This document shows positions 1 to 64,000 of a stretch of 64,000 bases of DNA, piece after piece; the first letter of the stretch is position 1, and the number at the start of each line of letters is the position of its first letter. Both the position numbers and the translations under genes were made by a program. The notes under the pieces are model-generated. The model did not search any database. It saw only the letters and a list, made by a program, of their open reading frames with translations, and was not told the origin of the DNA. The DNA is from a virus. The stretch spans positions 1 through 64,000 of the IMG/VR virus record IMGVR_UViG_3300043313_001099. One strand, given 5' to 3'.

Positions 1-34
1 TGAGCACCGACCACGACCCGGACGGAGGTGCCCG

Positions 35-256
35 GTGAGCCTCCGCCCCCCGCACCAGCGCACGGTCGGCTGGTGCTCCGGACACGGCAAGGACCTGTAC
101 CCGACGCGCGCCGCCGCCAAGAAGTCGTTCAAGTCCCGTGGCGACAGCGGCCGACGCGCCTACCCCTGCGAGCTGGTACCCGGCCACTGGCACTACGGCC
201 GCCTCCCCCCGGCCGTCCGCTACGGGCTCAAGACCTGCGCCGAGGTGTACCAGTGA
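35..256 (+). CDS. Small putative Zn-binding phage protein
   Basis: WCxxHGKxxY...RAYPC...HWH pattern; GTGA overlap with the next gene. Confidence 0.6.
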   Translation: MSLRPPHQRTVGWCSGHGKDLYPTRAAAKKSFKSRGDSGRRAYPCELVPGHWHYGRLPPAVRYGLKTCAEVYQ

Positions 257-852
257 CCGCCGCCGACGACCCGCACGGGACGCGGGCAGCCTGGGATCTG
301 GTGGCCCGCGCCGTCGCCGGGGACAGTTCGGCGTGGGACCAGATGTACCGCGACTGGACCCCCGCCGTGCTGGCCGCCCTCCGGCGGCGCGGCCTCGCCT
401 CCCATGACGCGGAGGATCTCACCGCCGTGGCGTGGCTCCGCGCCCTGGAGCACTTCCCGAACCTCCAGCACACCGGCCACCCGCGAGGCTGGCTCGTCAC
501 GGTCGCCACCAACGCCGCCCGAGACAGGTTCAAATCCTCCTGGTTCCGGCAGGTCAGCCCGCGCGGGCTGGCGGCGGAGTGGGAGACCGACGAGGGGCAG
601 GCACGCACCTACGTCCGCCCCGACCCCCTCACCGTGGAGGACGAGGTGATGCGCCGCGCCGACCAGGCCGCCCTGCTCCACGCCCTGTGCACCCTCCCGT
701 CCCGGCATCGGGAGGTCCTGGTAGCCCGGACGTTCCGAGGCATGTCCTGCTCGGCCGTGGCCGCCGCCACCGGCAGCACCGTCCGCGCCGTCGAGGGGCT
801 GTCCGCCACTGCCCGGCAGCAGCTCCGCCCCCTCCTGGAGGCGAGCCGCTGA
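253..852 (+). CDS. ECF sigma-70 family sigma factor, BldN-like (start re-assigned to GTG 253)
   Basis: LVARAVAGD, DAEDL..AWLRAL and GWLVTVATNAARDRFKSSWFR (region 2); LP..HREVL..R.F.GMS...VA (region 4). Confidence 0.85.
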   Translation: MTAADDPHGTRAAWDLVARAVAGDSSAWDQMYRDWTPAVLAALRRRGLASHDAEDLTAVAWLRALEHFPNLQHTGHPRGWLVTVATNAARDRFKSSWFRQVSPRGLAAEWETDEGQARTYVRPDPLTVEDEVMRRADQAALLHALCTLPSRHREVLVARTFRGMSCSAVAAATGSTVRAVEGLSATARQQLRPLLEASR

Positions 853-1364
853 TGCCCAGACCAGCCATGGACCTGCACCCCGACGACGAGGCCGCACGCC
901 ACGAGCACCGCGACCGGATCGTCCGCCTCCGCTATGACGCCGGCTGGTCCTCCGGCTACCTCGCCCGCCACCTCGGCCTCGTCCGCGAGACCGTGACCAG
1001 TTTCGAGACGTACCCCTCGGCCAACTCGGAGATCAGCCGGTACGACCGGCACGCCGCCCCGTTCGGCTTCCGCACCTACCTGGAGACCGAGGGACTCGAC
1101 GGGTACGGGGAGACCCCGTACTCCGCCGTCATGGACGCCGCCGGAGACATCGGCGCGGCCGAGGTCGCCCGACTCCACGCCTACCGGCTCCACGCCGGCC
1201 TGGCACGCCTGGACGTGGCCCGGCTACTCGGCGTCCACCCCTCTGTGCTGCTCAAGCTGGAGGAGCATCGGAGCCCGCCCAAACTGGCCTCTGTACAGCG
1301 CCTGGCCCGCATCCTCGGCGGTAGGCTCGCCATCACCCTGATCCCCCTGGAGGAGGAGCTCTAA
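852..1364 (+). CDS. Protein with two XRE-type HTH domains (start ATG 852)
   Basis: RLRYDAGWSSGYLARHLGLVRETVTSFE and AYRLHAGLARLDVARLLGVHPSVLLKLE; TGATG coupling to the sigma gene. Confidence 0.75.
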   Translation: MPRPAMDLHPDDEAARHEHRDRIVRLRYDAGWSSGYLARHLGLVRETVTSFETYPSANSEISRYDRHAAPFGFRTYLETEGLDGYGETPYSAVMDAAGDIGAAEVARLHAYRLHAGLARLDVARLLGVHPSVLLKLEEHRSPPKLASVQRLARILGGRLAITLIPLEEEL

Positions 1365-1729
1365 CGCCCCTGCTCGGCCGCCCGGAGTTCGGCCGCTCTC
1401 GCCAGGTTGCGCACGCGCAGCTCCGCGAGGGCGGCCGTCCTGGCGTCCGGGGGGAGCTGCATGATGCGCCCGAGTTCGTCCACATCAGCCGGCCGGTACC
1501 GGCGGTACCCGGACGGCAGGACCTTCGCCGGCACCAGGTACGCCTTGCCGTCCCACCGCCGCACTGTGGACGGGGCAACGCCCAGCCTCTCGGCCGCCTC
1601 ATGGGGCAGCAGGAGATCAGCCTCGGACAACGGTCCCCCAGGTTGCGCAAGTCGGTCAGGTCGACCGAGCGTACAGACAGCCTCGGAACGATCATCGTCG
1701 GCACGCGGTGCGAGGGTGGGGGCGCTCAT
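1361..1729 (-). CDS. MerR/BldC/Xis-like winged-HTH DNA-binding protein, candidate transfer repressor
   Basis: LLLPHEAAERLGVAPSTVRRWD...LPSGYRRYRPADV; divergent from the transfer operon. Confidence 0.8.
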   Translation of the reverse strand: MSAPTLAPRADDDRSEAVCTLGRPDRLAQPGGPLSEADLLLPHEAAERLGVAPSTVRRWDGKAYLVPAKVLPSGYRRYRPADVDELGRIMQLPPDARTAALAELRVRNLARAAELRAAEQGR

Positions 1730-1736
1730 GATTCCG

Positions 1737-1788
1737 ACACTGCGGCAAGTCGCGCAAACTTGTCAAGTCGCGCAGCGTCGTGCACACT
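1737..1788. promoter_or_regulatory. Overlapping divergent leaderless promoters with an 11-bp direct-repeat operator
   Basis: +: TTGTCA(1760)-N17-CACACT(1783), 7 nt before ATG 1796. -: TTGACA(1766)-N18-CAGTGT, 7 nt before ATG 1729. CAAGTCGCGCA at 1746 and 1764. Confidence 0.65.
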
Positions 1789-1795
1789 GACCGTC

Positions 1796-3289
1796 ATGAG
1801 TGGACAGACCCCGCAGACCTCCGTCGCGGTGCCCGACGCCCCTCCGGTGCTCGACCCCTCCACCCCTCCGGAGGGGTGGGCAGGAGACCTCGGCGCGCCG
1901 CGCCACGCTGCCACCCCCCAGACCTCCGAGGGCACCGACTACGTGACGACTCTCGTCCAGGGAGGAGTAGACCTCACCAAGCTCGGAGGGGCGCGGGTGA
2001 CACGCCGCGCCGTGGAGGGGGACCTCAGGCGGCGCGAGCGCCTCGCTGAGGTCCAGGCCGCTGACACTGCGCGCCGCCTCAAGGCCGAGCGCCGAGCAGC
2101 CCTCCGCGCCGAGCGCCGCGCCGCCCGCCAGGCCCGCGCCGACGCCCGCGCGGAGTGGGTCCGCGACCGCCTTGCCTCCGCCTCCCACAACTTCGCCGGC
2201 CTCGTCTCCTCCGGCATCTACACCGCTGCCCTGTCCGTGGCCGTGACCGGGCAGGCCACGATCGCCACCACCCGACACTGGCCGCTCGTGTTCGGCATCG
2301 GCATGGCCGTGTTCATCGAGGGCATGGCCGTCAGCATGGCGCTCACCGCCCACCAGCTCCGCCTGCGCGGCGAGCGCGCCCTCATCCCCCGCGCCCTGAC
2401 GTGGGTATTCGCCGGCCTGGCTGCCTTCATCAACTACGTCGCCCACTACCAGCAGGACCGAGTGCTGGCGTACGCCCTCGGCATGTCCAGCGTGGCCGCG
2501 ATCACTCTGTTCGAGATCCGGAGCGGTGCCCGCAACCGGCCCGCCCTGCGTGAGGCCGGGATGATCCCCGACCCGCCCGAGCAGTTCGGCTGGCGACGCT
2601 GGCTCCGGCACCCACTGGAGACCTTGGGCGCGTGGTCCGTGGACGTGCGTACCCGGGTCAGCCCGCGCGGTGCCGCCCTCCTCGCCAACGCCGAGGCCCG
2701 CCGGAGCTACCGCCGGGAAATCCGCGAGCACCGCCGCCTGGTGACCGCCGCCCGCCGCGCCGTCATCGTGGCCGCCGCCCGCCGCCCCGGCGCGGGTGTG
2801 GTCGAGCAGATCCGGGTGGCCACGGCAGCCCTCACGGCGGAGACCCCCGCCCCTCCGGCCCTCCCTGAGATTCCCGCCCGCCCGAGGGGTGGGGCACGCC
2901 CCTCCGGCCGCCAGGCCCCCCGCCCCCCGGCGCGCCTGGAGGTCACCCCTCCACCGGCAGCCCCTCCGGCGCTACCCCCCGCCCCTCCGGCCCCCAGCCG
3001 GGAGACCTCAGCCCTTCGGCCGCCGGAGGTCCCCGCCCTCCCGAACAAGCCCTCCGGGTCGGAGGTCTTGCCACCCCCCGGCCTGCATGTCGTCCGGGAG
3101 GGGGACCGCCCCATCCAGGCGAGGTCCATTGCGGACTACGCGACAGCAGTGATCGACAGGGCCGGCACCGACCCGACGTGGGGCCAGGTGAACGCCGCAC
3201 TGATCGCGCTGTTCCCCGAGCTGAAGCACGTCAAGTCCCGCACCGACCGGGTACTGGCCGAGGTCCGCCGCCGGAGGGATGCCGCATGA
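1796..3289 (+). CDS. DUF2637/SpdB-like membrane spread protein with coiled coil, about 4 TM helices and Pro-rich tail (start ATG 1796)
   Basis: Hydrophobic block followed by FGWRRWLRHPLETLGAW motif; first gene of the TraB operon. Confidence 0.7.
   Translation: MSGQTPQTSVAVPDAPPVLDPSTPPEGWAGDLGAPRHAATPQTSEGTDYVTTLVQGGVDLTKLGGARVTRRAVEGDLRRRERLAEVQAADTARRLKAERRAALRAERRAARQARADARAEWVRDRLASASHNFAGLVSSGIYTAALSVAVTGQATIATTRHWPLVFGIGMAVFIEGMAVSMALTAHQLRLRGERALIPRALTWVFAGLAAFINYVAHYQQDRVLAYALGMSSVAAITLFEIRSGARNRPALREAGMIPDPPEQFGWRRWLRHPLETLGAWSVDVRTRVSPRGAALLANAEARRSYRREIREHRRLVTAARRAVIVAAARRPGAGVVEQIRVATAALTAETPAPPALPEIPARPRGGARPSGRQAPRPPARLEVTPPPAAPPALPPAPPAPSRETSALRPPEVPALPNKPSGSEVLPPPGLHVVREGDRPIQARSIADYATAVIDRAGTDPTWGQVNAALIALFPELKHVKSRTDRVLAEVRRRRDAA
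2851..3057 (+). repeat. Cluster of CCCTCCGG octamer direct repeats (candidate clt / TraB recognition sites)
   Basis: Exact copies at 2851, 2900, 2962, 2983, 3050 (also 1840, 1864); variants at 2859, 2923, 2947, 3012, 3036. Confidence 0.5.
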
Positions 3290-3606
3290 CCGCCCTCCGC
3301 CGCCGGGTCCGCCTGTTCGAGGGTAAGCCCGACCTCCGCATCCACCCCGGCCTCCGCCCCCTCCCGGGGGACCGGCTCCGCCTGGAGCTCGACCGCAACG
3401 TGGACGAGACCAAGCCGACCGCCCTCCGCACCCTCCTGGAAGATCTCGTCCTCATCTACCGCACCGACAAGCTGAGCCGGCCGGACCTCCGCGTCGACCT
3501 CGACCGCTGGTCCCTCGTCGTGCACGTCCTCACCAACGCCAACGCCCCGGGCCGCATCCTGGCCCGCTGCATCATCCGCTCCGGCACCACCAAGGTCATC
3601 CGATGA
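3286..3606 (+). CDS. Hypothetical transfer-operon protein (start ATG 3286)
   Basis: ATGA coupling at both ends; typical high-GC codon usage. Confidence 0.65.
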   Translation: MTALRRRVRLFEGKPDLRIHPGLRPLPGDRLRLELDRNVDETKPTALRTLLEDLVLIYRTDKLSRPDLRVDLDRWSLVVHVLTNANAPGRILARCIIRSGTTKVIR

Positions 3607-3824
3607 TGCGCCGGGCGGAGCGCAGGAGACTGCGAATCAGCACCTACTGGCAGAAGCGCGTCAACGCCGCGAAGGAGGGGAGCCCGGAGTCACAGGCACA
3701 CGCCGAGTGGGACCGGCTCCGGGCAACGATCGTGGCCCTACCTGAAGAAGATCAACAGAAAGCCTGGACCACCACAGCGAAAGCCCTGGCCGAGACATAC
3801 GGCTGGATCGCACAAGGCGGCTGA
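3603..3824 (+). CDS. Hypothetical protein
   Basis: Coupled to the upstream gene; helical 73-aa product. Confidence 0.6.
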   Translation: MMRRAERRRLRISTYWQKRVNAAKEGSPESQAHAEWDRLRATIVALPEEDQQKAWTTTAKALAETYGWIAQGG

Positions 3825-3830
3825 GCAGCC

Positions 3831-3935
3831 AAATCACAAATCACAGTCACAACCGACCGGAGCCCATCCCCCGACAACCGACGCCCTACGCGCCAGCCGC
3901 GCGCACGCACGCGCGCACCCGTGCGCGCACGCGCG
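3831..3935 (+). repeat. Intergenic repeats: AAATCAC x2 plus AGTCAC, and GCGCGCAC x3 at 12-bp spacing
   Basis: Read directly: 3831-3850; GCGCGCAC at 3899, 3911, 3923. Confidence 0.55.
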
Positions 3936-3965
3936 AGACGCCAAGTGTAACTGGAGGTACCCCGC

Positions 3966-4424
3966 ATGTCCCTGTCACACGGTCACTGGATCGGCCCCGC
4001 CGTGTCGCTCACGGCCGGAGTCATCTGCCTCGTGCTCGCCGTACTCATCCGCACAACGGGGGAGGACCACTCCCCGCGCGCCGTGGTCGTCCTCCTCCTC
4101 ACCGGAGTGACCGGATTGCTGGGCACCCCGGTTGGCCACTGGATCCACGACGGCGTAAACAAGGGCAACCACGCCCTGTCCGAGGTCATCAGCCCCGTAG
4201 TCGGCCCGGTCACGCTGAGCGTGCTGGCCTTCGTTCCGGCCTACATCGTCGGCATCCACTGGCACCGGCACCGGATCAACGATCGGACGTACGTGGCAGC
4301 GATCAGCCTCCCGTTCCTGGTGACCCTCATTCCCGGCTGGGTCGGGGCGATCCTCACCCTGGCCGTGTTCGGCCCCGCCGACCTCCTCGGCTGGGCCGTC
4401 GTCACCCTGTTCAACCTGCACTGA
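3966..4424 (+). CDS. Integral membrane protein, Spd-like
   Basis: GGAGG RBS; about 4 hydrophobic helices; transfer-operon context. Confidence 0.7.
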   Translation: MSLSHGHWIGPAVSLTAGVICLVLAVLIRTTGEDHSPRAVVVLLLTGVTGLLGTPVGHWIHDGVNKGNHALSEVISPVVGPVTLSVLAFVPAYIVGIHWHRHRINDRTYVAAISLPFLVTLIPGWVGAILTLAVFGPADLLGWAVVTLFNLH

Positions 4425-4453
4425 CCCAACCACCGAAAGGGGGAGAGACCCCG

Positions 4454-5329
4454 ATGGAGTTCCTGATCTTCGGCCTGTGCCTGTGCCTGGCCATCGCCGC
4501 CGACCGCGCCGTCCACAAGGCCGTGGACCACGTACGCGGCGAGTACCGAGCCCGCAAGGAGCGGTACCTGGCCCGGGGAGACAACCACCCGCACCGCGTC
4601 GCCAGCGCACTGGGAGCGTTTGCCCGGGGCGTACCCGGCGCAGCCAGTGCGGTCCGCACCGGCTGGAGTGAGGGATGGGCGGAGGGCCGGCAGCGCTACG
4701 AGAACCGGGGCGCGCCGGCCAAGGAGGAGGCCCCGGCCCCTCGCCGCCGGCCACGCCCATCGCCCGCCGCCGAGCCGGCCCCGGCTCCGGCCCCGGCTCC
4801 GACCCCGGCTCCTGCGCCGCCATCCGAGCAGCCCGCCGCCGCGCCGGCACCGACGCCGGCACCGCCTACCCCCAAGCCGGCACCGCCGGTCACCATCCTG
4901 CCCGTCCACGCGCCGCACCTGCGGCTCGTGCCCAACACCGGAGGAGACAGCATGTCCATCGAGATCAACACCGTTGCCGATGTCCGCAGGGCCGTGCACG
5001 CCCACCGTGACCGCGCCACCGGCGAGCTGGAGGCCGCACAGACCGCGCTGACCCGCGCAACGGCGGACAACGCCGCAGCCATCAGCCTCCAGGAGCAGGC
5101 CAAGACGGTCCTGGACAAGGACGCCAACGCCCGCGCCGCCCTCGCCTCCCTGACGGAGGCCACGACCTCCGACATGCGGTACTGCGCCGCCAAGGTCACC
5201 GCCGCCGAGGCCAAGCTCGCCTCTTGCAACGCCGCCCTGGCCGCCCTGGCCCGCCACACCGCCCTGGAGGAGGGCGTCGCCTCCACCCCGGAGGCGTCCA
5301 GCCAGACCTCCGCCTACGCGCCGCAGTAA
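4454..5329 (+). CDS. Transfer accessory protein (N-terminal TM, Pro/Ala linker, C-terminal coiled coil)
   Basis: Purine-rich RBS; immediately upstream of traB. Confidence 0.65.
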   Translation: MEFLIFGLCLCLAIAADRAVHKAVDHVRGEYRARKERYLARGDNHPHRVASALGAFARGVPGAASAVRTGWSEGWAEGRQRYENRGAPAKEEAPAPRRRPRPSPAAEPAPAPAPAPTPAPAPPSEQPAAAPAPTPAPPTPKPAPPVTILPVHAPHLRLVPNTGGDSMSIEINTVADVRRAVHAHRDRATGELEAAQTALTRATADNAAAISLQEQAKTVLDKDANARAALASLTEATTSDMRYCAAKVTAAEAKLASCNAALAALARHTALEEGVASTPEASSQTSAYAPQ

Positions 5330-5409
5330 CCGGCCGCCGGCCGGGCGGCACGCACCGCTGCCCGGCCGGCCCACCAGCTCCACCGCTCCATCCCGATAGG
5401 AGAAGCCGC

Positions 5410-7485
5410 ATGTCCCGCTGGTCCCTGACCCGCACCAGTCTCCCCGGGCCTGGTACCGCGCCGTGGCACAAGCCCTCCCTCAGTCGGCGCGCCCGGCGCG
5501 CCGCCCGCCGCGCCGGCTGGAAGGTCACCCGCTGGTCCGTCCGCAAGGGCTGGAAGCACCGCGCCCGCCTCGCCCCCCTCTACTTCGCCGCCGTCCTCGG
5601 CGCAGCGTCCGAGGTGTGCCACCTGATCGGCAACGGCGGACGCACCATGCTCACCTTCGGACTCCTCGCCGGCCTGGCCGTGGCCGGCTGGCTGTGGCTC
5701 CGCATGAACCCGACCAAGCTGACCTGGCTTCCCCGCCGACACCGCCGCCCAAGCCGCACCCGCCTCATCAAGGCGGGCGCACTGTGGGCCGCAGCAACCA
5801 GCTACGCCACCCTCGCCGGCTGGGCCGGAATCGGCATCAGTAACCGCACCCTCGGCACCCTGATCTTCGGATCGATCGTCCTCGGCAGCGTCTACTGGTG
5901 GGACCGCCGCATCCGCCCCGTGCCCGTCATCGAGGAGCCCGCCGCGCCGGCCGTGGATGAGCGCCTGGCCGACTGGGACGAGTTCGTGGCGGCCGCGGGC
6001 AAGCTGGCCCCCGGGTCCACCCTCTCCGACCTGACCCCTATCGCGGACCCGCAGGACCCGGCCAAGGAAATCGGCTGGCAGGGCAGCGTGCTGGCCCGCA
6101 AGGGCTCCGCGTTCTCCGAGGTCACCGCGACCGGCAACCTGGAAAAGGTTGCCGGGGTGTGGGGCCGCACCCTGGCCGACGTGTCCCTGGTGCCCACGCC
6201 CGGCGAGTTCGGAGGCACCCGCGCCGGCCGCCTCCGCGTCTACACCGACAACCCGCTCCGCCGCGTCGTGGAATGGCCCGGCCCCGACCTCGACACCCTG
6301 GACGCCACGGGCGCTCTCCCCCTGGTGGTGCGCGGCTCCGGCGAGTTCGGCCTGTACCGCTTCCTGACTCCCGGCTCCGGCGCGACCCACTCCCTCATCT
6401 CCGGCGCGACCGGCTCCGGCAAGAGCTCCGCTATCAACGCCCTCCTCGACGCGGAAAAGCAGATCCAGTGGGCGTCGTCCGTGGTGATCGACCCGCAGCG
6501 CGGCCAGTCCCTCCCCGCCTGGCAGGACCAGGTATCCGTCTACGGCCGGACCGTCGATGAGGGCATGGACATCCTCAAGGTCATGCACGCGAGAATGCTC
6601 CAGCGGAACGAGGAGCTCTCCAGCTTGGAGTGGGACCACCCAACCGCCGGCCGGGTACGCGGCATCGGCTTCTTCGACCCCCGCGTCTACCCGATCCGTG
6701 ACCTGAACATGCCGCTGCTCTCCCTCACCATCGAGGAGGCGCACGCCCTGTTCGCGGCGTGGCCGGAGTCCGTGGGCCTGGTGCTTGAGATGGCGCTGAT
6801 GGGGCGCAAGTGCGGCATCAAGCTGCGCATCATCACCCAGGTCCCGCTGCTCAGCCAGCTCGGTGACTCCACCCCGCTCCGTGACTCCCTCGTCTCCGGC
6901 AACGTCCTGATCTTCCGCACCGGCAACCGGCTGACCAAGCAGGTCGCGTTGCCGGACGGCTTCTCCGTCGACCCCTTCAGCTTGCCCCGGGAATGGCCGG
7001 ACGGCTCCACCACCGCCGGCCTCTGCTACCTGATGGGTCCGGGTGCCACCGAGGAGCCGGCGCGCGCCATGTACCTCACCGATCCGTATGTGGTTGCCCG
7101 CGCCGGCACCATCACCCATGACCTGGTGTTCCCCGCCGCGCTGGCCGCCTACCGGAAGCGCCGCGAGGAGGAGGAGGAGCTCCTCCGCGCCGCCGAGGCC
7201 CAGCAGACGGCACAGAGCCAGCAGGCGCAGCCGGCGGAGGCCGCACAGGGCAAGGCCATCGACCGGGTGGAGGCGTACATCAACAAGGTCCGCCGGCCCG
7301 TCATCAACACCGTGATCGCGGAGGCCCTCGGCATCAAGGTCGGCACGGTCAACGAGTCCTGCCGCCGCCTGTTGCAGGCCGGCCGGATCTCCAGGGTGGA
7401 GGACCGGCCCGGCATGTGGACCTCCACCAGCTACGACCCGGCCGAGACGGACTCGGCCGAGGACGCCCACGAGATCGCCGCGTAA
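5410..7485 (+). CDS. traB: TraB-type FtsK/SpoIIIE conjugative DNA translocase (start ATG 5410)
   Basis: N-terminal TM helices, Walker A GATGSGKS, Walker B LTIEEAH, GRKCGI and ITQ motifs, C-terminal wHTH (IAEALGIKVGTVNESCRRLLQAGRI). Confidence 0.9.
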   Translation: MSRWSLTRTSLPGPGTAPWHKPSLSRRARRAARRAGWKVTRWSVRKGWKHRARLAPLYFAAVLGAASEVCHLIGNGGRTMLTFGLLAGLAVAGWLWLRMNPTKLTWLPRRHRRPSRTRLIKAGALWAAATSYATLAGWAGIGISNRTLGTLIFGSIVLGSVYWWDRRIRPVPVIEEPAAPAVDERLADWDEFVAAAGKLAPGSTLSDLTPIADPQDPAKEIGWQGSVLARKGSAFSEVTATGNLEKVAGVWGRTLADVSLVPTPGEFGGTRAGRLRVYTDNPLRRVVEWPGPDLDTLDATGALPLVVRGSGEFGLYRFLTPGSGATHSLISGATGSGKSSAINALLDAEKQIQWASSVVIDPQRGQSLPAWQDQVSVYGRTVDEGMDILKVMHARMLQRNEELSSLEWDHPTAGRVRGIGFFDPRVYPIRDLNMPLLSLTIEEAHALFAAWPESVGLVLEMALMGRKCGIKLRIITQVPLLSQLGDSTPLRDSLVSGNVLIFRTGNRLTKQVALPDGFSVDPFSLPREWPDGSTTAGLCYLMGPGATEEPARAMYLTDPYVVARAGTITHDLVFPAALAAYRKRREEEEELLRAAEAQQTAQSQQAQPAEAAQGKAIDRVEAYINKVRRPVINTVIAEALGIKVGTVNESCRRLLQAGRISRVEDRPGMWTSTSYDPAETDSAEDAHEIAA

Positions 7486-7495
7486 GGAGAACGCC

Positions 7496-8011
7496 GTGAG
7501 TCTGCCTAGCAAGATCGTCGTCGGGTTCGTTGGGGTGAGCGTGGGCGTCTCCCTGCTCGGCCACTCCGATACCGCACATCATGCCGGCGCGGGAGCGGCC
7601 CACCTTGCGGCCGGCATGGTCCTGACCGCCGCCGTTGGGGCGCTGGGTGGAGTCCCCGCCTGGCTGTACGTCCGAGACCGGAATGACCGGCTCTATGCGC
7701 GGGAGCGCGCCGAACTGGACGCCCGGGTGCGTGATATCCGCGCCCGCGCCGAGCGGGCGGACCGGCTACCGACTGCTGGCTACGACCCGGCCGAGCCGCG
7801 TACCCCCTGGTACTGCACTCTCAAGGCGCTCCTACCGTCCGGGGAGGCCATGAAGCTGCACGGAGGCGTGGTCGAAGCACCGGAGTCGCTGGACCGGCTG
7901 GCGGTGCAGGCCGCCGTGGTAGATGCGTTCGAGAGCGCCTACGGCCGGCCGGAGGGGGTGGCGTACACCTGCCACGCGACGCCGTTCGTGGGGGACCGCA
8001 TGGCGGTGTAG
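7496..8011 (+). CDS. Membrane-anchored hypothetical protein
   Basis: AAGGAG RBS; two N-terminal hydrophobic segments. Confidence 0.6.
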   Translation: MSLPSKIVVGFVGVSVGVSLLGHSDTAHHAGAGAAHLAAGMVLTAAVGALGGVPAWLYVRDRNDRLYARERAELDARVRDIRARAERADRLPTAGYDPAEPRTPWYCTLKALLPSGEAMKLHGGVVEAPESLDRLAVQAAVVDAFESAYGRPEGVAYTCHATPFVGDRMAV

Positions 8012-8023
8012 CCCTCCCCTCTA

Positions 8024-8064
8024 TTGACACGAGGTTGACCGAGAGGTAATCTGGTGTCAGTAAG
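8024..8064 (+). promoter_or_regulatory. Repeat promoter P1
   Basis: TTGACA cgaggttgaccgagagg TAATCT ggtgtca GTAAG. Confidence 0.85.
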
Positions 8065-8090
8065 TCACCCCCGACACAAGGGAGCACGCA

Positions 8091-8357
8091 ATGCCCGAGC
8101 TCAACGCCATGGAGATCCTCACCCGGAAGTTCCGCGACAACGACGGGATCACCCTCGCGCTCAGCGGCGTAGAGCAGCACTACCTCGTGATGGAGCTCGG
8201 CGGCGCACTGGAGAGCCTGTTCGGCGACGACGACACGTACACCCGAAAGCTCACCGGCCCCGCCCGCGACGAGGCCCAGTTTCTCGCCGGCCTCCTGACC
8301 CGACTCCTGGATGCTGCCGACGCGGCCTCCGACGAGCCGGACGAGATGCGCGTCTGA
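8091..8357 (+). CDS. Small acidic hypothetical protein
   Basis: Downstream of P1 with GGGAG RBS. Confidence 0.7.
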   Translation: MPELNAMEILTRKFRDNDGITLALSGVEQHYLVMELGGALESLFGDDDTYTRKLTGPARDEAQFLAGLLTRLLDAADAASDEPDEMRV

Positions 8358-8370
8358 TCCCCCGCCCGGT

Positions 8371-8404
8371 CGCCGCGCCCCTACTCCCGCCGAGGGGCGG
8401 GGCG
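8371..8404 (+). terminator. GC-rich hairpin between the P1 and P2 cassettes
   Basis: cgccgcgcccct ... aggggcggggcg (one mismatch). Confidence 0.5.
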
Positions 8405-8430
8405 CAGTGCAGATTCGCCAGTCTCCCCTA

Positions 8431-8459
8431 TTGACACGAGGTTAGCCGGGAGGTAACTT
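8431..8459 (+). promoter_or_regulatory. Repeat promoter P2 (leaderless, ATG 8467)
   Basis: TTGACA cgaggttagccgggagg TAACTT, then 7 nt to ATG. Confidence 0.85.
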
Positions 8460-8466
8460 AATGGGT

Positions 8467-8814
8467 ATGACATCCCCCGCCGCCACCGCCCACGCCACCC
8501 TCCTCCAGATGGTCGAGGCCACCGACACCGCCACGGCGCTCGCCCTGGCCGAGACACTGCGCGGCGCGACGCTCATCGCCGCCGAGGCGCTCATCGGCAG
8601 TGCGGTCGGCGGCCGAGTGTCCAGCCGCCGCCGGCACATCGCCAACTGGACCATCCTGAACGCCCTCAACTCCGCCGCCCTCCGGTTCTCCACCGCCGGA
8701 TGGGGCAGGTACATGGACGCGGCGGAGGCGGCGCACCGCACCGCCGACGCGGCCGAGTTCCTGGCCGGCCACCGGGCAACCCGCCGCGCCCTCCTGAACG
8801 GGGCGCAGGCATGA
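8467..8814 (+). CDS. Hypothetical protein
   Basis: Leaderless from P2; ATGA overlap with the next gene. Confidence 0.65.
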   Translation: MTSPAATAHATLLQMVEATDTATALALAETLRGATLIAAEALIGSAVGGRVSSRRRHIANWTILNALNSAALRFSTAGWGRYMDAAEAAHRTADAAEFLAGHRATRRALLNGAQA

Positions 8815-9047
8815 GCCGCGCCGAGACGGCCGAAAGCCTGGTCACCGCCGCCTTCGTAGTCGTCCGGCGCGCACGCAGCTCCGGATGCAGCAACCTGATC
8901 ACCAACCTGTGCATCCAGGAGATCGCGGAGACCCGCCGCATCCCCGGCGACGCCTACTCCCTGGCGACCTGCCGCCGCATCGCCCGGGAGCGCGCCCGCC
9001 TCATGGGAGAGGAGGAGCTCCTGGCCACCGAGATGTGGAAGCGCTGA
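8811..9047 (+). CDS. Hypothetical protein (MSRAETAESLV...)
   Basis: ATGA coupling. Confidence 0.6.
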   Translation: MSRAETAESLVTAAFVVVRRARSSGCSNLITNLCIQEIAETRRIPGDAYSLATCRRIARERARLMGEEELLATEMWKR

Positions 9048-9074
9048 CCGCACCAACCGACAAGGAGAACACGC

Positions 9075-9335
9075 ATGGCCCGCTGGAACTACACCCTCCA
9101 CCTCAAGGACTTCTTCCACGACGAGACCCTGACCTTCCCCGAATGGCGCGACCGCGTGGTGAACCGCGTGCGCAGCACCACCTGGTACAAGGCCACCAGC
9201 ACCGCCGGTGACCCGTGCCTGGCGGACATCGTGGGAGAGCTGGCCGACACCCAGGACCGGCGGGAATTCGATCAGGTGTTCGCCGCCGTCTACGACCAGG
9301 CCGACTACGACCGCTGCTGGATCGAGACCCGCTGA
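9075..9335 (+). CDS. Small phage protein
   Basis: AAGGAG RBS; W...L.LKD...FD.....YD.AD..RCWI pattern seen in small phage proteins. Confidence 0.7.
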   Translation: MARWNYTLHLKDFFHDETLTFPEWRDRVVNRVRSTTWYKATSTAGDPCLADIVGELADTQDRREFDQVFAAVYDQADYDRCWIETR

Positions 9336-9422
9336 CCGGACAGCCCGGCCGACCGGTCAGCCCTCCGATTCTGGCCGGTTCCCAGGCCCGCCCGGCCTAC
9401 CCCGACAGGAAGGATTCCGAGC

Positions 9423-9701
9423 ATGAGTAGTACCCCAACGTTCCCGGCAACCGGCAGATGCCGGTCCTGCCGCGCACCCCTCATCTGGGCCACCACCAGC
9501 AAGGGCAAGCTGATGCCCGTGGATGCCGAGCCGACCCCTGACGGCAACCTGATCCTCACCGCCTCCCCCGGTGGGGCCGCACCGACCGTAATCGTCCTCG
9601 CCTCCGCCGAGCTGCCCATCATCGAGGGCGAGCGGCGGAAGCCACACAAGGCCACCTGCCCGGACGCCGCCGCCTGGCAGACGCGCACCCGGACCGCCTG
9701 A
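9423..9701 (+). CDS. Zn-finger phage protein
   Basis: CRSCRAPLIW...GKLMPVDAEP..DGN...H.ATCP. Confidence 0.75.
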   Translation: MSSTPTFPATGRCRSCRAPLIWATTSKGKLMPVDAEPTPDGNLILTASPGGAAPTVIVLASAELPIIEGERRKPHKATCPDAAAWQTRTRTA

Positions 9702-9723
9702 TCACCGAGAGGACCGAGTAGAC

Positions 9724-9909
9724 GTGACGCGACTGCTGGTGACGCTGACCAACGGCGTTGAGCTCGTGAGTCGCCTGCCCGTCCACCTGGACGAGGAGGA
9801 GCTACTGGATGACCTGCGGCAGAACCGGCCGCTGATCATCCGGGGCAGGGATGGTGAGCGGACAATCGTGCCGGTCACGGCAATCCTGCACATCCGGCCG
9901 GCCGAGTAA
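9724..9909 (+). CDS. Hypothetical protein
   Basis: GAGG RBS; in the operon run. Confidence 0.5.
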   Translation: MTRLLVTLTNGVELVSRLPVHLDEEELLDDLRQNRPLIIRGRDGERTIVPVTAILHIRPAE

Positions 9910-9939
9910 TAGACCCCACGAAACCGTTTGGAGACACCG

Positions 9940-10203
9940 ATGGACGAGAGGTTTCATGCCGGATCCGCCCACTTCACTACTGCTGAGAAGTGGCTGGCGA
10001 GGGCTGAGGAGGAGTACGCCAAGAGTTCCTGGTACCCGAAGGACAAGGCGACAGTGGCAACGGAGATTGCCATGGTTCACGCGCTCCTGGCACAGGCAGC
10101 CGCTACCGCAGAGCTGAACGCGCTGAGCATTTCGGGTGAGCTGGTCACCGGCCGGGACTCGAACCAGACTGCGGCCTGGAGCAAGGTGATCGGCCGTGGC
10201 TGA
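9940..10203 (+). CDS. Hypothetical protein
   Basis: GGAG RBS before ATG 9940; overlaps the next start. Confidence 0.55.
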   Translation: MDERFHAGSAHFTTAEKWLARAEEEYAKSSWYPKDKATVATEIAMVHALLAQAAATAELNALSISGELVTGRDSNQTAAWSKVIGRG

Positions 10204-10456
10204 CCCGTTCATCCCTGTGGCGACGGAGCCCGTCACGCCGGACCGGCTCGGGGTTGGTGACAAGATCGAGGACCCGCGCGGAGACACCTACTTCGTACAC
10301 AGCGTGCACCGTGCCGGCGACGATTACGTGGTCGGCCTAGTCGAGTACCCGGGGCATCCGACCGTGTGGGACACCACCCTCCGCCCTCGGGACACCGTGA
10401 CCCGCATCCTGGTGGACGGGTCGCCCGCCCCCCGGATGCCCGGCTCCCACATCTGA
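10196..10456 (+). CDS. Small beta-rich hypothetical protein
   Basis: 8-bp overlap with the upstream gene. Confidence 0.55.
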   Translation: MADPFIPVATEPVTPDRLGVGDKIEDPRGDTYFVHSVHRAGDDYVVGLVEYPGHPTVWDTTLRPRDTVTRILVDGSPAPRMPGSHI

Positions 10457-10474
10457 CGCCAGAGGAGGCACCAA

Positions 10475-10708
10475 ATGCGAACCCTTGCCTTCGTAACGCT
10501 TACCCCGGACGGGAAGATCATGGACACGTCAACCGTGACCATCAACGGTCAGACCGCACCAGTCCCGCTCTGGACCCGGACCGGGGTACGGGCCGCCCCG
10601 CCCCGAATTGGGCAGGCCATCGCGGACCTCGGGTACCGCGCCCCTGACTACTACGGCACGATCACCGACATCCCCGGCGGCAGTACCATCGAAGTTGTCC
10701 CGGCCTGA
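10475..10708 (+). CDS. Hypothetical protein
   Basis: GGAGG RBS; ends just before a terminator. Confidence 0.6.
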   Translation: MRTLAFVTLTPDGKIMDTSTVTINGQTAPVPLWTRTGVRAAPPRIGQAIADLGYRAPDYYGTITDIPGGSTIEVVPA

Positions 10709-10711
10709 ACG

Positions 10712-10764
10712 CACGAAAGCGCCCCGCCTCCCGGCCAACAGGCCAGGGGCGGGGCGCTTTCGTG
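10712..10764. terminator. Bidirectional intrinsic terminator between the accessory operon and the late operon
   Basis: CACGAAAGCGCCCCGCC ... GGCGGGGCGCTTTCGTG, 17-bp perfect stem between convergent genes. Confidence 0.85.
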
Positions 10765-10775
10765 TGAGGCGGGCG

Positions 10776-11621
10776 TCAGCGGGCAGCTTCAGCCTTGTAC
10801 GCGGCCGTCTCCGGGGGGAACTCCTCCAGCGGGTAGTAGAGGGTGGCTGACGTGCCGGGAGCACACCACCACGCCACCGACCGGCAGCCGTTCCGCCGCA
10901 GGTACGCGACACAGGCCGTGATCCAGGCCGCGCGGGCGGGAGACCGGGACGTGTCCCGGGTACCGTCCGCCTTGAGAGGCAGGATCGCGCCCAGCTCGGA
11001 CACGATCAGAGGGACACCGGCCTCGGCCGCCGCAGAGAACGGCAGGGCGAAGAACGAGGCGGGATCCTCGTACCGGGCCTGCTCGTCGTAGCAGTCCCAG
11101 CCCATGTAGTCCCCGACGCCCGGCCACCACTGGTGCCAGTCGCCCTTGTGGCGCGACCAGTACAGGGTGTGAATCGGGACCAGCTTGAACAATGAGCGCC
11201 GAGGATGCCCGGCCGCCCACTGCCAGAGGAGCTGCCAGTTCGCCCGGTACGTGGCCGCATCGAGGTCGCCCTCGGGCTCGTGGTGGTAGGTGACCCAGAT
11301 CTGCCGCCAGGTCGACGGCGCGGCCGACAGCCAGGCCAGGAACGCGGTCTTGGTCGGCATGTCCTTGAAGGACGGGTGAGGAATCCAGGTCGCCGGCACA
11401 GAGGCCAGCACGCCGGTCCACGGGGGCAGCCCTGCACCCTCCTTGGAGAACAGGCGGGTCGGCCCGGTCAGCCCGGGAAACAGGCTCTTGTGGGAGGTCA
11501 GCGCTGCGGCGGTACCCGGGGTGTCGACCCCGACCAGCATCCGGGGCCGCACGATGGCGGTCCCGGACGCGGGTACGACGGTGCCGTTGGGCAGGGTGAC
11601 CGCTCCGGAGAACGTCACCAT
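10776..11621 (-). CDS. Clan GH-A (GH26-like) glycoside hydrolase
   Basis: TYHHEPE acid/base motif, YMGWDCY, LIVSELG nucleophile motif. Confidence 0.7.
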   Translation of the reverse strand: MVTFSGAVTLPNGTVVPASGTAIVRPRMLVGVDTPGTAAALTSHKSLFPGLTGPTRLFSKEGAGLPPWTGVLASVPATWIPHPSFKDMPTKTAFLAWLSAAPSTWRQIWVTYHHEPEGDLDAATYRANWQLLWQWAAGHPRRSLFKLVPIHTLYWSRHKGDWHQWWPGVGDYMGWDCYDEQARYEDPASFFALPFSAAAEAGVPLIVSELGAILPLKADGTRDTSRSPARAAWITACVAYLRRNGCRSVAWWCAPGTSATLYYPLEEFPPETAAYKAEAAR

Positions 11622-11628
11622 CCGGGCC

Positions 11629-11910
11629 TCAGCCGGCCGGAGTGGCGTGGAACATGGCCGGGTTGTCCGGGTCCTGGAGGACCACGTACCCCGGGGCGGA
11701 GAACGCCCCGTAGCGCCCGCCCGGGATGGTGACGTGGGCCGTGCCCGACGCCTCGAAGCTGCCGAGGCCGGGCACAGCGACGGAACCGGTGAAGGTCACA
11801 TCCTTGACCTGTGCGTCCATGTTGGCGTCGACCTCCACGGTGAAGGTGATCGGGTCACCCTCGGTGTAGGTGGCGTCGGGGGCGTCGAAGCGGAGGGTTG
11901 CGGTGGTCAC
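11629..11910 (-). CDS. Small beta-rich hypothetical protein
   Basis: AGGAG RBS; in the late operon. Confidence 0.6.
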   Translation of the reverse strand: MTTATLRFDAPDATYTEGDPITFTVEVDANMDAQVKDVTFTGSVAVPGLGSFEASGTAHVTIPGGRYGAFSAPGYVVLQDPDNPAMFHATPAG

Positions 11911-11961
11911 GGAGCTCCTGTCCTGTGCGATGAGTGGATGTCGGGGATGGGCGGAGGGGTG

Positions 11962-12318
11962 TTACCGGCTGAGCCCGGCGGTGCGCCGGCCGGACAGCGA
12001 CGGGGCCTTGCCCACGGACAGCACGGTCAGCGCGGCGAGGATGAGCTCCGTCAGGTCGCCGGAGTCGATCCCGCCGACGATTGCCGTCGCGGCCACGTTC
12101 AGCACCGCCAGGAACAGGGCGATCACGGTCTTGACCCACGGCCACTGCGGCATGCTTGGGAACAGGTACACCGCAAAGGCGGTCACGGCGGCGATGGCCA
12201 CCTGGATGCCCTCCTGCTGGGTCAGGTGCCCGTCCGAGATGAGGGCCTGCGTGGCGGTCACGACCGCGAACAGGAACGCCCAGAGCGACTTGCCGTACCG
12301 CGAGTAGAACTCGGACAT
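11962..12318 (-). CDS. Holin
   Basis: 118 aa, about 4 TM helices, basic C-terminus, in the lysis cassette. Confidence 0.75.
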   Translation of the reverse strand: MSEFYSRYGKSLWAFLFAVVTATQALISDGHLTQQEGIQVAIAAVTAFAVYLFPSMPQWPWVKTVIALFLAVLNVAATAIVGGIDSGDLTELILAALTVLSVGKAPSLSGRRTAGLSR

Positions 12319-12327
12319 GAGAGCCTC

Positions 12328-13224
12328 CTACAGGCTGTCGATGAAGTTGCGGATCCCCTGCGCCAGGCGCGCCAGGAATGCGCGCACCCGGTCCAGGAGG
12401 CTGTAGCCCGCTGCCGGCGCAGGGCCGGGAGTCGGGCCGGGGAGAGGGAGCGTCCGGCCGGTCAGCTCCCGGTACGCGGACGCCAGGGCAGGCAGGTCGA
12501 TGCCGGCCTGGAATGCGGGGTGGGACAGGTGCTCCGGCCAGATCACGACCCACGCCTCATCAAGCTGGTGGGTCAGGAACTCGTCCGTCGTGCCGAGTAC
12601 GTCGCCCCACGTCACCACGGACACGTCGAGGCCGTGGCCACTGGCGGAGGTGTACGCGCCGGCCGCAACCGCGTGTCCGCCCCATTCGGCGGAGCGGGAG
12701 TAGTCCCACAGCCCTCGGTAGGTCTGGTCCTGCTGGGCCACTTGGAGGTCGACGCCGAGGAGGGCCACGCCGAAGATCGACACGGCGGCCCGGAGCTCGT
12801 CCAGGTTGGTGTGGTCGACCTGTGCGAAGCACACCGGCCGGTACCCGCCGATGCCGCCAGCCAGGAGGGCCTCAAGCATGGTTTGCATGTCCACGCCGTT
12901 GTCGTCCGCGCCCGTGGCCGGATCGAACCGGGGATTGCCCGACCGGCGGTAGAGGTCGAACACGTCCTCCTGCGACGGGGACCGCTCCGGCACATCCGCG
13001 TACACGGTGAGCGCCTTGAGGCTGTTCGCCACGCTCACCGGCCCGCAGTCTCCGAACTGATCATTTCGGTACAGCTCGAAATCAAAGACCCGTGAGAGGT
13101 GGTCGACGGTGATCGGGTGCGCGGGCACGCCGGCGGTGAGGAGTGGGCCGAGGCGGAGCGCCGGCCGCCGCGACGGTGCACGCCGGCCGAGCCGCCTGCC
13201 GTCCTCGACGTGTTCGTGGGGCAC
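12328..13224 (-). CDS. Papain-like cysteine peptidase
   Basis: NDQFGDC (catalytic Cys), WGGHAV (His), VVTWG. Confidence 0.65.
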   Translation of the reverse strand: MPHEHVEDGRRLGRRAPSRRPALRLGPLLTAGVPAHPITVDHLSRVFDFELYRNDQFGDCGPVSVANSLKALTVYADVPERSPSQEDVFDLYRRSGNPRFDPATGADDNGVDMQTMLEALLAGGIGGYRPVCFAQVDHTNLDELRAAVSIFGVALLGVDLQVAQQDQTYRGLWDYSRSAEWGGHAVAAGAYTSASGHGLDVSVVTWGDVLGTTDEFLTHQLDEAWVVIWPEHLSHPAFQAGIDLPALASAYRELTGRTLPLPGPTPGPAPAAGYSLLDRVRAFLARLAQGIRNFIDSL

Positions 13225-13303
13225 AGGGGTTACCTCCGTATGGGCGCAGGGCTGCCCACCCGCCAGCGGGACGCTGGGCGGGCCGGGCGGGCAGGATGAG
13301 GGG

Positions 13304-13597
13304 ATGACGGAGCGACCACTTCAGGTCTGGTGGAATGGCCGGTGGGGCAGGATGTCCAGCCGCCGGATCTACGTCATGGACAGGCCGGACGGGTATGAGG
13401 TGGAGGCAACCGGGGGCCGCGCCGGCCGGAGGGTGTGGGACGTGCCCAACCTGGCGGACGGCGTGCCCGACACGGAGCGGGTCGACGCCCTCCTACGGGA
13501 CCTGATGTCCCCGGAGGACGCCGACCCCAACGACGGCTGGTGCAACATCACCGACGCCTACCGGAACAGGCTCAGCTCACCACCGGAGGCGGAGTGA
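13304..13597 (+). CDS. Antisense-oriented small gene inside the lysis cassette
   Basis: MTERPLQVWWNGRWG..., 97 aa; CAGGAT 6 nt before ATG; fills the gap between two - strand genes. Confidence 0.6.
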   Translation: MTERPLQVWWNGRWGRMSSRRIYVMDRPDGYEVEATGGRAGRRVWDVPNLADGVPDTERVDALLRDLMSPEDADPNDGWCNITDAYRNRLSSPPEAE

Positions 13598-14036
13598 CGG
13601 CGAGCGACTGAAGCTGCTCCACCTGCACTCTGGCCACGCGGAGCTCGCTCTCCCTGGCAGCCAGCAACTCCCTCGCCATCTGGAGCTCGGCGTGGGCCCG
13701 TGCGAGATCCGTGTGGGCCTGCGCCAGCTCGGCGCGCAGGCTCCGGGCCTGCGCCAGGAGTTCCTGCTCCCGCTGCTCCAGCGTCGCCACCCGGATCCGT
13801 AGCGCGGTGACCTCGTTTTCCAGCGCGATCAAGCGCTCAGCCATGTGTTTGCGCTCCTCGGACATCATGGCAACCACCTGCTGTGCAGCGTTGGTAACCA
13901 CGTCGGCGGCCTGCGCCTCAGTGAGTTCCACTGAGGCATTCGATTCCGCCTTGCGGCGACGTCCGAGGAGCGCGGAGAACCCAACCCCGGCAACGGTGAT
14001 GACTGCCACCGTGACCTCGGTTGGCACGGGGATCAT
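13572..14036 (-). CDS. Lysis-associated membrane-anchored coiled-coil protein
   Basis: N-terminal TM followed by a long heptad coiled coil; directly after the endolysin. Confidence 0.65.
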   Translation of the reverse strand: MIPVPTEVTVAVITVAGVGFSALLGRRRKAESNASVELTEAQAADVVTNAAQQVVAMMSEERKHMAERLIALENEVTALRIRVATLEQREQELLAQARSLRAELAQAHTDLARAHAELQMARELLAARESELRVARVQVEQLQSLAVTPPPVVS

Positions 14037-15142
14037 CCGGCCAGCCGGCGGGCGAGGTCGTCCCCCTCCGCTTTGGTGATGGCGGCCAGCACCGCCGAGT
14101 CGGTGAGCGCCGCCTTGAGAGCAGCCACCAGGTCAGCCTGGCTGACCCCGGGTACCCCGGACGCGGCCGGCTGTACGGCCGGCAGCGCGCCGGCCCAGGT
14201 CCCCCAGCCGGACCGCACGTACCGGGGGTAGACGCCGCCGCCCAGCTTGGGCAGGTCGACCCACTCGAACTTGCCCGGCTGGTTGATCAGGTTCCGAACG
14301 GTGTCCCCGGTGAGGAGATCCGGGTAGGTCGGGCCGAAGCCGGACGCCTTGCCGTACGCGATGATCTGCGCGTCGGCCAGGCTGACCGGCCGGCTGACCA
14401 GCCCGTTGCACAGGTAGTAGTTGTTCTTGTCGTCAACGGCGAGGAACATGGCGGCCTCCTTGGAGTCGTCAGTGAGAGCGGCGAGGTGGCCGCTGGCGAG
14501 TAGCGCGTAGAGCTGCGTCCGGGTACCCCGGAATGCGGAGATGTCGCTCGTGCTCAGCCCGGCGATCGTGGCTGAGCTGGCGAACTGCCAGAACGCCGGC
14601 ATCTGTCCGGAGTAGGAGACCCACCCGGGGCCGTTGTCCCCCGGGTACAGGTCCCGCCAGTAGGCCAGGCGAGACGACGGGTAGTTCGCATTCCAGATTG
14701 CGTACGGCCAGCCGCGCAGGCTGTCCCCGTACTGGGTCTTGGAGGCGTAGACCACGACTTTCTTGCCGGTACGGGCGAGCTCGTCGGCGTACTCCCGGCC
14801 GTCCTGCGGAGACACCGAGTCGTACGGCCACCGCTCCAGGTCAACCTGCCACCACCAGCCCGGCATGTCCCGCCACCAGGGGGCGATGCGGTCGCACTGC
14901 GAGATGAGGACCCTGGCCTGCGCCGCGCCGTCCCCGGACCGGACCACGCCGTACGCGCCGATCAGGTCGAAGCCGACCTGCCGCCAGGAGGCGAACGCCA
15001 GCGCCGCCTCCTCGTCGTAGCCGCCCATGCCTTCCGTGACCTTGTGGCTGACGGCCGCCAGCCCTTCCGCCTTCATTCGTGCCGCCACGGTCGGCGTGAT
15101 GTAGTCGTCGTAGTGGCTGAAGTCCCCGAGGAACTCGGTCAT
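14033..15142 (-). CDS. Endolysin, GH25 muramidase (start ATG 15142)
   Basis: GDFSHY, HKVTEG, GAY, VDLE, WNANYP, FWQF motifs. Confidence 0.85.
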   Translation of the reverse strand: MTEFLGDFSHYDDYITPTVAARMKAEGLAAVSHKVTEGMGGYDEEAALAFASWRQVGFDLIGAYGVVRSGDGAAQARVLISQCDRIAPWWRDMPGWWWQVDLERWPYDSVSPQDGREYADELARTGKKVVVYASKTQYGDSLRGWPYAIWNANYPSSRLAYWRDLYPGDNGPGWVSYSGQMPAFWQFASSATIAGLSTSDISAFRGTRTQLYALLASGHLAALTDDSKEAAMFLAVDDKNNYYLCNGLVSRPVSLADAQIIAYGKASGFGPTYPDLLTGDTVRNLINQPGKFEWVDLPKLGGGVYPRYVRSGWGTWAGALPAVQPAASGVPGVSQADLVAALKAALTDSAVLAAITKAEGDDLARRLAG

Positions 15143-15149
15143 CGCTCCC

Positions 15150-16913
15150 TCACTTCCCCGTGGCAGCGCGCCATGCCGCCGGGGAGGCGGTGTCGGCAGG
15201 CTGCGACGTGATGGTCTGGGTGGCGACGTTGCTGACCGTGGGCCAGTACACCGCCCGATGGATGGCTTGCCGGATCTGCCAGTCACCCTTGGGCCCGGTC
15301 TCGTCAAACCACGAGAACAGGGCGTATCCGTGCGCCACCGCGTAGGCGTACGAGGTGGTAATCCAGTTGGGTCGGCGCGTGGAGTCAGCGAAGTCCGGCG
15401 CACAGCCGACCTCAGTCCATCCCTTCTGGACACCCTTCGCGTCCGCCCAGGCGGTGAACGCATCCATGAGGACCGGGGCGTTCTTCCACGTCGTGCTGTC
15501 ATGGCGGGCGGACGGCAGGTTGTATTGATCGACGGCGTATCCCTCGACGCCCGGCACCCAGTAGTCCTCGGGGTCGCGGCCGGACACCGGATCCCAGGTG
15601 TAGCCCATGAGGATCGGCCAGACTTTGACCTTGGGGTTGCCGATGGTGGCCACGAGGCTGACCAGGTGTGCGACGCCGGCCCGCCAGGTGGAGGCGAGCA
15701 TGGAGCCGGACTCAACGTTGTCCTCCGGCTCGTGGTACGGGCAGATCTTCAGCCACTGCCCGGTGTAGCCGCCGAGGAGCGTCGTCAACTTCGCGTCGTA
15801 GCTGCCAGCAGCCAATGCCGTCATGTCGAACTTGATCGACAGCACGCAACCTCGGCTCGCCCAGTCACTCGTCTCGCCCGGCACAGGCCAGGTGGTGCCG
15901 AGGGCAGCCACAGAGGACTGACTCGGGTTGAGGTAGACACGGAGGAAGTCGACCGCCCCGCAGGCGGAGACCCATGCGTCGTAGGACTGCTGGAGGGTGT
16001 GGCCCGATGCCGGGTACGGAGCGACGGCCGCGCCCACCTTCAGCACGGGAGTGTCCGGCCGGGAACCGATGGGGTACGTGATGAAGTCGAACCAGACCGT
16101 AGAGGCCGTGATGCCGGACCCTACGGAGATCAGGCCGCCCGACGTGATCGTGACCGCGCCGGAGCCGCCGGACCAGCGGATGCCGCCGGTCAGCGAACCG
16201 GATGGGCAGTGCGCGGCAGCGATGGTGCCGAGGGTGGTGCCGGACGTAGCGGTTCCCACGAGCGTTCCCCGGATCCGGACCGTGGCCCCGTCCGCCTCCA
16301 GGCGGGTCGAGCAGTGCACGGTGCCGTGAGCCATGCCGGTACCGGGGGTCACGTCGATCCAGGGACCGGGTACCGGCTGCGCCGTACCGCCTCCGGAGCT
16401 GGATGGGGCCGGTACCGACAGCCATTTCTGGAGGAGCTCATTCCAGGTCGGCACGTCGCCGTCCGCCCGGGTAGCCGGATCTCCCAGCGCCGAGTCGGTG
16501 AGGTCGCCGCTGCCGATGTTGTGCGGGTTGACGGCCGTGGTGTGTCCGGTCAGGGCGGTAGCGCCGACAGCAACGCCGGCCACCGCTGAGGCCACCGCGT
16601 CCGCCAGGGCCACCGAGAGGACCAGTACGCGCGGGCCACCGGCCGCCGACGCCCACATGGCGAGCACCCCGGGAGGTCCGTACACGGAGAGGATCGCGCC
16701 GGCCGTGATGCCGCCGGAGCCGGTGCTTGTCGTGGTGCCGGTGACGGCGGTCAGGCCGTCCGGATCCGAGCTGAGGTCGGTGTACTGGGTACCGCCGACC
16801 TGTGCGTTCCAGAACGTGACAGCCACCCCGGGCTGAAGCACCATCGTGGAGCCGCTGCCTGCCGTCACCGCGTAGTCGGCCGCCCCGCCGCCGAACAGAT
16901 ACCGCACAGCCAT
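15150..16913 (-). CDS. Tail fibre / receptor-binding protein with C-terminal GH26-like domain (start ATG 16913)
   Basis: N-terminal RYLFGGG..DY...TFW.A..GG.QYTDL; C-terminal YHEPED, YAVDQYN, WTEVG. Confidence 0.75.
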   Translation of the reverse strand: MAVRYLFGGGAADYAVTAGSGSTMVLQPGVAVTFWNAQVGGTQYTDLSSDPDGLTAVTGTTTSTGSGGITAGAILSVYGPPGVLAMWASAAGGPRVLVLSVALADAVASAVAGVAVGATALTGHTTAVNPHNIGSGDLTDSALGDPATRADGDVPTWNELLQKWLSVPAPSSSGGGTAQPVPGPWIDVTPGTGMAHGTVHCSTRLEADGATVRIRGTLVGTATSGTTLGTIAAAHCPSGSLTGGIRWSGGSGAVTITSGGLISVGSGITASTVWFDFITYPIGSRPDTPVLKVGAAVAPYPASGHTLQQSYDAWVSACGAVDFLRVYLNPSQSSVAALGTTWPVPGETSDWASRGCVLSIKFDMTALAAGSYDAKLTTLLGGYTGQWLKICPYHEPEDNVESGSMLASTWRAGVAHLVSLVATIGNPKVKVWPILMGYTWDPVSGRDPEDYWVPGVEGYAVDQYNLPSARHDSTTWKNAPVLMDAFTAWADAKGVQKGWTEVGCAPDFADSTRRPNWITTSYAYAVAHGYALFSWFDETGPKGDWQIRQAIHRAVYWPTVSNVATQTITSQPADTASPAAWRAATGK

Positions 16914-16927
16914 GTCCAGCCCCCCCG

Positions 16928-17848
16928 TCAGCCGACCGGCCAGGACACCGAGTGCAGAGCAACCCCGGTGCCGGTCGGAATGTCGATCCAGAAGTCGTTG
17001 AGGACCACGGAGCCGTCCACGTCGATGTAGCCGTGGCCGAGGTTGCCGTGCGTGAGGTACATGAGGATCTGCACCTGCTCCGTAGGCAGGTACGGGGTGG
17101 GGATGTTGGCGAGGGTGGAGATCCCTGTCGCCGTCACCAGCCCTCCGGTGCGGTTCACCGAGAGCTGGAGGCTGGCGACGCCGTTGACGGCGCGAATCTT
17201 GGACTGGATCACGGACCAGCCGCCCGCTGCTGACACGGGGAGCCAGCCGGAGTCGGATCGGATGATGAGCCACGTCGACCCGTTGGACACCAGGAGCCGC
17301 TGGGTGTCCGTCTCGTAGATGATCAGACCGGCGGCGTGCGCCGGCCGGGAATCCCTCTTGCACACCACGGCGGGCGGGGCCACGTACTGCGCGAACCAGG
17401 TCACGTCGGAGGCGGCGATGGTGGCCGCGCCGGGGGCCACGTTGACCTGTGCGAGCGGCAGCTCCCACACTCCGGTGTCTCCGAGGTCCTGCACCGGGGC
17501 GGGGAGGGAGGAGCCGCCGGTTACGACGGCGACGCGCACGTTCCAGGTGGAGCGGGTCAGCCGCAGCACCACGAGGTCCTTGCGGACGGATCCGCCGCCG
17601 TTGGCCGCGACCGTGAACGAGGTGTCGGAGGTGCCCGAGTACCAGGTGAAGCCGCGTACCCGACCCCAGTTGCCGAGGCGGGACTTCACCGCCCGGGCAC
17701 TGTTGTCGGCGTAGATGACCGGGGTGTCGCCGGGCGTCCCGTAGATGGCGCTCGGCGTGTTGAACATGGCGTGAAGCTCGTACTCCCGGTCAGACATGCT
17801 GCCGGAGCTATGAGTGGGGGACGGCCAGGAGTCCTCGGCCACGGTCAT
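16928..17848 (-). CDS. Minor tail protein
   Basis: RKDLVVLRL and WELPLAQV motifs; position in the tail module. Confidence 0.8.
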   Translation of the reverse strand: MTVAEDSWPSPTHSSGSMSDREYELHAMFNTPSAIYGTPGDTPVIYADNSARAVKSRLGNWGRVRGFTWYSGTSDTSFTVAANGGGSVRKDLVVLRLTRSTWNVRVAVVTGGSSLPAPVQDLGDTGVWELPLAQVNVAPGAATIAASDVTWFAQYVAPPAVVCKRDSRPAHAAGLIIYETDTQRLLVSNGSTWLIIRSDSGWLPVSAAGGWSVIQSKIRAVNGVASLQLSVNRTGGLVTATGISTLANIPTPYLPTEQVQILMYLTHGNLGHGYIDVDGSVVLNDFWIDIPTGTGVALHSVSWPVG

Positions 17849-19002
17849 CTCCTCTCGAACAGGCTGGTGCGCCGGATGAGGCGGCGGAGTTCCCGCACGT
17901 AGGCGGGGTCGCTGCTGGAGCCGGTGCCGATCTGGACAGACACGAGTTCGCCGTCCTCCGGGGTGGCAGTGAGGGTCACGGAGGTCACCACGTCGACCAC
18001 GGCGAGGCCGGGCCAGAGGTCCACGGACACGAGGTCGCCCAGCGTGAAGTCGATTCCGTACCGCTGGTCGGGGGTGTCGATGGCGACCACGGACAGCCCG
18101 GCCTGCTCGGCGGCCTCCGCCAGGGCCTGGTCGCCGGCCTGGTCCATCTCGGCATTGGTGCCGGACGAGTTGACGAACGGGGCTTCCATGCGCGGCCAGC
18201 CGGCGGCCAGTGCGGCGGAGCTGGGCCGTTCCCGGATGGTCCGGGACGCTCCGTCTCCGTCTCCGCCGACGATGGCCACCGTGGCGGAAGGTGCCTGCGG
18301 CCGGTACTGAATCGCCAGCAGGTTGTTCCGCTGCCGGGAGAACCGGATCCGGCGTGACCTGTCTGCCGGCGCAGACACCTCGAAAAGGATCTGCTTCCCA
18401 ACCTGTCGGGTCCGGTAGTTCAGTCCCCCGGCGGCCAGTGCGACTGCGCGCAGGTCGTCGCCCATCTGGCCGAATCGGGAGGAGAAGTCGATGGCGGAGC
18501 CGACTCCGGCGGAGGTCCCCAGGGCCAGCTTGGGAATGCGCCGGGCGGTGAGCGCACCCGGGCCGGCGTTCTCATTGACCAGGGCGCGGAGGATGGTCTC
18601 CCCGTTGGTCGCGGTCCAGGACCGCTTGGCCGTGACCTGTGCCGTAGCCGCCAGGGCGGCGTTCGGGTACGTGTTCCGGGCGCAGATCAGGGCCAGGTCG
18701 TCGGTCCACCGCACGGTGGACTCCCCCGGGCCGGCGGCGGAGGAGTCATCGGCGGACCAGTCGTACTCGTCCGGGTACTCGATCGGTCCCGCGCACCACA
18801 CCTCGCCGCTCCGGAGAAGCAGGATGCGGTTTCCCGGTCCGGCGATCCGCTCGTGGAGCGCGCCGGAGGCTGGGCTGGTCAGGGAGTATGCGCCGGGGGC
18901 GTTGCGGTCCTGCCTGCCCTCGATGGCGGTCCAGGGGATCGGATCTCCCAGGACGTTGAGGTCCTTGTCCGTGACCAGGGCGGTGAGTGCCACGGCGCTC
19001 AC
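17845..19002 (-). CDS. Siphovirus ReqiPepy6 Gp37-like minor tail protein
   Basis: AIVGGDGDGASR and RYGIDFTLGDLVSV motifs; follows Dit. Confidence 0.85.
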   Translation of the reverse strand: MSAVALTALVTDKDLNVLGDPIPWTAIEGRQDRNAPGAYSLTSPASGALHERIAGPGNRILLLRSGEVWCAGPIEYPDEYDWSADDSSAAGPGESTVRWTDDLALICARNTYPNAALAATAQVTAKRSWTATNGETILRALVNENAGPGALTARRIPKLALGTSAGVGSAIDFSSRFGQMGDDLRAVALAAGGLNYRTRQVGKQILFEVSAPADRSRRIRFSRQRNNLLAIQYRPQAPSATVAIVGGDGDGASRTIRERPSSAALAAGWPRMEAPFVNSSGTNAEMDQAGDQALAEAAEQAGLSVVAIDTPDQRYGIDFTLGDLVSVDLWPGLAVVDVVTSVTLTATPEDGELVSVQIGTGSSSDPAYVRELRRLIRRTSLFERR

Positions 19003-19014
19003 CCCCCTCAGTGG

Positions 19015-19980
19015 TCAGGCGGTGCCGTAGCAGATCGGCAGCTCGTAAGCGATGGAGGTGCCGGCCCCCGAGCCGGAGACCGTGAATGTCACGGAGCTCT
19101 CCCCAGGGGGGAGTCCCCACGGTTGGGCGGCCGGCCAGTTGAGTGCCTCGGTCCAGACCTCGCCGGCCGGGCCGCGCACCTGCAACGGCTTTGTGCTGAC
19201 GGTGACGATCTCGCCGGCCAGGAGGGGGCCGTGGTCAACGCCGTCCGCGTCCGGGTCGAGGGTCCAGGACTCACCGGTGGAGTTGAGGGTGGCGGTCACT
19301 CCGGACGCCGGGCCGGTAATCGTCCAGGTCCCCCACGCGGTGTCCTCGCCCGGGTTGACGATCGTGGTGTCCCCGAGCGTCTGCGACGAGGTGATCGTGG
19401 GGTACGGAGCCAGGAACGGCACCGGGGCGGCGGTGTAGCGCCGCTCGATGACGAGGGTCTCCAGCGCCTTCCACCACGGGTCGAGACAGACGAGCTGGAC
19501 GATCGCGTCGTCCTCCCAGGTGCCGCCGCCGGGAGTGCCATCGAACCCGCTGCTGTAGTGGGCGTCGATCCAGCGGGCGGACCCGTCCGGCCGGACCACG
19601 GTGAGCCGGCCAGGTCCCCGGAGTCGGGTCTGGGTGAACGCCCACTGCAACTGCCGCCAGCGGGCCAAGAACTCCATGTGACTGGAGCCGATGACCCGTA
19701 TCGGCCAGGTCATGTACCGGGGCTGCGGCTGCTGGTGCCGCATCGACGCCCCGCCCGTGGGCAGGGCGTCGAGAGTGGTGGACAGCGGTACCGCTCCCCA
19801 GGCCACGGCGGCGTCGATTGCCCACCATCCCCGGCTGCTATCGGTGAGCGGCCAGGTGGTCCCGTCCGGCGCAGTCCACGTCACCGTGGGCGCGCCGAAC
19901 AGAGCCTCCGCCGTTGGGGGTGTTGGAGGGATCGGCTCCAGTACCTCAACGACTTCGCCGTCCCCTGTGAAGATGGGCAC
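19015..19980 (-). CDS. Distal tail protein (Dit)
   Basis: Directly after the tape measure; DPWW and NPG...AW..WTITGP motifs. Confidence 0.85.
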   Translation of the reverse strand: MPIFTGDGEVVEVLEPIPPTPPTAEALFGAPTVTWTAPDGTTWPLTDSSRGWWAIDAAVAWGAVPLSTTLDALPTGGASMRHQQPQPRYMTWPIRVIGSSHMEFLARWRQLQWAFTQTRLRGPGRLTVVRPDGSARWIDAHYSSGFDGTPGGGTWEDDAIVQLVCLDPWWKALETLVIERRYTAAPVPFLAPYPTITSSQTLGDTTIVNPGEDTAWGTWTITGPASGVTATLNSTGESWTLDPDADGVDHGPLLAGEIVTVSTKPLQVRGPAGEVWTEALNWPAAQPWGLPPGESSVTFTVSGSGAGTSIAYELPICYGTA

Positions 19981-20054
19981 CCGGACCTACCTCCGTCCCC
20001 TGTTCACTCGCCAGCGACCACCACAGCGGCCGGGCCGGGCGGTTCCGCCGGGGG

Positions 20055-22991
20055 TCAGCCCTGACGGCCCACCCGAGAGCGCGCCTCGTTGGCCTGCTGA
20101 ATCGCGGCCAGTTCCGCCGGAGTGATCCGGGCGTACTTGGCCTGGACCGTGGTCTCGTAGTGGTGGTGCGTCGTGCCCCCTCCGCTACCGCCAGCGCCGC
20201 CCCGTGGGACGACGCGGGCCCCGTACCAGTCGGCCGCCGTGCTGAGGATCGACATGGCGCGCCCGTACGGTCCCCGCTTGGGGATGAACGCCTCCCCGCC
20301 GGTTGCCGGCTCCGCATAGGCGTACCGGGCCGGGTACTCCGGGGAGTACACGGCGGCGTTGCGGAGCGCGCCCTCGGCGGCATGGGTGTACGCGCCGCCC
20401 CACCGCTCGAACTTCGTCCCGGGGTGGACCGTCTTGCGGCTTTGCCCGGTCGCGGTGTTGGTGATGATCGTGGTCGTCACGACTCGCCCGTTGAGCGCGT
20501 TGAACGACCGGGTGATCTTGTCGACCCGTTCCACCGCAGCATCCAGGCCCGGTACGTCGATCCGGGTAGTGACGGACGGCGGCATCTTGGCGTAGTCCCC
20601 GATCAGGGTGTTGATCTGGGCGTCGTTGAGGCCGAGGTTGTGCAGCACGGTCCGCAGCGTGTTGATCTGGTTGTTGTACGCCGCATTGGCCGCGTCGATG
20701 GAGTGGGTCTGTTCGTACACCGCCTGTGCGGCCTTGGCCGCTGCCTCGGCCGCCTCCCCCACAGCGACCCGGTTGGCGAGGGCGGCGGAGGAGTTCCCCG
20801 TGATGGCGTTGTGGTTCTCCTTGAAGCTGTCCTTGACGTTCTGGATCGCGTCGTTGGCGGCCAGCATCGCCTTGTCGGTGGACAGCATCGCCCCGTTGAG
20901 CTCATTCCACACATCAGTCAGGGTCTGACCCTTGCTGATTGCCTCGTCCAGGCTGCCCGCCATGAGGCGCGCCTTGCCGGCCGCGTCCGCGAACCCCTTG
21001 GCAATGCCGGTGTTTGCGGAGGCCACCTCGCCGGCCGCCTTGTTGTACTCGCCGTACAGGCTGTTGATCTGTTCCATCGTGTAGCCCTGCTTGAGCAGGG
21101 CATCCCTGATCTCCCCGAACAGCAAGGCGGCCTGCGCCGCATTACCGTTCCGGGCCATGTCACCCAGGCTCTTGTCCAGGTCCTTCTGGTCATTGTTGAC
21201 CTGGGTGTACTCCTTCTTGAGGTCCCGCGCGGCGTCCGCGTTGCGAGTCGCCTTGGCGAAGAAGTAATCCATGTTGATCTTTGCGAAATGCTCACTGAAC
21301 GTAGTTGCGTTGGTGCCGAGGACCTTCAGCGCCTCGCCGGTCAGCCGGCCGGTGTTGGCGAACTGGACGAGCGTGGTTGTCAGGCCGTTCAGGTTCCGAG
21401 CTACCGGCTTGGAGTCCTTGTTCAGCCAGTCCATGAACGCCCTGATGCCCTCGACGGCCAGGATGGAGCCGGCCACGGTGACGCCCGCGATGCCGGCCCA
21501 CTTGCCGACGCTGGCGAGCGCCCCGGCTGCCTTTTCGCCCGTGGGCCCCATCTCGGTCAGGGTCTCCAGGAAGTCCTTGCCGGCGTTCCGCGCCTTGACG
21601 AATCCGGCGGTCGCCAAAAGTCCAGCACCACCGATGCCGGTCATGTAGGTGGCTGTGGTCTGGAGCCAGGGCGGCAGCCCGGCGAAGATGTCAACGCCCT
21701 TGTCCGCAGTCTGTACGAGGGCGCGGAGGCCGGTGTTGGCACCGCCGGTACCGATGACCAGGGTTTCCAGGCCGCCCTTGAGCTTCTCTACGTCGCCGGC
21801 CAGGTTGTCCATCTTCTTCGCGGCGGTCTCGTTGGCCGCGCCGCTGTCGTTCACGGAGTCGATGTACTCCTGTAGCCCTTTCGCACCCAGGCTGTAGAGG
21901 ACCGTGGCTGCCCGGGTGGCGTCGGAGCCGAAGATCTGCGACATGGCCGCGTCTCGCTCCGCCTGAGACAGTCCGCCCAGCTTGGCCTGGAGCTGGTCCG
22001 CAAACTTCGTGACACCGATGAAGCGTCCCTGCTGGTCGTACAGGGTGATGCCGAGCTCCTGCATCAGCTTCTTCGTCTTCTCGGACGGCGACTGCAACGC
22101 CTGGAACATGGCCTTCAGGCTGGTGCCGGCGTCGGAGCCGACCAGCGCGCGGTCCGCGAAGGCAGACAGCACGCCCACGGTGTCCTCCAGGGAGAGGCCG
22201 ACCTGGTGCGCAACCAGGCCGCCCTGCGCCATCCCGTCCGCGAGCTGCTTCACGTCGGCGGCGGACTTGTTGGCTCCGGCGGCGAGCACGTCCGCAACGT
22301 GCCCAACCGCGCTACCGCCGAGCTCGAAGATATTCATCGCCCTGGCTGCGTAGGTGGCGGCGTCCCCGAGCTCCAGGGTGCCGGCGGCAGCAAGGGACAG
22401 GGTGCCGGTGAGCGCCCCGCCGAGGATGTCCCGCGTGGAGACGCCAGCCTTGGCGAGCTCCTCCTCCGCCTGCGCGGCCTCGGAGGCGGAGAAAGCGGTG
22501 TCCCGGCCGGCCCGGATTGCTGCATCTCGCAGGTCATCCAAGCTGGCGGCGGCCTGCTGCACGGACTGGCCAGTGGTGTCCAATACCGCGTCGACATGGG
22601 ACATCTGCTGGTTGAAGCCGGAGGTGACGAAGGCGGCTCCGCCGAATGCGGCAAGGAGGCCGGTGCCGAGGCCGGCCACCCCGCCGATCATCCGGTTGAA
22701 CTTGGCCTCATGGGTGGAGGCCAGGCGGTCCAGCTCTGCGCCGAAGCCCTTGGCGGCTTTCTGCCCTTGCTCCAGCGGAGCGCTGACCTTCCGCGCGCCC
22801 TTCGCCACGGTGTCCAGGCCGGTCCCGGCCTTGGTTGCGCTGACTTGTAGTGAACTGCCGGACGCGGAGAGGAGGTCCATCTCGTGCCGGAGAGCCATCG
22901 TCTTGGCCGTGGCCGAGTCGGCGTCCTTGAGGTACGCGGCGAACTCGCTGCGCAGCTTCACGGTCACGGTGCGGGCAACGTTCCCCGACAT
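20055..22991 (-). CDS. Tape measure protein (TP901 family)
   Basis: 978 aa Ala-rich helical; FSASEAAQA..ELAKAG, GSDAGTSLK, FGSDATRAA. Confidence 0.95.
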   Translation of the reverse strand: MSGNVARTVTVKLRSEFAAYLKDADSATAKTMALRHEMDLLSASGSSLQVSATKAGTGLDTVAKGARKVSAPLEQGQKAAKGFGAELDRLASTHEAKFNRMIGGVAGLGTGLLAAFGGAAFVTSGFNQQMSHVDAVLDTTGQSVQQAAASLDDLRDAAIRAGRDTAFSASEAAQAEEELAKAGVSTRDILGGALTGTLSLAAAGTLELGDAATYAARAMNIFELGGSAVGHVADVLAAGANKSAADVKQLADGMAQGGLVAHQVGLSLEDTVGVLSAFADRALVGSDAGTSLKAMFQALQSPSEKTKKLMQELGITLYDQQGRFIGVTKFADQLQAKLGGLSQAERDAAMSQIFGSDATRAATVLYSLGAKGLQEYIDSVNDSGAANETAAKKMDNLAGDVEKLKGGLETLVIGTGGANTGLRALVQTADKGVDIFAGLPPWLQTTATYMTGIGGAGLLATAGFVKARNAGKDFLETLTEMGPTGEKAAGALASVGKWAGIAGVTVAGSILAVEGIRAFMDWLNKDSKPVARNLNGLTTTLVQFANTGRLTGEALKVLGTNATTFSEHFAKINMDYFFAKATRNADAARDLKKEYTQVNNDQKDLDKSLGDMARNGNAAQAALLFGEIRDALLKQGYTMEQINSLYGEYNKAAGEVASANTGIAKGFADAAGKARLMAGSLDEAISKGQTLTDVWNELNGAMLSTDKAMLAANDAIQNVKDSFKENHNAITGNSSAALANRVAVGEAAEAAAKAAQAVYEQTHSIDAANAAYNNQINTLRTVLHNLGLNDAQINTLIGDYAKMPPSVTTRIDVPGLDAAVERVDKITRSFNALNGRVVTTTIITNTATGQSRKTVHPGTKFERWGGAYTHAAEGALRNAAVYSPEYPARYAYAEPATGGEAFIPKRGPYGRAMSILSTAADWYGARVVPRGGAGGSGGGTTHHHYETTVQAKYARITPAELAAIQQANEARSRVGRQG

Positions 22992-22994
22992 GAC

Positions 22995-23959
22995 TCACCC
23001 CCCCGGCGTGCTCCGGCGGGGGACGTACCGCACCCGCCACCTGAGGGCGTGCATCCGCTTCGCCCCGGACTTCTCGTGCTGCTCGGCGGCGGCACCGAGC
23101 ACGTCGCAGGCGTGGCACCGCACCTTGGCGGTGACCCGGTACCGGCCTTCGCGCTCCGGGGCTGTGGTCTCCGTCAGGTTCCCGCCGCAGCCCTCGCACC
23201 GGGAGTCCTCGTAGACCTGAAGCGCGAGCATGTAGGCGCGCTGCTGCTCGGTCCATTCCGTCTCGCGCGTGGTGACGGAGCGGATCACGCGCCCCCGGTC
23301 GTCGTACTCGTGCTCGGTGACCGTGGTGGGCTCCCAGCCCTCCAGCCGGGCAACGGATACGCCCAGCGTGCGGGCGGTCCGGATCAGCGCGCGGAGGTCC
23401 CCAGAACTCTCGACGCGGCTGACGAGAAAGGGACGGAGACGGCCGCCTTGTTCAGTCGCCAGGCGGCTTTCACGAGGTCATCGAACTGGGCGTCCGCGAT
23501 GCCGGTCTCCGGATCGAGCATGGCTGCCCAGTCCTCGTCATCGATCTCCGGGGAGACGATTGACTTCCGGACGACGGCGAGGTTGAACGCATCGAGGTCG
23601 ACGCCGGCTTTCACGTCCTCCTCGTTCTCGTCGTTCGGCGGGAACTGCGCCACCAGGGCGTTCCAGCCGTGGTCTCCCGGCGGGAGGGCGCGGAGCCGGA
23701 ACACCTCGACGCTGCTCTCCATCTCGGCGCGGAGGGCCTCGATCCGTTCCGCGATGGCGCGCTTGTCCGCGCCGGAGGAGAGCCGGTCGTCGGGTTGGGT
23801 GCCGGCCCTGACCAGCTCGATGTCGAGCTCCTGGATCTCGGCGTAGAGGTCACCGCGCAGGTAGACGGGGACGCTGAACTCGGCGCGGCGGTTGTTCTTG
23901 AGGCGGTCCTTGAGGCGGCCCGGCTTGGCGGCCTTGGCGCGCGGGGTACGGGTGGTCAT
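22995..23959 (-). CDS. Long tail assembly chaperone produced by a -1 frameshift at 23426-23432
   Basis: Slippery CCCTTTC; the -1 frame stays open (FLVSRVESSGDLRALIRTARTLG...) into ORF 22995..23288. Confidence 0.75.
23384..23959 (-). CDS. Tail assembly chaperone, short form (start ATG 23959)
   Basis: Between the major tail and tape measure genes; ends ...VPFSSAASR. Confidence 0.85.
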   Translation of the reverse strand: MTTRTPRAKAAKPGRLKDRLKNNRRAEFSVPVYLRGDLYAEIQELDIELVRAGTQPDDRLSSGADKRAIAERIEALRAEMESSVEVFRLRALPPGDHGWNALVAQFPPNDENEEDVKAGVDLDAFNLAVVRKSIVSPEIDDEDWAAMLDPETGIADAQFDDLVKAAWRLNKAAVSVPFSSAASRVLGTSAR

Positions 23960-23995
23960 AGCTGGCCCTTCGCTGGCTGGCCCGGGACATGGTGA

Positions 23996-24030
23996 GGGGC
24001 GGCGCGCCGGGCCAGGTGGCGCGCCGCCCC
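23996..24030 (-). terminator. Hairpin after the major tail gene
   Basis: GGGGCGGCGCGCC/GGCGCGCCGCCCC 13-bp stem. Confidence 0.6.
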
Positions 24031-24057
24031 GGTAAGGGGTGGTCGGGCAGGCGGTCG

Positions 24058-24570
24058 TTACGCGGCGACTGTGGCATCCTGGGCCACGGCGGAGCGGACG
24101 AAGATCTCCTGCTCGATCTTGAGGGTGGCGTTGTCCTCCTTGGGCAGCTTCACCTGGTAGCCGCACTCGGCCGGCCACACGTCCACCTTGTCGGCGGCGG
24201 CCATGGCGACCTCGTACGCCTTGCCCCAGCGGGCCACGACGTAGCCCTGGGTCAGGTGCCGCAGGGTCGTGAATGCCTTGTTGTCGGTCGCCCCAACAGC
24301 GGCCTGCTGCCGGTACACGTACCGGAGACTCAGCGAGTTCGTGTAGCGGCCAGCCCTTTTGAAGGTCTGCCGGGAGCCGAGGCGCTCATCCGTGGTGGCC
24401 TGCTGGTCCGTGGTCGGGTTGAAGCCGTCGTTGGTCAGGTAGTCGGTCAGGTCGACTACGCCAACGGCGGTCACCTCTGCGGTGGTCGGGTTGGTGGGGT
24501 CGGCCAGGGCCGGCACCCACAGAACCTTGACGTTGCCGTCGCCGTAGTCGGCTGCGGGCGCAGTGGTCAT
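24058..24570 (-). CDS. Major tail (tube) protein
   Basis: DGNVKVLWVPALADP.NPT..E...DLT.YLT; strong RBS. Confidence 0.9.
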   Translation of the reverse strand: MTTAPAADYGDGNVKVLWVPALADPTNPTTAEVTAVGVVDLTDYLTNDGFNPTTDQQATTDERLGSRQTFKRAGRYTNSLSLRYVYRQQAAVGATDNKAFTTLRHLTQGYVVARWGKAYEVAMAAADKVDVWPAECGYQVKLPKEDNATLKIEQEIFVRSAVAQDATVAA

Positions 24571-24623
24571 GGTGGGGTCACTCTCCTGTCGGGGGATTGC
24601 CGGCGGGGCCGGTCAGGCGGGGG

Positions 24624-24827
24624 TCAGGCGGACTTGGCTGTGGCCTTGCGGATGGCCTCGGCCGGGGTGGCGTTCGGTACCGCCGGGCGCGGAACCGCTC
24701 CGGGCCCGGAGAGGCGCGGGACGCCGGGGACCTCCACGAGTCCGTCCGGCAGGGGGAAGGACTCCAGGGGAACGTCGTACTCGTGGCCGAGTGCGGTATC
24801 GCGGACCCAGACCCAGGTGGTGGACAC
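24624..24827 (-). CDS. Small virion-module protein (MSTTWVWVRD...)
   Basis: AAAGGAG RBS before GTG 24827. Confidence 0.65.
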   Translation of the reverse strand: MSTTWVWVRDTALGHEYDVPLESFPLPDGLVEVPGVPRLSGPGAVPRPAVPNATPAEAIRKATAKSA

Positions 24828-24877
24828 GGTGACTCCTTTCGCCGGGCAGCGGCCCGGGTGGCGGGCCGGCGCAGCGG

Positions 24878-25303
24878 TCAGGAGCCGGCCGGCATGGAGG
24901 CGAAACTGAGGGTGATCCACCCGAACCGGGTGGGCTGGCCGTCCGGCGTGCGGACGGACGGGTCGGTGCGCGGCGGCCCCGAGGCGGCGACCTGCTGGAC
25001 GCGGGTACAGGTCCGGCCGGGGATCGGGAGCGCCCTGCCGACGACGGAGGCGGCCACCCGGTCCAGGGCGGCCAGGACCTCATCCGTGGTCTGGCCTACG
25101 GCCGTTACCTGGATCATGGTCGTGGCGGTATGGGCGGTACCGTGGAGGTTGATTCCGGCAAGGCCGGCCGGCGGCGTCCACACCACGAGGTAGGGGAACC
25201 GGAGCTCCGAGTCGGGCCCGGTCACATCTCCCTGGAAAGTCTGGTAGTCCAGGGGGACGAGCGCGGCGGCAAGCGCGGTGGCGTGGGCGCGGGTCACGTC
25301 CAT
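24878..25303 (-). CDS. Tail terminator protein
   Basis: PYLVVW and IQVTAVG motifs; position. Confidence 0.75.
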   Translation of the reverse strand: MDVTRAHATALAAALVPLDYQTFQGDVTGPDSELRFPYLVVWTPPAGLAGINLHGTAHTATTMIQVTAVGQTTDEVLAALDRVAASVVGRALPIPGRTCTRVQQVAASGPPRTDPSVRTPDGQPTRFGWITLSFASMPAGS

Positions 25304-25660
25304 CTACGCACCGCCGATCGGGTTGGCGACGGCGCGGAGGGCGGCCGTGAATCCGGGCTCCACCTGATCGGCGGCCGGCCCCATGAACGGGCGCGGGGCC
25401 ATCTTGGCGGTGCCGAACTCCAGCTCCGGGGAGTAGTCCGTCTCCGGCCCGAGAATGACCTCGACTGCCTCCAGGCTCTCCTCCTCCACGTCCATGCCGA
25501 TGGAGTTTTTCGTGGCTCCGGTGTCCACGGGGACGATCGTCTGGGCGTGAGCCACCCCGTCCATTCCGGACTTGCGGGTGATGAGCGACACCTGTCCGGG
25601 GAGGGTTTCGGAGTGGTGCTGCATGGCGGAGATCAGCTCGTTCATGCCGGTGTAGGACAT
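25304..25660 (-). CDS. HK97-gp10 family neck protein
   Basis: PVDTG...SI, Y...LEFGT.KMAPRPFMGPA. Confidence 0.9.
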   Translation of the reverse strand: MSYTGMNELISAMQHHSETLPGQVSLITRKSGMDGVAHAQTIVPVDTGATKNSIGMDVEEESLEAVEVILGPETDYSPELEFGTAKMAPRPFMGPAADQVEPGFTAALRAVANPIGGA

Positions 25661-25673
25661 CCGGCACCCCCTC

Positions 25674-26135
25674 TCACCTGTTGACGGGCGGGGTGCTGGT
25701 GCAGGTGAGGGTCCAGGTCCAGGCCAGGGAGGACCGGGCCATCGACATCACCCAGAGGCGCGCGCCGACCAGCTCCGGATGCGCCGGATGGGCGGTGACC
25801 GTGAGGAGGTCTCCCACGGCGGGGTCCAGTTCGGAGCCGAACAGGACCAGACCCACCGAGTAGCGGGAGCTGGTCACGTCCCGCCCGCCGACCTCCTCGG
25901 AGGCGGCCTCCCGGTCGGCCGGCTGGATGACAGCCGGCCCGGAGTACAGGAGCGTCGGGGCCGGCAGTTCCGTCCGGCCCGTGACCTCGTTGAAGATGCC
26001 GGCGGCGGCGGAGCGTGGTCGGTGCAGGGTGGCGGTCGCGGTCATCACACCCTGCGCGGTGGCGGCGTGGTACAGCTCCCAGCCTGGCGGGATCGGCCCG
26101 CTACCCGGCCGCTGCGGGTACCCGGGGCGCGGCAC
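25674..26135 (-). CDS. Head-to-tail stopper (DUF6093-like)
   Basis: LYSGPA.IQ and HPELVG motifs; position. Confidence 0.75.
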   Translation of the reverse strand: MPRPGYPQRPGSGPIPPGWELYHAATAQGVMTATATLHRPRSAAAGIFNEVTGRTELPAPTLLYSGPAVIQPADREAASEEVGGRDVTSSRYSVGLVLFGSELDPAVGDLLTVTAHPAHPELVGARLWVMSMARSSLAWTWTLTCTSTPPVNR

Positions 26136-26138
26136 CGG

Positions 26139-26777
26139 TCACCACCCGCCGAAGTAGCCGCAGTCGCGGCGGCCGGGGTACTCGATCACGTCCATGGCAA
26201 ACGGGTCGCCGTCCGCGTCGTACCTGTCGGCCTGCTCCCGGAGGGCGCGTGCACGGGCCCGGAGCTCGGCGGCGACCGCCGGCCCGTTCGTGGACACGTC
26301 CATGGTGCGGACCTGCTTGGACACGAGGGCCTCGTTGGAGGCGATGGTGTCGAGGGCCTGCGCGGCAGCCAGCCGGACGTTCCCTCCCTCCAGGGCGAGG
26401 AAAGCGGAGATCTCCGCGTCGGTGAACGTCGGACTGGCGGTGTCCACGTCGGAGATCAGGAGCCGGACCCGGCCGAGGTCTGTCGTCGGGTCGGTGGTGA
26501 TGAGCGCCCCGGCGACCAGATGCGGCAGGACAACGAACGTTCCCTCAACGGCGTCCCCGACCGTGCCCGTGGCCTCGGCCCGGTAGGCGTGGAGGCCGGG
26601 GAGGGTCGGGGCGTAGGCCAGCCGGTACGGGATCCCCGGGGCCACGTCCATCGGCGCGGTGCTGCCGTCCGGGAGGGTGACAGTGCCGGTCACGGTCGCG
26701 GTGTCGACCGGCGTCCCCTCGATATCCACGAGCGGCCACTCCACGACCGCCGTGCGCCCGATCCAGTACGTCGTCAC
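26139..26777 (-). CDS. Head-to-tail adaptor with extra N-terminal beta domain (start GTG 26777)
   Basis: DPTTDLGRVRLLISD...FTDAEI.AFL...VRLAAAQALD.IA. Confidence 0.8.
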   Translation of the reverse strand: MTTYWIGRTAVVEWPLVDIEGTPVDTATVTGTVTLPDGSTAPMDVAPGIPYRLAYAPTLPGLHAYRAEATGTVGDAVEGTFVVLPHLVAGALITTDPTTDLGRVRLLISDVDTASPTFTDAEISAFLALEGGNVRLAAAQALDTIASNEALVSKQVRTMDVSTNGPAVAAELRARARALREQADRYDADGDPFAMDVIEYPGRRDCGYFGGW

Positions 26778-29011
26778 CTCAGTACCTCCCCGTTCCGGTC
26801 GGCCAGGCTGGCGGTGCTGCGCGGGGCCAGTCGCGGCCCGGGGCGGGAGACGGCGGCAGGGTTGCCGCGCCCCGCCGGGAGAGGAGACCCTGCTGGTACC
26901 ACCCGTGCTCGAGCACTGAGCTGTCCGGCGGCGTGGACCTGTGACAGCGCGACGAGTACCGGCACCGACGCCACGGCCAGGGTGAGGCTGCTGGCGGCTG
27001 CGCCGGCCGCGCCCCGGATGACCGTGCCACCAGCCCCGGCGGTGACTCCGGCGGTGAGGGCGGCGTCGGCCGGCCGGACCGGCGTGGAGCCAGCGGTCAG
27101 CGCGGTGCCGGCGGCCAGGGTGCTGCCCGTGATGGCGACCCGACCGGCCGCGCCAGTGAGGGCGTGTCCAGCGGCGAGGTCCGCCGCGCTGACCACTATG
27201 CGGCGACCGGCCGCGTCCAGGAGACCGGACGCGGCGAGCCCCGAACCGGCTGGAGCCACCCGGCCGCCGGCCGCCGCGAGGGTGCCGGCGGCGAGGAGCC
27301 CGGCCGCGCCCCCCACCACTACCCCGGTGCTGGCGGCGGCAAGGAGCCCGGAAGTGGCCAGGGCGGAGCCGGAGGTGACGAGGCGGAGCCCGGTACCGGC
27401 CAGGGCTCCGCCGGCCAGGAGTTCGGCATCGGCATCGGCCACGCCGGCGCGGGGGATGCTGGCCGAGGCCAGGAGGTGCCCGGCCGTATCCAGTGTCGCC
27501 GTGGCGACAAACAGGTGTGTGCCGGAGCAGTCCAGGGTGGCGGCGGCGGCGAGGGCGGCGTCGGCCACCTTGACGGCCACGGCCGCACCGGACAGGGCGG
27601 CGGCGGCGGACAGGGCGGCGGTGCTGCCGGAGAGTACCCGCGTAGCCGCCCCGTTCAGTGTCCCCAGCGCGTCCAGGGCGGATGAAGCCTGCCCGACCGG
27701 GGTTCCGGTAGGGGTGAGGGTTGCGGCAGCGTCCAGGGCCACCGTGGGGGCGGCGACCCGGAGCGCTGTGGCGCTGCTGGTTCCGGAAGCGGCCAGGGCG
27801 GAGCCGGTCACGGCAACAGGGAGCGCGGCGGAGGAGAGGGAGCCGGCGGCCGTCAGGGCGGACCCGGCCGGGTGGACCGGCGTACCGGCGGCGGAGGCCG
27901 TGCCTCCGGCGGCCAGTGCGGCGGAGGCGGCACGTACCGCAGCGCTGGCGGCGGAGAGCGTACCGGCGGCGATCTGCGCCGACGCCGCAACCGCAACGCC
28001 GGTGCCGGTACCGGACAGGGCGGCAGCGGCCGTCAGGCTGGACACGGCCACCTTGACCGGCGTGCTGGCGGCGGAGAGGGCCTGTGCGGCGGCCAGCGCG
28101 GCGGCGGCTTTCGCCACCCCGGTACCGGCGGCGGCGAGGGAGGCGGCGGAGGACAGGGCGGACGCGGCCACGGCGACCGGCAGGCCGGCAGCGGCCGTGG
28201 TCCCGGCGGCGGTGAGCGCCGAGGTCGGGAACTGGACCAGGCTGCCTGTGGTCGTGAGGGTCTCGTCGGCGGTCAGGGCGGACGCCCCGATGGCGACCTC
28301 CGTACCGGGCCCGTCCACTCCTCCGGCGGCGACGAGGGCCACGCTTGCAGCGGCAACCGCGACCGGCCCCGGGTACCCGGTGTCGGTGACCACGAAGTCG
28401 TCCATCCACCAGGTCGGCACGGAGGCGAGGGCGGCGATCTGGCCGAACTGGATGCCGCCGATCTGCGTGGTGCCGAAGTTGCCGGAGGCCACCGTGACGG
28501 TCTCCGTGGGCGTGCTCGCGGAGTCCATCGTGGACCAGAGCTTCATCTCGGCGGTGCCGGTGGTTCCGATGGTGCAGAAACCCTCCAGCCGGTACCAGCT
28601 TGACACCGCAAACGCCGTGGTGCTGTTGCCGACCGGGTTGTTGTCGGCCTGCCGGATCTGGAGGATGCGGCCGGTGGTCCACGCCCATCGCATGATCTGG
28701 AGGCCGGCCGAGGTAACCAGCCGGCCCCCTGAGAACGCCGTGGAGAAGCTGGCGGGGGTACGCACGTAGACCCGGAAGTAGACCGTATTGAGGACGGAGA
28801 ACGTCCACGCCACGAACGCCTGCACGGCGCTGGCCCCGGTGGCCACCTTGATGGAGACGGTGCCGTGGGCGGACTGTGCGGAGTCGGACGCCAGGGTTGC
28901 GCCGGAGCCGGCCTGCACGTCGTTGAAGGCGTCGAAGCTGGCTCCGCCCGAGTTGCCGATGGATACGGGGGTGCCGGAGGAGATCCCCTCGACGGTGTTG
29001 GTCAGCCTCAT
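26774..29011 (-). CDS. Head/neck fibre-like protein: N-terminal beta-sandwich domain plus more than 20 Ala-rich 20-aa repeats
   Basis: SALTAAGTTAAAGLPVAVAA-type repeats; lies between the capsid and adaptor genes. Confidence 0.65.
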   Translation of the reverse strand: MRLTNTVEGISSGTPVSIGNSGGASFDAFNDVQAGSGATLASDSAQSAHGTVSIKVATGASAVQAFVAWTFSVLNTVYFRVYVRTPASFSTAFSGGRLVTSAGLQIMRWAWTTGRILQIRQADNNPVGNSTTAFAVSSWYRLEGFCTIGTTGTAEMKLWSTMDSASTPTETVTVASGNFGTTQIGGIQFGQIAALASVPTWWMDDFVVTDTGYPGPVAVAAASVALVAAGGVDGPGTEVAIGASALTADETLTTTGSLVQFPTSALTAAGTTAAAGLPVAVAASALSSAASLAAAGTGVAKAAAALAAAQALSAASTPVKVAVSSLTAAAALSGTGTGVAVAASAQIAAGTLSAASAAVRAASAALAAGGTASAAGTPVHPAGSALTAAGSLSSAALPVAVTGSALAASGTSSATALRVAAPTVALDAAATLTPTGTPVGQASSALDALGTLNGAATRVLSGSTAALSAAAALSGAAVAVKVADAALAAAATLDCSGTHLFVATATLDTAGHLLASASIPRAGVADADAELLAGGALAGTGLRLVTSGSALATSGLLAAASTGVVVGGAAGLLAAGTLAAAGGRVAPAGSGLAASGLLDAAGRRIVVSAADLAAGHALTGAAGRVAITGSTLAAGTALTAGSTPVRPADAALTAGVTAGAGGTVIRGAAGAAASSLTLAVASVPVLVALSQVHAAGQLSARARVVPAGSPLPAGRGNPAAVSRPGPRLAPRSTASLADRNGEVLR

Positions 29012-29039
29012 CCGGTCCCCCTCTCCTGCCCGGTGCGGA

Positions 29040-29420
29040 TCAGGTCATGGAGGCGGTGAGGGCTCCGATGGCGATTTCGAGGGAGTCGCCGGCCGCGACC
29101 GTCTTGGAGGCGGACAGCGCGCCGAAGGCGATGCGGCGCGGAGTGCCGGCCGAGTCGTACAGCTCGATGCCGACGACAGTGCAGGCGGGCAGGTTGTTCC
29201 ACCGCAGGAGGCCGGTGTTCGCGGTGGCGGCGGCCGAGGCGGAGGAGAACGTGACCGACTGGCGGGCGTACGAGCCGCCCGTGACCTCGGTACCGGCGGC
29301 GGTGGAGCTGCCGGCCACGGTCATCAGGGCCACCTTGACCGGCCCGGTGGGGGCGGTGTAGGCGGCGGTACCGAGTGTGGCGTCCAGGAGGCGGTTGGCC
29401 TCGGTCTGCACGGTGGACAT
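29040..29420 (-). CDS. Fibre-associated structural protein
   Basis: EANRLLD, GTEVTGGSYARQSV and SKTVAAGD motifs. Confidence 0.7.
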   Translation of the reverse strand: MSTVQTEANRLLDATLGTAAYTAPTGPVKVALMTVAGSSTAAGTEVTGGSYARQSVTFSSASAAATANTGLLRWNNLPACTVVGIELYDSAGTPRRIAFGALSASKTVAAGDSLEIAIGALTASMT

Positions 29421-29467
29421 GGGGTGCCTCCCGGGGAGTTGGCGGGTGTCGGGGGATGGTGGTGCGG

Positions 29468-29504
29468 CCGGGCGGGGCGCGCGGAGAAGTTGCGCCCCGC
29501 CCGG
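29468..29504 (-). terminator. Hairpin downstream of the capsid genes
   Basis: CCGGGCGGGGCGC/GCGCCCCGCCCGG 13-bp stem. Confidence 0.6.
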
Positions 29505-29510
29505 TCTCGG

Positions 29511-29765
29511 TTACTGGCCGGCCCGCTTGTCGGGGGTAGCGGCCCGCTTCGCCCGCTGAGGGGCCCTGCGGGGCTGGGTCGGCCGGGCCGGCTCCGTGAT
29601 GTCCACGGAGACAGGTCCGGTCGGCTCCGCCGTGTCCGGGGTTGTGGGGGCCGGGAGCCGCTCATGCAGCACATCCAGGAGGTCATCCAGTTGGTCAGCG
29701 AGGAGGCCGAGCATCTGGTCCGTGGAGGTGATGGCGTGGGGGCGGTCCCGGCGGGTCCGGCTCAC
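29511..29765 (-). CDS. Small protein coupled to the major capsid gene
   Basis: GTGA overlap with the capsid stop; 84 aa. Confidence 0.55.
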   Translation of the reverse strand: MSRTRRDRPHAITSTDQMLGLLADQLDDLLDVLHERLPAPTTPDTAEPTGPVSVDITEPARPTQPRRAPQRAKRAATPDKRAGQ

Positions 29766-30976
29766 TGACCCGGCGACGCCACGGCGGACTTGGAGTCCAT
29801 CAGCGTGCCGCCCAGGACGTGCCGGAGCTTCCACTCCGAGCTGTCGGTGTCGAAGTCCCCGTCCTCGGGGGTGATCAGCCCGCCGCCGACGCGGACCGCG
29901 TTCGGGCTCTTCTGGAAGAGCTCCGGGGTCTCGTGGCCGATCAGGAAACCGACCTCCAGGGCCGGGCGGCCCGTGGACGGGTTGGCGAACAGGTACCAGG
30001 CGGTGTTGCCCACGGTGCCGGTCGTGGTGATGATCGGCAGCCACGGGTTCACGACCACGCGGACCTTGTTGCGCATCCAGTTCTGGGCGCGCACCTGGTC
30101 CCCGCCGGTACCGACACCGCCGCCGGCCGCCGCGAGGATCTCGGTGGCGTTGACGATGTTCAGGGCCACGACTTCCAGGGCCGGCGGAACCATCAGGGTC
30201 ACGCCGTCCACGTAGATCGGCGCGCCCTCCGTGTCCACCTGCGAGCCGAGCAGGGTGTACGCGGCCTGGAGGCTGGAGACGGACAGGGCCGAGCCGGCCC
30301 CGGCGGTCACCAGGTTCTTGTTCCCGGAGGAGAAGAACGTGGCGTTCGGGCCGGTGCTGGCCGCGAAAAGGGCGGTGGCGAAACGCTCCTCGGTGCGCCG
30401 CGCCGCGTTGCCCAGCCGCGACGGGATGTCCCGGAAAGCATCCAGGTCGTCGTTGATCAGGGCTTCCCAGGACAGCGCGACGCGCCGGCCGTACTTCTTC
30501 ACCGCGTAGCTGTACTCGCCATCGGTGAGGGCGGCGGCCGGGTACTCGGCCTGCTGCTTCACCTCGGAGAGGACCGCCTCGCCGCCGTCCAGGGTGAACC
30601 GCTTGACGGTGCGGAAGTCCCGGACCCGGCCACGGCGGGCCACGGCGTCCCACTGGACGGGGGCCTGCTGGTACTTGGCCAGGATCTGCCGGTCCAGGAT
30701 GTCCCCGAACAGGTGGCTGAAGTCCGAGGTGGTCATGGCCTCCGCGAAGCGGAGCGCCGCGTAGGCGTCCCCCTCGATGACCCGGGCGTACAGCTCGGCG
30801 GCCTCGGTCAGCGCGGTCAGGTACCGGGGGTCGTTGCGCTCCCGGCGGCGGCGGGAGCCGGCCGACAGGTTGACGCCCTCCCCGGCGTAGATGTTGCTGG
30901 TGGAGGCGTTGCCGGACGGGCCGGCCACGTACGAGGCGACCTCTCCGAACGCGCGCTCAAGGGTTGCAGTGCTCAC
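29762..30976 (-). CDS. Major capsid protein (HK97 fold, Mu gpT-like)
   Basis: TTSDF, VRDFR, KYGR....SWEALINDDL.AF, LMVPPALE motifs. Confidence 0.92.
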   Translation of the reverse strand: MSTATLERAFGEVASYVAGPSGNASTSNIYAGEGVNLSAGSRRRRERNDPRYLTALTEAAELYARVIEGDAYAALRFAEAMTTSDFSHLFGDILDRQILAKYQQAPVQWDAVARRGRVRDFRTVKRFTLDGGEAVLSEVKQQAEYPAAALTDGEYSYAVKKYGRRVALSWEALINDDLDAFRDIPSRLGNAARRTEERFATALFAASTGPNATFFSSGNKNLVTAGAGSALSVSSLQAAYTLLGSQVDTEGAPIYVDGVTLMVPPALEVVALNIVNATEILAAAGGGVGTGGDQVRAQNWMRNKVRVVVNPWLPIITTTGTVGNTAWYLFANPSTGRPALEVGFLIGHETPELFQKSPNAVRVGGGLITPEDGDFDTDSSEWKLRHVLGGTLMDSKSAVASPGQ

Positions 30977-30987
30977 GGGGTGGCCTC

Positions 30988-31344
30988 CTAGTAGCCGAGG
31001 GTGACGGGGATGGTGGCGGTCTGGCCGCTGGCGATTGCGCCCCCGGCGTAGCCGAAGCGCACCCCGGCGACCTTCTTGGAGAGGACGGGGGTGTCCCCGG
31101 CGACGTAGTACAGGAGGTCACCCTCCGCGACGGCCGCGTTGCCGCCCGCGTCCACGCCCTTGACGGACAGCAGGTACTGCCCCTTGAACGTGCAGGTGGT
31201 CAGGCCGCTCACGGTGTCCTTGTCGACCAGGGCCACGCCGGGACGCTGCCCGTACAGGACCGGCGACCCGGAGACCGGCGAGGCCGGCTGGGTCACGGCC
31301 ACGGCCAGGTTGTCGGCGTTCTCGAATACCTCGTTCTTCGCCAT
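30988..31344 (-). CDS. Capsid cement/decoration protein (DUF2190-like)
   Basis: MAKN..., SGSPV, GVAL motifs; immediately upstream of the major capsid gene. Confidence 0.8.
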   Translation of the reverse strand: MAKNEVFENADNLAVAVTQPASPVSGSPVLYGQRPGVALVDKDTVSGLTTCTFKGQYLLSVKGVDAGGNAAVAEGDLLYYVAGDTPVLSKKVAGVRFGYAGGAIASGQTATIPVTLGY

Positions 31345-31350
31345 TGGTGG

Positions 31351-33135
31351 TTACCGTCCCTTCGCAGCGGTGGTGGCGAGCGCCTCGTCCATGCCGATGC
31401 GCCCGAAGATGCCGGCCAGCCGCGTTTGCGACTCCTCGGCGGTGGGCTCGCCCGGCCGGCTGCCGCCCAGCCCGGCGACGCGGCCGTGGCCGGCGGCCTC
31501 CAGGAGCGACGCCGCGAACGTGGACTCCGCCTCGATGGCGGAGGTGATCGCGGCCGTCAGGGCGGCCGGGTCCACGTCGCCGGACTCGGTGAGCGGGACG
31601 CGGCCGGTGATGCGCTCCAGGACGCGCGGCATGATCAGGGGGCGCATGGCCTCCGGCACGTTGCCGGCCTCCGCCATGGCCTGCGCGACCGCCGTCTGCC
31701 CGGCCTGGTTGGCGCGCAGGGTGCGGGCCTCCTGGATCGCGGCGTCGCGGGCGGCGATGGCGGCGGCCTCGGCGGCGCGCGCCTCCACGATCTGCGTCGA
31801 CCGGGCCTCGGCCGCCACCCGGGCGCTGCGCTCGGTGTCGAGCTGCGCCTGGAGGGCGGCCTCGTTCGCGGTCAGGGTGACGGACTCGCTTGCCGTCCCC
31901 GCCGCCGGCTGGGTGCCGGTGTTCTGGTCTCCCACGGGAGCCTCCTCGGATCGGGTTGGTGCGACGGCGGCGTTCTCGACTGCCGTCACGGGGGTTGGTG
32001 GTGCGGGGGCCGGGGCTGCGAGGGCCTCGGAGCTGGTGGAGACCGGGACGAACGTGGTGCGTTCGAGCACCGCGATGGGGTCGCCGGTCAGGGTCACGTC
32101 GGGTACGTCTCCGCCGGACGCGGTGAATCCCTGCTGGAAGGTGCCGTCACCCTTGCCGCTCTGGGAGCTGCGGTCGTACCAGACCAGCCCCTTGTCGGGG
32201 TCGTAGTCGCGGACGTACAGGTACGTCTCCTTGCCGCCGTAGGTGGCGGTGAGGGCGCGGCAGAGGGCGCGGCGGGTGTCGTCGGCGGCGGCCTCCTCGG
32301 CGGTCGCCGTGGTGCTGTCGACGGGCGGCTCTTCCCAGCGTCCCCGGGTGAACAGTTGGGGGGCCTCGGCGTCCACCTTCGCCGTCCATGCCTGGAGGGC
32401 GTCCCCGATGGCGGAGGACAGGGTGATCCGTTCGGCGCGGCTGAGGCGGCCGTCGCCGTACATGCCGTCCGCGAGCTGAGTGAGGGCCAGGTGGAGCTGT
32501 GACTCCAGCCAGGTGCCGATGGTGCCGGCCTCCTGCGCGGTGGTCCGCGCCGACTCCAGGAGGGACACGATCGCGCCGCCCGCCCCGGCGCGGGTCACAA
32601 AGTCGACGCTGTAGCCCACGTCGATGCTCTCGAAGATGAGTCCCTGCCGGCCCTGCGCCTCCCCGAAGGACGCCGTGCCGGCGGCTCGGATGGAGAGGCC
32701 GATCTGTTCGGCCAGGGAGGCGACGAGGCCGGCAGCATGCGGGAAGACGACGATCTCGGCATACAGGCCGTCACCCTCGTAGGCGGGGGTGGTGGCCACG
32801 TAGGCGGCGAGGTCCTTCACCGACCGGGCCGGCCGCTCCACCTGCTCCGTCTCCGTGGGATGGTCCAGGAACATCTGGGTACCGACCGGCCACGCCTTGG
32901 GTCCATCCCGCTTCAGCACAGAGGCCGGGTAGTAGCCGGAGCTGCCCCACCGGTCGCCCTCGATGAGGCGGGCCCGGTACCGGCGGGGCGCGGTACCGGC
33001 GGCCGGCGCGGCGAGCTGTGCGCTCGTGGCCTCCGCCAGGGTGACGCGCTGCGCGGTGGCGGTCGCGGACTCGGCGGCGTACACCTGACCGCGTACCAGG
33101 GGGTGCGTGGGGCGGAGCTTGACCCGGTTGGACAT
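31351..33135 (-). CDS. Prohead protease-scaffold fusion (start ATG 33135)
   Basis: MFLDHP, IGLSIRA, SVDFVTRAGAGG; C-terminal coiled coil; GAGGAGG RBS. Confidence 0.85.
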   Translation of the reverse strand: MSNRVKLRPTHPLVRGQVYAAESATATAQRVTLAEATSAQLAAPAAGTAPRRYRARLIEGDRWGSSGYYPASVLKRDGPKAWPVGTQMFLDHPTETEQVERPARSVKDLAAYVATTPAYEGDGLYAEIVVFPHAAGLVASLAEQIGLSIRAAGTASFGEAQGRQGLIFESIDVGYSVDFVTRAGAGGAIVSLLESARTTAQEAGTIGTWLESQLHLALTQLADGMYGDGRLSRAERITLSSAIGDALQAWTAKVDAEAPQLFTRGRWEEPPVDSTTATAEEAAADDTRRALCRALTATYGGKETYLYVRDYDPDKGLVWYDRSSQSGKGDGTFQQGFTASGGDVPDVTLTGDPIAVLERTTFVPVSTSSEALAAPAPAPPTPVTAVENAAVAPTRSEEAPVGDQNTGTQPAAGTASESVTLTANEAALQAQLDTERSARVAAEARSTQIVEARAAEAAAIAARDAAIQEARTLRANQAGQTAVAQAMAEAGNVPEAMRPLIMPRVLERITGRVPLTESGDVDPAALTAAITSAIEAESTFAASLLEAAGHGRVAGLGGSRPGEPTAEESQTRLAGIFGRIGMDEALATTAAKGR

Positions 33136-33222
33136 GGGGCCTCCTCGGGCCTGGTGCCCCGGGGCGGGCACGACAAATGGCCGGGCTCCCCGGGGCGGGG
33201 GTCCGGTACTGGACGGGGATGG

Positions 33223-34299
33223 TCAGGCGGTGGCGCGCGCCCGGAGGTCACGGAGCGGGCGGACCTGGTAGGAGGGTCGCCAGTCGGCGGCCTCCCGGCG
33301 GACGGGGATGTCGTCCCAGCCGATCGCGCCGGAGCGGAGAAGCCCCAGGCGGGCCGGGCCCATGATCGCGGTCTGCTGGTCGAGGGGGAGCCGGTCGAAC
33401 CAGGCGCGGGCGTCGGGGATGGCGGGGGCGGTCTCCGGTACCCCGTGAATGCCGAGGTCGGCCCAGCTTTTTGTCTTGGGCATCCGGGAGCAGCGGCAGT
33501 TGGGGTGGCCGAGGGGGCCGGGGTCGGTCACGGGGTACTCGGTGCCGTTCTTCGCCAGGCAGGCCGGGCAGGTGCGCGGCCCCAGGTTGCACAGCCACAC
33601 CCAGCCGTCCAGGACATCGGCGTTGGCGGTCTGGCTGTACCGAGAGGCCGTGCGGTAGGCGTCGAGGGTCTCCGTCCGGGCAATCACCAAGGCGCGACTC
33701 AGCCCACCCTGGAGGGCTCCCTCGGTACGCGCCACGATCTCCCGGGCGGTAGCCCGTGGGCCCGAGCCTGTCGCCACGCCGGCCACAAGGGACCGCTTCA
33801 CCTGGTCGAGTACCGGGCCCGGAACCGCGCGGGCCTGCGACACGATCAGCGACTGCGACCGGGCAACCATGGAGTCCAGGGCGGACGGCAGGATCCGGGC
33901 GGCGAACCGGGCGGCGGCCTCCCCCTCCTGTGCGGCGGGAAGCTGCGAGGCGATGAGCCGTGGCTCGTGGTCGGCGGTTGCCCGGATCGCGGTACCGGCC
34001 GCGTCGGACACAGCAACGCCGGCCCGGCGGGAGAGCTGCGCGAGGGCCTGCTCGGCGGCCGTCAGGGCGGCCGCGAGGCGGTCCATGCGGGCCATCTCCC
34101 AGGGATGTGGCCAGCGGCCGAGGCGCGCTTGTGCTTCCACAAGGTCCTCGGCCGCTGCCTGCACTCGGCCCTCCAGCTCGGACCAGGCCAGCGCCCACGC
34201 GGAGGTGAGGCTACGAGTCGCCTCGTCTGCTGCGCCGCCCACGGTCACCCGTAGCTGCCGCAGGAGCCGCAGAGACTTCCGGTTCACCGCCACCGTCAC
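33223..34299 (-). CDS. Minor head protein (Mu gpF-like)
   Basis: IARTE, RTCPAC, HPNCRC motifs. Confidence 0.9.
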   Translation of the reverse strand: MTVAVNRKSLRLLRQLRVTVGGAADEATRSLTSAWALAWSELEGRVQAAAEDLVEAQARLGRWPHPWEMARMDRLAAALTAAEQALAQLSRRAGVAVSDAAGTAIRATADHEPRLIASQLPAAQEGEAAARFAARILPSALDSMVARSQSLIVSQARAVPGPVLDQVKRSLVAGVATGSGPRATAREIVARTEGALQGGLSRALVIARTETLDAYRTASRYSQTANADVLDGWVWLCNLGPRTCPACLAKNGTEYPVTDPGPLGHPNCRCSRMPKTKSWADLGIHGVPETAPAIPDARAWFDRLPLDQQTAIMGPARLGLLRSGAIGWDDIPVRREAADWRPSYQVRPLRDLRARATA

Positions 34300-35938
34300 C
34301 CTCCCCGTCGTCGGCTGAGGGGTCTTCGTCGTCCGGTGCCATGGCCCCGCCGGGGAGCGCGTCGGCCGGGTCAGCTCCGGCGCGGTGGGCGTTCAGGGCG
34401 TTCCGGCCGGCCGCGCCGATGTCCGGCGGGGCCGGGTACTGGAAGTTGCCATCCTCGTCTACGAGGCCGTCCAGGATGGCGTCCACGTCGCGGACACCGA
34501 GGGCCGTGAGAAGTAGTCGGGCCACTTCCTCCGGCGGCAGGACGCCCGTTGAGGCGGCCTCCACGATGGCCTTGACCAGGGTCTCCGGGTCGATGTCGTC
34601 CAGGGCGGGCCACACGAGGTCAATCGTGGTGTCGGTGTCGCCGGTCAGGGTGAGGGTTTCCTTGCCGGAGGCCGGATCACGCTTGATGACGCCCTTGAGG
34701 GCCCCCTGTGGTGCGCGGACCGACTCCACGATGACGTACCGGAGGAGCCGCTGGTAGGCGGCGGCCCACAGCTCCCGACGTTCCGACATCTCCAGCTCGG
34801 TCGGGCGGTCCAGGGTCTCGGCGGTGGCGCGGGCACCGCTCACCCCGGGGTCTCCGAGGAGCATCGTGACGGGGATGCCGAGGGCGGTCGCCACCATGGC
34901 GGCCAGGGGCCGGCCGGAGTCGGCGTCGATGGTCGCCCCCGACTTTGACACTGCCTCCAGGGTCACGTCTGGTCCGAGGAGGGCGGTCGCGCCGGCCCCG
35001 CCCGGCTCCCCGTTCGCGTCGAGCTGGCCGAGCTTCGACCGGGCCTGTGCTGCCTTGGAGCCGGACGCCGTGGCCTTCCAGGCGTACCGGGCGAGGGACC
35101 GCATGAGCCGGGCCCAGTCCTCCAGGAACTCGCGGTAGGCGCGCGCCCAGTCGACGGCGGCGTACGCATCGGGGATGCCCCGCTTCCAGCCGTCCGGCTC
35201 GTTCACCTTCAGGTGGAGGACGGGGGCGTCCCAGGCCACGGGGAAGCCTGCGATGCTGCGGGGCCGGGCGGCCGGCCGGTACCCGAGGGCGGGGTAGAAC
35301 CGCTCCAGGACCTCGTTCGTCGGTTCGCCGGTCGGACCGTAGGTGACGCGGGTCCAGCGGCGGCGGAAGAACCAGGTCTCCGCCGCGTCCTCCGGGTTGC
35401 GGATCACGTCCACGATGTCGTCGGCCGGCAGGGTGCGGACCTGCACGTCCCCGGTCAGGGGCCGGGTGAAGCAGGCGAGGAACACCTCGCCGTCCGTGCC
35501 GAGGGTCCGCTCCAGGCGGGTCCGGGCGGCCGGGCCGGTGACGGCGGCGGCGTTCAGGTCGTCGTCCAGAAACGCCGTGATGACGCCCTGCACGTCCTGC
35601 TCGCCGTTGCCCTTGGAGCCGTTGGCGCGGGCACTGATCTCCGCACCCTGGCCCCACACGTACGCGGACCGCAGAGCCAGCCCCCGCTTGAGCAGGGGAT
35701 TCTTGATCGAGTACAGGCGGCAGATGGCGCGGAGCTGCTTCAGCCCCTCCGGCGTGAACTCCTGCTCCGCCAGTGCGACGAACCGGGTCCAGCCGGCTTC
35801 CATGAGCTGTCGCTCCAGGCCAGCCACGGACTCCGCCAGGAGCAGGTTCGACTCTGCGGCCTGGCCGAGCTGCTCCCGGAGCTCCACGGTGCCGGCGGCG
35901 GACTCGGCCAGACGGGTGAGGAGGGCGGGCAGGCGCAC
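34211..35938 (-). CDS. Portal protein
   Basis: Follows TerL; NPLLKR, DGEVF, ATAETLDRP motifs. Confidence 0.85.
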   Translation of the reverse strand: MRLPALLTRLAESAAGTVELREQLGQAAESNLLLAESVAGLERQLMEAGWTRFVALAEQEFTPEGLKQLRAICRLYSIKNPLLKRGLALRSAYVWGQGAEISARANGSKGNGEQDVQGVITAFLDDDLNAAAVTGPAARTRLERTLGTDGEVFLACFTRPLTGDVQVRTLPADDIVDVIRNPEDAAETWFFRRRWTRVTYGPTGEPTNEVLERFYPALGYRPAARPRSIAGFPVAWDAPVLHLKVNEPDGWKRGIPDAYAAVDWARAYREFLEDWARLMRSLARYAWKATASGSKAAQARSKLGQLDANGEPGGAGATALLGPDVTLEAVSKSGATIDADSGRPLAAMVATALGIPVTMLLGDPGVSGARATAETLDRPTELEMSERRELWAAAYQRLLRYVIVESVRAPQGALKGVIKRDPASGKETLTLTGDTDTTIDLVWPALDDIDPETLVKAIVEAASTGVLPPEEVARLLLTALGVRDVDAILDGLVDEDGNFQYPAPPDIGAAGRNALNAHRAGADPADALPGGAMAPDDEDPSADDGEGDGGGEPEVSAAPAAATGDRGRRSRRGDS

Positions 35939-35951
35939 GGGGTACCTCCTC

Positions 35952-37478
35952 TCAGACCGGCGAAATGCCGAAGTCGTCGTCTGTGTCGTCCTCCTGGAGC
36001 GTCCCGTCGATGAGGGGGTCGAGGAGGATGCGGGCCAAGCCCTGGCTGAGGGTGTCCACTTGGTCGTCGTTGGCGGACCGGGGGAAGGCTGCGGCCTCGT
36101 TGATCAGGCCATCCACCCAGGGGGCCAGCTCCACGTCCGGCAGCCACACGTTCCCGGCCTGAACGAACGGGGAGACCGCGCGGGCCCTCGCCAGCTTGGA
36201 GCCCTCCGGCTCCACGGCGATCAGGCCGGAGACGCGGCGGCGGAGGGAGTTGATGACGGCCGGCCCGTTGGCCTTGTCCTCGATGTAGATGGCGAGGGCC
36301 TGCGGCCAGAGCGCCCGGACGCCGCGCACAGCCTGCACGGTGTCGGTGAACGACAGGCGACCGCGCACCTGGTGGAGGAGGTAGGCGTCGGCTCCGCGCC
36401 GGCCCCACACCTGCCCCACCACGAAGTCGGTCGACTCGGAGTCCTTGAACGCCATGTCCCAGGACTGGCAGATCTCATCGAAGCCGAGCCCCATGCGGGA
36501 GCCGTCCGCGCGCTCAATCCACTGCGCGGCGGTGTAGAACTTCCACCATTCCCGCTTGAACACGTCGCCGGAGTCGGGTGCGGGTGCGCCCTGGTACAGG
36601 GCGGTGAACACGCGCTCCCCAACGTCCTTGCGGATCTGCTCCCACTGCTGGACGGTGCGGCCCCGGGCGGACACCATCCACTCGCCAGGCTGCCGGCCGA
36701 GGGGGTCGGTCTGCCCTTTCTCCGGCCGGTGGTTGGCCTGCGCGGGGATGTTGATGAGCCGCCACTGGGAGTCGTCTTCCGCGAGCAGGCGGCCGGCGAG
36801 GTCGTCCTCGTGCCAGCGGGTCAGGATGATGATGACCGGCGCGCCGGGCGCGAGGCGGGTACGGGCAACGTTGGTCCACCAGTCCCACACGTTGTCGCGG
36901 TACGTCGCGGAGTCGGCCTGCTTCCTGTCCTTGATCGGGTCATCGATGATCAGGACATCAACGGCGCGGCCGGTGAGCGCGCCGCCGATGCCGGTGCAGT
37001 ACACGCCACCCCGGGAGCCGTTGAGCTGCCATTCCTGCGCGGCCGACGTGTCCGGCCGGACGGTCAGGCCGAGGGTCGGGTGTTCCGCGATGTCGTTCCG
37101 GATCGCACGCCCCCAGCGGCGGGCCACGCCGTGCTCGTAGGAGGCGATGGCGATGCGGAGCTCCGGGTTGCGGATGAGGAGCCACAGCGGCGTGCGCCGG
37201 GAGACCCGCTCCGACTTACCCTCCTGCGGCCCCATGGTGATGATGAGGCGCTCGCAGCGGCCCTCAGCTACGTCCACCAGGGCGGAGTCGATCAGGTCGA
37301 GGGCGGGGGTCTGGACGGTTCCGGCGTCGATCTCCTTGGCGAGGAGACCGGGGCTGGTGAACTTCTGCCGGGTGGCTTCACGGACCTTCGCTGCCAGCTT
37401 GTCCCGCAGGCGCTCTTTCTCCGCCACCTGCCAGTCGCGCCAGGAGGTCCTCGATCTCTTGGTCGAGGGAGTCGACAT
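35952..37478 (-). CDS. terL: Terminase large subunit
   Basis: GPQEGKS Walker A, LIIDDP Walker B, TRWHEDD, SWD, IEDKANG, DDQVD nuclease motifs. Confidence 0.95.
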   Translation of the reverse strand: MSTPSTKRSRTSWRDWQVAEKERLRDKLAAKVREATRQKFTSPGLLAKEIDAGTVQTPALDLIDSALVDVAEGRCERLIITMGPQEGKSERVSRRTPLWLLIRNPELRIAIASYEHGVARRWGRAIRNDIAEHPTLGLTVRPDTSAAQEWQLNGSRGGVYCTGIGGALTGRAVDVLIIDDPIKDRKQADSATYRDNVWDWWTNVARTRLAPGAPVIIILTRWHEDDLAGRLLAEDDSQWRLINIPAQANHRPEKGQTDPLGRQPGEWMVSARGRTVQQWEQIRKDVGERVFTALYQGAPAPDSGDVFKREWWKFYTAAQWIERADGSRMGLGFDEICQSWDMAFKDSESTDFVVGQVWGRRGADAYLLHQVRGRLSFTDTVQAVRGVRALWPQALAIYIEDKANGPAVINSLRRRVSGLIAVEPEGSKLARARAVSPFVQAGNVWLPDVELAPWVDGLINEAAAFPRSANDDQVDTLSQGLARILLDPLIDGTLQEDDTDDDFGISPV

Positions 37479-37896
37479 GCTCCACCTCCGCACGGACCCG
37501 CGTGGGCTGGTCCAGGCCGAGGAGCTTCGCCCGCCGTTCGCTGATCTTCAGGAGCGAGTCGATGGCCTTGAGGACCACTCCGTCATCGATGAGCGGCTTG
37601 CCGTCCTCCGGGTTGACGGCGATCTTGCCGGCGGCCGTGACGTGGACGTGCTTCTCATAGAGGACGCGCCAGGCGGAACGGGCCATCTCATCCAGGCGCT
37701 CGGCCTCCATCTGCCGGAGCTCATTGGCGGGCTCCAGGAGCATGTCGGCCAGTCCGCGCGCCACTGCCTCGTGAGCGGAGGCGACGGACCGGAACCCCAT
37801 CTGTGCGGCGATCTGCCGGTACGTGAGGTTGCGGCGGCGCAGGTCGACCGCCTGCGCGTCCTTCTGGATCTGTGCGACGGTGCGGCCCCGACTCAT
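37378..37896 (-). CDS. terS: Terminase small subunit
   Basis: HTH TYRQIA.QMG; RRAKLLGLD motif; overlaps the terL start. Confidence 0.85.
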   Translation of the reverse strand: MSRGRTVAQIQKDAQAVDLRRRNLTYRQIAAQMGFRSVASAHEAVARGLADMLLEPANELRQMEAERLDEMARSAWRVLYEKHVHVTAAGKIAVNPEDGKPLIDDGVVLKAIDSLLKISERRAKLLGLDQPTRVRAEVEHVDSLDQEIEDLLARLAGGGERAPAGQAGSEGP

Positions 37897-39329
37897 CCCC
37901 CGGTCCCCCTCTCGGCGTTCAGGCGGAGGAGGAGATCTCGCAGCTCGCCGTGCCGGTCGTGCCGGTAGCCGCCGGGGTACTCCATGTTGAGCTCCGCGTC
38001 CAGGGCCTCACGAAGCGTGGACTCCGGGAGCGACCGGGGCCGGCGGCAGACTGCCTGGATCGTGGAGGCGCTCGCCGCGAGGCTCAGCGACACGTCGTGG
38101 AAGTAGCGGTCAAGGAGCTCACGGAGTCCCTCGACGGTGTGGAAGTGTTGCAGGGTCCAGACGCCGGAGCGGAACGACGCGGAGAAAGCGTCCGGGTCGA
38201 GGAACTCGATGCGCCGTGCCCCGGCCGCCCTCATGTACGTCGAGTTGCTGTGCATCTGCGTGAACGCCCGATTCCGGGTGGCCGCGTAGAACGTGCCATC
38301 GGCGGCCGTGAGGGCGTTGCAGGACGCCAGCACCCACTCCTCGAACTGGAGCGAGGTCAGGGAGTTGAGCACGGAGTCCAGTACGACGTGCTGGTACAGG
38401 CCGTGGGCCTGGACGTCGGCCGCGATGTTGAGGAGCTGCCGGACGACGGCGCGCACGCTGATGCCGCGCGCACCGGCGGGCTGGAGATGCGGCTCGTAGG
38501 CGAAGGCGCGGTGCCCGGCGGCCAGGAGGCGGGCCACGTAGTCGCCGTGGCCGGCCCCGAAGTCAACGAGGCGCTCCCCGGGCTTGATGGCCGGGAGGAT
38601 GTACCCCTCGTACAGGGTGGATTTCTGGTCGCGGGACTTCGCGCCTCGGGCCTCGTCACGGCGGAGCCGGTTCATCTGGCAGAGGAGCTGGTTGTACGGC
38701 TTCACGCCTAGGGCGGTGTAGTCGTACACCCCGTAGTCGCGGGCCAGGGCGTCCAGGAAGCCCTGCACGTCTCCGGCGGGGAGGGTGTACGCCAGGACGG
38801 GTACGCGGGCCAGCTTGGCGGCCAGGGCGTAGTCGGCGTTGAGGATGATCCGGCCGTCGGGGTCGGCCACGACGGAGCCCCAGGGTCCGTACTGGACGAT
38901 CAGCTTCACGATCTCGCGGACGATCATGTTGCTGGACTTCCCGGTCACGTCGCCGTGCTCCACGGTGGAGTAGCCCACGGATAGGCCGGCGGGGATGTGG
39001 GCGGTGCCGCGTCCGGTCTCCACCGAATTGTGGAACAGGTTGAAACGGATCTCGTCGTGGAGCCGCACCTTGCGGGAGAGCAGGATGGCGGGGGTTGTGG
39101 CGACGCCGTTGGCCTTGAGGGCGCGGGTCCGCTGGTGCCCGGCAACCAACGTGCCGTCCGCGTTCAGGATGACCGGCTTGCACATGCCGTACCTGCTGAT
39201 CGACTCCCGGAGCGCGGCGAAGGCGTCGGGGGTGATGCGGCGCGGGTTGTATGAGGCGGGCTGGAGCAACTCGACGGGGAACGCCGGGTCGAATCGGATC
39301 TCAGTCTGCGCGGAGAGGGAGGCGGTCAC
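37893..39329 (-). CDS. ParB-like (two domains) plus SAM-dependent methyltransferase fusion
   Basis: YNPR, KPVILN.DGTLVAGHQR; second degenerate ParB-like unit; LVDFGAGHG, AYEP, VVLDSVLN. Confidence 0.8.
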   Translation of the reverse strand: MTASLSAQTEIRFDPAFPVELLQPASYNPRRITPDAFAALRESISRYGMCKPVILNADGTLVAGHQRTRALKANGVATTPAILLSRKVRLHDEIRFNLFHNSVETGRGTAHIPAGLSVGYSTVEHGDVTGKSSNMIVREIVKLIVQYGPWGSVVADPDGRIILNADYALAAKLARVPVLAYTLPAGDVQGFLDALARDYGVYDYTALGVKPYNQLLCQMNRLRRDEARGAKSRDQKSTLYEGYILPAIKPGERLVDFGAGHGDYVARLLAAGHRAFAYEPHLQPAGARGISVRAVVRQLLNIAADVQAHGLYQHVVLDSVLNSLTSLQFEEWVLASCNALTAADGTFYAATRNRAFTQMHSNSTYMRAAGARRIEFLDPDAFSASFRSGVWTLQHFHTVEGLRELLDRYFHDVSLSLAASASTIQAVCRRPRSLPESTLREALDAELNMEYPGGYRHDRHGELRDLLLRLNAERGTGG

Positions 39330-40117
39330 ATCGGCCGCCCTTCGCTGAGCCAGAGGAGGAAGCCCCAGTCCGTCGTGTGCTCGTGGAGGTACCAGCGGTA
39401 GCGGACCAGAAGGGCCTCGATCTCCTGGTCCGTGATGCGCAGGTTCATCTTGCCGATGCGGACCACGGTCGTCGTGTCGCCGGACGCGCCCTCGGACTGC
39501 TGCCGTTCGGGGGCGGCGAAGGCGGGCACGCCGGCCAGCTCCGGGTCGTCGTCAGCAGCCGGCGCGGCCGGGCCTGCGCCAGGCATGGGGGCCGGCTGGC
39601 CGGGGACCGGGGCGGGCGGGGTGGCCGGGGAGGCCGGCGCGGCTTCACGCGGGTCTGGGTCGCCCCAGCCGGCGTCATCCTGGCCCCGGTACAGGGCGCG
39701 GTGCGCCTCTGCCTCGTCGGCCGCCAGGAGCGCGGTCACGTCCTCCCCGGTGTACCCGGTTGCCGCGAAGTCGTCCGCGTCCCGGAGGAGCGCAACGAGG
39801 GCGGCGGTGTCGTAGTCAGCGAGGTCGGAGGAGCGGTTGTCAACCAGGGCGATGCGCTTGGCCTCAGCGTCGGTGCAGGTGATGACCTCGCAGCGGGCGG
39901 TGGTGGCGCGGCCGAGCTCGCAGATGGCCTGGTACGTGTTGTTGCCGACGAGGATGACCAGCGCGTCCCCGGTGTCCCGGACGGTGAGCGCCCGGTACTG
40001 CCCGTTGGCCGTGAGGCTGGCCTTGATGACGGGGATGTCGCCGCGTCGGGCGTTGCCGGGGAGCTGTGTGAGCTGGTCGAGGGGGATCTCGCGGGTCTCG
40101 ACGTAGATGGCGGCCAT
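39326..40117 (-). CDS. ParB/Srx-like N-terminal domain protein
   Basis: PGNARRGD...I.ASL..NGQY, ILVGN, RIALVDNR. Confidence 0.8.
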   Translation of the reverse strand: MAAIYVETREIPLDQLTQLPGNARRGDIPVIKASLTANGQYRALTVRDTGDALVILVGNNTYQAICELGRATTARCEVITCTDAEAKRIALVDNRSSDLADYDTAALVALLRDADDFAATGYTGEDVTALLAADEAEAHRALYRGQDDAGWGDPDPREAAPASPATPPAPVPGQPAPMPGAGPAAPAADDDPELAGVPAFAAPERQQSEGASGDTTTVVRIGKMNLRITDQEIEALLVRYRWYLHEHTTDWGFLLWLSEGRPM

Positions 40118-40145
40118 GCTGCGTACCTTCCATGCAGATCAGGAG

Positions 40146-40187
40146 TTGACACGAGGTTACCCGTGCGCGTAACCTTAGGGATGTAAG
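40146..40187 (+). promoter_or_regulatory. Repeat promoter P3
   Basis: TTGACA cgaggttacccgtgcgcg TAACCT tagggat GTAAG; internal inverted repeat AGGTTAC-N8-GTAACCT. Confidence 0.85.
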
Positions 40188-40219
40188 CGAGTTACCCCGA
40201 CAGGAAAGCAGGCACCGGC

Positions 40220-40414
40220 ATGGGACGAAGCAACTACGGCGCGCAGGGCACCCTCTCCGCCTCCGGCATCAAGTGGACCGTCAGCCTCCGGGACACGACG
40301 ATCACCGTGACCGCCAGCGGCAGCCCGGACTCGACCTCCATGTACTGGACCCCCAACGACGCCTACACGGCATACACCCACCTGGTGACCGCGCTCACCA
40401 ACGTCAGCGAGTAG
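40220..40414 (+). CDS. Small hypothetical protein
   Basis: Downstream of P3 and a CCCCGACAGGA motif. Confidence 0.6.
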   Translation: MGRSNYGAQGTLSASGIKWTVSLRDTTITVTASGSPDSTSMYWTPNDAYTAYTHLVTALTNVSE

Positions 40415-40417
40415 GCC

Positions 40418-40636
40418 ATGACCACGGAGCCCCTCAACTGGCGCGTCAAGTCCGGCCACCTGGTCGACGGGATGGTCCGCTGGACTGTCATCATCGACGG
40501 CTGCTCCCTCACCATCGAGGAGGAGGGTGACCCGGTGACCGGGTACGACGAGATCACCCACTATTACGACACGCCGGAGGATGCCGACCGGGCGGGTGCT
40601 CGCGTTGCGGCCAGCCTGGAGGCGCGGAGCGTGTAG
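40418..40636 (+). CDS. Small acidic hypothetical protein
   Basis: Second gene of the P3 cassette. Confidence 0.6.
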   Translation: MTTEPLNWRVKSGHLVDGMVRWTVIIDGCSLTIEEEGDPVTGYDEITHYYDTPEDADRAGARVAASLEARSV

Positions 40637-40651
40637 CCGCCCAGCCAGTAC

Positions 40652-40694
40652 GACCACGCCGGCCCCTGGATCGCACCCAGGGGCCGGCGTGGTC
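40652..40694. terminator. Hairpin terminator between convergent genes
   Basis: GACCACGCCGGCCCCTGG/CCAGGGGCCGGCGTGGTC 18-bp perfect stem. Confidence 0.8.
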
Positions 40695-40865
40695 TGTCGG
40701 GGGATGGAAGTGTGGGCGCGGGCTGCCGGACTCCCCGAGGGGGTCAGGTCTGAGCTCCGCGCAGTAGCGGGCGTCCGACTCGAACGGCGTTTCCGGGTGC
40801 ATGATCCCGGCGTGGTTCCACTCCACTACGCCCGCGCTGGACCGGCAGAGGCCGGCCCGGGTCGA

Positions 40866-41210
40866 TCAGGTACCCACCTTGGGGGACGCGGCGTGGTCGG
40901 CGGAGGTGGCGGACACCCAGTGGAACTCGCCGTTCGGGCCCACGGGCCGGTGCTGGCCGCAGCCGGTGCAGTAGGTGGCCCCGTAGAACTTGGGGTCACG
41001 GGCGTACGTCTCGGCCAGCCCGACGCCCATGGTGGTCACCGTTCCGCAGGGCTGGTGCCAGTAGGAGCGGCGCACGGGGCGGATGAAGCCCTTCGCGCGC
41101 TCCTCCTCGGAGAGCACCAGGTACACCTCAGCCTGTGGGCGGGCCGGGGCGTCGGCCGGGTCAACGCCGTGCGTGAGGCGCGGGTCGGTCGGGTCGTCGG
41201 TGAGGCTCAA
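40866..41210 (-). CDS. Putative Zn-binding phage protein
   Basis: YLVLSEEER.KGF.RPVR..Y.H..CG, ETYARDP.FY..TYC..C. Confidence 0.75.
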   Translation of the reverse strand: MSLTDDPTDPRLTHGVDPADAPARPQAEVYLVLSEEERAKGFIRPVRRSYWHQPCGTVTTMGVGLAETYARDPKFYGATYCTGCGQHRPVGPNGEFHWVSATSADHAASPKVGT

Positions 41211-41429
41211 TGCGCAGTCCTTTCCTGGAGGGCGGGGCGGCGCGGCTGTCCCACGAGGAGCTCGTCCAGGAGGCGGGTGAGGGCGCGGCGCAGGGACTCC
41301 ACGGCGGCCACCACCCTCCGGACATGGCGAGAGCCCGGCTGGCGGGCCGGGCTCTCGTAGTCACTGTGTGGGGCGCGATGGGTACAGTGCGCCTGCTGCG
41401 TCAGACGGTACAGCCCCACCGCCAGTCGA

Positions 41430-41828
41430 TCAAGTCCGGGTGAGTTCTCCGGCGCGTCGGGCGGCCAGGATCCGCACGATGGCCTTGACCTCCCCCACGT
41501 AGAACGCCGGGCGGTTGTCGGGGGTGAGGCCGCGCACCAGCAGGTGAACGCGGGTGGAGCCATCCGGCCCGATGACGCCTCGGCGTCGCCAGGACCGGAT
41601 GGTCTCCTCCTCTACGCCCGCCAGTTCGGCGGCGTCGGCGGTGCTGACGAGATCCTCGTCCGCATGGATGACCTGTCGGGGGATCAGCCATGTTTCACCC
41701 AGGGCCACGATGTGCCGGTCCAGTACGGCGCAGGTCTCAGGGTCAACGATCTGTAGCTGGTTCCGGTACAGCCGTGCTACTGACCGTGCGATGTTGACCT
41801 TGGTTCCACTACCGCCAGATTCGGACAC
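41430..41828 (-). CDS. HTH DNA-binding protein
   Basis: VSTADAAELAGVEEETIRSWRRRG. Confidence 0.65.
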   Translation of the reverse strand: MSESGGSGTKVNIARSVARLYRNQLQIVDPETCAVLDRHIVALGETWLIPRQVIHADEDLVSTADAAELAGVEEETIRSWRRRGVIGPDGSTRVHLLVRGLTPDNRPAFYVGEVKAIVRILAARRAGELTRT

Positions 41829-42239
41829 TTGGCCCCCGCCTTAGTGGTCTCTGTGATCACTCAGGCACCTCACTGTAACTTTCTACCCGCGCGTAACAAG
41901 CCTGTCATCTGGGCGACTTCTGGTGCCCAGTTGTAGAGAGCTAACGAACCTTTGGGCGGGCAGGTCAGACCGGGCGGTTAGTACAAGCGTTCGATACGGC
42001 GGAGGCGATATCTGAGCGTGACCACGACGCCTATCGAAGTATCGGGAGGGGGCGGCACGAGCATTGACCGGTTTCCAGATGATTGCCTGGGGATACCGTC
42101 CGGAAATCAACGGAATCGTCACCCTGGCCGGCCCGGCGCAGCGGAGCAGATCCGAACGGCCGGGTCCGCCCCCGAGGCCGAGCAAGACCGCAGAGAGGTT
42201 ACCGGCCGTTCAGTAGTGTTCTAAAACGGCAGGGCCCGA

Positions 42240-42824
42240 TTAGCCCTTTACCGCCTCGGCGCGGCCCAGTGCGCGGTAGACCGTGGAGCGAGCCACCCCG
42301 AACAACTCCGCAAGATCCGTCGATGTGTGTGCCCCCTCCTCGTGGAGCTTGACGAGGTGCGCCTCCTGTGCGGGGTTCAGCTTGGGGCGCTTCCCCCGCA
42401 GCCTCCCCTTGGAGCGGGCCACAGCCATCCCCTCCCGGGTGCGGAGCCGGATGAGGTCGAGCTCGAACTCCGCGAAGGTGGCCAGGATGTTGAAGAACAT
42501 CTTGCCCATGGGGTCGGCCGGGTCGTAGATGGAGCCTCCGAGGGAGAGTCGGACGCCCCGGGCGGTGAGGGAGTCTCCGATGTCGCGGGCGTCCGGTACG
42601 GAGCGGGCCAGGCGGTCCAGCTTGGGCACGACGAGGGTGTCTCCGGCGCGGCAGGCGGCGAGCGCTTCGCGGAGGCCGGGGCGTTCGCGGTTGGCTCCGG
42701 TGAGTCCGTGGTCGAGGTAGATGCGCTCCGCGTCCACGCCGAGCGCAGTGAGGGCGTCTCGCTGAGCGGTGAGGTCCTGTTCGTCGGTGGAGCATCGGGC
42801 GTACCCGATGAGAAGTCCGGCCAT
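42240..42824 (-). CDS. Small serine recombinase (resolvase) with C-terminal HTH (start ATG 42824)
   Basis: IGYARCST, GDTLVV.KLDRLARS, AEFE..LIR.RT.EG; leaderless, TACACT 7 nt upstream. Confidence 0.95.
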   Translation of the reverse strand: MAGLLIGYARCSTDEQDLTAQRDALTALGVDAERIYLDHGLTGANRERPGLREALAACRAGDTLVVPKLDRLARSVPDARDIGDSLTARGVRLSLGGSIYDPADPMGKMFFNILATFAEFELDLIRLRTREGMAVARSKGRLRGKRPKLNPAQEAHLVKLHEEGAHTSTDLAELFGVARSTVYRALGRAEAVKG

Positions 42825-42829
42825 GCCGA

Positions 42830-42960
42830 TCAGTGTACCGTTTAGCGCCCCCTGACCGGGCATATTTGGGGGCGGGTCTTACGGGACAGGGCCGACCAGG
42901 GCAGACGCCTCCCGGGCCACCCGGGCGAAGGTGTCCCGGTAGCCGATCCCCTTACGGACA
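42830..42960. promoter_or_regulatory. res-like multi-subsite resolution site overlapping the resolvase promoter
   Basis: TTACGGGACA 42879, TGTCCCGGTAG 42932, TTACGGACA 42952 (imperfect inverted half-sites). Confidence 0.6.
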
Positions 42961-43036
42961 CCCTCTGGCGGGCACGGAGAAGCCCCGGAGAGCTCGCTCA
43001 CCCGGGGCCTCGGCCGTCCTGCACCACTCGGCCCGC

Positions 43037-43753
43037 CTACATCGCCTCGGTCCACTCCACGCGCTCCCCTTCCACCGTGGCCGCGTGGACCTCTCCGGCG
43101 TGCCCGGCCAGCCCTGCACACCACGCCACCTCGATCCGGCCGCGCACCGAGTAGTCCCCCCGGGAGTTCGGCAGCTCGTACTGGACCAGCTTCAACCGGC
43201 CGAGGTCAACCACGGCCGGGCAGAGGCCGGCCTGACGCCGGAGCTCCCCCGTGCTCGCCAGCTCCGCCTGGAACGCGGCCGTCACCCGCGACACCACAGC
43301 GCGGTACGGCGACTCCAGCTCCCCCCAGTCGTTCGGCACGGATTGTTCGGTGAACAGGCCCGCCCTGACCGGGATCTTCCTCGGGGTCTCCCAGTCGGCT
43401 CCGAGGGCGAGGGAGTTGAGGCCGGGGAAGGCGGCCCGGAAGGCGGCCGGCAGGAGATCCAGGGAAACGCGGGCGTAGGCGTCCGAGCGGTCCAGGGCGG
43501 CCCGGAGTTCGTCGGCGGTCGGGGCCGGGCTGGTCCGGTTCCACACCTCCCAGGCGCGTACCACGTCGGGGAAGGCGCGGCGGAGGGCGGCCAGGTTCTC
43601 CGGCGTGCTCTGTGCCTTGACGATGAGCCGGAGCAGGTTCCCGGTGAACGAGTCCTCCGAGCCCCCGAGGAACAGTGCGAGGTCTCCGAGGCCGGTCATG
43701 GGTTCCGTGGAGCCGGGCAGGCCGGCGCGTACCCAGGGTGTGCGGTCAGACAC
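43037..43753 (-). CDS. Hypothetical protein (start GTG 43753)
   Basis: AGGAAGG RBS; overlaps the upstream stop. Confidence 0.6.
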   Translation of the reverse strand: MSDRTPWVRAGLPGSTEPMTGLGDLALFLGGSEDSFTGNLLRLIVKAQSTPENLAALRRAFPDVVRAWEVWNRTSPAPTADELRAALDRSDAYARVSLDLLPAAFRAAFPGLNSLALGADWETPRKIPVRAGLFTEQSVPNDWGELESPYRAVVSRVTAAFQAELASTGELRRQAGLCPAVVDLGRLKLVQYELPNSRGDYSVRGRIEVAWCAGLAGHAGEVHAATVEGERVEWTEAM

Positions 43754-44246
43754 GGGGGCGGTCCTTCCTCGTAGGGCTGTTGTACCGGGGCGGGCTGGTC
43801 GGGTAGATGTCCCGGCCGGTGGCGCGGGCGGCCCGCTCCACGATCCGGGCGGCGTGGTCCTCCCCTTCGCCCGGGGGCACCAGGGGGATGTTGAAGGGCG
43901 GCGTACCGAGGAGGGTGACGAGGACCTCTCCCGGGTTGACCTGTGTGGAGATGTTGGGCGGCAGGGTGCGCTGCTGGCTGGAGTTGGCGGCGTACAGGGC
44001 GTCGGAGAGGAGGAGGCAGGGCGCGGCGGCAGTCCGCACGGTACGGAGGCCGTGGCCGTAGCGGGGACGGTCAAGGCGGAGCGCCTCCTCCCATCCGTTC
44101 AGGGGCTCCCGGAGGGTGCGGAGGATGCCGCGCTGGAGGCAGTCGTGGAAGCCGGCCACCTGGACGAGGGAGGGGCCGGCGAGTAGGAAGTACTGCACCG
44201 TCCACCAGTCGGCGGCGGTAGCGGCCTCCCAGGTGCCGTCGCTCAT
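43746..44246 (-). CDS. Hypothetical protein
   Basis: ATGA coupling. Confidence 0.6.
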   Translation of the reverse strand: MSDGTWEAATAADWWTVQYFLLAGPSLVQVAGFHDCLQRGILRTLREPLNGWEEALRLDRPRYGHGLRTVRTAAAPCLLLSDALYAANSSQQRTLPPNISTQVNPGEVLVTLLGTPPFNIPLVPPGEGEDHAARIVERAARATGRDIYPTSPPRYNSPTRKDRPRV

Positions 44247-44680
44247 GAGCCGGCACCGGCCCGGCGGGCCAGGGCGGCGGCGGCGAGGAGGGAGCGGCCG
44301 GCGTCCCGGGCTTCCGCTGCGGAGAGGGCAACCGGGTGCCCCCCGGCTGCGGTGTCCAGGTGGATGTGGTCGCCGTGCAGGCGGTAGTTCAGCACTCCGC
44401 CCTGGACCATCATGTCCATGCTGTACCCCTCGTAGTCCGTGAGATCACCGACCTGAGTGCCGGGCCCGACGCCGAGGTGCGCCCGGAAGGCGGCCAGGTC
44501 CTCCGCGAGCTCCTCGGCAGCGGCGGCACAGGCCAGGCCGGCGGCCATGACCACATCCAGGTCCGGGTAGTCCTCGGCGTGGTTGTACGCATCCGCGAGC
44601 TCCCGGAGGGCGGCGATGCGGGCGGCGACGTTGCCGCTCTGCGGCGGGGGCGGGGCGGGGCGAGTGTTGTTGCTGGTCAT
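44243..44680 (-). CDS. Hypothetical protein (start ATG 44680)
   Basis: GAGGAG RBS. Confidence 0.65.
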   Translation of the reverse strand: MTSNNTRPAPPPPQSGNVAARIAALRELADAYNHAEDYPDLDVVMAAGLACAAAAEELAEDLAAFRAHLGVGPGTQVGDLTDYEGYSMDMMVQGGVLNYRLHGDHIHLDTAAGGHPVALSAAEARDAGRSLLAAAALARRAGAGS

Positions 44681-44701
44681 GCGGTGGCTCCTCGGTCGGG
44701 T

Positions 44702-44750
44702 ATGGCAATTTGCCATCGGTTTGCTATCCGCTTGCCATCGGGTTTGCTAC
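44702..44750 (+). repeat. Heptad array A1
   Basis: ATGGCAA-T-TTGCCAT, then TTGCTAT 44721, TTGCCAT 44732, TTGCTAC 44744. Confidence 0.9.
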
Positions 44751-44944
44751 GCGCCGGTCTGTCCGACTGTGGGCCAGGTGATCCACGGGCTGATCGGCCG
44801 GGGCGGGAGGGTGGTACGGACCCACAGAGGTTCGCGGGGGGCGTCGCCGGCCTCGATCCGTTCGGCCAGCTCAGCAAGGGTGCGTGCTTGCAGAGGAGCC
44901 GCGCGGTATGGCAATTTGCCATCGCCTTGCCATGTGGTTGTCAT
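44747..44944 (-). CDS. Small hypothetical protein flanked by arrays A1 and A2
   Basis: ATGA coupling to the upstream gene. Confidence 0.45.
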   Translation of the reverse strand: MTTTWQGDGKLPYRAAPLQARTLAELAERIEAGDAPREPLWVRTTLPPRPISPWITWPTVGQTGA

Positions 44945-44955
44945 TGCCTTGCCAT
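44908..44955 (+). repeat. Heptad array A2
   Basis: ATGGCAA-T-TTGCCAT, then TTGCCAT 44927, TTGTCAT 44938, TTGCCAT 44949. Confidence 0.9.
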
Positions 44956-45384
44956 CCTCTCCTGCTCCAGCCGGCGCTCAACGGCGGCGAGCTGGTCGGT
45001 CAGGGTGTCGACGTTGAGCTCCGCCAGGTCCCGCCCGCGCTGGGCGGCTGCCAGCTCCGCGCCCATGCGCTCCTCGGTGATCCGGACAGCCTCGTCCACC
45101 AGCCGCCGGAACCGCTCATCGCCGGCCAGGCTTCGCCGGAGGTAGTCCAGTGCAGGGCCGGGGGTGATCGTGCCAGCACCGGCGTAGAGGTCGGCGCACC
45201 GCTGGTACACATCCAGCACGGCCGGCGGGGCGGTGGCGTCCCGGGCCGGGCACGGGTCGCCGGCCCACGTCGCGTAGGTCTGCCCGCAGGACGTGCAGCG
45301 GGAACCGGGGCCTCTGCTGGATGTCCAGCGGTGGCCGGAGCGGGCCTCCTCCTCCACCCATGCCGGGTCGCGGGGGGCGGTCAT
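44941..45384 (-). CDS. Hypothetical protein with small Zn-binding motif and coiled coil
   Basis: HRW...CTSCG...PCP; ATGA coupling. Confidence 0.6.
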   Translation of the reverse strand: MTAPRDPAWVEEEARSGHRWTSSRGPGSRCTSCGQTYATWAGDPCPARDATAPPAVLDVYQRCADLYAGAGTITPGPALDYLRRSLAGDERFRRLVDEAVRITEERMGAELAAAQRGRDLAELNVDTLTDQLAAVERRLEQERMARQ

Positions 45385-46028
45385 GTCCGGGGCCAGGTAC
45401 CGAGGCGGGCGGCGGTAGCCAGGCAGTACAGGGAGCGCACGAGGTTGCCCGGACCCACGCCGCTGGTCGCCCACATGTCGTCCCGGTCCACGAGGCGCAC
45501 GGTGTCCTCCAGGGGCTTCCCCCTCATCCGGGTGAGGCCGTAGCCGTAGCCGTTGATGTCGACGGCGGTGACGGTGCGGACCTCGACGCGCTTCCGGTTG
45601 TTAACGAGGCTGCGGACGCCGCGTAGCTGAGCGGCCCGGTCCTCATCGGTGAGATCCTCCTCCGCCACCATCCAGCCCTCATTCATAGCGACAACGGCGG
45701 CGATGCCGTCTCGGGCGTCGGCGTAGGCCAGGGCCGGCAGGTCGCGGTCCGGGGCGGGGAGGGACAGGGCGGTCGTGCGGAGGTCGTCGGCGGGGTTGTC
45801 CAGGCCGGTGCGCCAGGCCCGACTGGAGACCGGGCGGACCTCAACGGCGTTGGTGTCCAGGTCGGCCAGGTGAAGGGTCCAGACGCGGGCCGGCTGGTCC
45901 CATCCGAGCCGCTCCCCCTCCCGGGCCTCGATGGAGCGGAGGGCACAGATCAGGCCGTCCCGTTCACGGTTGCCGGTCACGTCCTCCCAGCGGCCGAGGA
46001 TGATGCGCTTCCGTTCGATGTACGCCAT
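45381..46028 (-). CDS. PPA1309-like protein (start ATG 46028)
   Basis: GWDQPARVW.L and R.EVR...AV motifs; AAAGGAG RBS. Confidence 0.55.
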   Translation of the reverse strand: MAYIERKRIILGRWEDVTGNRERDGLICALRSIEAREGERLGWDQPARVWTLHLADLDTNAVEVRPVSSRAWRTGLDNPADDLRTTALSLPAPDRDLPALAYADARDGIAAVVAMNEGWMVAEEDLTDEDRAAQLRGVRSLVNNRKRVEVRTVTAVDINGYGYGLTRMRGKPLEDTVRLVDRDDMWATSGVGPGNLVRSLYCLATAARLGTWPRT

Positions 46029-46062
46029 GCCGGCGGGGTCTCCTTTGCTGGTAGGGGTGTCG

Positions 46063-46103
46063 TTACGGAGTAGTGTACGGGATCGTTTACGGGGCGGTAC
46101 ACT
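46063..46103 (+). promoter_or_regulatory. TA promoter/operator: (T/G)TACGG x3 at 12-bp spacing plus TACACT -10 (leaderless)
   Basis: Repeats at 46063, 46075, 46087; TACACT 46098; a divergent TACACT on the - strand at 46072-46077. Confidence 0.6.
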
Positions 46104-46109
46104 GCTTCC

Positions 46110-46367
46110 ATGACGAGGATGCTGCGGGTCTCTGCCGACACCCATGAGAGGCTGCTCTCGCTGGTCCGGGCCGAGTACCCGGGCCGGACCGTGAACGATG
46201 TGCTCGGCGTGCTCCTCGATGAGCATTGGGAGCGGCAGGCCATCTTGGCTGTGGACTCCACGTCGGACGCCGAATGGGAGGGATGGCGGGCCGAGATGCG
46301 TGACCTTGACCGGCTCGGTAGCCCCGACGTTGACCCGTGGGTCCACTCCACGGAGCAGGCCGCGTGA
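46110..46367 (+). CDS. Antitoxin (RHH-like N-terminus, acidic C-terminus)
   Basis: MLRVSADTHERL; GTGA overlap with the toxin gene. Confidence 0.8.
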   Translation: MTRMLRVSADTHERLLSLVRAEYPGRTVNDVLGVLLDEHWERQAILAVDSTSDAEWEGWRAEMRDLDRLGSPDVDPWVHSTEQAA

Positions 46368-46699
46368 TCCCCGATCCGTGGACCGTGTGGTGGGCCGACC
46401 TCGACCCGACAGAAGGGCACGAGCAGGGTGGGCACCGGCCGGTCGTGGTGATCTCCTCCCCGCTGCATGTCCGCCTCACCCGGGGAGAGCTGGTCACGGT
46501 CGCGCCGATCACCAGCCGCGACCGGCCGACCTGGCTGCACCGGGTACCCGTCGTCACGCCCCGGGGAACCTCGTACGTGGTAGCCGAGCAGCTCCGCAGC
46601 ATCGCGGTTGCCCGGTTGGGTGACCGGCCAGCCTGGCGGCTCACCCCGCACGAGGCGGCGGCGGTACGGCAGGTCCTCCGGCGCATGGTGGACTTCTGA
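46364..46699 (+). CDS. mazF: MazF/PemK family endoribonuclease toxin
   Basis: WWADLDPTEGHEQGGHRPVVVIS, VAPITS, EQLRSI...RL. Confidence 0.92.
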   Translation: MIPDPWTVWWADLDPTEGHEQGGHRPVVVISSPLHVRLTRGELVTVAPITSRDRPTWLHRVPVVTPRGTSYVVAEQLRSIAVARLGDRPAWRLTPHEAAAVRQVLRRMVDF

Positions 46700-46822
46700 C
46701 CGCCTCGTGTACGGTGATGCTTGCGAGCCCTAATTCGTGATCTACCCCGTGGGCAGTAGCTCCCAGAAGTGAGCCCGGTCCCCGTCCGGACGGTCGGCGG
46801 CCGGGCTTCACGCTGTCCGGGG

Positions 46823-47572
46823 TCAGCGGCGACGCCCCACCTGCCGGGCGAGGAGCTCCAGGGTGTACTGGCCGTACTCCTCCAGGGTGAGGGAGTGGCC
46901 GCAGTTGTCACAGGTGATCGTCTCCGTGCCGACCAGCCAGTGCAGTCCGCGTTCCCCACAGCCCGTGGTGCGGGAGGAGCAGCGCCACTTCTGGCAGCGG
47001 AGATCGCCGTGGATGCGGCAGGGCACCAGCGGGCAGGGACCTTCCCGGGGCTCCCGGGCCTCGGTGACTCCCCGGTACCGGCGTACCCGGCGGCACAGGT
47101 CCGCGAGCTGTACGGCGGCGTCCGCCCCGTCCATGTCTACCGGCTCCGCCTCGCCGTAGCGGAGGACGCCGGCCGGCGGCAGGGAGCGGAGGGTGGGGAA
47201 GTGCTCCAGGAGGATGCGGCCGGCGCGGGCCACTGCGACATGGCCGCGCACGCCGCGCTCAGCTACGTCGGCGAGGCCGGCGGCGGCGGCCACGGGTACC
47301 GCCCACATCTCCAGGGTCCAGCGGATCTCGCGGGCCATGGCGTCCGCGCCGAGGTTGATCGGGATGGCGGCCTCGACGCTGCGGGAGCCGGGCATGGAGG
47401 AGAGGCCACGGCCGACCAGTTGGCCCTGCTCATCTCCGAGGGCCTCGTAGTGGTCGGGGAGCTCCCGTACCGCCTGGATGGCGTGGCGTTCGCAGGGCCA
47501 GCACAGCGCCCCCCCGGTGTCATCCGAGGGGGCGTCGCGGTTGCGGCAGTAGGGGCCGAATCGGCAGGTCAT
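46823..47572 (-). CDS. Multi-Zn-finger phage protein
   Basis: C....YC, LCWPC, GPCP, CG, CDNCG motifs. Confidence 0.7.
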   Translation of the reverse strand: MTCRFGPYCRNRDAPSDDTGGALCWPCERHAIQAVRELPDHYEALGDEQGQLVGRGLSSMPGSRSVEAAIPINLGADAMAREIRWTLEMWAVPVAAAAGLADVAERGVRGHVAVARAGRILLEHFPTLRSLPPAGVLRYGEAEPVDMDGADAAVQLADLCRRVRRYRGVTEAREPREGPCPLVPCRIHGDLRCQKWRCSSRTTGCGERGLHWLVGTETITCDNCGHSLTLEEYGQYTLELLARQVGRRR

Positions 47573-47952
47573 TGGGCGGCGAGTCTCGGGGCGTCCACGG
47601 CGACCGTCAGGAGGCGGCGGCGCAGGCCGGGGATGGCCGGACCGCGCAGGCCGGCCGAGGTCTCCAGGTCCCGCTGGGCGGGCTGGATCGGGGAAGCGGG
47701 GACGGTGCGGCCCTCATCGGCCGGGCCACCGATGGCCTCCAGGAGCTCCTGCGTGACGGTGCGGATCAGGTGGTCGGCCACGGACTCGATGATGGCCGTC
47801 GCGGCGTCGATCCAGGCGGCCCGCTGTGCCTCCGGGAGGTCATCCCAGGAGGGCATGTTCAGGCCGGCGTGGTTCTTCCAGTCGGCGCGGCGGCCGTAGG
47901 CGTGGTAGCCGATCTGGGCCGGTGCGGCGGCCGGGGGAAGGGTGGGTGACAT
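47569..47952 (-). CDS. Hypothetical protein (start ATG 47952)
   Basis: GYHAYG...MPSWDDLP..QRAAW; GAGGGAG RBS. Confidence 0.7.
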   Translation of the reverse strand: MSPTLPPAAAPAQIGYHAYGRRADWKNHAGLNMPSWDDLPEAQRAAWIDAATAIIESVADHLIRTVTQELLEAIGGPADEGRTVPASPIQPAQRDLETSAGLRGPAIPGLRRRLLTVAVDAPRLAAQ

Positions 47953-48048
47953 GCGAGTTCTCCCTCGTCGGGTAAGGGGTGGGTGCGCCGGGCACTGTAA
48001 CGGAACCAGCCGCCGTGGTGTCGCTGACACGGCGGCCGGTTCTGCTGG

Positions 48049-48240
48049 TCAGCGGCGTGTCTCGGCTCGGTGGGCAATGAAGGCCGCGAGGTTGCAGGCG
48101 GCAATGAAGATGGCGAACCACATCGCAACCGTGCGGCGGTTGACGACGGCGAATCCGATGGCTACCAGGCTGGAGAAGTAGCAGCCGAGGAGGAACACGT
48201 CCACCATCGGCCGAGGGTCGATGCGGCGGAGCCTGCTCAT
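48049..48240 (-). CDS. Small 2-TM membrane protein
   Basis: Two hydrophobic helices; ATGA coupling. Confidence 0.55.
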   Translation of the reverse strand: MSRLRRIDPRPMVDVFLLGCYFSSLVAIGFAVVNRRTVAMWFAIFIAACNLAAFIAHRAETRR

Positions 48241-48602
48241 CGGCCATTCCAGGTCAGCTCGAAGATCGCCGGCCGGTCCGCCGTGGCGGCGTGCCGGGGC
48301 ACGATCCTGTACCAGGCGCGGCAGCCGCCCCGGGTCGGGTTGCCCCGGCGGTACGCCCACGGCTTCCCACACTCGATCAGGCAGTTGTGCCGGTCGGCGC
48401 GGTCCACGGCCCAGCGGGAAACGAAGGTGGCGATGCCGCAGCAGGGGGCGGTGACCCGGTACCGGGCGTCGTCGCCTTTCTCCGGCCGGTGCAGGGTGGC
48501 CTCTACGAGGATCGGCTCCCCCTTGCGTACCGAGGGGCGGCCGGTCGGCGTCCGCAGCTCCTCCCTGGTGTAGATGTGCGGCGCGGCGTCCACGGCGGTC
48601 AC
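48237..48602 (-). CDS. Cys-rich hypothetical protein
   Basis: PCCG, ECG, GCR; GTGA coupling. Confidence 0.6.
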   Translation of the reverse strand: MTAVDAAPHIYTREELRTPTGRPSVRKGEPILVEATLHRPEKGDDARYRVTAPCCGIATFVSRWAVDRADRHNCLIECGKPWAYRRGNPTRGGCRAWYRIVPRHAATADRPAIFELTWNGR

Positions 48603-49039
48603 CGCTCGCCCATCTCGGGCCGAACGTGCAGCGCGATGCCGAGGGCGTCCAGGACCACCTGGCCGTTGGTACGGTCAAAGCGGCACAGGATGTCTCCGAG
48701 GCGGTCGATCTGCCGTCCCGTGGCCAGGCCGACCGCAAGGCGGAGCGCGCCGAACGCAGAGCTGGACAGGTAGCCGATCCACCGTGCGGACTCCGGGGCC
48801 GGGTCGGAGCCGGCCAGCTCGGCGGCGTCCAGGGCGGCGCACAGTTCCCGCCACTGGGCGGATAGCCCCTCCGGGTCGGCGTGGAGGCAAGCCCGGAGGC
48901 CGGCGTGCTCCAGGAGGCTGCCGCCGTTGAAGCCGGTCAGGATGGCAATGGCGGCCTGCCGGTTGAGGTCATCGTTGCGGTGTGTATGGCGGAGGGCGGC
49001 GGCCAGGGCGGCCTGCGCGGCGGTGCGTACGTCGATCAT
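48599..49039 (-). CDS. Hypothetical protein, likely paralogue of 54873..55538
   Basis: AA..IL...LL, W..L, AL.LA..LA, L..FD..N..V..AL. Confidence 0.65.
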   Translation of the reverse strand: MIDVRTAAQAALAAALRHTHRNDDLNRQAAIAILTGFNGGSLLEHAGLRACLHADPEGLSAQWRELCAALDAAELAGSDPAPESARWIGYLSSSAFGALRLAVGLATGRQIDRLGDILCRFDRTNGQVVLDALGIALHVRPEMGER

Positions 49040-49494
49040 GGGGTCTCCTCGGGCGTGACGTTGTGGCCTACCCGGTTGCCGATGGAGTGGGCGCGGGCCA
49101 GGTGTCGGGCGGCGTCGGCCATCAGGAACAGGGCGGCCTGCACGGCCTCCGTGTAGGCGGTGTGTGTGGCAGCCAGGGCGGCCGGCTCATCGGTGCGGCC
49201 GGTCCTGGCGTCCGTCACGTACGAGCCGGGCAGTCGGCACAGCTCCCTGAACCTGTCGGCGGTCTGGGTCAGGGTCTGATCCAGGAGAGCCAGGGCCCCG
49301 TGGATGTTGCCGGTCAGGTAGCCGACGCCGGAGGCGTACGGCAGGCCGGCAGGGTTGGCCGTGGCGTAGTTGAGGTACCGGACCAGCTCGTAGACGAGGG
49401 AGGCGGCGCGGGCGGTGTTGTCCTCCGTGTGCGGGCCGTTGAGGGGGAACAGGTACCCGGCCAGTTCGCGGGTGTCCTCGGGCAGGTCGGTCAT
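49036..49494 (-). CDS. Helical hypothetical protein
   Basis: ELVRYLNYAT motif; ATGA coupling. Confidence 0.65.
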   Translation of the reverse strand: MTDLPEDTRELAGYLFPLNGPHTEDNTARAASLVYELVRYLNYATANPAGLPYASGVGYLTGNIHGALALLDQTLTQTADRFRELCRLPGSYVTDARTGRTDEPAALAATHTAYTEAVQAALFLMADAARHLARAHSIGNRVGHNVTPEETP

Positions 49495-49682
49495 CGGCGT
49501 GCCGGCATCGCGCGGGCGGCGAAGGCAAGCTGCTTCAGCCTGGTGGCGTCCGCGACCAGGCTCGTGAGCTGGTCAGGGCGGAGGGTATCGATGATGGCCT
49601 TGGCCTCCTGCTCGTCTCCCTGCATGAGGGCGAGCAGGGCCTCGGTCTGCGGGTGGGGGGTTTCCGGGTGCTGGCGGGACAT
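49491..49682 (-). CDS. Small hypothetical protein
   Basis: CCCCGACAGGAG start motif. Confidence 0.65.
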   Translation of the reverse strand: MSRQHPETPHPQTEALLALMQGDEQEAKAIIDTLRPDQLTSLVADATRLKQLAFAARAMPARR

Positions 49683-49775
49683 GCCGCGCCTCCTGTCGGG
49701 GTCGGGATCGGGATGCCGGTCGGCTCTCCCCCGCGCGCACCCGGGCGGTACCCGGGCACGACGGGGGCGGGCCGG

Positions 49776-50351
49776 TCAGCGGCCGTCACTGTCTCGGTCA
49801 TCGACGGCAGGCCGGCCGCCGATGCAGGACCAGTGCGCGTCGTACGGCCGGCCGCCAATGATGTGGAGGTCATCCTTGCTGGTCGGCTCGCCACACACCC
49901 GGCACAGCACGGCCGGTTCCTCGGCCGGGGTCTCATCGGGCTCCTCCCAGCGGTGGAGGTTCAGGGTCCGGACGCCCCGATTGGTCCGCGACGTGTGGGA
50001 GAACTCCCAGCCCTCGGCCTCGGCAGCAGTGCGGGCGGCGGCGAGTTGCGCCTCCTCCTCGTCCTGCGGCACGCGGTCAAGGTAGACGGTGCGGGTGGCC
50101 CGACGGAGGCCGACGCGGGACAGGTCGCCCACTCCAGCGCCGTCCGGCACGCGGGTGAACTGGCCGGCGAGGATCTGAGTCCACTCGACGGCGGACAGCT
50201 CCAGGTCGATCAGGGTCTCCCCCGAGGTGCTGTCGCGGACGTGGAGGTTGACGTAGCGGCCGGCCTCGTCCGCCTTGGGGTAGCCCTCGGCGTTGGTGAC
50301 CGGGTAGGCGAGCTGGACCAGGGCCTCAACCTTGCGGGCGATGCGGCTCAT
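49776..50351 (-). CDS. Hypothetical protein with C-terminal Zn finger
   Basis: GAGGAG RBS; CRVCG...HWSC. Confidence 0.65.
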   Translation of the reverse strand: MSRIARKVEALVQLAYPVTNAEGYPKADEAGRYVNLHVRDSTSGETLIDLELSAVEWTQILAGQFTRVPDGAGVGDLSRVGLRRATRTVYLDRVPQDEEEAQLAAARTAAEAEGWEFSHTSRTNRGVRTLNLHRWEEPDETPAEEPAVLCRVCGEPTSKDDLHIIGGRPYDAHWSCIGGRPAVDDRDSDGR

Positions 50352-50387
50352 GCGGGTAGTGCTCCTCTCGGGGGTCAGGTTGCCGGT

Positions 50388-50558
50388 CTATCGGATCGGC
50401 CGGGCACTGTGTGGCCGGCCGAGGTCACTGGCGTCGATGTGACGCCAGTACGGGTCCTTGCAGTCGACCCACTCGATCGGGCCGTTGCAGGTGTGGCAGA
50501 CCATCCATGCGGCCTGCTGCCAGGTCTTCTCGCGGTCGCCAGGGGAAGTGGTCGACAT
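50388..50558 (-). CDS. Small Zn-binding protein (MSTTSPG...)
   Basis: AAAGGAG RBS; CHTC...WRH...H. Confidence 0.55.
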   Translation of the reverse strand: MSTTSPGDREKTWQQAAWMVCHTCNGPIEWVDCKDPYWRHIDASDLGRPHSARPIR

Positions 50559-50578
50559 GCGGTGGTGCTCCTTTCGGG

Positions 50579-50959
50579 TCAGACTGCGGGAGTGAACTGG
50601 AGGTGGCTGAGTGCGCCCGGCGCGTACTCCATGGTTCCGACGCGGGACCAGGTGCCGCCCGGGTAGACCTCGATGACGGGGGAGCCGGCGCGGGCCAGCA
50701 TCGGCATGACGTAGATGCTGGCCGTGGTGAGCAGGCCGGCGCGGAGGAGGGCGTCCAGGTCGTTGCCCATCGCCAGACGAAAGTCCTGGCTGGACATCGA
50801 CAGCGGGATGCCGAGTCCTTCGCCCACCAGCCGGTGCGCTGCGGTCTTGTTGGCGGCGGCCACGAGGACTCGCGCCTGACTGGTGTGCCGGGGCAGGCCA
50901 AGCGCCTCGGCCATCTGCGGCCCAATGAATCCGCTGTTGCCGAGTGTGAACACCTTCAT
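50579..50959 (-). CDS. Hypothetical protein
   Basis: GAGG RBS; codon usage. Confidence 0.6.
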   Translation of the reverse strand: MKVFTLGNSGFIGPQMAEALGLPRHTSQARVLVAAANKTAAHRLVGEGLGIPLSMSSQDFRLAMGNDLDALLRAGLLTTASIYVMPMLARAGSPVIEVYPGGTWSRVGTMEYAPGALSHLQFTPAV

Positions 50960-51049
50960 GATCTGTCCTCTCTTGGCCAGGGTTGGCCTGTCTGGCTTCC
51001 TCCGGCACGCCCGGCCTCTGTGGTACAGGGCCGGGCGTCCCGGGGTGAG

Positions 51050-51238
51050 TCAGTGGTCGATCCGCTCGTACAGCTCCCAGCCGAGTCCCTGGCCGTTGTC
51101 GACCCAGATGATGGTGCAGACGGCTTTACCGAGGTTGCCGATTTCGCCGCACCGTTCGTACGCCTCACGCTCGGACGGGACGGGGACCATATCTCCGCCG
51201 TCCGTCCGGATGGCCCACTTCCTGCTGGGCTTGCCCAT
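51050..51238 (-). CDS. Small hypothetical protein
   Basis: CCCGACCAGGAAGG start motif. Confidence 0.6.
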   Translation of the reverse strand: MGKPSRKWAIRTDGGDMVPVPSEREAYERCGEIGNLGKAVCTIIWVDNGQGLGWELYERIDH

Positions 51239-51327
51239 GGTCTGTCCTTCCTGGTCGGGTTGGTGTTCCTTGGTTCAGGCCGGGTGAGGGCCGCGCGGTC
51301 GGGACGCTGCGACCCCCACCCGGGGCC

Positions 51328-51672
51328 TCAGTGGCAGAAGCCGTTGACCAGTTCCGGGCGGCAGTCCGCGTTGTGGCCAAGCTCGAAGCTCCGGCGGTGC
51401 TCGCGGACGCTCTCCGCTACGTGGTGGGTGTAGTCGGAGCGGCCCGGCTGGGCGTCGGCCTCCAGAACGGCGTCGCTGCTCTCGTCGTAGGGGAAGCGGA
51501 CCGGGTTGCCGGCGGAGTTCTTGGCGGCGGCCTGGATCGCCAGGTCGCGGGCGCGGATGCCGGTGCGGGCGATGTGGGTGCCCCTGATAGGGCTGGCCTC
51601 GTGGGCGCGCTCGGCTTGGTCCCGAGCGGCCAGCCTGAGGAAGGTGGCTCCGGCGGGGTCCGTGTGCTTCAT
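51328..51672 (-). CDS. Hypothetical protein
   Basis: First gene after P4; AGGAGG RBS. Confidence 0.65.
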   Translation of the reverse strand: MKHTDPAGATFLRLAARDQAERAHEASPIRGTHIARTGIRARDLAIQAAAKNSAGNPVRFPYDESSDAVLEADAQPGRSDYTHHVAESVREHRRSFELGHNADCRPELVNGFCH

Positions 51673-51700
51673 GCTGGCCTCCTGAGGGGATCTCGTCTGC

Positions 51701-51742
51701 CTTACGTCTACTAGGTTACTCCTCGGCTAGACGTAGTGTCAA
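51701..51742 (-). promoter_or_regulatory. Repeat promoter P4 (variant spacer)
   Basis: TTGACA ctacgtctagccgaggag TAACCT agtagac GTAAG. Confidence 0.8.
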
Positions 51743-51780
51743 CTGTCCTGCGGGAGTAACCTTCCCACCCATCTCCACGA

Positions 51781-51821
51781 GCCGGGGGCCTGGCGCGCCA
51801 TCCGGCCACCAGGCCCCCGGC
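51781..51821 (-). terminator. Hairpin upstream of P4
   Basis: GCCGGGGGCCTGG/CCAGGCCCCCGGC. Confidence 0.7.
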
Positions 51822-51828
51822 AGCCCGC

Positions 51829-52245
51829 TCAGTCCTCCGTGGGCTGCATGACGGTAATGACCCGCTCCCCGTCATCTCCCGGGTGAACCACGACCTTGAG
51901 GAGGACTGCGCGGGGGTGGGCATCCAGGCCAGCCCGGGACACGCGGCGCAGCCTGAACAGGGTGCGACCGCCCTTCCGGCCCTGAGTGCGGATGGCGTCC
52001 CGCAGCATTCCGAGCACGTTCCAGAGGCGGCCCGTCTCGTCCTGCGAGATGCCCTTGCGGTTGCTGTCGGCCTCGGTCCAGGCCACGCAGTTCTCCCAGG
52101 CGGCGCGGGTCAGCGCAACCGGGGTGTCGATGATGCCGGCGTTGCTGAGCAGTTCCGGATCAACGGCGATGAGGCTGCCGTCCGCGAGCATGTCGGCGCG
52201 GCTGTAGGCGTCGATGGTGTCCGCGTTGGTGAAGAAGTGGGTCAC
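51829..52245 (-). CDS. DUF6573-like protein (start GTG 52245)
   Basis: AYSRA..LADG.L, PVALTRAAW..CV.W, QDETGRLW.VL, PGDDGE.VIT.M.P.ED. Confidence 0.8.
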   Translation of the reverse strand: MTHFFTNADTIDAYSRADMLADGSLIAVDPELLSNAGIIDTPVALTRAAWENCVAWTEADSNRKGISQDETGRLWNVLGMLRDAIRTQGRKGGRTLFRLRRVSRAGLDAHPRAVLLKVVVHPGDDGERVITVMQPTED

Positions 52246-52376
52246 AGGTCCTCCGGTGCGATCGGAAGTGGTCCAGCTCCGGGCTGGCTCCGCGTAGCAC
52301 TCGGGGGCGGGTGCTCCGTGGGGTCGGTCCGGGGGCCGGCGCGCCCATCCCCGGGGAGGGGCGCGCCGTGGCGGCG

Positions 52377-52712
52377 TCAGATGTAGAGGCCGGACACCAT
52401 GTCCAGGGCGTGAGCCTGCCCGGCCAGGGCGTGCAGGACCTTGCGGACCTGCTCGGCCATGGCGTCCTCGTAACGGGTCGGGGCCAGGGTGTACATCAGG
52501 GTGGGAGTGATGGTGTTGCGCAGGTACCACCAGAGCTTCCAGCCGGAGTCGTCACCGCTGACCTCGACGGCGTGGATGCCGGGGTACTCGATGCCGATGG
52601 AGTACAGGGTGCTGCTGAGCGGCTCGGTCCAGGTGCCCTTGACGTGGACTCCGGCCTTTTCGAGGGCGGCGGCGAGGAGGGTGTGGGCGGTGGCGTCGGG
52701 CTTGAGGTTCAT
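52377..52712 (-). CDS. Hypothetical protein
   Basis: First gene after P5; CCCCGACAGGAG. Confidence 0.7.
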   Translation of the reverse strand: MNLKPDATAHTLLAAALEKAGVHVKGTWTEPLSSTLYSIGIEYPGIHAVEVSGDDSGWKLWWYLRNTITPTLMYTLAPTRYEDAMAEQVRKVLHALAGQAHALDMVSGLYI

Positions 52713-52742
52713 GCCGGGGTCTCCTGTCGGGGGAGGATGTCG

Positions 52743-52783
52743 CTTACAGACACGAGGTTACGCGCCCTGATACCTCGTGTCAA
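52743..52783 (-). promoter_or_regulatory. Repeat promoter P5 (fully symmetric copy)
   Basis: TTGACA cgaggtatcagggcgcg TAACCT cgtgtct GTAAG; perfect inverted repeat GACACGAGGT-N13-ACCTCGTGTC. Confidence 0.9.
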
Positions 52784-52806
52784 GTTCCGCCGGCGGACCT
52801 GAACGC

Positions 52807-52842
52807 AGCAGCGCCCCCGCCGTGATCGACGGGGGCGCTGCT
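52807..52842 (-). terminator. Hairpin upstream of P5
   Basis: AGCAGCGCCCCCG/CGGGGGCGCTGCT. Confidence 0.7.
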
Positions 52843-52889
52843 TGGCGGTACCGAACTCGGGATTGGCAGTCCTGACAGGAGGCTACCAG

Positions 52890-53405
52890 TCACCGACCCG
52901 CTCGCGCACGGTCGGCGTCATCCTCGAACCGCTCCCCGGGCTGGGGGATCACGACGAACTGTGCATCGGCCCAGCGGCACACGTCCTCGTCGGCCGGCCC
53001 GTACTGCACGTACCACGCCTCATCCGTCCAGTCGGCGTCCGGGTACGGCCGCTCCTTGCGGTGCGCCAGGAGCACGCCGACACCCCGGTACCAGTCAGGC
53101 TTGACGCCGGAGCCGTGCACCGACCTCCAGATCGAGGTGTACTCCACTACCAGGTCTCCGACCTGCGGGGCGTAGATCCGGGCGTACATGCGCTGCACCA
53201 CGGGGGCAGGGTTACCGACCAGGACGGCGCGGGTCAGGTGGAATGTGGAGCTGGCCAGCCAGCGGCGCACCTCCACGGCCTCGTCCTCAAGGGACAGCAG
53301 GGTCAGCATGTCAGCGGAGATCACCGGGCGGGGGAGGTCCGGCCCGGCCGTCGGTCTCTCCGGTGAGCGGGTGATGCCCTCCCACGGCTGCGGGTACTCA
53401 GTCAC
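52890..53405 (-). CDS. Hypothetical protein (start GTG 53405)
   Basis: GTGA coupling. Confidence 0.6.
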   Translation of the reverse strand: MTEYPQPWEGITRSPERPTAGPDLPRPVISADMLTLLSLEDEAVEVRRWLASSTFHLTRAVLVGNPAPVVQRMYARIYAPQVGDLVVEYTSIWRSVHGSGVKPDWYRGVGVLLAHRKERPYPDADWTDEAWYVQYGPADEDVCRWADAQFVVIPQPGERFEDDADRARAGR

Positions 53406-53716
53406 CACACCTTGCCTCCGAGCAGGTTGAGCAGGCCGAACAGGCCGGCGATGAGCAGGCCAGCACCGGCCGCGCCGGCCGCCATGTTGATCGCCCCGTC
53501 CACGCCGCACGCCACCAGGACCCAGCCCAGCGCCGAGAAGAACAGGGCCGGCGCGACGAACGCCAGCATGAGGCGGGTCGGTACCACGTACTGCCGGCGG
53601 GGTGCGCCGAGGCCGCAGCGCTGGCGGGGCTGCCAGAACCAGCGGCGGCGGTCGGTCAGGAGGTCGTAGGGACGCAGGGCGTACCCCAGGCGTGTCCACC
53701 ACCACGGCCTACGCAC
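53402..53716 (-). CDS. Small membrane protein
   Basis: Two C-terminal TM helices; start uncertain. Confidence 0.5.
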   Translation of the reverse strand: MRRPWWWTRLGYALRPYDLLTDRRRWFWQPRQRCGLGAPRRQYVVPTRLMLAFVAPALFFSALGWVLVACGVDGAINMAAGAAGAGLLIAGLFGLLNLLGGKVW

Positions 53717-54113
53717 TGCGGGCCGCCGCGCTGCGCCGGTCGAGTGCTTCCACCATCTGCACAGCAACGGCCGCCAGTTGGATCAGCTCGTCGCGCAGCC
53801 TGGTCGGGTCCTCCTCCGCGATGGCCTCCGCGTACTCCTCGGTCAGGATGTGCTCAAACGCCGTCGTGCCGTCACCGCCCTCGTGCTGCGAGGCCGCCTT
53901 GCAGCGGGCCTTCGCCCAGGTGGCCACGTCGCCGGCCACGAGGTCGTAGTCCACGGTCATCGGCACGCCGCACAGCCGCACCTCCGGTCCGGTACCCATC
54001 GGCAGGTGACTCTGGTCGCCGTGCTTCCGGAACTGACGGACACGCTCCAGGGCAATCTCGTCCAGGACGCGGCCAGTCGCCTCGATGGCTTCCAGGTCTC
54101 TGTCCCTACTCAT
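53709..54113 (-). CDS. MazG-like all-alpha NTP pyrophosphohydrolase (start ATG 54113)
   Basis: EI..ER.RQ..K.G, ILTEEYAEA, LRDELIQLAAVAV. Confidence 0.8.
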   Translation of the reverse strand: MSRDRDLEAIEATGRVLDEIALERVRQFRKHGDQSHLPMGTGPEVRLCGVPMTVDYDLVAGDVATWAKARCKAASQHEGGDGTTAFEHILTEEYAEAIAEEDPTRLRDELIQLAAVAVQMVEALDRRSAAARSA

Positions 54114-54115
54114 CG

Positions 54116-54289
54116 TTACTCCCCTTCCGGTGCGGCATACCCGCAAAGCAGCTTGCCGAGCGTGGTGGCGTGAGTCCATACGCCTGCGGTCAGGCTGACG
54201 ACAGTGCGATCCTGTACCGCAACGATCACCCGGCCGCACCGGCATACGCGCCTCGTACCCTCCGGCACGCCTTGAATGGGACTACTCAT
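54116..54289 (-). CDS. Small Cys/His protein (57 aa, below the ORF-track cut-off)
   Basis: MSSPIQGVPEG...CRCGR...WTH...C; fills the gap between coupled genes. Confidence 0.45.
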   Translation of the reverse strand: MSSPIQGVPEGTRRVCRCGRVIVAVQDRTVVSLTAGVWTHATTLGKLLCGYAAPEGE

Positions 54290-54506
54290 CGGTGATCACG
54301 TCCTCCGGGCAGTGCTGGCAGTTCGGGTAGCCCAGCGGGTTGTCCTTGGTCCAATACTCCGGGTACGCCTCGACACGCGGCAGGGTGCCGCTGACGCCCT
54401 TCACCGGGTGCTTGCGGCGACACATCGAGCGCAGCCCTATGCCGCTCGGCTCCACCCGGTGCATGACCCGGCCGTTCTTGACACGCATCCGCGCGGGGCT
54501 GCTCAC
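54282..54506 (-). CDS. Small Zn-binding protein
   Basis: H...C...CQHC; GTGA coupling. Confidence 0.5.
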   Translation of the reverse strand: MSSPARMRVKNGRVMHRVEPSGIGLRSMCRRKHPVKGVSGTLPRVEAYPEYWTKDNPLGYPNCQHCPEDVITDE

Positions 54507-54880
54507 CCCTGCTCACCCACTTTGGCTACAGAGGTGACGGTGATCTCGATGGCCACCCAATTCCGCTGGCTCACGTTCAGCTCCCCGGCCTCGAACTTGG
54601 CGAGCATCTCGGTGCACTCGGTCTCGCTGTACGAGCCGTCGCCGTAGCCCTGGCCGATCAGGTCGCAGGGTCCACGGACCCCGTTGCGCCAGTCCAGCAC
54701 GGCGTAGCAGCGGGTGCCGGCCGGCTGGAAATCTGCCTGACGGGTCAGCGCGACGAAGTTCTCCGACACCGCGCGCACGGTCCACCAGCGCCAGTCACCG
54801 GCGAGCTTCACTCGCTCTCCGACGATCAGCGGCCGTGGCGGCACGGCTCCCGAACCGTCCCGGCGGTAGCGGCTACTCAT
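54503..54880 (-). CDS. Hypothetical protein
   Basis: W.VRA.S..F, Y...DW..GVRGP, VSQRN motifs. Confidence 0.65.
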   Translation of the reverse strand: MSSRYRRDGSGAVPPRPLIVGERVKLAGDWRWWTVRAVSENFVALTRQADFQPAGTRCYAVLDWRNGVRGPCDLIGQGYGDGSYSETECTEMLAKFEAGELNVSQRNWVAIEITVTSVAKVGEQG

Positions 54881-55538
54881 CGGCATCCCCGTTCATCGCG
54901 GCGCGGGTCCACGGCTTCCAGGTGGTACTGGCGCTGTAGACGGTCATCGTCTCAAGGGTGTAGTCGGTGCGGTCCTTGACGGAGGCGGCCACCTCGTCCG
55001 GGTTGCTGGACTCGCACCAGACGCGGCCGTCCGGGTCGAGCGCCCGGTACCAGGAGTGGCCTCGGGTGTCGGCCTCGTGGAGGGTGACGGTGGAGCGGTC
55101 CACGGTGGAGAGGCTGCCCGGGGCGTCTACCGTCGCTCCGACGAGGGGGGCCAGTGCCTCGGTGACGGTTCGCCAGGTCGACGTGTCCAGGCCGGCCAGG
55201 AGCTCCGGCAGGGGCGGTACGGCCAGGGCGGGGCGGGCCAGCCAGCAGGCGAGCTGGATGGCGGCGCGGGTCGGGCCGTCCAGGGTGCCGGCGAGGTGGC
55301 GGAGCCGGGACCAGTCGACGCGGCCGGCGTGGAGGTCGACGGTGCCGGGGGTGTCCTCGATGAGGTCCAGGTCCAGTACGTCAACCACGTCGGCGCGGGA
55401 CAGGAGGTCTCCCGGGGCTTCCAGGAGGATCTCCAGGGCGGCACGTTCGGGGGTGCGGGGGACGGTGGTGGCCCACAGGGTCTCGGCCAGGTAGTCAGGG
55501 TTCCAGGCCGGGGCGTCGGGGGATGTCGTGGTGGTCAT
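54873..55538 (-). CDS. Two-domain hypothetical protein (start ATG 55538)
   Basis: N-terminal domain similar to 48599..49039; C-terminal WYRA...DG..WCESS. Confidence 0.65.
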   Translation of the reverse strand: MTTTTSPDAPAWNPDYLAETLWATTVPRTPERAALEILLEAPGDLLSRADVVDVLDLDLIEDTPGTVDLHAGRVDWSRLRHLAGTLDGPTRAAIQLACWLARPALAVPPLPELLAGLDTSTWRTVTEALAPLVGATVDAPGSLSTVDRSTVTLHEADTRGHSWYRALDPDGRVWCESSNPDEVAASVKDRTDYTLETMTVYSASTTWKPWTRAAMNGDADE

Positions 55539-55891
55539 GGCTGCCGTTCCTGAGGAGAGGGTGATCCGGGGTTGCCGTCGTCGGCTCCCCGGTTGCCGGC
55601 CAGTGCGATGCAGCCGGCTTCGGTGAGACGCCAGTAGCGGCGCGGTTCGCTGGTGCGGGTGCGGAAGTCCACGGCGTGCTGCACGGTGGTGCTGAGCCGG
55701 ACGAGGCCGGCGGACTCCAGGCCGATGATGGCCACGGTGTAGATGAGGCCGGTCTGGATGTCGCGGGCGTTGGGTAGGGGCAGGTGGGTGTTGGCTGCGA
55801 TGCGGCCGGCGTCGACCAGGCGGAGGAGCCGGTTGGCGTCGGGGACCAGTTCCACGCTGATGCGGGTGCCGGGTGGTGGTTCGGGGGTCAT
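55535..55891 (-). CDS. Winged-helix-like protein
   Basis: LESAGLV...WRLTEAG. Confidence 0.55.
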   Translation of the reverse strand: MTPEPPPGTRISVELVPDANRLLRLVDAGRIAANTHLPLPNARDIQTGLIYTVAIIGLESAGLVRLSTTVQHAVDFRTRTSEPRRYWRLTEAGCIALAGNRGADDGNPGSPSPQERQP

Positions 55892-55966
55892 GTCGGGTTA
55901 CCCCTTCGTTGCTTGTGTGCGATACGTCCATCAGGATATCCCTTGCCGGGATGGTAGACAATAGGT

Positions 55967-56224
55967 CTACTCGCGTACCGGAGACCTATGCGTGCAGGTC
56001 TTGAGCATCAGCGGGTACCAGATCCGGCTGTACGTGTCGTGGTCCACGAGGCGAACCTCGATGCCGGCGCGGAATGCCTCCAGGCGCTCGGCACGAGTCC
56101 CGTACATCTGGTTCCAGGCTGCCGCCTCGTCACGGCAGGAGCGGGTGCGCTCCCTGACGGCGGTAGGGCAGCCACACTTCTTGACGAACACGAACTGCTT
56201 GCGCTGGGCCTGGGTGCGATCCAT
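55967..56224 (-). CDS. Small Cys/His protein
   Basis: CGCP...CTH; GAGG RBS. Confidence 0.6.
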   Translation of the reverse strand: MDRTQAQRKQFVFVKKCGCPTAVRERTRSCRDEAAAWNQMYGTRAERLEAFRAGIEVRLVDHDTYSRIWYPLMLKTCTHRSPVRE

Positions 56225-56249
56225 GCCGGTTACCTCTCACTCCTGACGC

Positions 56250-56297
56250 ATGGCAATTTGCCATCGTCTTGCCATTGTCTTGCCATCTGGTTGCTAC
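56250..56297 (+). repeat. Heptad array A3
   Basis: ATGGCAA-T-TTGCCAT, then TTGCCAT 56269 and 56280, TTGCTAC 56291. Confidence 0.9.
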
Positions 56298-56470
56298 GGC
56301 GGGGACTCCTCCGGCGGCGCGGTGCGGGCCAGCTTGGCGGCGTGGCGTGCGGCCAGCCCGTACCGGCGGCGTCGGCGGAACTCCTCGTGCACGGCTCGCC
56401 GTGCGGCCCGGCGGGACAGCGCGCGTCGGGCGTGGTCTTCAGGGGTCGGGACCTCGGGGTATTGATCCAT
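56294..56470 (-). CDS. Small basic protein (58 aa, MDQYPEVPTPED...)
   Basis: GGAGG RBS; below the ORF-track cut-off. Confidence 0.5.
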   Translation of the reverse strand: MDQYPEVPTPEDHARRALSRRAARRAVHEEFRRRRRYGLAARHAAKLARTAPPEESPP

Positions 56471-56503
56471 ACCTCCAGTGTGAGGTAAGGACCGCTTACC
56501 TCA

Positions 56504-56848
56504 CTAGTCGTTACAGTTCTGGTAGTAGGTGCAGGCCGGCCACCATGCACGCACGTCAGTACCACCACCACGAGAGCGCGGAGCGCCCTCTCGATGACAC
56601 TTCGGGTACTGGGCAACTTCGCGGAATCGGCAGGTGCCGCAGCGAAACGGCAGGTCCGACCGGTCCGACCGGGTAGCGTTCCGGTCCGCCTCGGGATGCA
56701 GGGCCAGCCAGCCGCCGACCAGGCTGAGGGGGTGCGCCCCGCCAGCAATGGCCTCGGCCTGCCGCTGGGTGCGCCGCGCCGTGGCGGAGAGCTCCGGGAG
56801 CGGCTTGGCCCGGAGGTCGAACAGGGCCGGCTGGTCTTCGCCGCTCAC
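56504..56848 (-). CDS. Cys-rich phage protein
   Basis: RRTQRQ...I..G.HPL, CGTC, PKC, TDVRAWWPAC. Confidence 0.7.
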   Translation of the reverse strand: MSGEDQPALFDLRAKPLPELSATARRTQRQAEAIAGGAHPLSLVGGWLALHPEADRNATRSDRSDLPFRCGTCRFREVAQYPKCHREGAPRSRGGGTDVRAWWPACTYYQNCND

Positions 56849-57249
56849 CGGAGCTCCGCCCCGTGCCTGCCGGGGACGGCTCCGGCGTCGAGCTGCCGGC
56901 GGACCTCATCCTCAATCTCGGCCGGGTGGCTGCCGGCGCGGGCCGACGTGCCGATGCCGGCAATGCAGCACTCCACCAGGTGCTCGACGGTGGCCTGGCG
57001 GGGGGCGGCGGTGATGACGGCAGCCACGTAGCGGGGGACGTAGACCTGCGCCCAGACGGCGCGCTCCTGGGCCACGTAGGCGGTGATCGACTGGTGCACG
57101 TCGCGGATCAGGAAGGGCTCGCGCCGGGCGCGGAGCTGCTCGCAGACCAGGGCCACGAGGACCGAGGCGCGGCGGGTGCCGGTGGAGTTGGCGACCTGGC
57201 CGATGATGCCGTCCAGGCTGGCGGGTGGGCGGATGGTGGTGACGGTCAT
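56845..57249 (-). CDS. Hypothetical protein (start ATG 57249)
   Basis: CCCCGACAGGAG start motif. Confidence 0.65.
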   Translation of the reverse strand: MTVTTIRPPASLDGIIGQVANSTGTRRASVLVALVCEQLRARREPFLIRDVHQSITAYVAQERAVWAQVYVPRYVAAVITAAPRQATVEHLVECCIAGIGTSARAGSHPAEIEDEVRRQLDAGAVPGRHGAELR

Positions 57250-57329
57250 GCTGAACTCCTGTCGGGGAGGAGGGGCGGTCGGTACCCCGGCGGGCGGTGC
57301 GTCACCCGGCCAGGGGGATCTGAGGGCGT

Positions 57330-57695
57330 TCAGGGGGCCAGCGGGCAGGCCGGCTTCAACTCCTTCACGCCGAGGAGTGCGCGGACTTCGCGGAGCGCGG
57401 CGGCGGCGGCCGGCACGAGGTGGACCAGGGGGACCGGAACGTCCCAGCCGTAGTGCACCCGCACTCGCCAGCACAGGTCCGTGACCGTGGCACCCGGGGC
57501 ACCGAAGGCCATGAGGGTGACGATCGCAGCCAGGTCATCCGGCGCGGCAGGGGCCGGTTCCTGGTTGGCCTGGCGGAGGTGCGCGGCGCGGCTGGCGAGC
57601 TCGGCGGCCAGGTCCATTCGGGAGGGATCGCGGTGGGGTGCGATCAGCTCCTGCGCGGCGCGCTCCAGGAGGTCGGGCAGGGTGAGGTGCTGCAT
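57330..57695 (-). CDS. Hypothetical protein (start ATG 57695)
   Basis: CCCCGACGAAAGG start motif. Confidence 0.6.
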   Translation of the reverse strand: MQHLTLPDLLERAAQELIAPHRDPSRMDLAAELASRAAHLRQANQEPAPAAPDDLAAIVTLMAFGAPGATVTDLCWRVRVHYGWDVPVPLVHLVPAAAAALREVRALLGVKELKPACPLAP

Positions 57696-57820
57696 GGTGG
57701 TGCCTTTCGTCGGGGGATCTGGTGGTGCTGCGCGGGGCGGGTGCGTCGCTGGTCCGCGCGGGGAGCGTAACTCCGGACAGGTCGGTCGGGCGTCCTCCGC
57801 TCGGCCGGCTCCGGGGCTGG

Positions 57821-58135
57821 TCAGCACTCCCCGGCGTGGGTGGAGAAGCAGACCGGGCAGGCGGCAGAGCGGACCTTGGCAACCTCGGCGGCGTTGATCC
57901 GGGCCTGCTGCCGGACCTGCTTGGCGGCCTGCGCGGCGGCCAGGCGGGCGTTGTAGGCCAGGACCTGTGCGGTGTAGGCGGCGCGGTCGGCGGCCTCCTC
58001 GGGGGTGTCGCGGCGGGTGGTGACTCCCGCGATCGGCGGGAGGCCGAGGCCGACGTAGGGGGCGTGGTCCTTGCGGATCTGCCGGTCGCGGCCGGCCAGG
58101 AGGCTGGACTTGCGGGGGGTGGCGGGGATCTGCAT
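57821..58135 (-). CDS. Hypothetical protein with C-terminal CxxC..HxxxC (start ATG 58135)
   Basis: First gene after P6. Confidence 0.65.
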   Translation of the reverse strand: MQIPATPRKSSLLAGRDRQIRKDHAPYVGLGLPPIAGVTTRRDTPEEAADRAAYTAQVLAYNARLAAAQAAKQVRQQARINAAEVAKVRSAACPVCFSTHAGEC

Positions 58136-58166
58136 GGTGGGCTCCTGTCCGGGGGAAGCGGTGTGC

Positions 58167-58208
58167 CTTACTGACACGAGGTTACCGCACGGCTAGCCCT
58201 GGTGTCAA
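58167..58208 (-). promoter_or_regulatory. Repeat promoter P6
   Basis: TTGACA ccagggctagccgtgcgg TAACCT cgtgtca GTAAG; hairpin 58215-58240 just upstream. Confidence 0.85.
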
Positions 58209-58254
58209 CCACTGAGGGGGCGGAGTCTCCCCCGCCCCCTTTGGCTTGGCCCGC

Positions 58255-59238
58255 TCAGCCGTTCTTGATCTTCCGGGCCACCCGGGCGGCCAGGCTGGCG
58301 ACTACCTCGTCAACCGTGCGGTTCGACTTCGCGGCCAGGGCCTCGGCCAGGATGAGGGCGTTGGCGCGGTGCTCGGCGTGGTTGGCCGGGTTGCTCCAGG
58401 AGTACCCCGGGGCGGCGGCCTCCTCGACGTACAGGATCTCTGCGGCCCGGACGGTGCGGATGGTCTCGTACCCGACCTTGAGCACGCCCCCGTCCGGAGC
58501 GGCGATCAGCTTGGGGTCCTCGGTGCGGGCCTTGCGCTCGGCGGCCAGCTCGTACGCCCGGTTGGTGTGCTTCCGCAGGCCGCCGCCGTGGGTGGCCGCT
58601 ACGGCGCGCGCCCCGCAAACCTCGCAGTCGCCGGTGTAGCTCATGCCGTACGTGCGGTAGTTGACGCCGGTCCGGTTGCTGCACTTGCTCGGGTCCTCGA
58701 CCTCAGTGCGGCCGGCGGTCCAGGAGAGCGGGGCGGAGGGGAAGCAGACCGTGCAGAGGATCGGGCCGAGGGCGTTGACCGCCTCCTGCTCGGTCAGGCC
58801 GGACAGCTCCGGATTCCAACCGAACTCGGTGGCGTTGACGCCCCGGTTGCAGGTCTGGCAGTTCATGGAGCGGTGGATGTGGCCGTTGTTCTGCTGGACG
58901 GTGAAGAACCGCGACCAGCCTCCCCGGCGGAGGTACTCGGCGTGCAGCGGCTCAGCCTTGGCCAGGATGGCGTCCAGCTCGGCGCGGGCCTTGCCGTAGG
59001 CGGCGAGGGCGGCGGCAACCTGGCCGGACGTGGCCTCCAGTGCGCGGGCCTTGTCCAGGGCTTCGGCGTCGGTGGTCGGCCAGCCCTTCCGCTTGCTCCA
59101 GGGGTCCTGCTTCTCACCGAGGGCGCGGTGGATGGTGTTGACCCGGCTGGCCACCCGGCCGCGTGCGCCGCTCTCCTGGCGGTAGAGGTCTGCGAGCTGG
59201 GTGTCGATCTCGGCGGGGGTGGCGGTCCGAATGTTCAT
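58255..59238 (-). CDS. Zn-binding actinophage protein (327 aa)
   Basis: WSRFF.V..NNGHIH....C.TC, LCTVCFPSAP, CEVCG. Confidence 0.75.
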   Translation of the reverse strand: MNIRTATPAEIDTQLADLYRQESGARGRVASRVNTIHRALGEKQDPWSKRKGWPTTDAEALDKARALEATSGQVAAALAAYGKARAELDAILAKAEPLHAEYLRRGGWSRFFTVQQNNGHIHRSMNCQTCNRGVNATEFGWNPELSGLTEQEAVNALGPILCTVCFPSAPLSWTAGRTEVEDPSKCSNRTGVNYRTYGMSYTGDCEVCGARAVAATHGGGLRKHTNRAYELAAERKARTEDPKLIAAPDGGVLKVGYETIRTVRAAEILYVEEAAAPGYSWSNPANHAEHRANALILAEALAAKSNRTVDEVVASLAARVARKIKNG

Positions 59239-59271
59239 GCTGGGCTCCTGTCGGGGGAGGGTGTCGCGTCG

Positions 59272-59313
59272 CTTGCATCTACTACGTTAGAGGACGAGGT
59301 AACCTCGTGTCAA
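59272..59313 (-). promoter_or_regulatory. Repeat promoter P7
   Basis: TTGACA cgaggttacctcgtcctc TAACGT agtagat GCAAG; internal palindrome ACGAGGT-N-ACCTCGT. Confidence 0.85.
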
Positions 59314-59370
59314 TAGGGAATCTCGACAGGTGCCCCCACCTGCCCATACTCTGCCAAGGCACCCCCCCGA

Positions 59371-59407
59371 GCTCCGGCCGCCCCGACCCGAGGAGGGCGG
59401 CCGGAGC
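59371..59407 (-). terminator. Hairpin upstream of P7
   Basis: GCTCCGGCCGCCC/GGGCGGCCGGAGC. Confidence 0.7.
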
Positions 59408-59412
59408 CCCGG

Positions 59413-59772
59413 TCACGCCCGGGGGCTGACCACGTGGGAGATGTGAAGCTGCGCCTCCAAGGCGGAGTACCGACCCAGCGCGCGACCCTCGGCGTACGGC
59501 AGGAACCGGTCAACGACGTGCCCCAGGGCGTGCAGGTAGGAGTACGCCCCGAGGATGGTGTTGCCCCCCAACAGCACCTCGAACCCGTGGTTCTCGATCT
59601 CCTCCACCGTCAGGCCGAGCTCCTCGGCACGCATCCGGACCTGGACCATGGCCGGGGTGTACTCCGGCCCGTAGGTCAGCTCGGCCGGCGAGCGGTAGCC
59701 GGCCAGCAGGGTGCTGGTGTGGGCGTCGGTCAAGGAGGGGGTGGTGTTGGTGGTAGCGGTGGTGGTGTTCAT
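59413..59772 (-). CDS. Hypothetical protein
   Basis: Single gene under P8; AGGAGG RBS. Confidence 0.7.
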   Translation of the reverse strand: MNTTTATTNTTPSLTDAHTSTLLAGYRSPAELTYGPEYTPAMVQVRMRAEELGLTVEEIENHGFEVLLGGNTILGAYSYLHALGHVVDRFLPYAEGRALGRYSALEAQLHISHVVSPRA

Positions 59773-59807
59773 GGCCCCTCCTAGGGGTAAGAGGTAAGGC
59801 GGAGTGC

Positions 59808-59848
59808 CTTACCTCCACTAAGTTACGCGCTCGATAACCTCGTGTCAA
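59808..59848 (-). promoter_or_regulatory. Repeat promoter P8
   Basis: TTGACA cgaggttatcgagcgcg TAACTT agtggag GTAAG; 10-bp hairpin 59791-59815 at the predicted +1. Confidence 0.85.
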
Positions 59849-59987
59849 CTTCCCCTTATTCACCCAGGTCAAGCGGCTTCATGGCTGGTCTCCCTACGTG
59901 GACAGGGGGGCGGGTACGTACACTAGGTTACCCGCCCGTGGCGTCTACGTCTACAGGGTTACCGGCCGAACTTCCTTCCGGCGCTTA

Positions 59988-60016
59988 TTGACATTGGGTT
60001 TTGCGTGGCGTAACGT
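59988..60016 (+). promoter_or_regulatory. Repeat promoter P9 (degenerate spacer), divergent from P8
   Basis: TTGACA ttgggttttgcgtggcg TAACGT ggtgtcc. Confidence 0.75.
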
Positions 60017-60050
60017 GGTGTCCAGTCACATCCCCCGAGAAAGGCACACG

Positions 60051-60803
60051 ATGACCACGGACGACGCTGACAAGGCCAAAATGCTCGACCGCATTCGGAA
60101 ACTCCTGGCCAAGGCGGAAGACCCGGCCGCCACCACGGGCGAGGCAGAGACGTACACGGCGAAGGCCACCGAGCTGATCGCCAAGTACGGCATCGACCAG
60201 GCGCTCCTGGCCGCGTCCGGCGTGACGCGGAGCACCATCGGCAACCGGATCGTCACGGTTGACTCCCCGTACTCGTACGCCAAGGCGCTCCTGCTGTACC
60301 GCCTGGTCGAGGCGCTGGGCGGCGAAGCCATCATGATGACGAACCGGCGCGGCACGGCCACGGGCGGAGTCCGCAAGGTCCACATCTTCGGGTACGACTC
60401 CGACCTGGAGCGTGCGGAGCTGCTCTACACCTCGCTCCTGGTTCAGCTCTCCTTCGCCATGCTGGCGGGGATCCCGGAGCCGGGCGAGGGCATCAAGGAG
60501 TGGAGGCGCTCGTTCATCATCGGCTTCACTGAGCGCGTTGTGGCGCGGGTAAGGGAGGCCGAGGAGGCGGCGCACCGGCAGGCGGACCGGGAGCGCACGA
60601 GTGGCCCCTCGACGGATCTGGTCCTGGTCGACCGGGCCAAGCTGGTCCGCCGGGAGTTCATGCAGGTGTACCCGAGCGTCCGAACGACCTCAATGAGCGC
60701 GGGCACCTCGGGCATGGACGCTGGCCGGGCGGCCGGGAACCGGGCCAGTCTGGGCGGTACCCGGGTGGGCAGCGGAGCGGGGCGGCCGGCGCTGGGTCGG
60801 TAG
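60051..60803 (+). CDS. DUF2786 domain protein (start ATG 60051)
   Basis: MLDRIRKLLAKAE....T.GEAE....KA.EL.AKYGID; FG..SD....E.LYTSL; RRSF..GF. Confidence 0.88.
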   Translation: MTTDDADKAKMLDRIRKLLAKAEDPAATTGEAETYTAKATELIAKYGIDQALLAASGVTRSTIGNRIVTVDSPYSYAKALLLYRLVEALGGEAIMMTNRRGTATGGVRKVHIFGYDSDLERAELLYTSLLVQLSFAMLAGIPEPGEGIKEWRRSFIIGFTERVVARVREAEEAAHRQADRERTSGPSTDLVLVDRAKLVRREFMQVYPSVRTTSMSAGTSGMDAGRAAGNRASLGGTRVGSGAGRPALGR

Positions 60804-60815
60804 TCCGCGCGGAGT

Positions 60816-60843
60816 GGTGGCCCTGCCGAGAGGCGGGGCCACC
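60816..60843 (+). terminator. Hairpin upstream of P10
   Basis: GGTGGCCCTGCC/GGCGGGGCCACC. Confidence 0.65.
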
Positions 60844-60872
60844 TGCCGTTTCGGGGGGTTCCCAATCAGGAC

Positions 60873-60913
60873 TTGACACGAGGTTAGTCGGGGCGTAACC
60901 TTGTGGTTGTAAG
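60873..60913 (+). promoter_or_regulatory. Repeat promoter P10
   Basis: TTGACA cgaggttagtcggggcg TAACCT tgtggtt GTAAG. Confidence 0.9.
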
Positions 60914-60940
60914 GCACACCGACCAACCACGGAGGCCAGC

Positions 60941-61303
60941 ATGACCGCACCAGCCACCACCCTCCGACTCCCCCGCCTCTACTGGGACACCGCCCTGATC
61001 ATCGACGGAGACCACGCCTGGCTCCAGGGTCCGGCCGGCTACCCGATCCCAACCGCGACCGGCCCCCGCTGCGGAAACTGCGACGGGAAGCGTCACGCCT
61101 CCGCTACCGCGATCCGGCACTGCTACGAGAACTCCCGGATGCAGGACGAGGCCGCTGAGGCGGACTACCGGCACGAGCAGTACTGCGAGCGGGCATGGGA
61201 GAGCCGGTTCTCCGTCCAGATGCAGTACGAGTTGGATCTGGAGCAGCAGGTCACGGGCCGACACTGGTCCGACACGGGCCACGGCGAGCCGTACCAGTAC
61301 TGA
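60941..61303 (+). CDS. Zn-binding hypothetical protein
   Basis: CGNC...H......R.C; GGAGG RBS. Confidence 0.7.
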   Translation: MTAPATTLRLPRLYWDTALIIDGDHAWLQGPAGYPIPTATGPRCGNCDGKRHASATAIRHCYENSRMQDEAAEADYRHEQYCERAWESRFSVQMQYELDLEQQVTGRHWSDTGHGEPYQY

Positions 61304-61399
61304 CCGCCCCCGGTCCGGGCAACCGGGATGGGACGTGAGCCGCGAGGCCGCGTCCCGTCCGGGGCCGCCCGGCCCTACCCCGACGAGAGAGGTTCCACC

Positions 61400-61675
61400 A
61401 TGTCCGACGAGACCACGACCGCCATCAGCCGTGGAGACGCCCGCCAGTACCTGGAGGTCATGCGGCAGATGCCCTACGCCGCCAACATCGTCCCCCGGAT
61501 CAACCTCGACACCCTGACTTTCGGCCAGATCATCGACCACATGGGGGAGCTGGCCGCCCGACTTGCCGAGGTCGGCAAGCGGGACGCGCGGCAGTCTATC
61601 GAGTTGGCCGAGGCCAAGGCCGTACTCAAGGGTGGCCGCGACCTGTTCGCCTACCTGTCCCGGCAGGAGGGCTGA
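61400..61675 (+). CDS. Hypothetical protein (start ATG 61400)
   Basis: CCCCGACGAGAGAGG start motif. Confidence 0.65.
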   Translation: MSDETTTAISRGDARQYLEVMRQMPYAANIVPRINLDTLTFGQIIDHMGELAARLAEVGKRDARQSIELAEAKAVLKGGRDLFAYLSRQEG

Positions 61676-61731
61676 CCGCTGCGCTTCCGGCCGGCATGTA
61701 CCAGCGACGTGCCGGCGCGGTGGCCAACCGG

Positions 61732-61755
61732 CCGACACCGACACCGACACCGACA
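61732..61755 (+). repeat. CCGACA x4 tandem repeat immediately before a GAGGAG RBS
   Basis: Read directly. Confidence 0.85.
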
Positions 61756-61768
61756 CCGAGGAGTGAGC

Positions 61769-62080
61769 ATGGGACCGTACTGCCGCTACTGTGACCGGCG
61801 CTGCTTCGTGGAGCGCATCCTGCACGATGACCAGTGGTCGCTGCTCGCCACCTGCGAGGCCGGCATGGAGCACGACCGGGAGCGGGTCGGGGAGGATCAC
61901 GTCACCGCCCGCAACCCGCGCAACCCGGACAGCATGGCCGGCCGCCGCCGCTCCCCCGCCTGGATCCGGTACTACCGGAACCACCCCGAGGTCTCCGCGA
62001 CCTGGGGCGAACAGAACGGCCGGGAGCCGACCTGCACCTGCGCGGCCTGCTCCCCCGTCAACGCCGGCCCGACCGGGTGA
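61769..62080 (+). CDS. Cys-rich hypothetical protein
   Basis: MGPYCRYCDRRCFV...LATC..G...DR; CTCAAC. Confidence 0.7.
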   Translation: MGPYCRYCDRRCFVERILHDDQWSLLATCEAGMEHDRERVGEDHVTARNPRNPDSMAGRRRSPAWIRYYRNHPEVSATWGEQNGREPTCTCAACSPVNAGPTG

Positions 62081-62151
62081 CCGGAGTGGCGCGCGGCCCC
62101 GGTCGCGTACCGCTCCGGCCACCCGGCCGGCACCCGACAGGAGGGACCAGC

Positions 62152-62490
62152 ATGGAGATCATCACCGGCAGTACCCCGCTCACGGACGAGGAGGCGGGGG
62201 AGCTCCACCACGTCATGTACCGGATGCCAATGGGGGCGGTCGGCGTCGACCTGGCCCGGCTCCAGCCCACAACCGCGCGTCCGGTCACGGCGGCCGACGT
62301 CGTTCACGTCCTCAACCAGTTGCGGAACGAGGCAACCGCCTTCGTCTCCTCCGCGACCACCTGCCGCGACGAGGTGAAGTGGTGGCGGGACTGGTACCGC
62401 CGGCAGGTGGAGGCCGGCATCCAGTTGCCGGAGATGCCCCTGCTCGGCAGCGAGCCGCCGCCCCCGGCCGACGACGAGGTGGCGCGGTGA
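62152..62490 (+). CDS. Hypothetical protein (start ATG 62152)
   Basis: CCCGACAGGAG start motif. Confidence 0.65.
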   Translation: MEIITGSTPLTDEEAGELHHVMYRMPMGAVGVDLARLQPTTARPVTAADVVHVLNQLRNEATAFVSSATTCRDEVKWWRDWYRRQVEAGIQLPEMPLLGSEPPPPADDEVAR

Positions 62491-62687
62491 AGATCAGCGT
62501 GCCACTGGTCATCGAGGTCGACCCCCGCGAGTGGAACTGCGGCGAGTTCGCCGGCCTGACCGGTCGGGAGCTGGCCGAGGCTGTGCGCGAGGACGTGCGC
62601 CGGTACGTGGAGTACTCGGTGCAGGGCCTGAACCTCCTGAGCGAGGCGGACGCCCGGGTCAACCGGGTCCGCGTCCGGGGGCGCTGA
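62487..62687 (+). CDS. Small hypothetical protein
   Basis: GTGA coupling; hairpin 62710-62740 follows. Confidence 0.6.
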   Translation: MKISVPLVIEVDPREWNCGEFAGLTGRELAEAVREDVRRYVEYSVQGLNLLSEADARVNRVRVRGR

Positions 62688-62770
62688 GGCTCTCTCCAAC
62701 CGCTCTGCAACGCCCCGTCAGGCCCCGGCCGGCGGGGCGTCCTGCTGTCTCCCCGGGAGGGGTTCGCCCG

Positions 62771-63049
62771 ATGGCAAAATTCCGGCGCGGCACCCCCTCT
62801 GACCTGGGATGGAATGGCAATTTGCTATCGGGTTGATGGCAACGCTATGGCAGGCATTATGGCAAACGTGTTTTGCCATTCGGTTAAATACAGGTTCGCG
62901 CCCTACCGATCGACACATGCCTAGACAGGTATAAGTGATTGCCGTCACAGGTGTCATGGTTTCCGCAGGTCAGAGGGCCTATCAGGGCATGGCAATTTGC
63001 CATCGTCTTGCCATCCGGTTGATAGCAAAGCGATGGCAAGTCATAGCGA
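62771..63049. repeat. Heptad arrays A4 (62814-62879) and A5 (62989-63049) with a 12-bp inverted repeat
   Basis: About 12 ATGGCAA/TTGCCAT-type heptads in both orientations; CCCTCTGACCTG 62795 / CAGGTCAGAGGG 62966. Confidence 0.85.
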
Positions 63050-63117
63050 TTACCCATACCTATTAAGTACAAAGTCAAAGGCATTATTCGTCCGGCCTGT
63101 CGGCCAGACACTCCCCT

Positions 63118-63158
63118 TTGACACTGGCGAACCTCTCCGGTAACGTCGTATGCGTAAG
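63118..63158 (+). promoter_or_regulatory. Repeat promoter P11 (variant spacer)
   Basis: TTGACA ctggcgaacctctccgg TAACGT cgtatgc GTAAG. Confidence 0.8.
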
Positions 63159-63188
63159 CCATACGACTGACTGAGGAGAGTGCCTCGT

Positions 63189-64000
63189 ATGACCCTTCAC
63201 GACGCCGGTAGCGCCCCGACCGCGCCGGCCGCCCCCGCCCCCCGGGGAAGCCTGACCATCCGTCACAACCACGCTGAGGGCACGCTGCTGGAGGGCTCCT
63301 CCCGGGGAGACGGCGTACTGGAGCTGACCCGGCAGCACGGCTTCCGCTGGTTCCGCAGCCTCGGGCTGCTCGGAATCCCGTTCAGCCGGGACCACGCCGC
63401 CCGCCGCCGGAACATCGAGGCCGCCGCCGCCGCCCTCCGCAGCGCCGGATTCGAGGTCGCCGTCGAGATCGATGACCGGCCGCGCCCCCGCGCCGAGGCC
63501 CTGGCCGACCAGTCCGGCCGGTTGGACGACCGACACGAGCGGCTGACGACGGCCGCCGCCAGGCACTCCGCCGCCTCGGACGCTCACCGCAACCGGGCCG
63601 ACCAGGCGGGCGAGCGGTTCTACATGGGCCAGCCCATCCTGGAGGGCCACCACTCGGAGCGGAGCGCCCTCGCCGCCCGGGCAAGGATGCACGCCGCCGA
63701 CCGCCTGGCCCGCGTCGAGGCCGACGCTGCCGCGTACCGGGCTGAGCAGGCCGGGGTGGTCGGGCGGAGGGCTGCGCGGGCAGCCACCCCGGAGGCAACC
63801 GCCCGCCGGATCCTGGCGACGGAGACCGAGCTCCGCGATTTGAACCGGCGTCTGGCGGCCCTCAGTGCCCCGCAGGGCGTTGAACTCGCCCCGGCGGGGA
63901 GCCTGTACCGGGAGGAGCTTCTGGCGCGCCGTGCGGTGGCCGAGGAGCGCCTCGCCCACGACCGGGCAGAGCTGGACCGGGCCGAGGCCGCCGGCCGGTA
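63189..64000 (+). CDS. DUF3560 domain protein, truncated by the window edge (absent from the ORF track)
   Basis: Own translation: LTIRHNHAEGTLLEGSSRGDG...FRW...MGQPILEGHHSE; GAGGAG RBS. Confidence 0.85.
   Translation, partial: MTLHDAGSAPTAPAAPAPRGSLTIRHNHAEGTLLEGSSRGDGVLELTRQHGFRWFRSLGLLGIPFSRDHAARRRNIEAAAAALRSAGFEVAVEIDDRPRPRAEALADQSGRLDDRHERLTTAAARHSAASDAHRNRADQAGERFYMGQPILEGHHSERSALAARARMHAADRLARVEADAAAYRAEQAGVVGRRAARAATPEATARRILATETELRDLNRRLAALSAPQGVELAPAGSLYREELLARRAVAEERLAHDRAELDRAEAAGR

Follow-up and report, generated by a model that had tools for sequence, protein, structure and literature searches.

A plasmid-type TraB-like transfer cassette convergent with a complete siphovirus virion operon on a soil viral contig

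Gene content of the contig and closure of a 75.2-kb unit

The window, the 64,000-nucleotide stretch analyzed here, comprises positions 1-64,000 of the 75,461-bp IMG/VR soil contig IMGVR_UViG_3300043313_001099 (Table 1). A plasmid-type transfer cassette occupies 1.4-8.0 kb. It encodes a TraB-like translocase together with Spd-like membrane proteins, a DUF2637 protein, and, in divergent orientation, a MerR regulator, and it is convergent with the virion and lysis operon of a siphovirus, which is complete and spans 10.8-40.1 kb. The latter runs on the minus strand from 40117 to 10776, with two ParB-like genes, TerL, portal, MuF, protease, MCP, and major tail followed by TMP, Dit/minor tails, endolysin, and a holin-like ORF with two TM segments. 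The TraB stop codon lies 3.29 kb from the end of the late operon, and the interval contains only small ORFs and one strong hairpin, a terminator that parts the convergent transfer-side and late operons. No integrase, recombinase, or att repeat was found between the cassette and the virion modules. All features described in an earlier sequence-only reading of this DNA were found at the positions it gave, and the promoter motif that it saw recurring across the modules is real: TTGACACGAGGTT has 9 matches in the window (0.43 expected), including those at 8024, 8431, and 40146, and copies of this family lie on both sides of the transfer cassette.

Table 1. Features of the window, in order of position
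Feature	Coordinates	Strand	Basis or remark
Junction segment	1-70	+	identical to 75209-75278; marks closure of 75,208-bp unit
73-aa Cys/His-rich ORF	35-256	+	no Pfam or PHROG family
ECF-type sigma-70 family factor	253-852	+	Sigma70_r2 2e-12 (Pfam); TIGR02937 3e-18; phrog_1740
XRE/HTH_31 regulator, repressor-like	852-1364	+	HTH_31 7e-9 (Pfam); phrog_2328, transcriptional repressor
MerR/excisionase-type HTH regulator	1361-1630	-	MerR_1 2e-10 (Pfam); phrog_66 weak
DUF2637 integral-membrane protein	1796 (or 1601)-3289	+	PF10935 6e-7, above cut-off
Cassette ORF, 106 aa	3286-3606	+	GC3 0.96; no family (Pfam, PHROG)
GCGCGCAC x4 repeat cluster	3899-3945		intergenic within cassette; corrected p ~9e-5
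Polytopic membrane protein, 152 aa, Spd-like	3966-4424	+	4-5 TM segments
291-aa protein	4454-5329	+	N-terminal TM anchor, Pro/Ala-rich spacer, coiled coil
TraB-like FtsK-family dsDNA translocase, 691 aa	5410-7485	+	motifs, profile, predicted fold
171-aa protein, coupled to traB	7496-8011	+	2 TM segments
Two promoter-family copies, TTGACACGAGGTT-N-GTAAyCT	8024-8478	+	drive small genes at 8091-9335
Bidirectional terminator hairpin	10710-10765	both	17-nt perfect arms; dG -76 kcal/mol, z = -8.7
Lysis end of late operon	10776-15142	-	endolysin, holin-like and accessory ORFs
2-TM holin-like ORF	11962-12318	-	TM segments
Endolysin	14033-15142	-	phrog_3084 2e-23
Tail module: minor tail/Dit/Tal-like genes	15150-24570	-	PHROG matches; 32-49% identity to G435
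Tape measure	20055-22991	-	tail module
Tail chaperones	22995-23959	-	tail module
Major tail	24058-24570	-	tail module
Head and packaging module, incl. connectors	24624-37493	-	PHROG matches; 48-67% identity to G435
Ala-rich repeat ORF	26139-28808	-	head/packaging module
MCP	29762-30976	-	head/packaging module
Protease	31351-33171	-	head/packaging module
MuF	33223-34299	-	head/packaging module
Portal	34211-35938	-	head/packaging module
TerL	35952-37493	-	55-57% identity to Brevibacterium and Arthrobacter phages
Two ParB-like (ParBc nuclease-type) genes	37893-40117	-	phrog_723 1e-34; phrog_5475 2e-69; head of late operon
Promoter-family copy	40146-40158	+	divergent from late-operon start
Small serine recombinase, resolvase/invertase type, C-terminal HTH	42240-42863	-	PF00239 4e-41

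The topology call of IMG/VR for this metagenome assembly is "linear." A check of the full contig for circularity or terminal repeats, however, showed the first 70 bases to be a direct, 100% identical copy of 75209-75278, and the bridge from 75278 to base 71 is present in Logan contigs of two independent soil runs; X1 record 6 and X4 record 23 start at 75149 and 75071, respectively, reach 75278, and continue with window positions 71-100 (the public runs give a coverage of only ∼3x). Because contigs of two runs join 75278 to 71, the transfer and virion modules are placed on a single molecule of 75.2 kb, either circular or concatemeric. It should be noted that concatemers or virion DNA with circular permutation may equally give rise to the circular junction, which is no proof of an episome. 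In the closed form, a plus-strand block extends uninterrupted and translationally coupled from 60 kb through 75278 and 71 to 9.3 kb, and the small ORF at 35-256 is coupled to the final gene (74908-75246) of the replication block. Two other readings of the 70-bp segment were rejected: it is phage DNA and not an att core, and its translation in the recX frame is not RecX-like.

The two-run closure, the lack of a recombinase or att site between the modules, and the flanking promoter family argue that the cassette and the virion operon form one replicon, as the sequence-only reading had proposed, and not a phage beside a separate AICE. Its designation of the element as a candidate phage-plasmid is not supported, as neither ParA nor a recognizable plasmid Rep was found in the record, the ParB-like pair lies directly upstream of TerL and therefore gives no evidence of a partition system, and the contig ends in a phage-to-host recX junction. 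Tyrosine and large serine integrase domains (PF00589, PF07508, PF13408) are likewise absent from the whole record, and the element's only recombinase is the small serine enzyme of Table 1 (207 aa, in a frame of 212 aa), which matches the XisF N-terminal domain and Mpi-like families of NCBIfam.

The TraB-like translocase and its neighbors

The TraB-like protein has an N-terminal helical membrane region (five helices, one of which is above the hydrophobic threshold), a motor domain, and a C-terminal region with winged-helix topology at 612-672. The family alignment places the Walker A motif at G332-xxGxGKS339, DPQRGQS at 361-367, the Walker B motif TIEEAH at ∼440-444, and RKCGIKLR..TQ at 466-477. 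The family profile matches the FtsK motor 2iuu (E 8e-7), and a Foldseek search with the AF2 model (pLDDT 74.8) returned the FtsK motor (E 1e-11) and TcpA (E 1e-10); as judged from this predicted structure and the alignment, the protein has an FtsK fold with intact ATPase motifs. Its sole named NCBIfam match is plasmid_TraB (NF041214, E 2e-13), and it scores below the curated cut-offs of both PF01580 (20.4 versus 24 bits) and NF041214 (49.6 versus 800 bits). Homologues were found on 134 actinomycete plasmids and, at E ≤ 1e-5, on no INPHARED phage.

Like the TraB-Spd systems of pSVH1 and pIJ101 (PMC4447253), the element encodes a membrane-anchored FtsK-like translocase whose DNA-recognition domain is C-terminal, and it has small membrane (Spd) genes that are translationally coupled as well as a divergent regulator. 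It differs from them in that its TraB is 30-36% identical to the plasmid proteins, a similarity under the curated family cut-offs, in that the replicon is a phage, and in that a MerR-type gene is found at the place where the plasmids have the GntR regulator TraR/KorA; no GntR regulator of the classical kil-kor type is present anywhere in the record. The DUF2637 protein, with an Arg-rich N terminus, TM helices, and a Pro-rich linker, has an SpdB2-like architecture and homologues on 17 actinomycete plasmids and in the Streptomyces phages Hiyaa, Keanu, Spocter, and Galactica, and its gene occupies the equivalent position in plasmid cassettes. The linear plasmids NZ_CP119148 and NZ_CP109321 have the same order of DUF2637, small ORF, polytopic membrane protein, 300-400-aa protein, and TraB-like gene, and the cassette corresponds gene by gene to such DUF2637...TraB arrays on linear Streptomyces plasmids. 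Homologues of the 152-aa membrane protein immediately precede TraB-like genes in L006-L014, L062-L064, L067, and L087, and those of the 291-aa protein adjoin such genes on the upstream side in L008-L014 and L063. On Micromonospora contigs, sigma-factor homologues precede TraB-like genes. None of the cassette transfer proteins belongs to a PHROG family. A search for a clt site found none that was convincing: the 8-mer clusters that it returned are weak, and one lies within a Pro-rich coding repeat; the repeat cluster at 3899-3945 is a weak candidate for a cis site, either clt or an operator.

Occurrence of transfer cassettes in other phage-like elements

A related provirus, IMGVR_UViG_2561511115_000002 (G435), is collinear in its virion genes (TerL 62%, portal 61%, MCP 67%, tail 32-49%, and SSB 65% identical). 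It carries a TraB-family gene at the corresponding convergent site, downstream of genes for a 518-aa protein with three and a 130-aa protein with four TM segments, and this lends further weight to a single replicon. It differs in carrying a tyrosine integrase at its end. Between these relatives, virion genes are 32-67% identical, TraB only 30%, and the other cassette genes are without detectable similarity; the pattern is mosaic, and the description of the element in the sequence-only reading as one co-evolved replicon holds as to the single replicon but is too strong as to co-evolution.

In IMG/VR, 34 contigs carry the TraB family; one of them has the collinear virion module, and three more have this TerL. 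An HK97-type MCP is present in 14 of the 34, and terminal repeats are present in 4. The TraB-family gene is found together with homologous tail or lysis genes in L077, L089, L090, and L094.

PhiNon1 of Nonomuraea gerenzanensis (NZ_LT559120.1, 59,257 bp), described as a plasmid-phage element (PMC5431353), resembles the present element in having DUF2637, a 396-aa protein, and a TraB-like protein (654 aa) on one circular element, with the cassette convergent with an endolysin/tail/head/TerL operon. However, apart from two small proteins, TraB (27% identity) is all that the two share, and PhiNon1 integrates at tRNA-Val through a 50-bp attB (PMC5431353); that paper makes no mention of TraB or conjugation. 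pZL12/phiZL12 and its relatives, pSLE1 and the ∼85-94-kb Streptomyces plasmids, also combine in one replicon the full virion operon of a tailed phage with a tra locus of actinomycete type. pZL12 is a Streptomyces plasmid-phage (Zhong et al. 2010, J Bacteriol 192:3747, cited through PMC3583192 and PMC4487206), whose conjugal transfer is reported to require one major tra gene and two neighbors. The backbone of these plasmids is unrelated, the TerL of the element being only 33-43% identical to theirs, and pZL12 and pSLE1 have repA and parAB (PMC4487206), whereas no ParA was found in the element. Hiyaa (NC_048139) and its relatives Keanu, Spocter, and Galactica are isolated plaque-forming phages with a genome type unlike that of the element. 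Their virion DNA encodes a DUF2637-like protein 29-30% identical to that encoded at 1796-3289 and, 2 kb downstream of it, an annotated FtsK/SpoIIIE-like protein (698 aa); hmmsearch detected no match between the latter and the TraB family of the element. A phage-borne transfer module is thus not new, being preceded by pZL12 (2010), PhiNon1, and Hiyaa, and the novelty that the sequence-only reading had seen, on the view that phage-plasmids are non-conjugative, falls away with the tra locus of pZL12, the layout of PhiNon1, and the DUF2637 and FtsK-like genes of Hiyaa; the class is recurrent and little studied.

Function of the cassette and alternative readings

The element is best read as the siphovirus-type phage genome of a Streptomyces-like soil actinomycete, with an integral plasmid-type dsDNA transfer cassette that probably serves capsid-free spread beside virions. 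The conjugative function of the cassette is what we infer from its composition: a TraB pump and its membrane partners, by which filamentous actinomycetes move double-stranded DNA from one hypha to another, are encoded on the same molecule, and therefore the element may spread without virus particles. The cassette lies between the early genes (replication and regulation) and the terminus of the late operon. Its expression would be released by the MerR, XRE, and ECF-sigma regulators, and the genome would be present as circular dsDNA inside the hypha during transfer. TraB would form a membrane-anchored hexamer whose winged helix recognizes a putative clt repeat on the phage DNA and would pump unprocessed dsDNA into a contacted hypha, and the SpdB2-like DUF2637 protein and the other membrane proteins would carry the DNA through septal cross-walls. 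If so, the phage would have a spreading route that needs no capsid, in addition to its virions.

A rather doubtful alternative is that the element is a chromosomal prophage inserted in the 3' end of recX, with no plasmid state, whose TraB cassette becomes active after excision as in AICEs. The final 183 bp of the contig (75279-75461) are a Streptomyces recX 3' end, matching the conserved sequence in 333 of 401 Streptomyces genomes at 78-88% identity; the junction sits just ahead of the GMLARKGY codons, with an overlap with host sites of only 2-6 bp, and recX-flank contigs from two runs begin at 75276/75277. The frequency of tyrosine integrases (20/34) and provirus calls (19/34) among the TraB-bearing IMG/VR contigs is also consistent with this reading. 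However, the closed 75.2-kb unit has no tyrosine or large serine integrase and only a recombinase of the resolvase/invertase type, no phage-to-recX bridge was present among the Logan contigs and neither attL nor attB was recovered, and a rare illegitimate event or the tip of an assembly may account for the junction.

It is unlikely, and somewhat more so, that the cassette serves the phage itself rather than inter-mycelial conjugation, whether by moving phage DNA between hyphal compartments, by exclusion of or competition with plasmids or AICEs, or by mobilizing host DNA. In the first variant, replicating phage DNA would be moved during infection, with a bigger productive zone per infection. 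SpdB2 homologues on actinophages have been proposed to aid the spread of phage DNA (Thoma et al. 2015, PMC4447253), a DUF2637 gene and an FtsK-like gene occur together in isolated phages such as Hiyaa, and plasmid maintenance genes were not found in the record. Against this, a winged-helix TraB pump is the one component sufficient for inter-mycelial transfer of plasmids (PMC4447253), and the tra locus of pZL12 mediates conjugal transfer (PMC3583192). Phage use and conjugation are inseparable from sequence alone.

A composite or artifact, in which an AICE or plasmid fragment adjoins or is mis-assembled with a prophage, or in which the cassette persists as decaying, functionless cargo, is very improbable: the source is a metagenome assembly called linear, and the cassette is of plasmid ancestry with a slightly higher GC content (72.2% versus 70.9-71.0%), but the junction closes in two independent runs, no att site or integrase surrounds the cassette, promoter-family copies flank it, and the same module arrangement recurs in G435, PhiNon1, and terminal-repeat-complete IMG/VR genomes. 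The cassette ORFs are moreover all intact (GC3 0.87-0.96), as are the catalytic motifs, and codon usage is uniform (RSCU r of at least 0.97), which counts for little in high-GC DNA.

The transfer cassette and its TraB-like protein

Annotation by Pfam, PHROGs and NCBIfam of genes called by third-position GC, together with alignment and AlphaFold modeling, bears out the anatomy proposed in a sequence-only reading of this DNA (GC content 67-76%): intact genes form a plus-strand transfer cassette at window 1361-8011, and a full siphovirus virion, packaging and lysis set, identified by PHROG matches, forms the minus-strand late operon running from 40117 to 10776.

Features of the transfer cassette and the late operon (window coordinates)
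Feature	Location	Strand	Basis
MerR-type regulator	start of 1361-8011	divergent	Pfam
DUF2637 membrane protein	1796-3289, cassette	+	Pfam
106-aa ORF	cassette	+	
152-aa protein, 4-5 TM segments	3966-4424	+	TM prediction
291-aa membrane-anchored Pro/Ala-rich coiled-coil protein	4454-5329	+	TM prediction
TraB-like protein, 691 aa	cassette	+	
171-aa protein, 2 TM segments	cassette	+	TM prediction
Two ParB-like genes	late operon, directly upstream of TerL	-	PHROG
TerL	late operon	-	phrog_38, 2e-105
Portal	late operon	-	PHROG 8e-119
MuF-like, protease, HK97-type MCP	late operon	-	PHROG
Major tail, chaperones, tape measure	late operon	-	PHROG; tape measure 2e-84
Dit and minor tail proteins	late operon	-	PHROG
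Endolysin and 2-TM holin-like ORF	late operon, lysis end	-	PHROG; TM prediction

The TraB-like protein, searched against Pfam as a single sequence, gives only sub-threshold P-loop matches, and its PF01580 score (20.4 bits) lies below the cut-off of 24. All the FtsK-family motor motifs are seen in its alignment with 17 homologues, Gly332, Gly337-Lys338-Ser339, Asp361-Pro362-Gln363, Glu443 and Arg466-Lys467 being invariant in all 18 family members, and the family profile matches the FtsK motor 2iuu in the PDB (E 8e-7). With the AlphaFold model (pLDDT 74.8), Foldseek retrieves the FtsK motor (E 1e-11, TM(target) ∼0.6) and the conjugation coupling protein TcpA (1e-10). The model predicts an N-terminal membrane anchor of five helices at residues 24-167, in which the hydrophobic segment 79-97 is the one that passes the KD threshold, and a winged-helix topology for the C-terminal residues 612-672, for which there are a weak HTH_24 match (E 0.002) and profile matches to winged-helix chains (E ∼1e-3). 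The assignment of membrane, ATPase and winged-helix domains in the sequence-only reading agrees with the motifs and the predicted fold. The sole named NCBIfam match is "plasmid transfer protein TraB" (NF041214, E 2e-13), with a score of 49.6 bits against a cut-off of 800; as modeled, the protein is a divergent branch, TraB-like by fold and context and not an equivalog by score. In conjugative Streptomyces TraB, the C-terminal winged-helix domain reads 8-bp clt repeats. No cognate clt repeat array was found for the present protein, and only the weak repeat clusters at 2851-3060 and 3899-3945 would be candidates for such recognition.

The DUF2637 protein, a member of the traB operon, has an Arg-rich helical N terminus and at least two strong TM segments; SpdB2, whose gene lies beside traB, is an integral membrane protein that forms oligomers and has a coiled coil at its N terminus as well as four TM helices. 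By tblastn, 134 actinomycete plasmids have a TraB homologue and the INPHARED phages have none, and no PHROG family matched the cassette proteins. The linear Streptomyces plasmids NZ_CP119148 and NZ_CP109321 have the same gene order (DUF2637, a small ORF, proteins of ∼155, ∼400 and 128 aa, and a TraB-like protein), and homologues of the 3966-4424 and 4454-5329 genes immediately precede TraB-like genes in numerous loci, both genomic and viral. Judged by sequence and synteny, the cassette is a Tra/Spd module of plasmid or AICE type and its relatives are plasmid genes. A nucleotide search of window 1-12000 against plasmids gave no match. Its regulation differs from that of classical plasmids, in that the GntR regulator (TraR/KorA) is absent from the searched record, whereas a MerR-type regulator is present, and genes for an ECF sigma factor and an XRE protein lie shortly upstream; these MerR, XRE and sigma genes would control cassette expression. 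The divergent control region between the MerR and DUF2637 genes (window 1630-1796) contains repeated AAGTCGCGCA motifs, and a promoter-like site, TTGTCA-N17-CACACT, lies ∼7 nt before the ATG at 1796 of the DUF2637 gene and would give a near-leaderless transcript.

Homologues of the ECF sigma factor (window 253-852; 29-31% identity) are found upstream of TraB-like genes in the L031-L045 group of loci, and the DUF2637 protein has homologues of 34-47% identity in four such loci (L025, L031, L036 and L041), the carriers being 60-90-kb Micromonospora contigs and one complete 70-kb Micromonospora plasmid. The element's TerL was not found in the tested Micromonospora and Salinispora genomes (loci L036, L040 and L041, and L032, respectively), and five genomes whose TraB-like loci belong to Micromonospora, Salinispora or S. 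albidus lack it; these look like ordinary plasmids that have in common the sigma factor, DUF2637 and a single UvrD helicase. Because its homologues lie upstream of TraB-like genes in Micromonospora loci without this TerL, the sigma factor is, on present alignments, a recurrent companion of this type of transfer module. The 79.7-kb Salinispora mooreana scaffold of L032 encodes a UvrD-type helicase with 49% identity to the product of the element's 67948-69807 gene, located <10 kb from the TraB-like gene; a second TraB-like copy on this scaffold is L044.

A single closed molecule

Small ORFs and one strong bidirectional terminator occupy the 3.3 kb that separate traB from the late operon, in which, as the sequence-only reading had noted, there is neither an integrase nor an att site. 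The promoter-like motif TTGACACGAGGTT, which that reading placed right after traB, next to the late operon and across the right arm, occurs 9 times in the window versus 0.43 expected, with copies at 8024, 8431 and 40146.

IMG/VR classes the 75,461-bp contig, of which the window is bases 1-64000, as "linear" (CheckV completeness 92%), and an exact terminal-repeat test on its ends was negative. The negative outcome misleads, as the repeat is set back by 183 bp: contig positions 1-70 are identical to 75209-75278, and the final 183 bp diverge. Logan contigs from four soil runs were placed on the right end of the contig. In one run (X1), a 162-bp contig spans 75149-75278 and continues into TGGTGCTCCGGACACGGCAAGGACCTGTAC, and in another (X4) a 357-bp contig spans 75071-75278 with the same continuation, which is window 71-100. 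Position 75278 is thus joined to window 71 in two independent samples, which closes the 75,208-bp unit. It should be noted that replicative concatemers or circularly permuted headful-packaged DNA would give such a junction just as well. Exact-pattern scans of metagenome and viral contigs for the 70-bp segment found nothing; the public runs with the element's sequence are soil metagenomes in every case. In the closed form, the plus-strand block is unbroken from the 60-75 kb replication and recombination genes to the cassette; between them lie a 73-aa gene, translationally coupled, and the genes for the sigma factor and XRE.

An AICE carries an integrase and att sites around a 9-24-kb Int-Xis-Rep-TraB-Spd unit. 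The possibility that the cassette is a separate element of this kind is countered by the lack of an integrase or att sites around it and by the promoter copies on both sides; no repeats bound the 1.4-8 kb block, and the one terminal repeat encloses the whole 75.2-kb phage.

Of the record's ORFs, 31 have no Pfam family: 15 lie in the right arm (40-59.3 kb), 11 in the 60-75 kb block, and the other 5 (8.8-13.2 kb) after the cassette and before the lysis genes. A nucleotide search of 14001-39000 against phages matched solely a 49-bp TerL patch. An 889-aa ORF at window 26139-28808 (minus strand) is a 76%-GC stretch of degenerate 60-nt (20-aa) Ala/Gly-rich repeats, with a phage-family match limited to the C-terminal 95 aa (phrog_18316); the provirus G435, a relative from an isolate genome, has just the conserved end (59% identity, 107 aa), and the ORF may encode an expandable head or neck fibre-like protein. 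Between the start of the late operon and the right arm, ARAGORN reports a tRNA-like gene (40766-40835, minus strand) with a four-base anticodon (catg) and no identity called.

Relatives, precedents and a possible second route of transfer

Neither TraB nor portal, used singly to scan viral contigs, gave a match, but a scan based on an alignment recovered this TraB family in 34 IMG/VR contigs. Of these, 19 are called proviruses and 4 have direct terminal repeats; a tyrosine integrase is present in 20, DUF2637 in 8 and, by Pfam, an HK97-type MCP in 14, and 3 more have the element's TerL. TraB-family genes are accompanied by homologues of the element's tape measure, tail or lysis genes in four loci (L077, L089, L090 and L094). 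G435 is a real relative, with virion genes collinear with those of the element (identities of 62% for TerL, 61% for portal, 67% for MCP, 32-49% for tail genes and 65% for SSB). Its TraB-family gene (30% identity) occupies the corresponding convergent position and is preceded by genes for 518-aa 3-TM and 130-aa 4-TM proteins. The proposal of one co-evolved replicon holds in that the closed junction places both parts on one molecule, but not as strict co-evolution: the virion genes are much better conserved than the cassette between relatives, so the association is positional and mosaic.

On the likeliest reading, the phage has retained within its genome a TraB/Spd apparatus of plasmid type. The apparatus would pump circular phage dsDNA between hyphae or hyphal compartments, with TraB as the putative dsDNA translocase. 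If the cassette works, phages of filamentous actinomycetes gain a second, capsid-free route, in which dsDNA is pumped from hypha to hypha, and the view taken of gene flow, prophage spread and host range among soil bacteria that produce antibiotics would change. Standard tools would then undercount transfer-capable phage-like elements, since the Nonomuraea gerenzanensis element PhiNon1 (NZ_LT559120.1) and the Streptomyces plasmid-phage pSLE1 are both typed "non-mobilizable" (MOB-suite in PLSDB).

The novelty implied in the sequence-only reading was overstated. The principle was shown in 2010 for the Streptomyces "plasmid-phage" pZL12 (Zhong et al. 2010), whose conjugal transfer depends on one major tra gene together with two genes next to it (as cited in PMC3583192 and PMC4487206). 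The element does not group with pZL12/pSLE1 by homology and synteny of the backbone: window 1-12000 matches no plasmid at the nucleotide level, and the TerL has 33-43% identity, over partial length, with those of 85-94-kb Streptomyces plasmids. PhiNon1 has been called a plasmid-phage element (PMC5431353), in a paper that does not mention its TraB-virion layout; in the record this layout is like that of the element, DUF2637 through a TraB-like gene being convergent with an endolysin/tail/head/TerL operon. The isolated Streptomyces phage Hiyaa (NC_048139) encodes a DUF2637-like protein 29% identical to that of 1796-3289 (30.4% over a shorter alignment) and an annotated FtsK/SpoIIIE-like protein of another branch than the element's TraB. 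Thoma et al. 2015 (PMC4447253) suggest that SpdB2 homologues of actinophages promote the spreading of phage DNA. Because the principle dates from 2010 and the pattern is frequent, the element is a further example of a known but little-studied kind and not a discovery. What the record adds is a lineage in which standard genes for integration or partition are lacking, a closed form evidenced directly in metagenomes, and a clean relative, G435, with the module at a conserved genome place.

Maintenance and the recX junction

The label "phage-plasmid" also went too far. No ParA-type ATPase was found (no PF13614 or PF01656 match), and the two ParB-like genes, lying directly upstream of TerL, give no evidence of a partition system. 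The 60-75 kb block encodes DUF2786, DUF3560, AAA_24, a UvrD-type helicase, RusA and SSB (Pfam); no recognisable plasmid Rep was found, and many ORFs have no family. Tyrosine integrase and large-serine-integrase domains are absent from the record, in which the sole recombinase, of 207 aa, is of resolvase/invertase type; that its resolvase domain is followed by the rest of a split large serine integrase was ruled out by domain searches and a frame check.

The final 183 bp of the contig have their counterpart in a single conserved locus, matched at 78-88% identity in 333 of 401 Streptomyces genomes, where the ORFs are RecX (...RLRRLAGMLARKGYPEGLALRVV...), and this counts against a purely episomal life. 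Phage and host join directly before the GMLARKGY codons, with 2-6 bp in common with host sites, an overlap so short as to suggest crossover by a serine recombinase or illegitimate joining. The 70-bp segment does not read as RecX in translation and is taken as phage DNA, so that a 70-bp att core in recX was ruled out. The recX-flank contigs in X1 and another soil run, X3, begin at 75276/75277; no public contig bridges phage and recX, attL and attB were not recovered, and exact-pattern scans of metagenome and viral contigs for the recX flank found nothing. It appears decidedly improbable that this integrase-less 75-kb phage is a circular hyphal episome that spreads by TraB conjugation and virions and also inserts in the 3' end of recX by a 2-6-bp crossover, through the small resolvase-type serine recombinase or an unknown enzyme, thereby replacing the final helical repeat of RecX, an inhibitor of RecA, and rewiring host SOS and induction control. 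Were the integration real, the RecX made at attL would lack the C-terminal repeat, and attR would yield a mini-RecX driven by the phage.

At the phage-to-recX junction (contig 75209-75461, L001:15209-15461; window 1-256), the sequence beyond the 70-bp segment is the last helical repeat of a Streptomyces-type recX, and a 60-aa ORF, VSLRPPHQRTVG+MLARKGYPPGLAIRVV..., crosses the junction in frame.

The only candidates for stability functions are the small resolvase and TTGCCAT arrays. In five such arrays (44702, 44908, 56250, 62814 and 62989), phased TTGCCAT heptads come after an initial palindrome, ATGGCAATTTGCCAT (9 matches, with both strands counted, versus 0.08 expected), and these may be operator, iteron or centromere-like sites.

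Follow-up and report, generated by a model that had tools for sequence, protein, structure and literature searches.

In phage lambda, the OR and OL operators occupy a divergent control region, where these dyad-symmetric repressor sites lie over the boxes (−35 and −10) of sigma-70 promoters, and the operators of phage P1 include paired sites. The C1 regulon of P1 comprises 22 dispersed asymmetric 17-bp operators (PMC8546580). In actinophages, L5 gp71 and the TipsytheTRex repressor recognize an asymmetric 13-mer found in more than 20 copies per genome, some of them on early promoters, and the cluster A repressor is a monomer of ~180 aa with two DNA-binding domains (PMC9283540). Microbacterium EC and EI phages carry motifs in 5–12 co-oriented intergenic copies, 21–30 bp upstream of gene starts, whose function was called unclear and which were not described as promoters (Jacobs-Sera et al. 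2020, PMC7302621).

Here we analysed the ~75-kb genome of an uncultured siphovirus from soil, a phage of high-GC bacteria, in which promoters of one family overlap a 13-mer (TGACACGAGGTTA). The window, that is, the whole stretch of DNA analysed, covers the first 64 kb of a 75,461-bp virus contig. As in the L5 gp71 system, the 13-mer is asymmetric, and our candidate binding protein (170 aa) is of similar size. Unlike in L5, where the sites are mostly stoperators inside transcription units and are all oriented with transcription, all copies but one lie in promoters here and in both orientations, and an integrase was not found. Similar to the P1 C1 regulon, a single putative operator specificity covers many promoters genome-wide (10 of 14, plus one orphan site), and as in P1, which can persist in plasmid form, there is a mixture of single and paired sites; the host phylum and operator sequence differ, however, and we saw no genes like C1, Coi or Lxc in this phage. 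As in lambda, the putative operator overlaps the −35 and/or −10 boxes and the control region is divergent, but lambda regulates 2–3 promoters through tandem 17-bp operators, whereas each of the 14 promoters here has a single site, with half-sites that fall on the two hexamers at a distance of about 22 bp. The EC/EI motifs are defined by at least five co-oriented copies in short intergenic gaps 5' of start codons, and this phage has 14. In context, the motif of Quhwah is TAGACA-N18-TAGACT-N6-GTAAGC with a C/A-rich leader behind it, which is the same layout of promoter, GTAAG start and leader, with the palindrome CTAACCnnGATTAG at the −35 box. Compared with this phage, EC/EI phages have a weaker −35, a different palindrome and copies also inside the structural module, and they have few proteins in common with it (TerL, SSB, a DUF2786 protein and an HNH protein).

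Fourteen promoter cassettes head the non-virion transcription units

An earlier note on this DNA had listed 11 promoters in the window, and all of them were present at the listed positions and strands: TTGACA-N17/18-TAANNT matched 11 times, exclusively at these sites, against 0.00 expected and none in 100 shuffles. Counting the full contig raised the family from 11 to 14 members, with further promoters at 64665, 67878 and 73103 on the plus strand. The −35 box was an exact TTGACA and the −10 box TAA(C/T)NT in 14/14 sites, separated by 17 nt in nine and 18 nt in five. The 12-mer TTGACACGAGGT, said to begin seven promoters, occurred seven times, with no match in any of 100 dinucleotide-preserving shuffles, and the nine G(T/C)AAG pentamers reported 7 nt past the −10 were recovered as eight TAACNT-N7-GYAAG matches in the window (0.02 expected) and the TAATCT site at 8047. 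Across the whole genome, every match to TTGAC-N16-19-TAnnnT was a family member, and relaxing the −35 box by one mismatch brought in two intergenic matches (59323 and 59899, plus strand), both without the family flanks. These flanks were conserved while the central spacer varied freely across cassettes, indicating that specific positions are under selection and that the cassettes are not recent duplicates.

All 14 sites were intergenic and co-oriented with the downstream ORF, with a start codon about 10–50 nt past the −10. The downstream ORFs carried a Shine-Dalgarno sequence, 31–50 nt away; at P8431, the ATG coincides precisely with the predicted +1. The set is element-wide, as had been claimed, since its members head all non-virion transcription units, about 75 ORFs in total, and none lies inside the ~30-kb virion/lysis operon (10.7–40.1 kb). 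GC-rich hairpins were located directly 5' of P52783c, P58208c, P60873, P64665 and P8024 (c, minus strand). A soil RNA library contained exact contigs downstream of P51742c, P59313c, P59988 and P60873 (44–64 kb examined), a weak hint of expression that may reflect contaminating DNA and cannot show transcript ends. Judged from their sequence, the 14 elements are very probably primary-sigma-type promoter-leader cassettes, predicted to be strong.

An inverted 13-mer overlies the promoter boxes in part of the family

With up to two mismatches, the 13-mer occurred 11 times in the window against 0.54 expected, including inverted copies at 8047–8059, 52748–52760 and 58172–58184. Across the family, it lay on the −35 box of seven promoters, and an inverted copy fell on the −10/+1 region of five. 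We scored a left arm, which overlaps the −35 box (positions 2–14), and a right arm, the inverted 13-mer running over the −10 through +1, as matches out of 13 (left/right). The claim that the −35 half is the reverse complement of the −10 half held for the consensus, most fully at 52748–52782, but both arms were strong (≥11/13) in only 2 of 14 promoters, 8024 and 52783c. Three more (58208c, 67878 and 59988) fell in the class of a strong arm with a second arm at 9–10/13, five had the left arm alone (8431, 40146, 59313c, 59848c and 60873), and 51742c, 63118, 64665 and 73103 had no arm beyond the hexamers. Within a site, the match of the left arm did not track that of the right (permutation p = 0.81). 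The palindrome belongs to the consensus of the family and not to each site. A single dimer occluding both boxes, as proposed earlier, fits 2–5 of the 14 sites but not the five single half-sites or the four promoters without any, and a protein that recognizes a single asymmetric 13-mer accounts for the sites no less well. Outside promoters we found one orphan copy and two one-mismatch matches inside ORFs, the latter probably due to chance; both orientations occurred.

At the left end, P8024 (8024–8064, plus strand; −35 at 8024–8029, 17-nt spacer, −10 TAATCT at 8047–8052, GTAAG at 8060–8064) has arms of 12/13 and 11/13 and heads the ORF at 8091–8357. P8431 (8431–8469, plus strand) has a left arm only (13/13), and because the ATG of the ORF at 8467–8814 is on the eighth nucleotide after the −10, a leaderless mRNA is predicted. 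P40146 (40146–40187, plus strand), also with a left arm only, serves small ORFs at 40220–40414 and 40418–40636 and faces away from the late virion operon; 28 nt separate its −35 box from the first ATG of that operon (40117, minus strand). A hairpin with a 20-bp stem (40652–40694), located where the P40146 unit meets the minus-strand early genes, is probably a bidirectional terminator. On the minus strand, P51742c (51701–51742) lacks the family arms, contains a separate 8-bp inverted repeat (TACGTCTA/TAGACGTA) and heads a long small-ORF operon from 51.7 to about 40.9 kb. P52783c (52743–52783), with the fullest palindrome (11/13 and 12/13), is preceded by a hairpin with a 16-bp stem (52807–52842), and P58208c (58167–58208; right arm 13/13, left arm 9/13) by a hairpin at 58215–58240. 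At P59313c (59272–59313), which heads the ORF at 58255–59238, the left arm (13/13) is followed directly by an inverted ACCTCGT, forming a compact local palindrome.

The two genome arms diverge from a back-to-back promoter pair at 59.85–59.99 kb. Its leftward half, P59848c (59808–59848, minus strand), has a 13/13 left arm, and its rightward half, P59988 (59988–60024, plus strand), which heads a DUF2786 gene, has weak arms (9/13 and 10/13). The orphan half-site ACACTAGGTTA (59920–59930, plus strand), without a −35 box, lies between these two divergent promoters, and TACGTCTA recurs at 59946. Further right, P60873 (60873–60913, plus strand; left arm 13/13) is preceded by a hairpin with a 12-bp stem (60816–60843) and its operon includes an Lsr2-like gene (61769–62080), while P63118 (63118–63158, plus strand), without operator arms, heads a DUF3560 gene and follows iteron-like TTGCCAT repeat arrays at 62771–63040. 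The arm-less P73103 is upstream of replication-initiation genes. A 70-nt repeat (1–70 = 75209–75278) may be read as self-overlap of the contig, and continuity from P73103 to the sigma gene at the other end depends on that reading.

That sigma gene (253–852, plus strand) encodes an ECF-type factor by profile match (Sigma70_r2 and r4), and it adjoins a gene for an XRE-family HTH protein (852–1364, plus strand). The other HTH proteins encoded are MerR/HTH_17-like, Lsr2-like and a resolvase, the last being small and the sole recombinase detected. The XRE protein had been put forward as a double-XRE operator binder. One HTH (residues 106–156) was supported, by generic HTH profiles only, whereas neither the profiles nor the AlphaFold model (pLDDT 45) confirmed a second, and a search for homologues found none. 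It remains a candidate, although we consider it doubtful that this particular protein binds the 13-mer.

A second phage keeps the core promoter and carries a different palindrome

An uncultured phage with an 87,249-bp contig (IMGVR_UViG_3300014968_000012, here G006) contained 14 cassettes of the form TTGACA-N18-TA(A/T)CGT, with the same core, spacing, start region and central divergent pair as in our phage. The eighth nucleotide after the −10 was G in 13/14, and G(T/C)AAG began there in 8/14. By contrast, its palindrome, ACAGTGTSG-N4-CSACACTGT, is different and is sited in the spacer, and the proteomes differ, with just two proteins in common, TerL (35%) and one that is ParB-like (30%). No sigma gene and no XRE gene was found in G006; there were MarR-like and integrase-N-domain matches. 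The occurrence of the same core in an unrelated, sigma-less phage fits recognition by host primary-sigma RNA polymerase, and the exchanged palindrome fits a phage-specific operator, which supports an operator reading of the 13-mer. With moderate confidence, then, we regard the 13-mer as a putative operator for a phage protein, and its flank CGAGGTTA would be expected to act in regulation and not only in basal promoter strength. By the earlier note, a motif common in the host chromosome would have spoken against the regulon; in the genomes searched it was rare: the core pattern occurred only twice in 401 sampled Actinomycetota genomes, and the strict pattern of our phage gave single chance matches only in 185,579 species genomes, IMG/VR and JGI metagenomes.

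Alternative explanations for the promoter family

The cassettes could be plain strong constitutive early promoters without a dedicated regulator, the palindrome being a by-product and the conservation outside the hexamers reflecting either determinants of promoter strength (an extended −35, a discriminator, an initial transcribed sequence) or a common origin of the cassettes. Four members without any arm, arms that do not co-vary, and a genome search that identified no repressor are in line with this, as are similar unexplained cassettes in lytic Microbacterium phages without a repressor; moreover, the TAACNT −10 and GYAAG start are common to the unrelated G006 and so are not operator features. 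However, five promoters carry the inverted 13-mer past the −10, where no sigma-recognition role is known, one copy of the 13-mer has no −35 box at all, and the chance of two independently conserved flanks being 13-nt reverse complements is negligible. The much cleaner 9+4+9 palindrome of G006, different but on the same core, is moreover the pattern expected of exchangeable repressor specificities, and we consider purely constitutive promoters rather unlikely. Recognition by the phage's own sigma factor instead of the host primary sigma is very improbable. Its gene is in the genome, and Microbacterium EC/EI phages with related cassettes also have small sigma genes, but those EC and EI proteins are unrelated to the one encoded at 253–852. 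ECF factors recognize a GGAAC-like −35 and a CGT-like −10 element, whereas the boxes here are TTGACA and TAACNT; the sigma gene is itself downstream of the family member P73103, which makes the scheme circular, and G006 has the same core promoter without a sigma gene.

The earlier note envisaged one dimeric repressor that silences the regulon and releases it on entry into a naive cell. In this form, a maintenance repressor such as the XRE protein would keep a lysogen or plasmid carrier quiescent and the promoters would fire in a repressor-free cell. Operators dispersed over most early promoters, the TTGCCAT arrays and plasmid-like genes (a TraB/FtsK-like ATPase with DUF2637, the resolvase, a MazF/PemK-family match and the Lsr2-like protein) are compatible with it, and P1, a plasmid prophage with 22 asymmetric operators, offers a precedent (PMC8546580). 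Yet release on entry presumes a carrier state, and no integrase, ParA or CI-like/C1-like repressor was detected among about 100 ORFs. The XRE gene also has no promoter of its own and would be co-transcribed with the replication initiators and sigma gene from an operator-less member, a poor fit to a quiescent state, and a dimer over both boxes could be seated only at the 2–5 sites noted above; we judge this reading improbable. The 13-nt arms at 52783c, 58208c, 8024 and 67878, like the 9-nt arms of G006, could also fold in read-through transcripts, so that the inverted repeat might act as nucleic-acid structure, either an RNA hairpin for termination or processing or a DNA cruciform. This appears most unlikely, given that most members have one arm only, that separate strong hairpins already precede several promoters, that the leaders show no excess of structure over shuffled controls, and that no U-tract follows the repeat.

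A proposed early regulatory circuit

On balance, the best overall explanation, held with moderate confidence, is that these are host-read early promoters, most of them under one phage-encoded repressor that binds the 13-mer. Host RNA polymerase with its primary sigma would read the family once the DNA enters the cell, with transcription starting from the purine 8 nt past the −10. One sequence-specific protein encoded by the phage would bind the 13-mer, compete with RNA polymerase and repress 10 of the 14 promoters, while the four arm-less promoters would escape. In the most speculative step, transcription from the arm-less P73103 would pass through the replication-initiation genes and across the self-overlap into the genes for the ECF sigma and the adjacent XRE protein. 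The preferred circuit is a timer, in which early transcription would make the repressor, with the XRE protein as first candidate, together with the sigma factor, presumably a late-gene factor and not the reader of the promoter family; the repressor would then close the early promoters while the sigma factor switches on the virion operon. We searched the genome for a late promoter that the ECF sigma factor might use and found none, and the timer is thus a conjecture, which we put forward tentatively. That the same parts serve instead as a plasmid-like carrier-state repressor, as C1 does in P1, is a still fainter prospect. Element-wide control by one promoter/operator family would represent a known kind of phage circuit in a new layout.

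A discrete family of promoter cassettes

The earlier note had described 11 promoters in the window of the actinophage contig (G000), and all of its coordinates proved right, while none of the patterns occurred in shuffled sequence. Three additional members lay past the window at 64665, 67878 and 73103, all on the plus strand. Genome-wide matches to TTGAC-N16-19-TAnnnT coincided exactly with these 14 sites, indicating that the family is discrete, and a relaxed -35 box added just two weak intergenic matches (59323+ and 59899+), both lacking the family flanks. An automated promoter/terminator scan missed the family because TAACCT agrees with TATAAT at only three of six positions. We conclude that this is a real and statistically unambiguous family of promoters with a predicted operator.

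The cassette core consists of TTGACA(C), 17 or 18 nt and (G)TAA(C/T)NT, followed 7 nt past the -10 box by G(T/C)AAG in 9 of the 14 members and by a purine at that position in 13. Start codons lie 31-50 nt past the -10 box, and the leaders often carry the ribosome-binding block CCCCGACAGGAG. RNA folding revealed no conserved structure among the leaders, none being more structured than shuffled controls except that of P59848c (z = -4.8; promoters are named by the position of the -35 box, with c for the minus strand), and no Rfam family was matched. At P8431 the ATG sits at the position of the G of GTAAG, in an ORF well supported by third-position G+C; a leaderless mRNA is therefore predicted, and the start at that position is supported. 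GC-rich hairpins precede five of the promoters (52783c, 58208c, 60873, 64665 and 8024).

The palindrome scored arm by arm

The flank of the -35 box, TGACACGAGGTTA, is the reverse complement of TAACCTCGTGTCA, which comprises the -10 box and the flank downstream of it; the earlier note had read the two as arms of one site bound by a single dimeric repressor. We scored both arms at each promoter as left/right matches out of 13, where the hexamers alone give 8-9. Both arms were well matched at P8024 (12/11) and P52783c (11/12), and the right arm was the better one at P58208c (9/13), P67878 (9/12) and P59988 (9/10). The left arm was complete at P60873 (13/9), at P8431, P40146 and P59313c (each 13/7) and at P59848c (13/8). 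Scores were 9/8 at P51742c, 8/9 at P63118 and P64665, and 8/8 at P73103. The 13-mer thus overlaps the promoter boxes at 10 of the 14 members, with no within-site co-variation between left and right arms (p = 0.81). From these per-site scores, the element appears to behave as a 13-mer able to occupy the -35 box, the -10/+1 region or both, and an obligate two-arm site does not fit. An orphan copy without a -35 box was also found at 59920-59930, between the divergent promoters. The central spacer is free to vary and the flanks are fixed, as expected of selection at those positions rather than of recent duplication. As read from the sequence, the reverse strand of the two-arm sites has no usable -10 box, so these sites are not bidirectional promoters.

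Genome organization and transcription units

The contig, of which the window forms the first 64 kb, spans 75,461 bp at ~70% G+C, was found at low depth in several soil metagenomes, and is classed by IMG/VR as linear with a CheckV completeness estimate of 92%. Nucleotides 1-70 are repeated exactly at 75209-75278, after which the final 183 nt diverge; this divergent end encodes a 60-aa ORF resembling the RecX C-terminus. The repeat could be viewed as an att duplication left by integration into recX. Since IMG/VR lists the record as linear and not as a provirus and no integrase was detected, we prefer a self-overlap, which would make the genome circular or permuted, of ~75.2 kb, with a variant end.

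Gene calling relied on third-position G+C, and annotation on Pfam and PHROGs. On the minus strand, the stretch between 40117 and ~10.8 kb is occupied by a siphovirus virion/lysis operon encoding a ParB-like protein, TerL, portal, MuF, major capsid, tape measure, a Sipho_Gp37 tail protein and a GH25 lysin. Between 59.8 and 40.9 kb, the same strand holds about 45 small ORFs, most of them without known families; Pfam searches of ten of these early ORFs (43-50 kb) gave zero matches, and no relatives were found for ORF 58255-59238. The plus-strand arm starts at 59.99 kb with genes for DUF2786, Lsr2-like, DUF3560, AAA_24 ATPase, UvrD helicase, HNH, RusA, SSB, DnaD-like and DnaC-like proteins, and continues past the presumed self-overlap with an ECF-type sigma factor, an XRE protein, DUF2637, a TraB/FtsK-like ATPase and small ORFs to 10.7 kb. 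Among the annotated ORFs we detected neither an integrase nor a ParA or CI-like protein. Terminases of Micrococcales phages come nearest to that of G000 (42-57% identity), with phages of Brevibacterium, Arthrobacter and Glutamicibacter reaching 57% at most. Megablast of 22 kb and 24 kb found no close relatives in the phage collection, and the promoter family was absent from three capsid relatives (G001, G003 and G005).

Mapped onto this layout, the family heads all non-virion transcription units, with five members serving the minus arm and eight the plus arm; P59848c and P59988 form a back-to-back pair separated by 140 bp. The odd member, P40146, points away from the first late gene and drives two small ORFs, in a unit ending at a hairpin with a 20-bp stem (40652-40694). 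The late promoter must lie in the early/late junction (40118-40865) or depend on antitermination. Within this junction, the two small plus-strand ORFs of P40146 are paralogous, and the minus strand at 40766-40835 carries a tRNA-like gene whose anticodon was called as 4 bases. A dyad search for a second, late promoter family returned just GC-rich hairpins. In a soil RNA library examined over 44-64 kb, short exact contigs lay downstream of P51742c, P59313c, P59988 and P60873. None spanned a promoter, and the contigs are too few and too short to show starts; they are weakly compatible with the model, and DNA carry-over is possible.

Several other loci were recorded alongside these units. A 207-aa small serine recombinase (Resolvase + HTH_7; 42240-42863, minus strand) adjoins a 132-aa HTH_17/MerR-like protein (41430-41828, minus strand), in an interval (41430-42863) where the third-position-G+C caller had placed no ORF; the pair could form a dimer-resolution, inversion or mobile module. 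At 1997-7485, the DUF2637 protein is accompanied by a 691-aa P-loop protein with weak FtsK/TraB and winged-helix matches, a pair resembling the Streptomyces-type double-stranded DNA transfer module, here within a phage genome. Two overlapping plus-strand ORFs of 85 and 111 aa (46110-46699) stand amid minus-strand genes and are sized and arranged like a toxin-antitoxin pair. One protein of the contig matches PemK/MazF (E = 4e-21). The P60873 operon encodes an Lsr2-like DNA-bridging protein (61769-62080; PHROG 9947, E = 3e-12), which could also act on the family promoters, the most AT-rich spots of this 70% G+C genome. Arrays of the heptamer TTGCCAT occur at 44702-44955, 56250-56286 and 62771-63040, headed by the palindrome ATGGCAATTTGCCAT in four exact copies and one variant; the last array is immediately followed by the operator-less P63118. 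These arrays could act as iterons or as a centromere, or could bind a second regulator.

A shared core with a private palindrome in an unrelated phage

We scanned IMG/VR with the core pattern alone (TTGACA-N17/18-TAACNT-N7-GTAAG). Single matches were about as many as chance predicts, and the only multi-copy contig was IMGVR_UViG_3300014968_000012 (G006; 87,249 bp, 99% complete, 71% G+C). It carries 14 cassettes with TTGACA, an 18-nt spacer and TA(A/T)CGT; the eighth nucleotide past the -10 box is G in 13 of them and G(T/C)AAG is present in 8. Its leader is conserved, and midway through the early region two cassettes diverge, as in G000. The two proteomes are unrelated, matching only in TerL (35%) and the ParB-like protein (30%), and no sigma or XRE gene was found in G006. 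For a core common to such unrelated phages, neither the G000 sigma factor nor a protein that both phages encode can be a requirement, and the core would fit the host polymerase.

The G006 palindrome, ACAGTGTSG-N4-CSACACTGT at promoter positions 4-12 and 17-25, differs from that of G000 and is cleaner; this operator was found in no other IMG/VR contig. The palindrome is thus, on present comparison, a putatively exchangeable, phage-private module, as repressor-operator specificities behave. In G006, the operator recurs as additional partial copies (GTTACAGTGCCGC) immediately upstream of the -35 box at P58719c and P60719, and in 5-6 cassettes the 7 nt past the -10 box (TTCTCTC) are complementary to the ribosome-binding block GAGAGGGA.

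The earlier note had held that the motif should not be common in host chromosomes, and this expectation was borne out. The core pattern occurred twice in 401 evenly sampled Actinomycetota genomes, compared with nine times in G000 itself. The G000-specific pattern gave isolated chance matches only in 185,579 species genomes and JGI metagenomes, and the contigs with those matches had no proteins in common with G000. Matches of the exact 14-mer in IMG/VR were single, in low-GC contigs, and were set aside as chance, and single cassettes had no blastn match among cultured phages.

Repeat motifs have been described in Microbacterium phages of cluster EC (18 bp, 12 copies) and cluster EI (30 bp, 5 copies), and the authors call their function unclear (Jacobs-Sera et al. 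2020, PMC7302621). Read in context, the motif of Quhwah (MH271321) is the -10/+1 part of a bigger cassette, CTAACCnnGATTAGACA-N18-TAGACT-N6-GTAAGC followed by a C/A-rich leader, with a TAGACA -35 box 18 nt upstream of the -10 box and a palindrome, CTAACCnnGATTAG, overlapping the -35 box; these cassettes span 2732-45604. The MementoMori (MH271303) motif is likewise the -10/+1 part of a bigger cassette, with GTAAGC past the -10 box and then a C/A-rich leader, a palindrome related to that of Quhwah and a weaker -35 box. The layout therefore matches that of G000, GTAAG start included, and both repeats look like promoter-operator-leader units. These phages are lytic, and their small sigma genes are unrelated to the G000 sigma gene.

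Candidate regulators and proposed mechanism

The ECF-type sigma gene (253-852) is followed at once by the XRE gene (852-1364), whose start adjoins the sigma stop and which occupies the place where an anti-sigma gene usually sits. We found no target promoters for the sigma factor and no homologues of the XRE protein, which has one supported HTH and an unusable AlphaFold model (pLDDT 45). The XRE protein is a candidate operator binder and nothing more.

We propose that host primary-sigma polymerase would read the 14 cassettes upon DNA entry and that a phage protein recognising the 13-mer would compete with it. Conceivably, the arm-less P73103 unit encodes this binder together with the ECF sigma factor, and the early promoters might be shut off while late transcription begins. 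The main alternative is a P1-like maintenance role for the 13-mer binder. Plasmid-type genes in the contig speak for such a role, but no partition, integrase or immunity genes were detected, and the candidate repressor has no separate promoter. The earlier reading, in which one dimer represses the promoters in a lysogen and releases them on entry into a naive cell, is supported only in part.

Discussion

Dispersed operators on early promoters are already known: cluster A mycobacteriophages have more than 20 asymmetric 13-mers, bound by a monomer that contains two DNA-binding domains (PMC9283540), and P1 has 22 asymmetric C1 operators (PMC8546580). The circuit is not a new principle, and the G000 family is a variation on a known kind of phage-wide circuit. 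Its 13-mer may serve as the -35 box in one orientation and cover the -10/+1 region in the other, which could let a single protein block RNA polymerase binding at either step.

From sequence alone, the analysis maps all transcription units of an uncultured 75-kb actinophage and makes predictions that are clear and testable. The very strong host-type promoters and their natural operator variants could also become genetic parts for high-GC Actinobacteria. We regard the core promoter and start motif shared across unrelated actinophages as the most interesting by-product. Comparison with G006 and G000 suggests that the EC/EI motifs are promoter-operator-leader cassettes, an idea directly testable since these Microbacterium phages have laboratory hosts. 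More tentatively, and with the odds against it, soil actinophages of unrelated lineages would share a modular promoter grammar, a fixed core plus a private palindromic operator in each phage. The fixed core may comprise TTGACA, 17/18 nt, TAACNT, G(T/C)AAG 7 nt on and an unstructured C/A-rich leader, and this super-consensus may be almost absent from host chromosomes. If true, such a grammar would explain the unexplained repeat motifs of several cultured actinophage clusters and offer a general means of recognising immunity or timing groups directly from phage genomes.

Follow-up and report, generated by a model that had tools for sequence, protein, structure and literature searches.

What are the five arrays of a short, phased heptad that lie scattered over this phage genome, and which protein reads them? 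The window, meaning the whole 64,000-nt stretch of DNA that was analysed, belongs to a 75,461-bp contig of an element that derives from soil metagenomes. A sequence-only reading called the arrays centromere- or iteron-like and offered two explanations for them, a distributed parS-like system or loading sites for TraB. We believe that only the iteron half of the label was right. Our reading, to which we give a probability of roughly 0.7, is that the heptads are iterons of the phage's own replication initiator, that array A5 together with A4 is the origin, and that A1-A3 are accessory arrays.

Five phased heptad arrays

The window holds 25 exact copies of TTGCCAT/ATGGCAA against 1.87 expected, and none of 100 dinucleotide shuffles reaches at least 25. 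Clusters of at least 4 heptads, with at most 1 mismatch allowed, number 5 in the window versus a mean of 0.005 over 200 shuffles. These are the five arrays of the sequence-only reading, and we find them where it placed them (44702, 44908, 56250, 62814 and 62989), each headed by ATGGCAA-T-TTGC(C/T)AT. Contigs assembled from other soil-metagenome runs are identical to the window over A1/A2 and over A5, so the arrays are not assembly artefacts.

Most of the described geometry was also read correctly. In A1-A3 the palindromic head is followed by direct heptads, spaced 11/11/12 bp in A1 and 11/11/11 bp in both A2 and A3. The 28-bp identity of A3 with A5 (56248-56275 and 62987-63014) and the 20-bp identity of A1 with A2 (44699-44718 and 44905-44924) are both correct. 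The spacers do vary while the heptads are kept: among A1, A2 and A3 identity is 92% in the heptad columns, 36% in the spacers and ~30% in the flanks (Fisher p = 5e-11). The idea of a protein that would lie along one face of the DNA at helical phase is consistent with all of this. Two details can be added. The repeat unit is closer to 8 bp, GATGGCAA. A4 and A5 depart from a plain direct array, since their heptads turn inverted after the palindrome, and in A5 the start-to-start spacings are 8, 11, 14 and 11.

The heptad in initiator genes of other genomes

The sequence-only reading suggested a scan of the rest of the replicon for further arrays and an adjacent parA/parB or rep gene. The last 11.4 kb of the contig contains a candidate rep gene, no more arrays and no ParA. 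The gene, at contig position 73176-74027 and thus outside the window, encodes a putative lambda-O-like replication initiator of 283 aa, and directly downstream is a putative DnaC-like helicase loader (74024-74869; IstB_IS21, E 8e-9; PHROG 50, E 5e-28). A profile search matched the initiator to no Pfam family. Its C-terminal part matches PHROG 391, 2514, 4880 and 2149 and its N-terminal part PHROG 2447 and 3926, under names such as replication initiation O-like, replisome organizer, DnaD-like and replication initiation protein. In phages of Streptomyces, Gordonia and Bacillus, the C-terminal domain has matches among genes whose annotation is replication initiation protein or replisome organizer. 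The N-terminal domain, of which this protein is the one homologue in the phage genome, has an AlphaFold (AF2) model with a pLDDT of 91.6; its structural neighbours are winged-helix domains at Z 6.5-7.5, which identify a generic winged helix and nothing more specific.

Prophages of Micromonosporaceae and Streptosporangium share this signature of palindrome plus heptad, as do IMG/VR phages, and in all of these it is nearly always inside a lambda-O-like initiator gene, 40-100 bp past the N-terminal winged-helix domain. The strict pattern ATGGCAATTTGCYAT-N4-TTGCYAT occurs at only 8 loci in IMG/VR and 185,579 species genomes, and at 7 of the 8 the array lies within the gene for a homologue of our initiator, 40-100 bp past its conserved N-terminal ~130 aa, with the ORF running on through the array. 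The heptads are read in differing codon frames among these relatives, so they are conserved as DNA. We also scanned the 350 bp after the N-domain in 36 further IMG/VR homologues. Those with at least 37% N-domain identity carry 3-19 copies of ATGGCAA in that stretch, and the rest of the locus is nearly free of them. At the same spot, more distant homologues have other words, phased at 10-12 bp: CGCGACA, GCCGGACA, CACCTGG, GAGTCAC, AAGCAAA, AGCAAAC and GCCAAGC. The full records of relatives with phased arrays have them at the mid-gene position only, and the motif array is present as one copy per 7-11-Mb genome. The heptad is tied to the initiator gene, and not to par or tra genes, across ~20 other genomes.

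In a tree of N-domains the phage protein nests among the ATGGCAA carriers (support 100/86), on a long branch (1.11), and mid-gene arrays occur in 12 of the 13 members of the wider clade. The motif label clusters on this tree, with 0 of 500 shuffles as low, and the phage initiator retains 12 of the 13 residues that mark the ATGGCAA group. The match of protein sequence to motif is not one-to-one, because two homologues (L027 and L029) carry ATGGCAA but are without the basic loop that characterises the clade. Judged from these comparisons, the binding-site sequence appears to change along with the DNA-binding domain of the initiator, though imperfectly given those two.

A candidate origin outside the initiator gene

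There are no heptads past 63049 in this phage, and the linker of its initiator gene is without any. We place the candidate replication origin at 62688..63179, where 490 bp of non-coding DNA separate plus-strand genes and contain A4, A5 and two AT-rich tracts. A4 (62771..62879) consists of a lone ATGGCAA at 62771, then ATGGCAAtTTGCTAT, then inverted ATGGCAA/ATGGCAG/ATGGCAA and a last TTGCCAT. The tract on its right edge (62851..62895, 40-bp GC 0.38) is one of just three sites in the 75-kb genome with a 40-bp GC of at most 0.40. A5 (62989..63049) reads ATGGCAAtTTGCCAT-cgtc-TTGCCAT-N7-ATAGCAA-N4-ATGGCAA-N3-ATAGCGA and matches the in-gene origin core of six relatives column for column at six heptad positions. 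Directly to its right is the AT-richest tract of the genome, a candidate DNA-unwinding element (63036..63100) with a GC of 0.30 at 63049-63088 versus a genome mean of 0.71. A5 and A4 thus each adjoin one of the two lowest-GC tracts of the genome, and because of this they are probably the origin, shifted 10 kb from the initiator gene. A4 and A5 are ~175 bp apart, and A1-A3 lie 7-18 kb away.

The mechanism we infer from these features is as follows. The winged-helix N-terminal domain of the initiator would bind the heptads, and its assembly on the phased heptads would melt the adjoining AT-rich tract. The C-terminal domain would then recruit the loader and the helicase. On this account the origin would have left the initiator gene and would now occupy an intergenic gap 10 kb upstream, versus a position inside the gene among the relatives examined.

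The origin of lambda and the Stx phages sits in the middle of gene O (PMC7466680). Our phage is like lambda O/ori-lambda (and Stx phages 933W and P27) in having a two-domain initiator, a helicase-loader gene next after the initiator gene, and repeated initiator sites that adjoin an AT-rich region, and in its relatives these sites are mid-gene as in lambda. It differs in that its origin is outside the initiator gene, 10 kb upstream. Its sites are 7-8-bp words at an 11-bp phase, both direct and inverted, whereas lambda has four 19-bp inverted repeats, and it has five arrays where lambda has one. No Pfam family matches its N-domain, which is not detected as a member of the lambda O family. We would class the system as of the lambda-O/replisome-organiser type by its initiator domains, loader, repeats and AT-rich region, as far as sequence can tell, but without the iterons inside the gene.

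In SPP1, gp38 binds both oriL, which lies within gene 38, and oriR, an intergenic site far from it, and fork stalling at gp38-oriR has been proposed (PMC6316719). The likeness is that a single initiator has its direct repeats at two loci far apart, both equipped with an AT-rich unwinding element and one of them intergenic. In addition, 'replisome organizer' genes of Bacillus phages match the phage initiator in its C-terminal domain. However, oriL is inside gene 38 while the phage has no array in its initiator gene, three of the five phage arrays have no AT-rich element, and no similarity between the N-domains is detected. The SPP1 arrangement of repeats plus AT-rich element at several loci is found here only for A4/A5.

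Probable accessory arrays in the early operons

A1-A3 lie between early genes, within two long leftward putative early operons. A1 (44702..44750; ATGGCAAtTTGCCAT followed by TTGCTAT, TTGCCAT and TTGCTAC) occupies the whole 66-bp gap between two co-directional minus-strand genes. Its last heptad, GTAGCAA on the minus strand, contains the TAG stop of the 44747-44944 gene, and beyond the array come the RBS and ATG (44680) of the next minus-strand gene. A2 (44908..44955; palindrome, TTGCCAT, a variant TTGTCAT and TTGCCAT) is partly coding, because it overlaps the ATGA at which one minus-strand gene (44941-45474) stops and the next (44747-44944) starts. A3 (56250..56297; palindrome, three copies of TTGCCAT, then TTGCTAC) shares its first 28 bp with A5. 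It occupies the gap from the stop of a small minus-strand ORF (56294-56470), whose TAG is again inside GTAGCAA, to the RBS and ATG (56224) of an 85-aa gene. In 40-bp GC windows none of the three has a meltable, AT-rich tract; for A1 there is none within 150 bp, and the lowest GC of 0.50 is within the array itself.

We believe A1-A3 are probably accessory arrays, predicted to be bound by the same initiator without firing. They might damp initiation as a sink or pairing partner, act as a roadblock against early transcription after the initiator has built up, or form a barrier to the leftward fork; all three roles are possible and they are not separable here. In P1 incA and in the handcuffing of iteron plasmids, extra iteron loci restrain initiation. 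These systems, like the lambda 'inhibition phenotype' that cloned iterons cause, resemble A1-A3 in having initiator-binding repeats without origin function away from the origin. They are unlike A1-A3 in that the latter are within early operons, away from the rep gene. In lambda, iterons without the AT-rich part contribute to silencing theta replication (PMC3349717).

A related phage, G001, which lies inside the whole genome G030, has one intergenic array of the A1-A3 type. The repeats of its sole initiator homologue are of the GTCAC type, and an initiator of the ATGGCAA clade is absent throughout the 8.7-Mb genome. An array of this type can therefore persist without its cognate initiator, and another binder is possible. 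A more ambitious proposal is that an uncoupled origin with origin-less iteron arrays in both early operons forms a portable module, and that the G001 array is a decoy. We regard this as rather doubtful. If it were true, the level of initiator would act back directly on early transcription, further initiation or the leftward fork, the last of which would amount to a switch from theta to rolling-circle mode, and the orphan array in G001 would soak up the initiator of competing ATGGCAA-type phages.

G001 is also part of the case for a different reader. A1-A3, and possibly all of the arrays, could be operators of a separate phage transcription factor; with head-to-tail polymerisation on the phased heptads, such a regulator would govern the leftward early operons. 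A1 and A3 are in early-gene gaps just upstream of start codons and A2 is over a gene junction, G001 retains its array without a cognate initiator, and two proteins, 58255-59238 (PHROG 2433) and 51829-52245 (DUF6573), are common only to the two phages with accessory arrays. Even so, we consider operators unlikely. Neither protein has a DNA-binding signature, and their co-occurrence with the arrays comes from two phages that are simply more closely related. No sigma-70-like promoter is present at A1-A3, and GACACGAGGTTA, a promoter family of the phage itself, is located elsewhere. A further objection is the 28 bp that A3 shares with A5: A5 is the orthologue of the relatives' in-gene origin, so whatever reads A5 should also read A3.

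A1-A3 may instead be functionless duplicates of the origin's left half that recombination has scattered, in which case only A4/A5 matter. The palindrome and first heptad of A1-A3 are as in A5, a single array suffices in the relatives, and the orphan array in G001 could be a relic too. We find this improbable, since perfect 15-bp palindromes, the heptads and their phase are kept while spacers and flanks are at random level, which argues for selection and not for recent copying or decay. No fragments of the initiator gene flank A1-A3.

The distributed parS-like centromere, with a partition adaptor in the manner of the N15 sites or the Omega heptads, has fared worse, and we now think it very improbable. 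It is true that the sites are dispersed, phased and palindrome-headed, and that the genome encodes a ParB-like protein (39326-40117; PHROG 723, E 1e-34). We saw no integrase. The phage has a small resolvase and a PemK toxin, and this combination would be compatible with an extrachromosomal prophage. However, no ParA-type ATPase was detected. The sequence-only reading saw none in the window, and PF13614 and PF01656 are absent from the whole 75-kb record (estimated 92% complete), while both are positive in 14 of 14 control genomes. The ParB-like protein matches PHROG families only, without a Pfam match, and its gene is not linked to any array; it is directly upstream of a putative structural-gene block and 4.6 kb from A1, the nearest one. 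The heptads of Omega (pSM19035) are contiguous 7-bp units bound by a ribbon-helix-helix protein. The arrays here have instead an 11-bp phase with 4-bp spacers, and no such protein was identified among the phage proteins scanned. N15 and Omega do share with this phage short repeated sites in helical or serial order, scattered over the genome and in part at regulatory positions. Those systems use partition proteins of the ParA/ParB or Omega/Delta type, whereas the motif here tracks a replication initiator across genomes.

That the arrays are loading sites (clt) for an FtsK-like TraB in conjugative transfer of double-stranded DNA is scarcely credible: a DUF2637 gene and a weak FtsK/SpoIIIE-like gene do lie within 1601-7485, but the latter (5224-7485) is 37-56 kb from the arrays (>37 kb from the nearest), TraB recognises GACCCGGA-type 8-mers, from which the heptad differs, and in relatives the motif goes with the initiator gene.

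Heptad arrays in the phage genome

The window is the opening 64 kb of a 75,461-bp IMG/VR virus record, which comes from an actinobacterial phage of high GC (about 70%). Its structural genes (about 17.8-40 kb) and small early genes (40-59.8 kb) lie on the minus strand. They are followed by a plus-strand block at 59.9-75.4 kb that includes an AAA ATPase, a UvrD-like helicase, a clamp-like protein, an SSB, a 283-aa initiator-like protein (73176-74027 of the 75,461-bp contig) and a DnaC/IstB-like protein (contig 74024-74869). GC skew tracks gene orientation in this genome and plays no part in where we place the origin.

The window contains 25 copies of the heptad TTGCCAT/ATGGCAA where 1.87 are expected, and none of 100 shuffles gets to 25. 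There are five clusters of at least four heptads, against a mean of 0.005 in 200 shuffles, and all five arrays are headed by the palindrome ATGGCAA-T-TTGC(C/T)AT. In A1 (44702-44750), A2 (44908-44955) and A3 (56250-56297) three direct heptads follow the palindrome, with spacings of 11/11/12 bp in A1 and 11/11/11 bp in the other two. A4 (62771-62879) and A5 (62989-63049) differ from these because the orientation inverts, past the palindrome in A4 and past one direct heptad in A5, where the start-to-start spacings are 8, 11, 14 and 11. Contigs from other soil-metagenome runs are identical to the window across A1/A2 and across A5, so assembly cannot have produced the arrays. The public runs, all soil metagenomes stored as contigs, yielded neither a depth gradient nor RNA evidence nor sequence variants at the arrays. 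The sequence-only reading reported a 28-bp and a 20-bp identity, and both are exact. That reading also proposed scanning the rest of the replicon; the last 11.4 kb of the record holds no further arrays, and it does hold the initiator gene at contig 73176-74027. We came across no published account of this heptad; a literature search for it as an iteron gave chance primer matches only. A lone inverted pair, GTGGCAA-N6-TTGCCAT, lies at 10054-10073, remote from the arrays and with a spacer of N6 rather than the N1 of the palindrome; it may be chance or a weak sixth site.

The heptad motif and its probable initiator

The strongest argument about the function of the heptads comes from other genomes. 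The signature ATGGCAATTTGCYAT-N4-TTGCYAT has 3 matches in IMG/VR and 5 in bacterial contigs taken at one genome per species (Micromonospora, Paractinoplanes, Streptosporangium, Actinoplanes and Catenuloplanes). Seven of these eight loci encode a homologue of the initiator, and the array lies 40-100 bp past its conserved N-terminal part of ~130 residues. The reading frame continues through the in-gene array (...EDGNLPSACHD.DSNAVANDGSR...), and since the heptads fall in differing codon frames at different loci, the repeats inside the gene must be conserved as DNA. An alignment-derived profile of this N-terminal domain found 36 more IMG/VR homologues. Those with at least 37% N-domain identity have 3-19 ATGGCAA-type heptads in the 350 bp past the domain and almost none elsewhere in their 8-kb loci. 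At greater distance the homologues have different repeats in that position, again with a 10-12 bp phase (CGCGACA, GCCGGACA, CACCTGG, GAGTCAC, AAGCAAA, AGCAAAC and GCCAAGC). The ATGGCAA label clusters on the maximum-likelihood N-domain tree, with no value as low in 500 shuffles. For eight relatives the full record has phased heptad pairs solely at the mid-gene position; that of a ninth (G004) has no such pair. The 15-bp palindrome occurs exactly once in each of five whole host genomes of 7-11 Mb and in 4 of 401 genomes of the family, a single copy each; the window phage has five copies in 75 kb.

We believe the heptads are most likely the iterons of an uncharacterised family of lambda-O-like winged-helix initiators. 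The lambda origin lies in the middle of gene O and consists of iterons and an AT-rich region (PMC7466680), and the in-gene arrays of the relatives have the same arrangement. The initiator of the window phage matches PHROG families annotated as replication initiation O-like, replisome organizer, DnaD-like helicase loader and replication initiation protein, and its C-terminal domain matches 'replication initiation protein' or 'replisome organizer' genes in Streptomyces, Gordonia and Bacillus phages. Of the 13 residues diagnostic of the ATGGCAA group it has 12, among them the basic RNTRKRG.TPG loop; at the remaining one, K is changed to R. The N-domain has one homologue in the phage genome, the initiator itself. 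Its model (pLDDT 91.6) has winged-helix domains as structural neighbours. Foldseek against the PDB gives nothing at E 0.001 or better, and VIA-align gives generic winged-helix matches only (Z 6.5-7.5), so fold class alone is shown and no specific structural family can be claimed. Two ATGGCAA carriers are without the clade's basic loop. One of them, L027 (IMGVR_UViG_3300045922_001069, a record with direct terminal repeats), has at 4336-4520 sixteen direct ATGGCAA repeats in strict 11/12-bp alternation inside an initiator gene whose N-domain is without that loop; the word there appears to be read by a divergent domain.

The label 'iteron-like' given to the arrays earlier was right, and so was the idea that a protein binds them along one face of the DNA. 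The two functions proposed with it fare worse. A distributed parS-like centromere is unsupported: no ParA-type ATPase was found in a search with positive controls, and the ParB-like protein matches PHROG families only and lies directly upstream of the structural-gene block, beside no array. TraB loading sites are likewise unsupported, since the gene in question is weakly FtsK-like and more than 37 kb away.

Hardly any origins of actinobacterial phages have been mapped. Comparison of these genomes assigns the DNA word GATGGCAA at an 11-bp phase to what would be an uncharacterised winged-helix initiator family without a Pfam model. It also indicates where the origin probably lies in a set of soil phages and of prophages from Micromonosporaceae and Streptosporangium, which is of direct use in building replicons and in interpreting prophage replication.

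A4 and A5 as a candidate origin outside the initiator gene

The window phage is the informative exception, with a predicted origin outside the initiator gene and three origin-less arrays in early operons. Its initiator nests among carriers of the A5-type layout (tree support 100/86), and in the wider 13-member clade it is the sole member without mid-gene heptads; the linker of the gene has none at all. A4 and A5 sit instead in a 490-bp non-coding gap (62688-63179) flanked by plus-strand genes, 10 kb upstream of the initiator gene. Over six heptad positions A5 can be aligned, column by column, with the core of the in-gene origin in six relatives. Directly right of A5 is the 40-bp window with the lowest GC in the genome (63049-63088, GC 0.30 against a mean of 0.71), and the second-lowest value (0.38) is at the right edge of A4. 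Apart from these tracts, 40-bp GC falls to 0.40 or below at just one further place in the 75 kb. Each of the two arrays thus has the anatomy of an origin, iterons plus an unwinding tract. We believe A4/A5 is probably the replication origin, and A5 would be the relocated form of the in-gene core, moved out of the initiator gene. A tblastn search with the initiators of 13 relatives found no decayed initiator-gene fragments in the flanks; the arrays alone match, at E 0.003 or weaker. The N-domain (contig 73176-73583) is on a long branch, with 1.11 changes per site against 0.1-0.7 in its sisters, as if constraint changed after the origin left the gene.

Arrays A1 to A3, probably accessory

A1 occupies a gap of 66 bp that separates two co-directional genes of the minus strand. 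On that strand its distal heptad reads GTAGCAA and provides the TAG stop of the upstream gene, and the ribosome-binding site and ATG (44680) of the next lie beyond the palindrome. A3 is built in the same way between a stop at 56294 and an ATG at 56224, and A2 overlaps an ATGA stop/start junction. None of the three has an AT-rich tract; within 150 bp GC falls no lower than 0.47-0.50, and these minima lie in the arrays themselves. Among A1, A2 and A3 identity is 92% in the heptad columns, 36% in the spacers and about 30% in the flanks (Fisher p = 5e-11), which argues that the heptad words and their phase are under selection. On this comparison they are not recent copies, nor are they relics in decay; the three origin-less arrays are probably maintained by selection in early operons.

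Scans for sigma-70-type promoters and terminators over 44-63.5 kb found nothing at the arrays. The 12-mer GACACGAGGTTA has 16 copies at up to 2 mismatches, against 2.8 expected, between 8026 and 60886. Most are in gaps ahead of operons (for example 8433, 40148, 52749, 58173, 59300, 59835 and 60875), and none coincides with an array. It is a promoter-like family of the phage's own, distinct from the heptads. Measured from the nearest copy upstream of each, A3 is about 1.9 kb downstream and A2/A1 about 7.8 kb, which puts A3 within one of the two long leftward operons and A2/A1 within the other.

A3 and A5 have 28 bp in common, and from this we infer that A1-A3 bind the same initiator as A5, presumably without firing. 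Three roles are possible by analogy. In plasmids, extra iterons restrain initiation by handcuffing. In the inhibition phenotype of lambda, extra iterons without the AT-rich part contribute to silencing further theta initiation (PMC3349717), and in SPP1, gp38 bound at oriR has been proposed to stall forks (PMC6316719). A1-A3 could accordingly act as a fork barrier, as extra iterons that silence or handcuff, or as a roadblock against early transcription. Such binding away from the origin has so far been addressed mainly in SPP1, lambda and iteron plasmids, and this phage offers a natural system for its effects (titration, roadblock, fork barrier). Pfam and PHROG scans of the proteins beside A1-A3, and of those in common with the related phage G001, gave no DNA-binding assignment except for 46823-47572, which matches PHROG 1568 and has a homologue in a relative without accessory arrays as well.

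G001 and the locus at 8.18 Mb of the whole genome G030 are one and the same. This related phage shares with the window phage tail, portal, SSB, clamp-like and several early genes, and it has one intergenic array of the A1-A3 type, palindrome plus direct heptads, at G001:C1:27713-27773 (G030:C1:8184661). Its sole initiator homologue is 97 kb from this array and has mid-gene repeats of the GTCAC type. No ATGGCAA-clade initiator cognate to the array was found in the record or in the whole 8.7-Mb host genome. This orphan array may be left over from a swap of replication modules, may serve as a decoy or may be bound by another protein. The two phages with accessory arrays alone have two proteins without known function (58255-59238 and 51829-52245 in the window), which is not independent evidence because these phages are simply closer kin. 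Searches that started from small genes on the downstream side of A3 and A1 turned up no relatives, and megablast of 44-64 kb against plasmid and phage collections gave zero matches.

The remaining genes include a sigma-70-family factor (28-852), a DUF2637 protein (1601-3289), the weak FtsK/SpoIIIE-like protein (5224-7485), a small resolvase-type serine recombinase (42240-42863) and a PemK/MazF toxin (46110-46699) with a partner ORF upstream. No integrase was seen in the element, and this together with the gene set would fit an extrachromosomal or transferable prophage. ARAGORN reports a tRNA-like gene on the minus strand at 40766-40835. Its enlarged loop contains a four-base anticodon (catg), it is given no amino acid, and it could be either a decayed phage tRNA or one of a frameshift-suppressor-like kind. 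The stretch 61342-62008, which holds small plus-strand genes including a Cys-rich ORF (61763-62080), has a summed contig depth of 43-112 in four soil metagenomes against about 2-10 elsewhere, and is common to many other organisms or elements in those soils.
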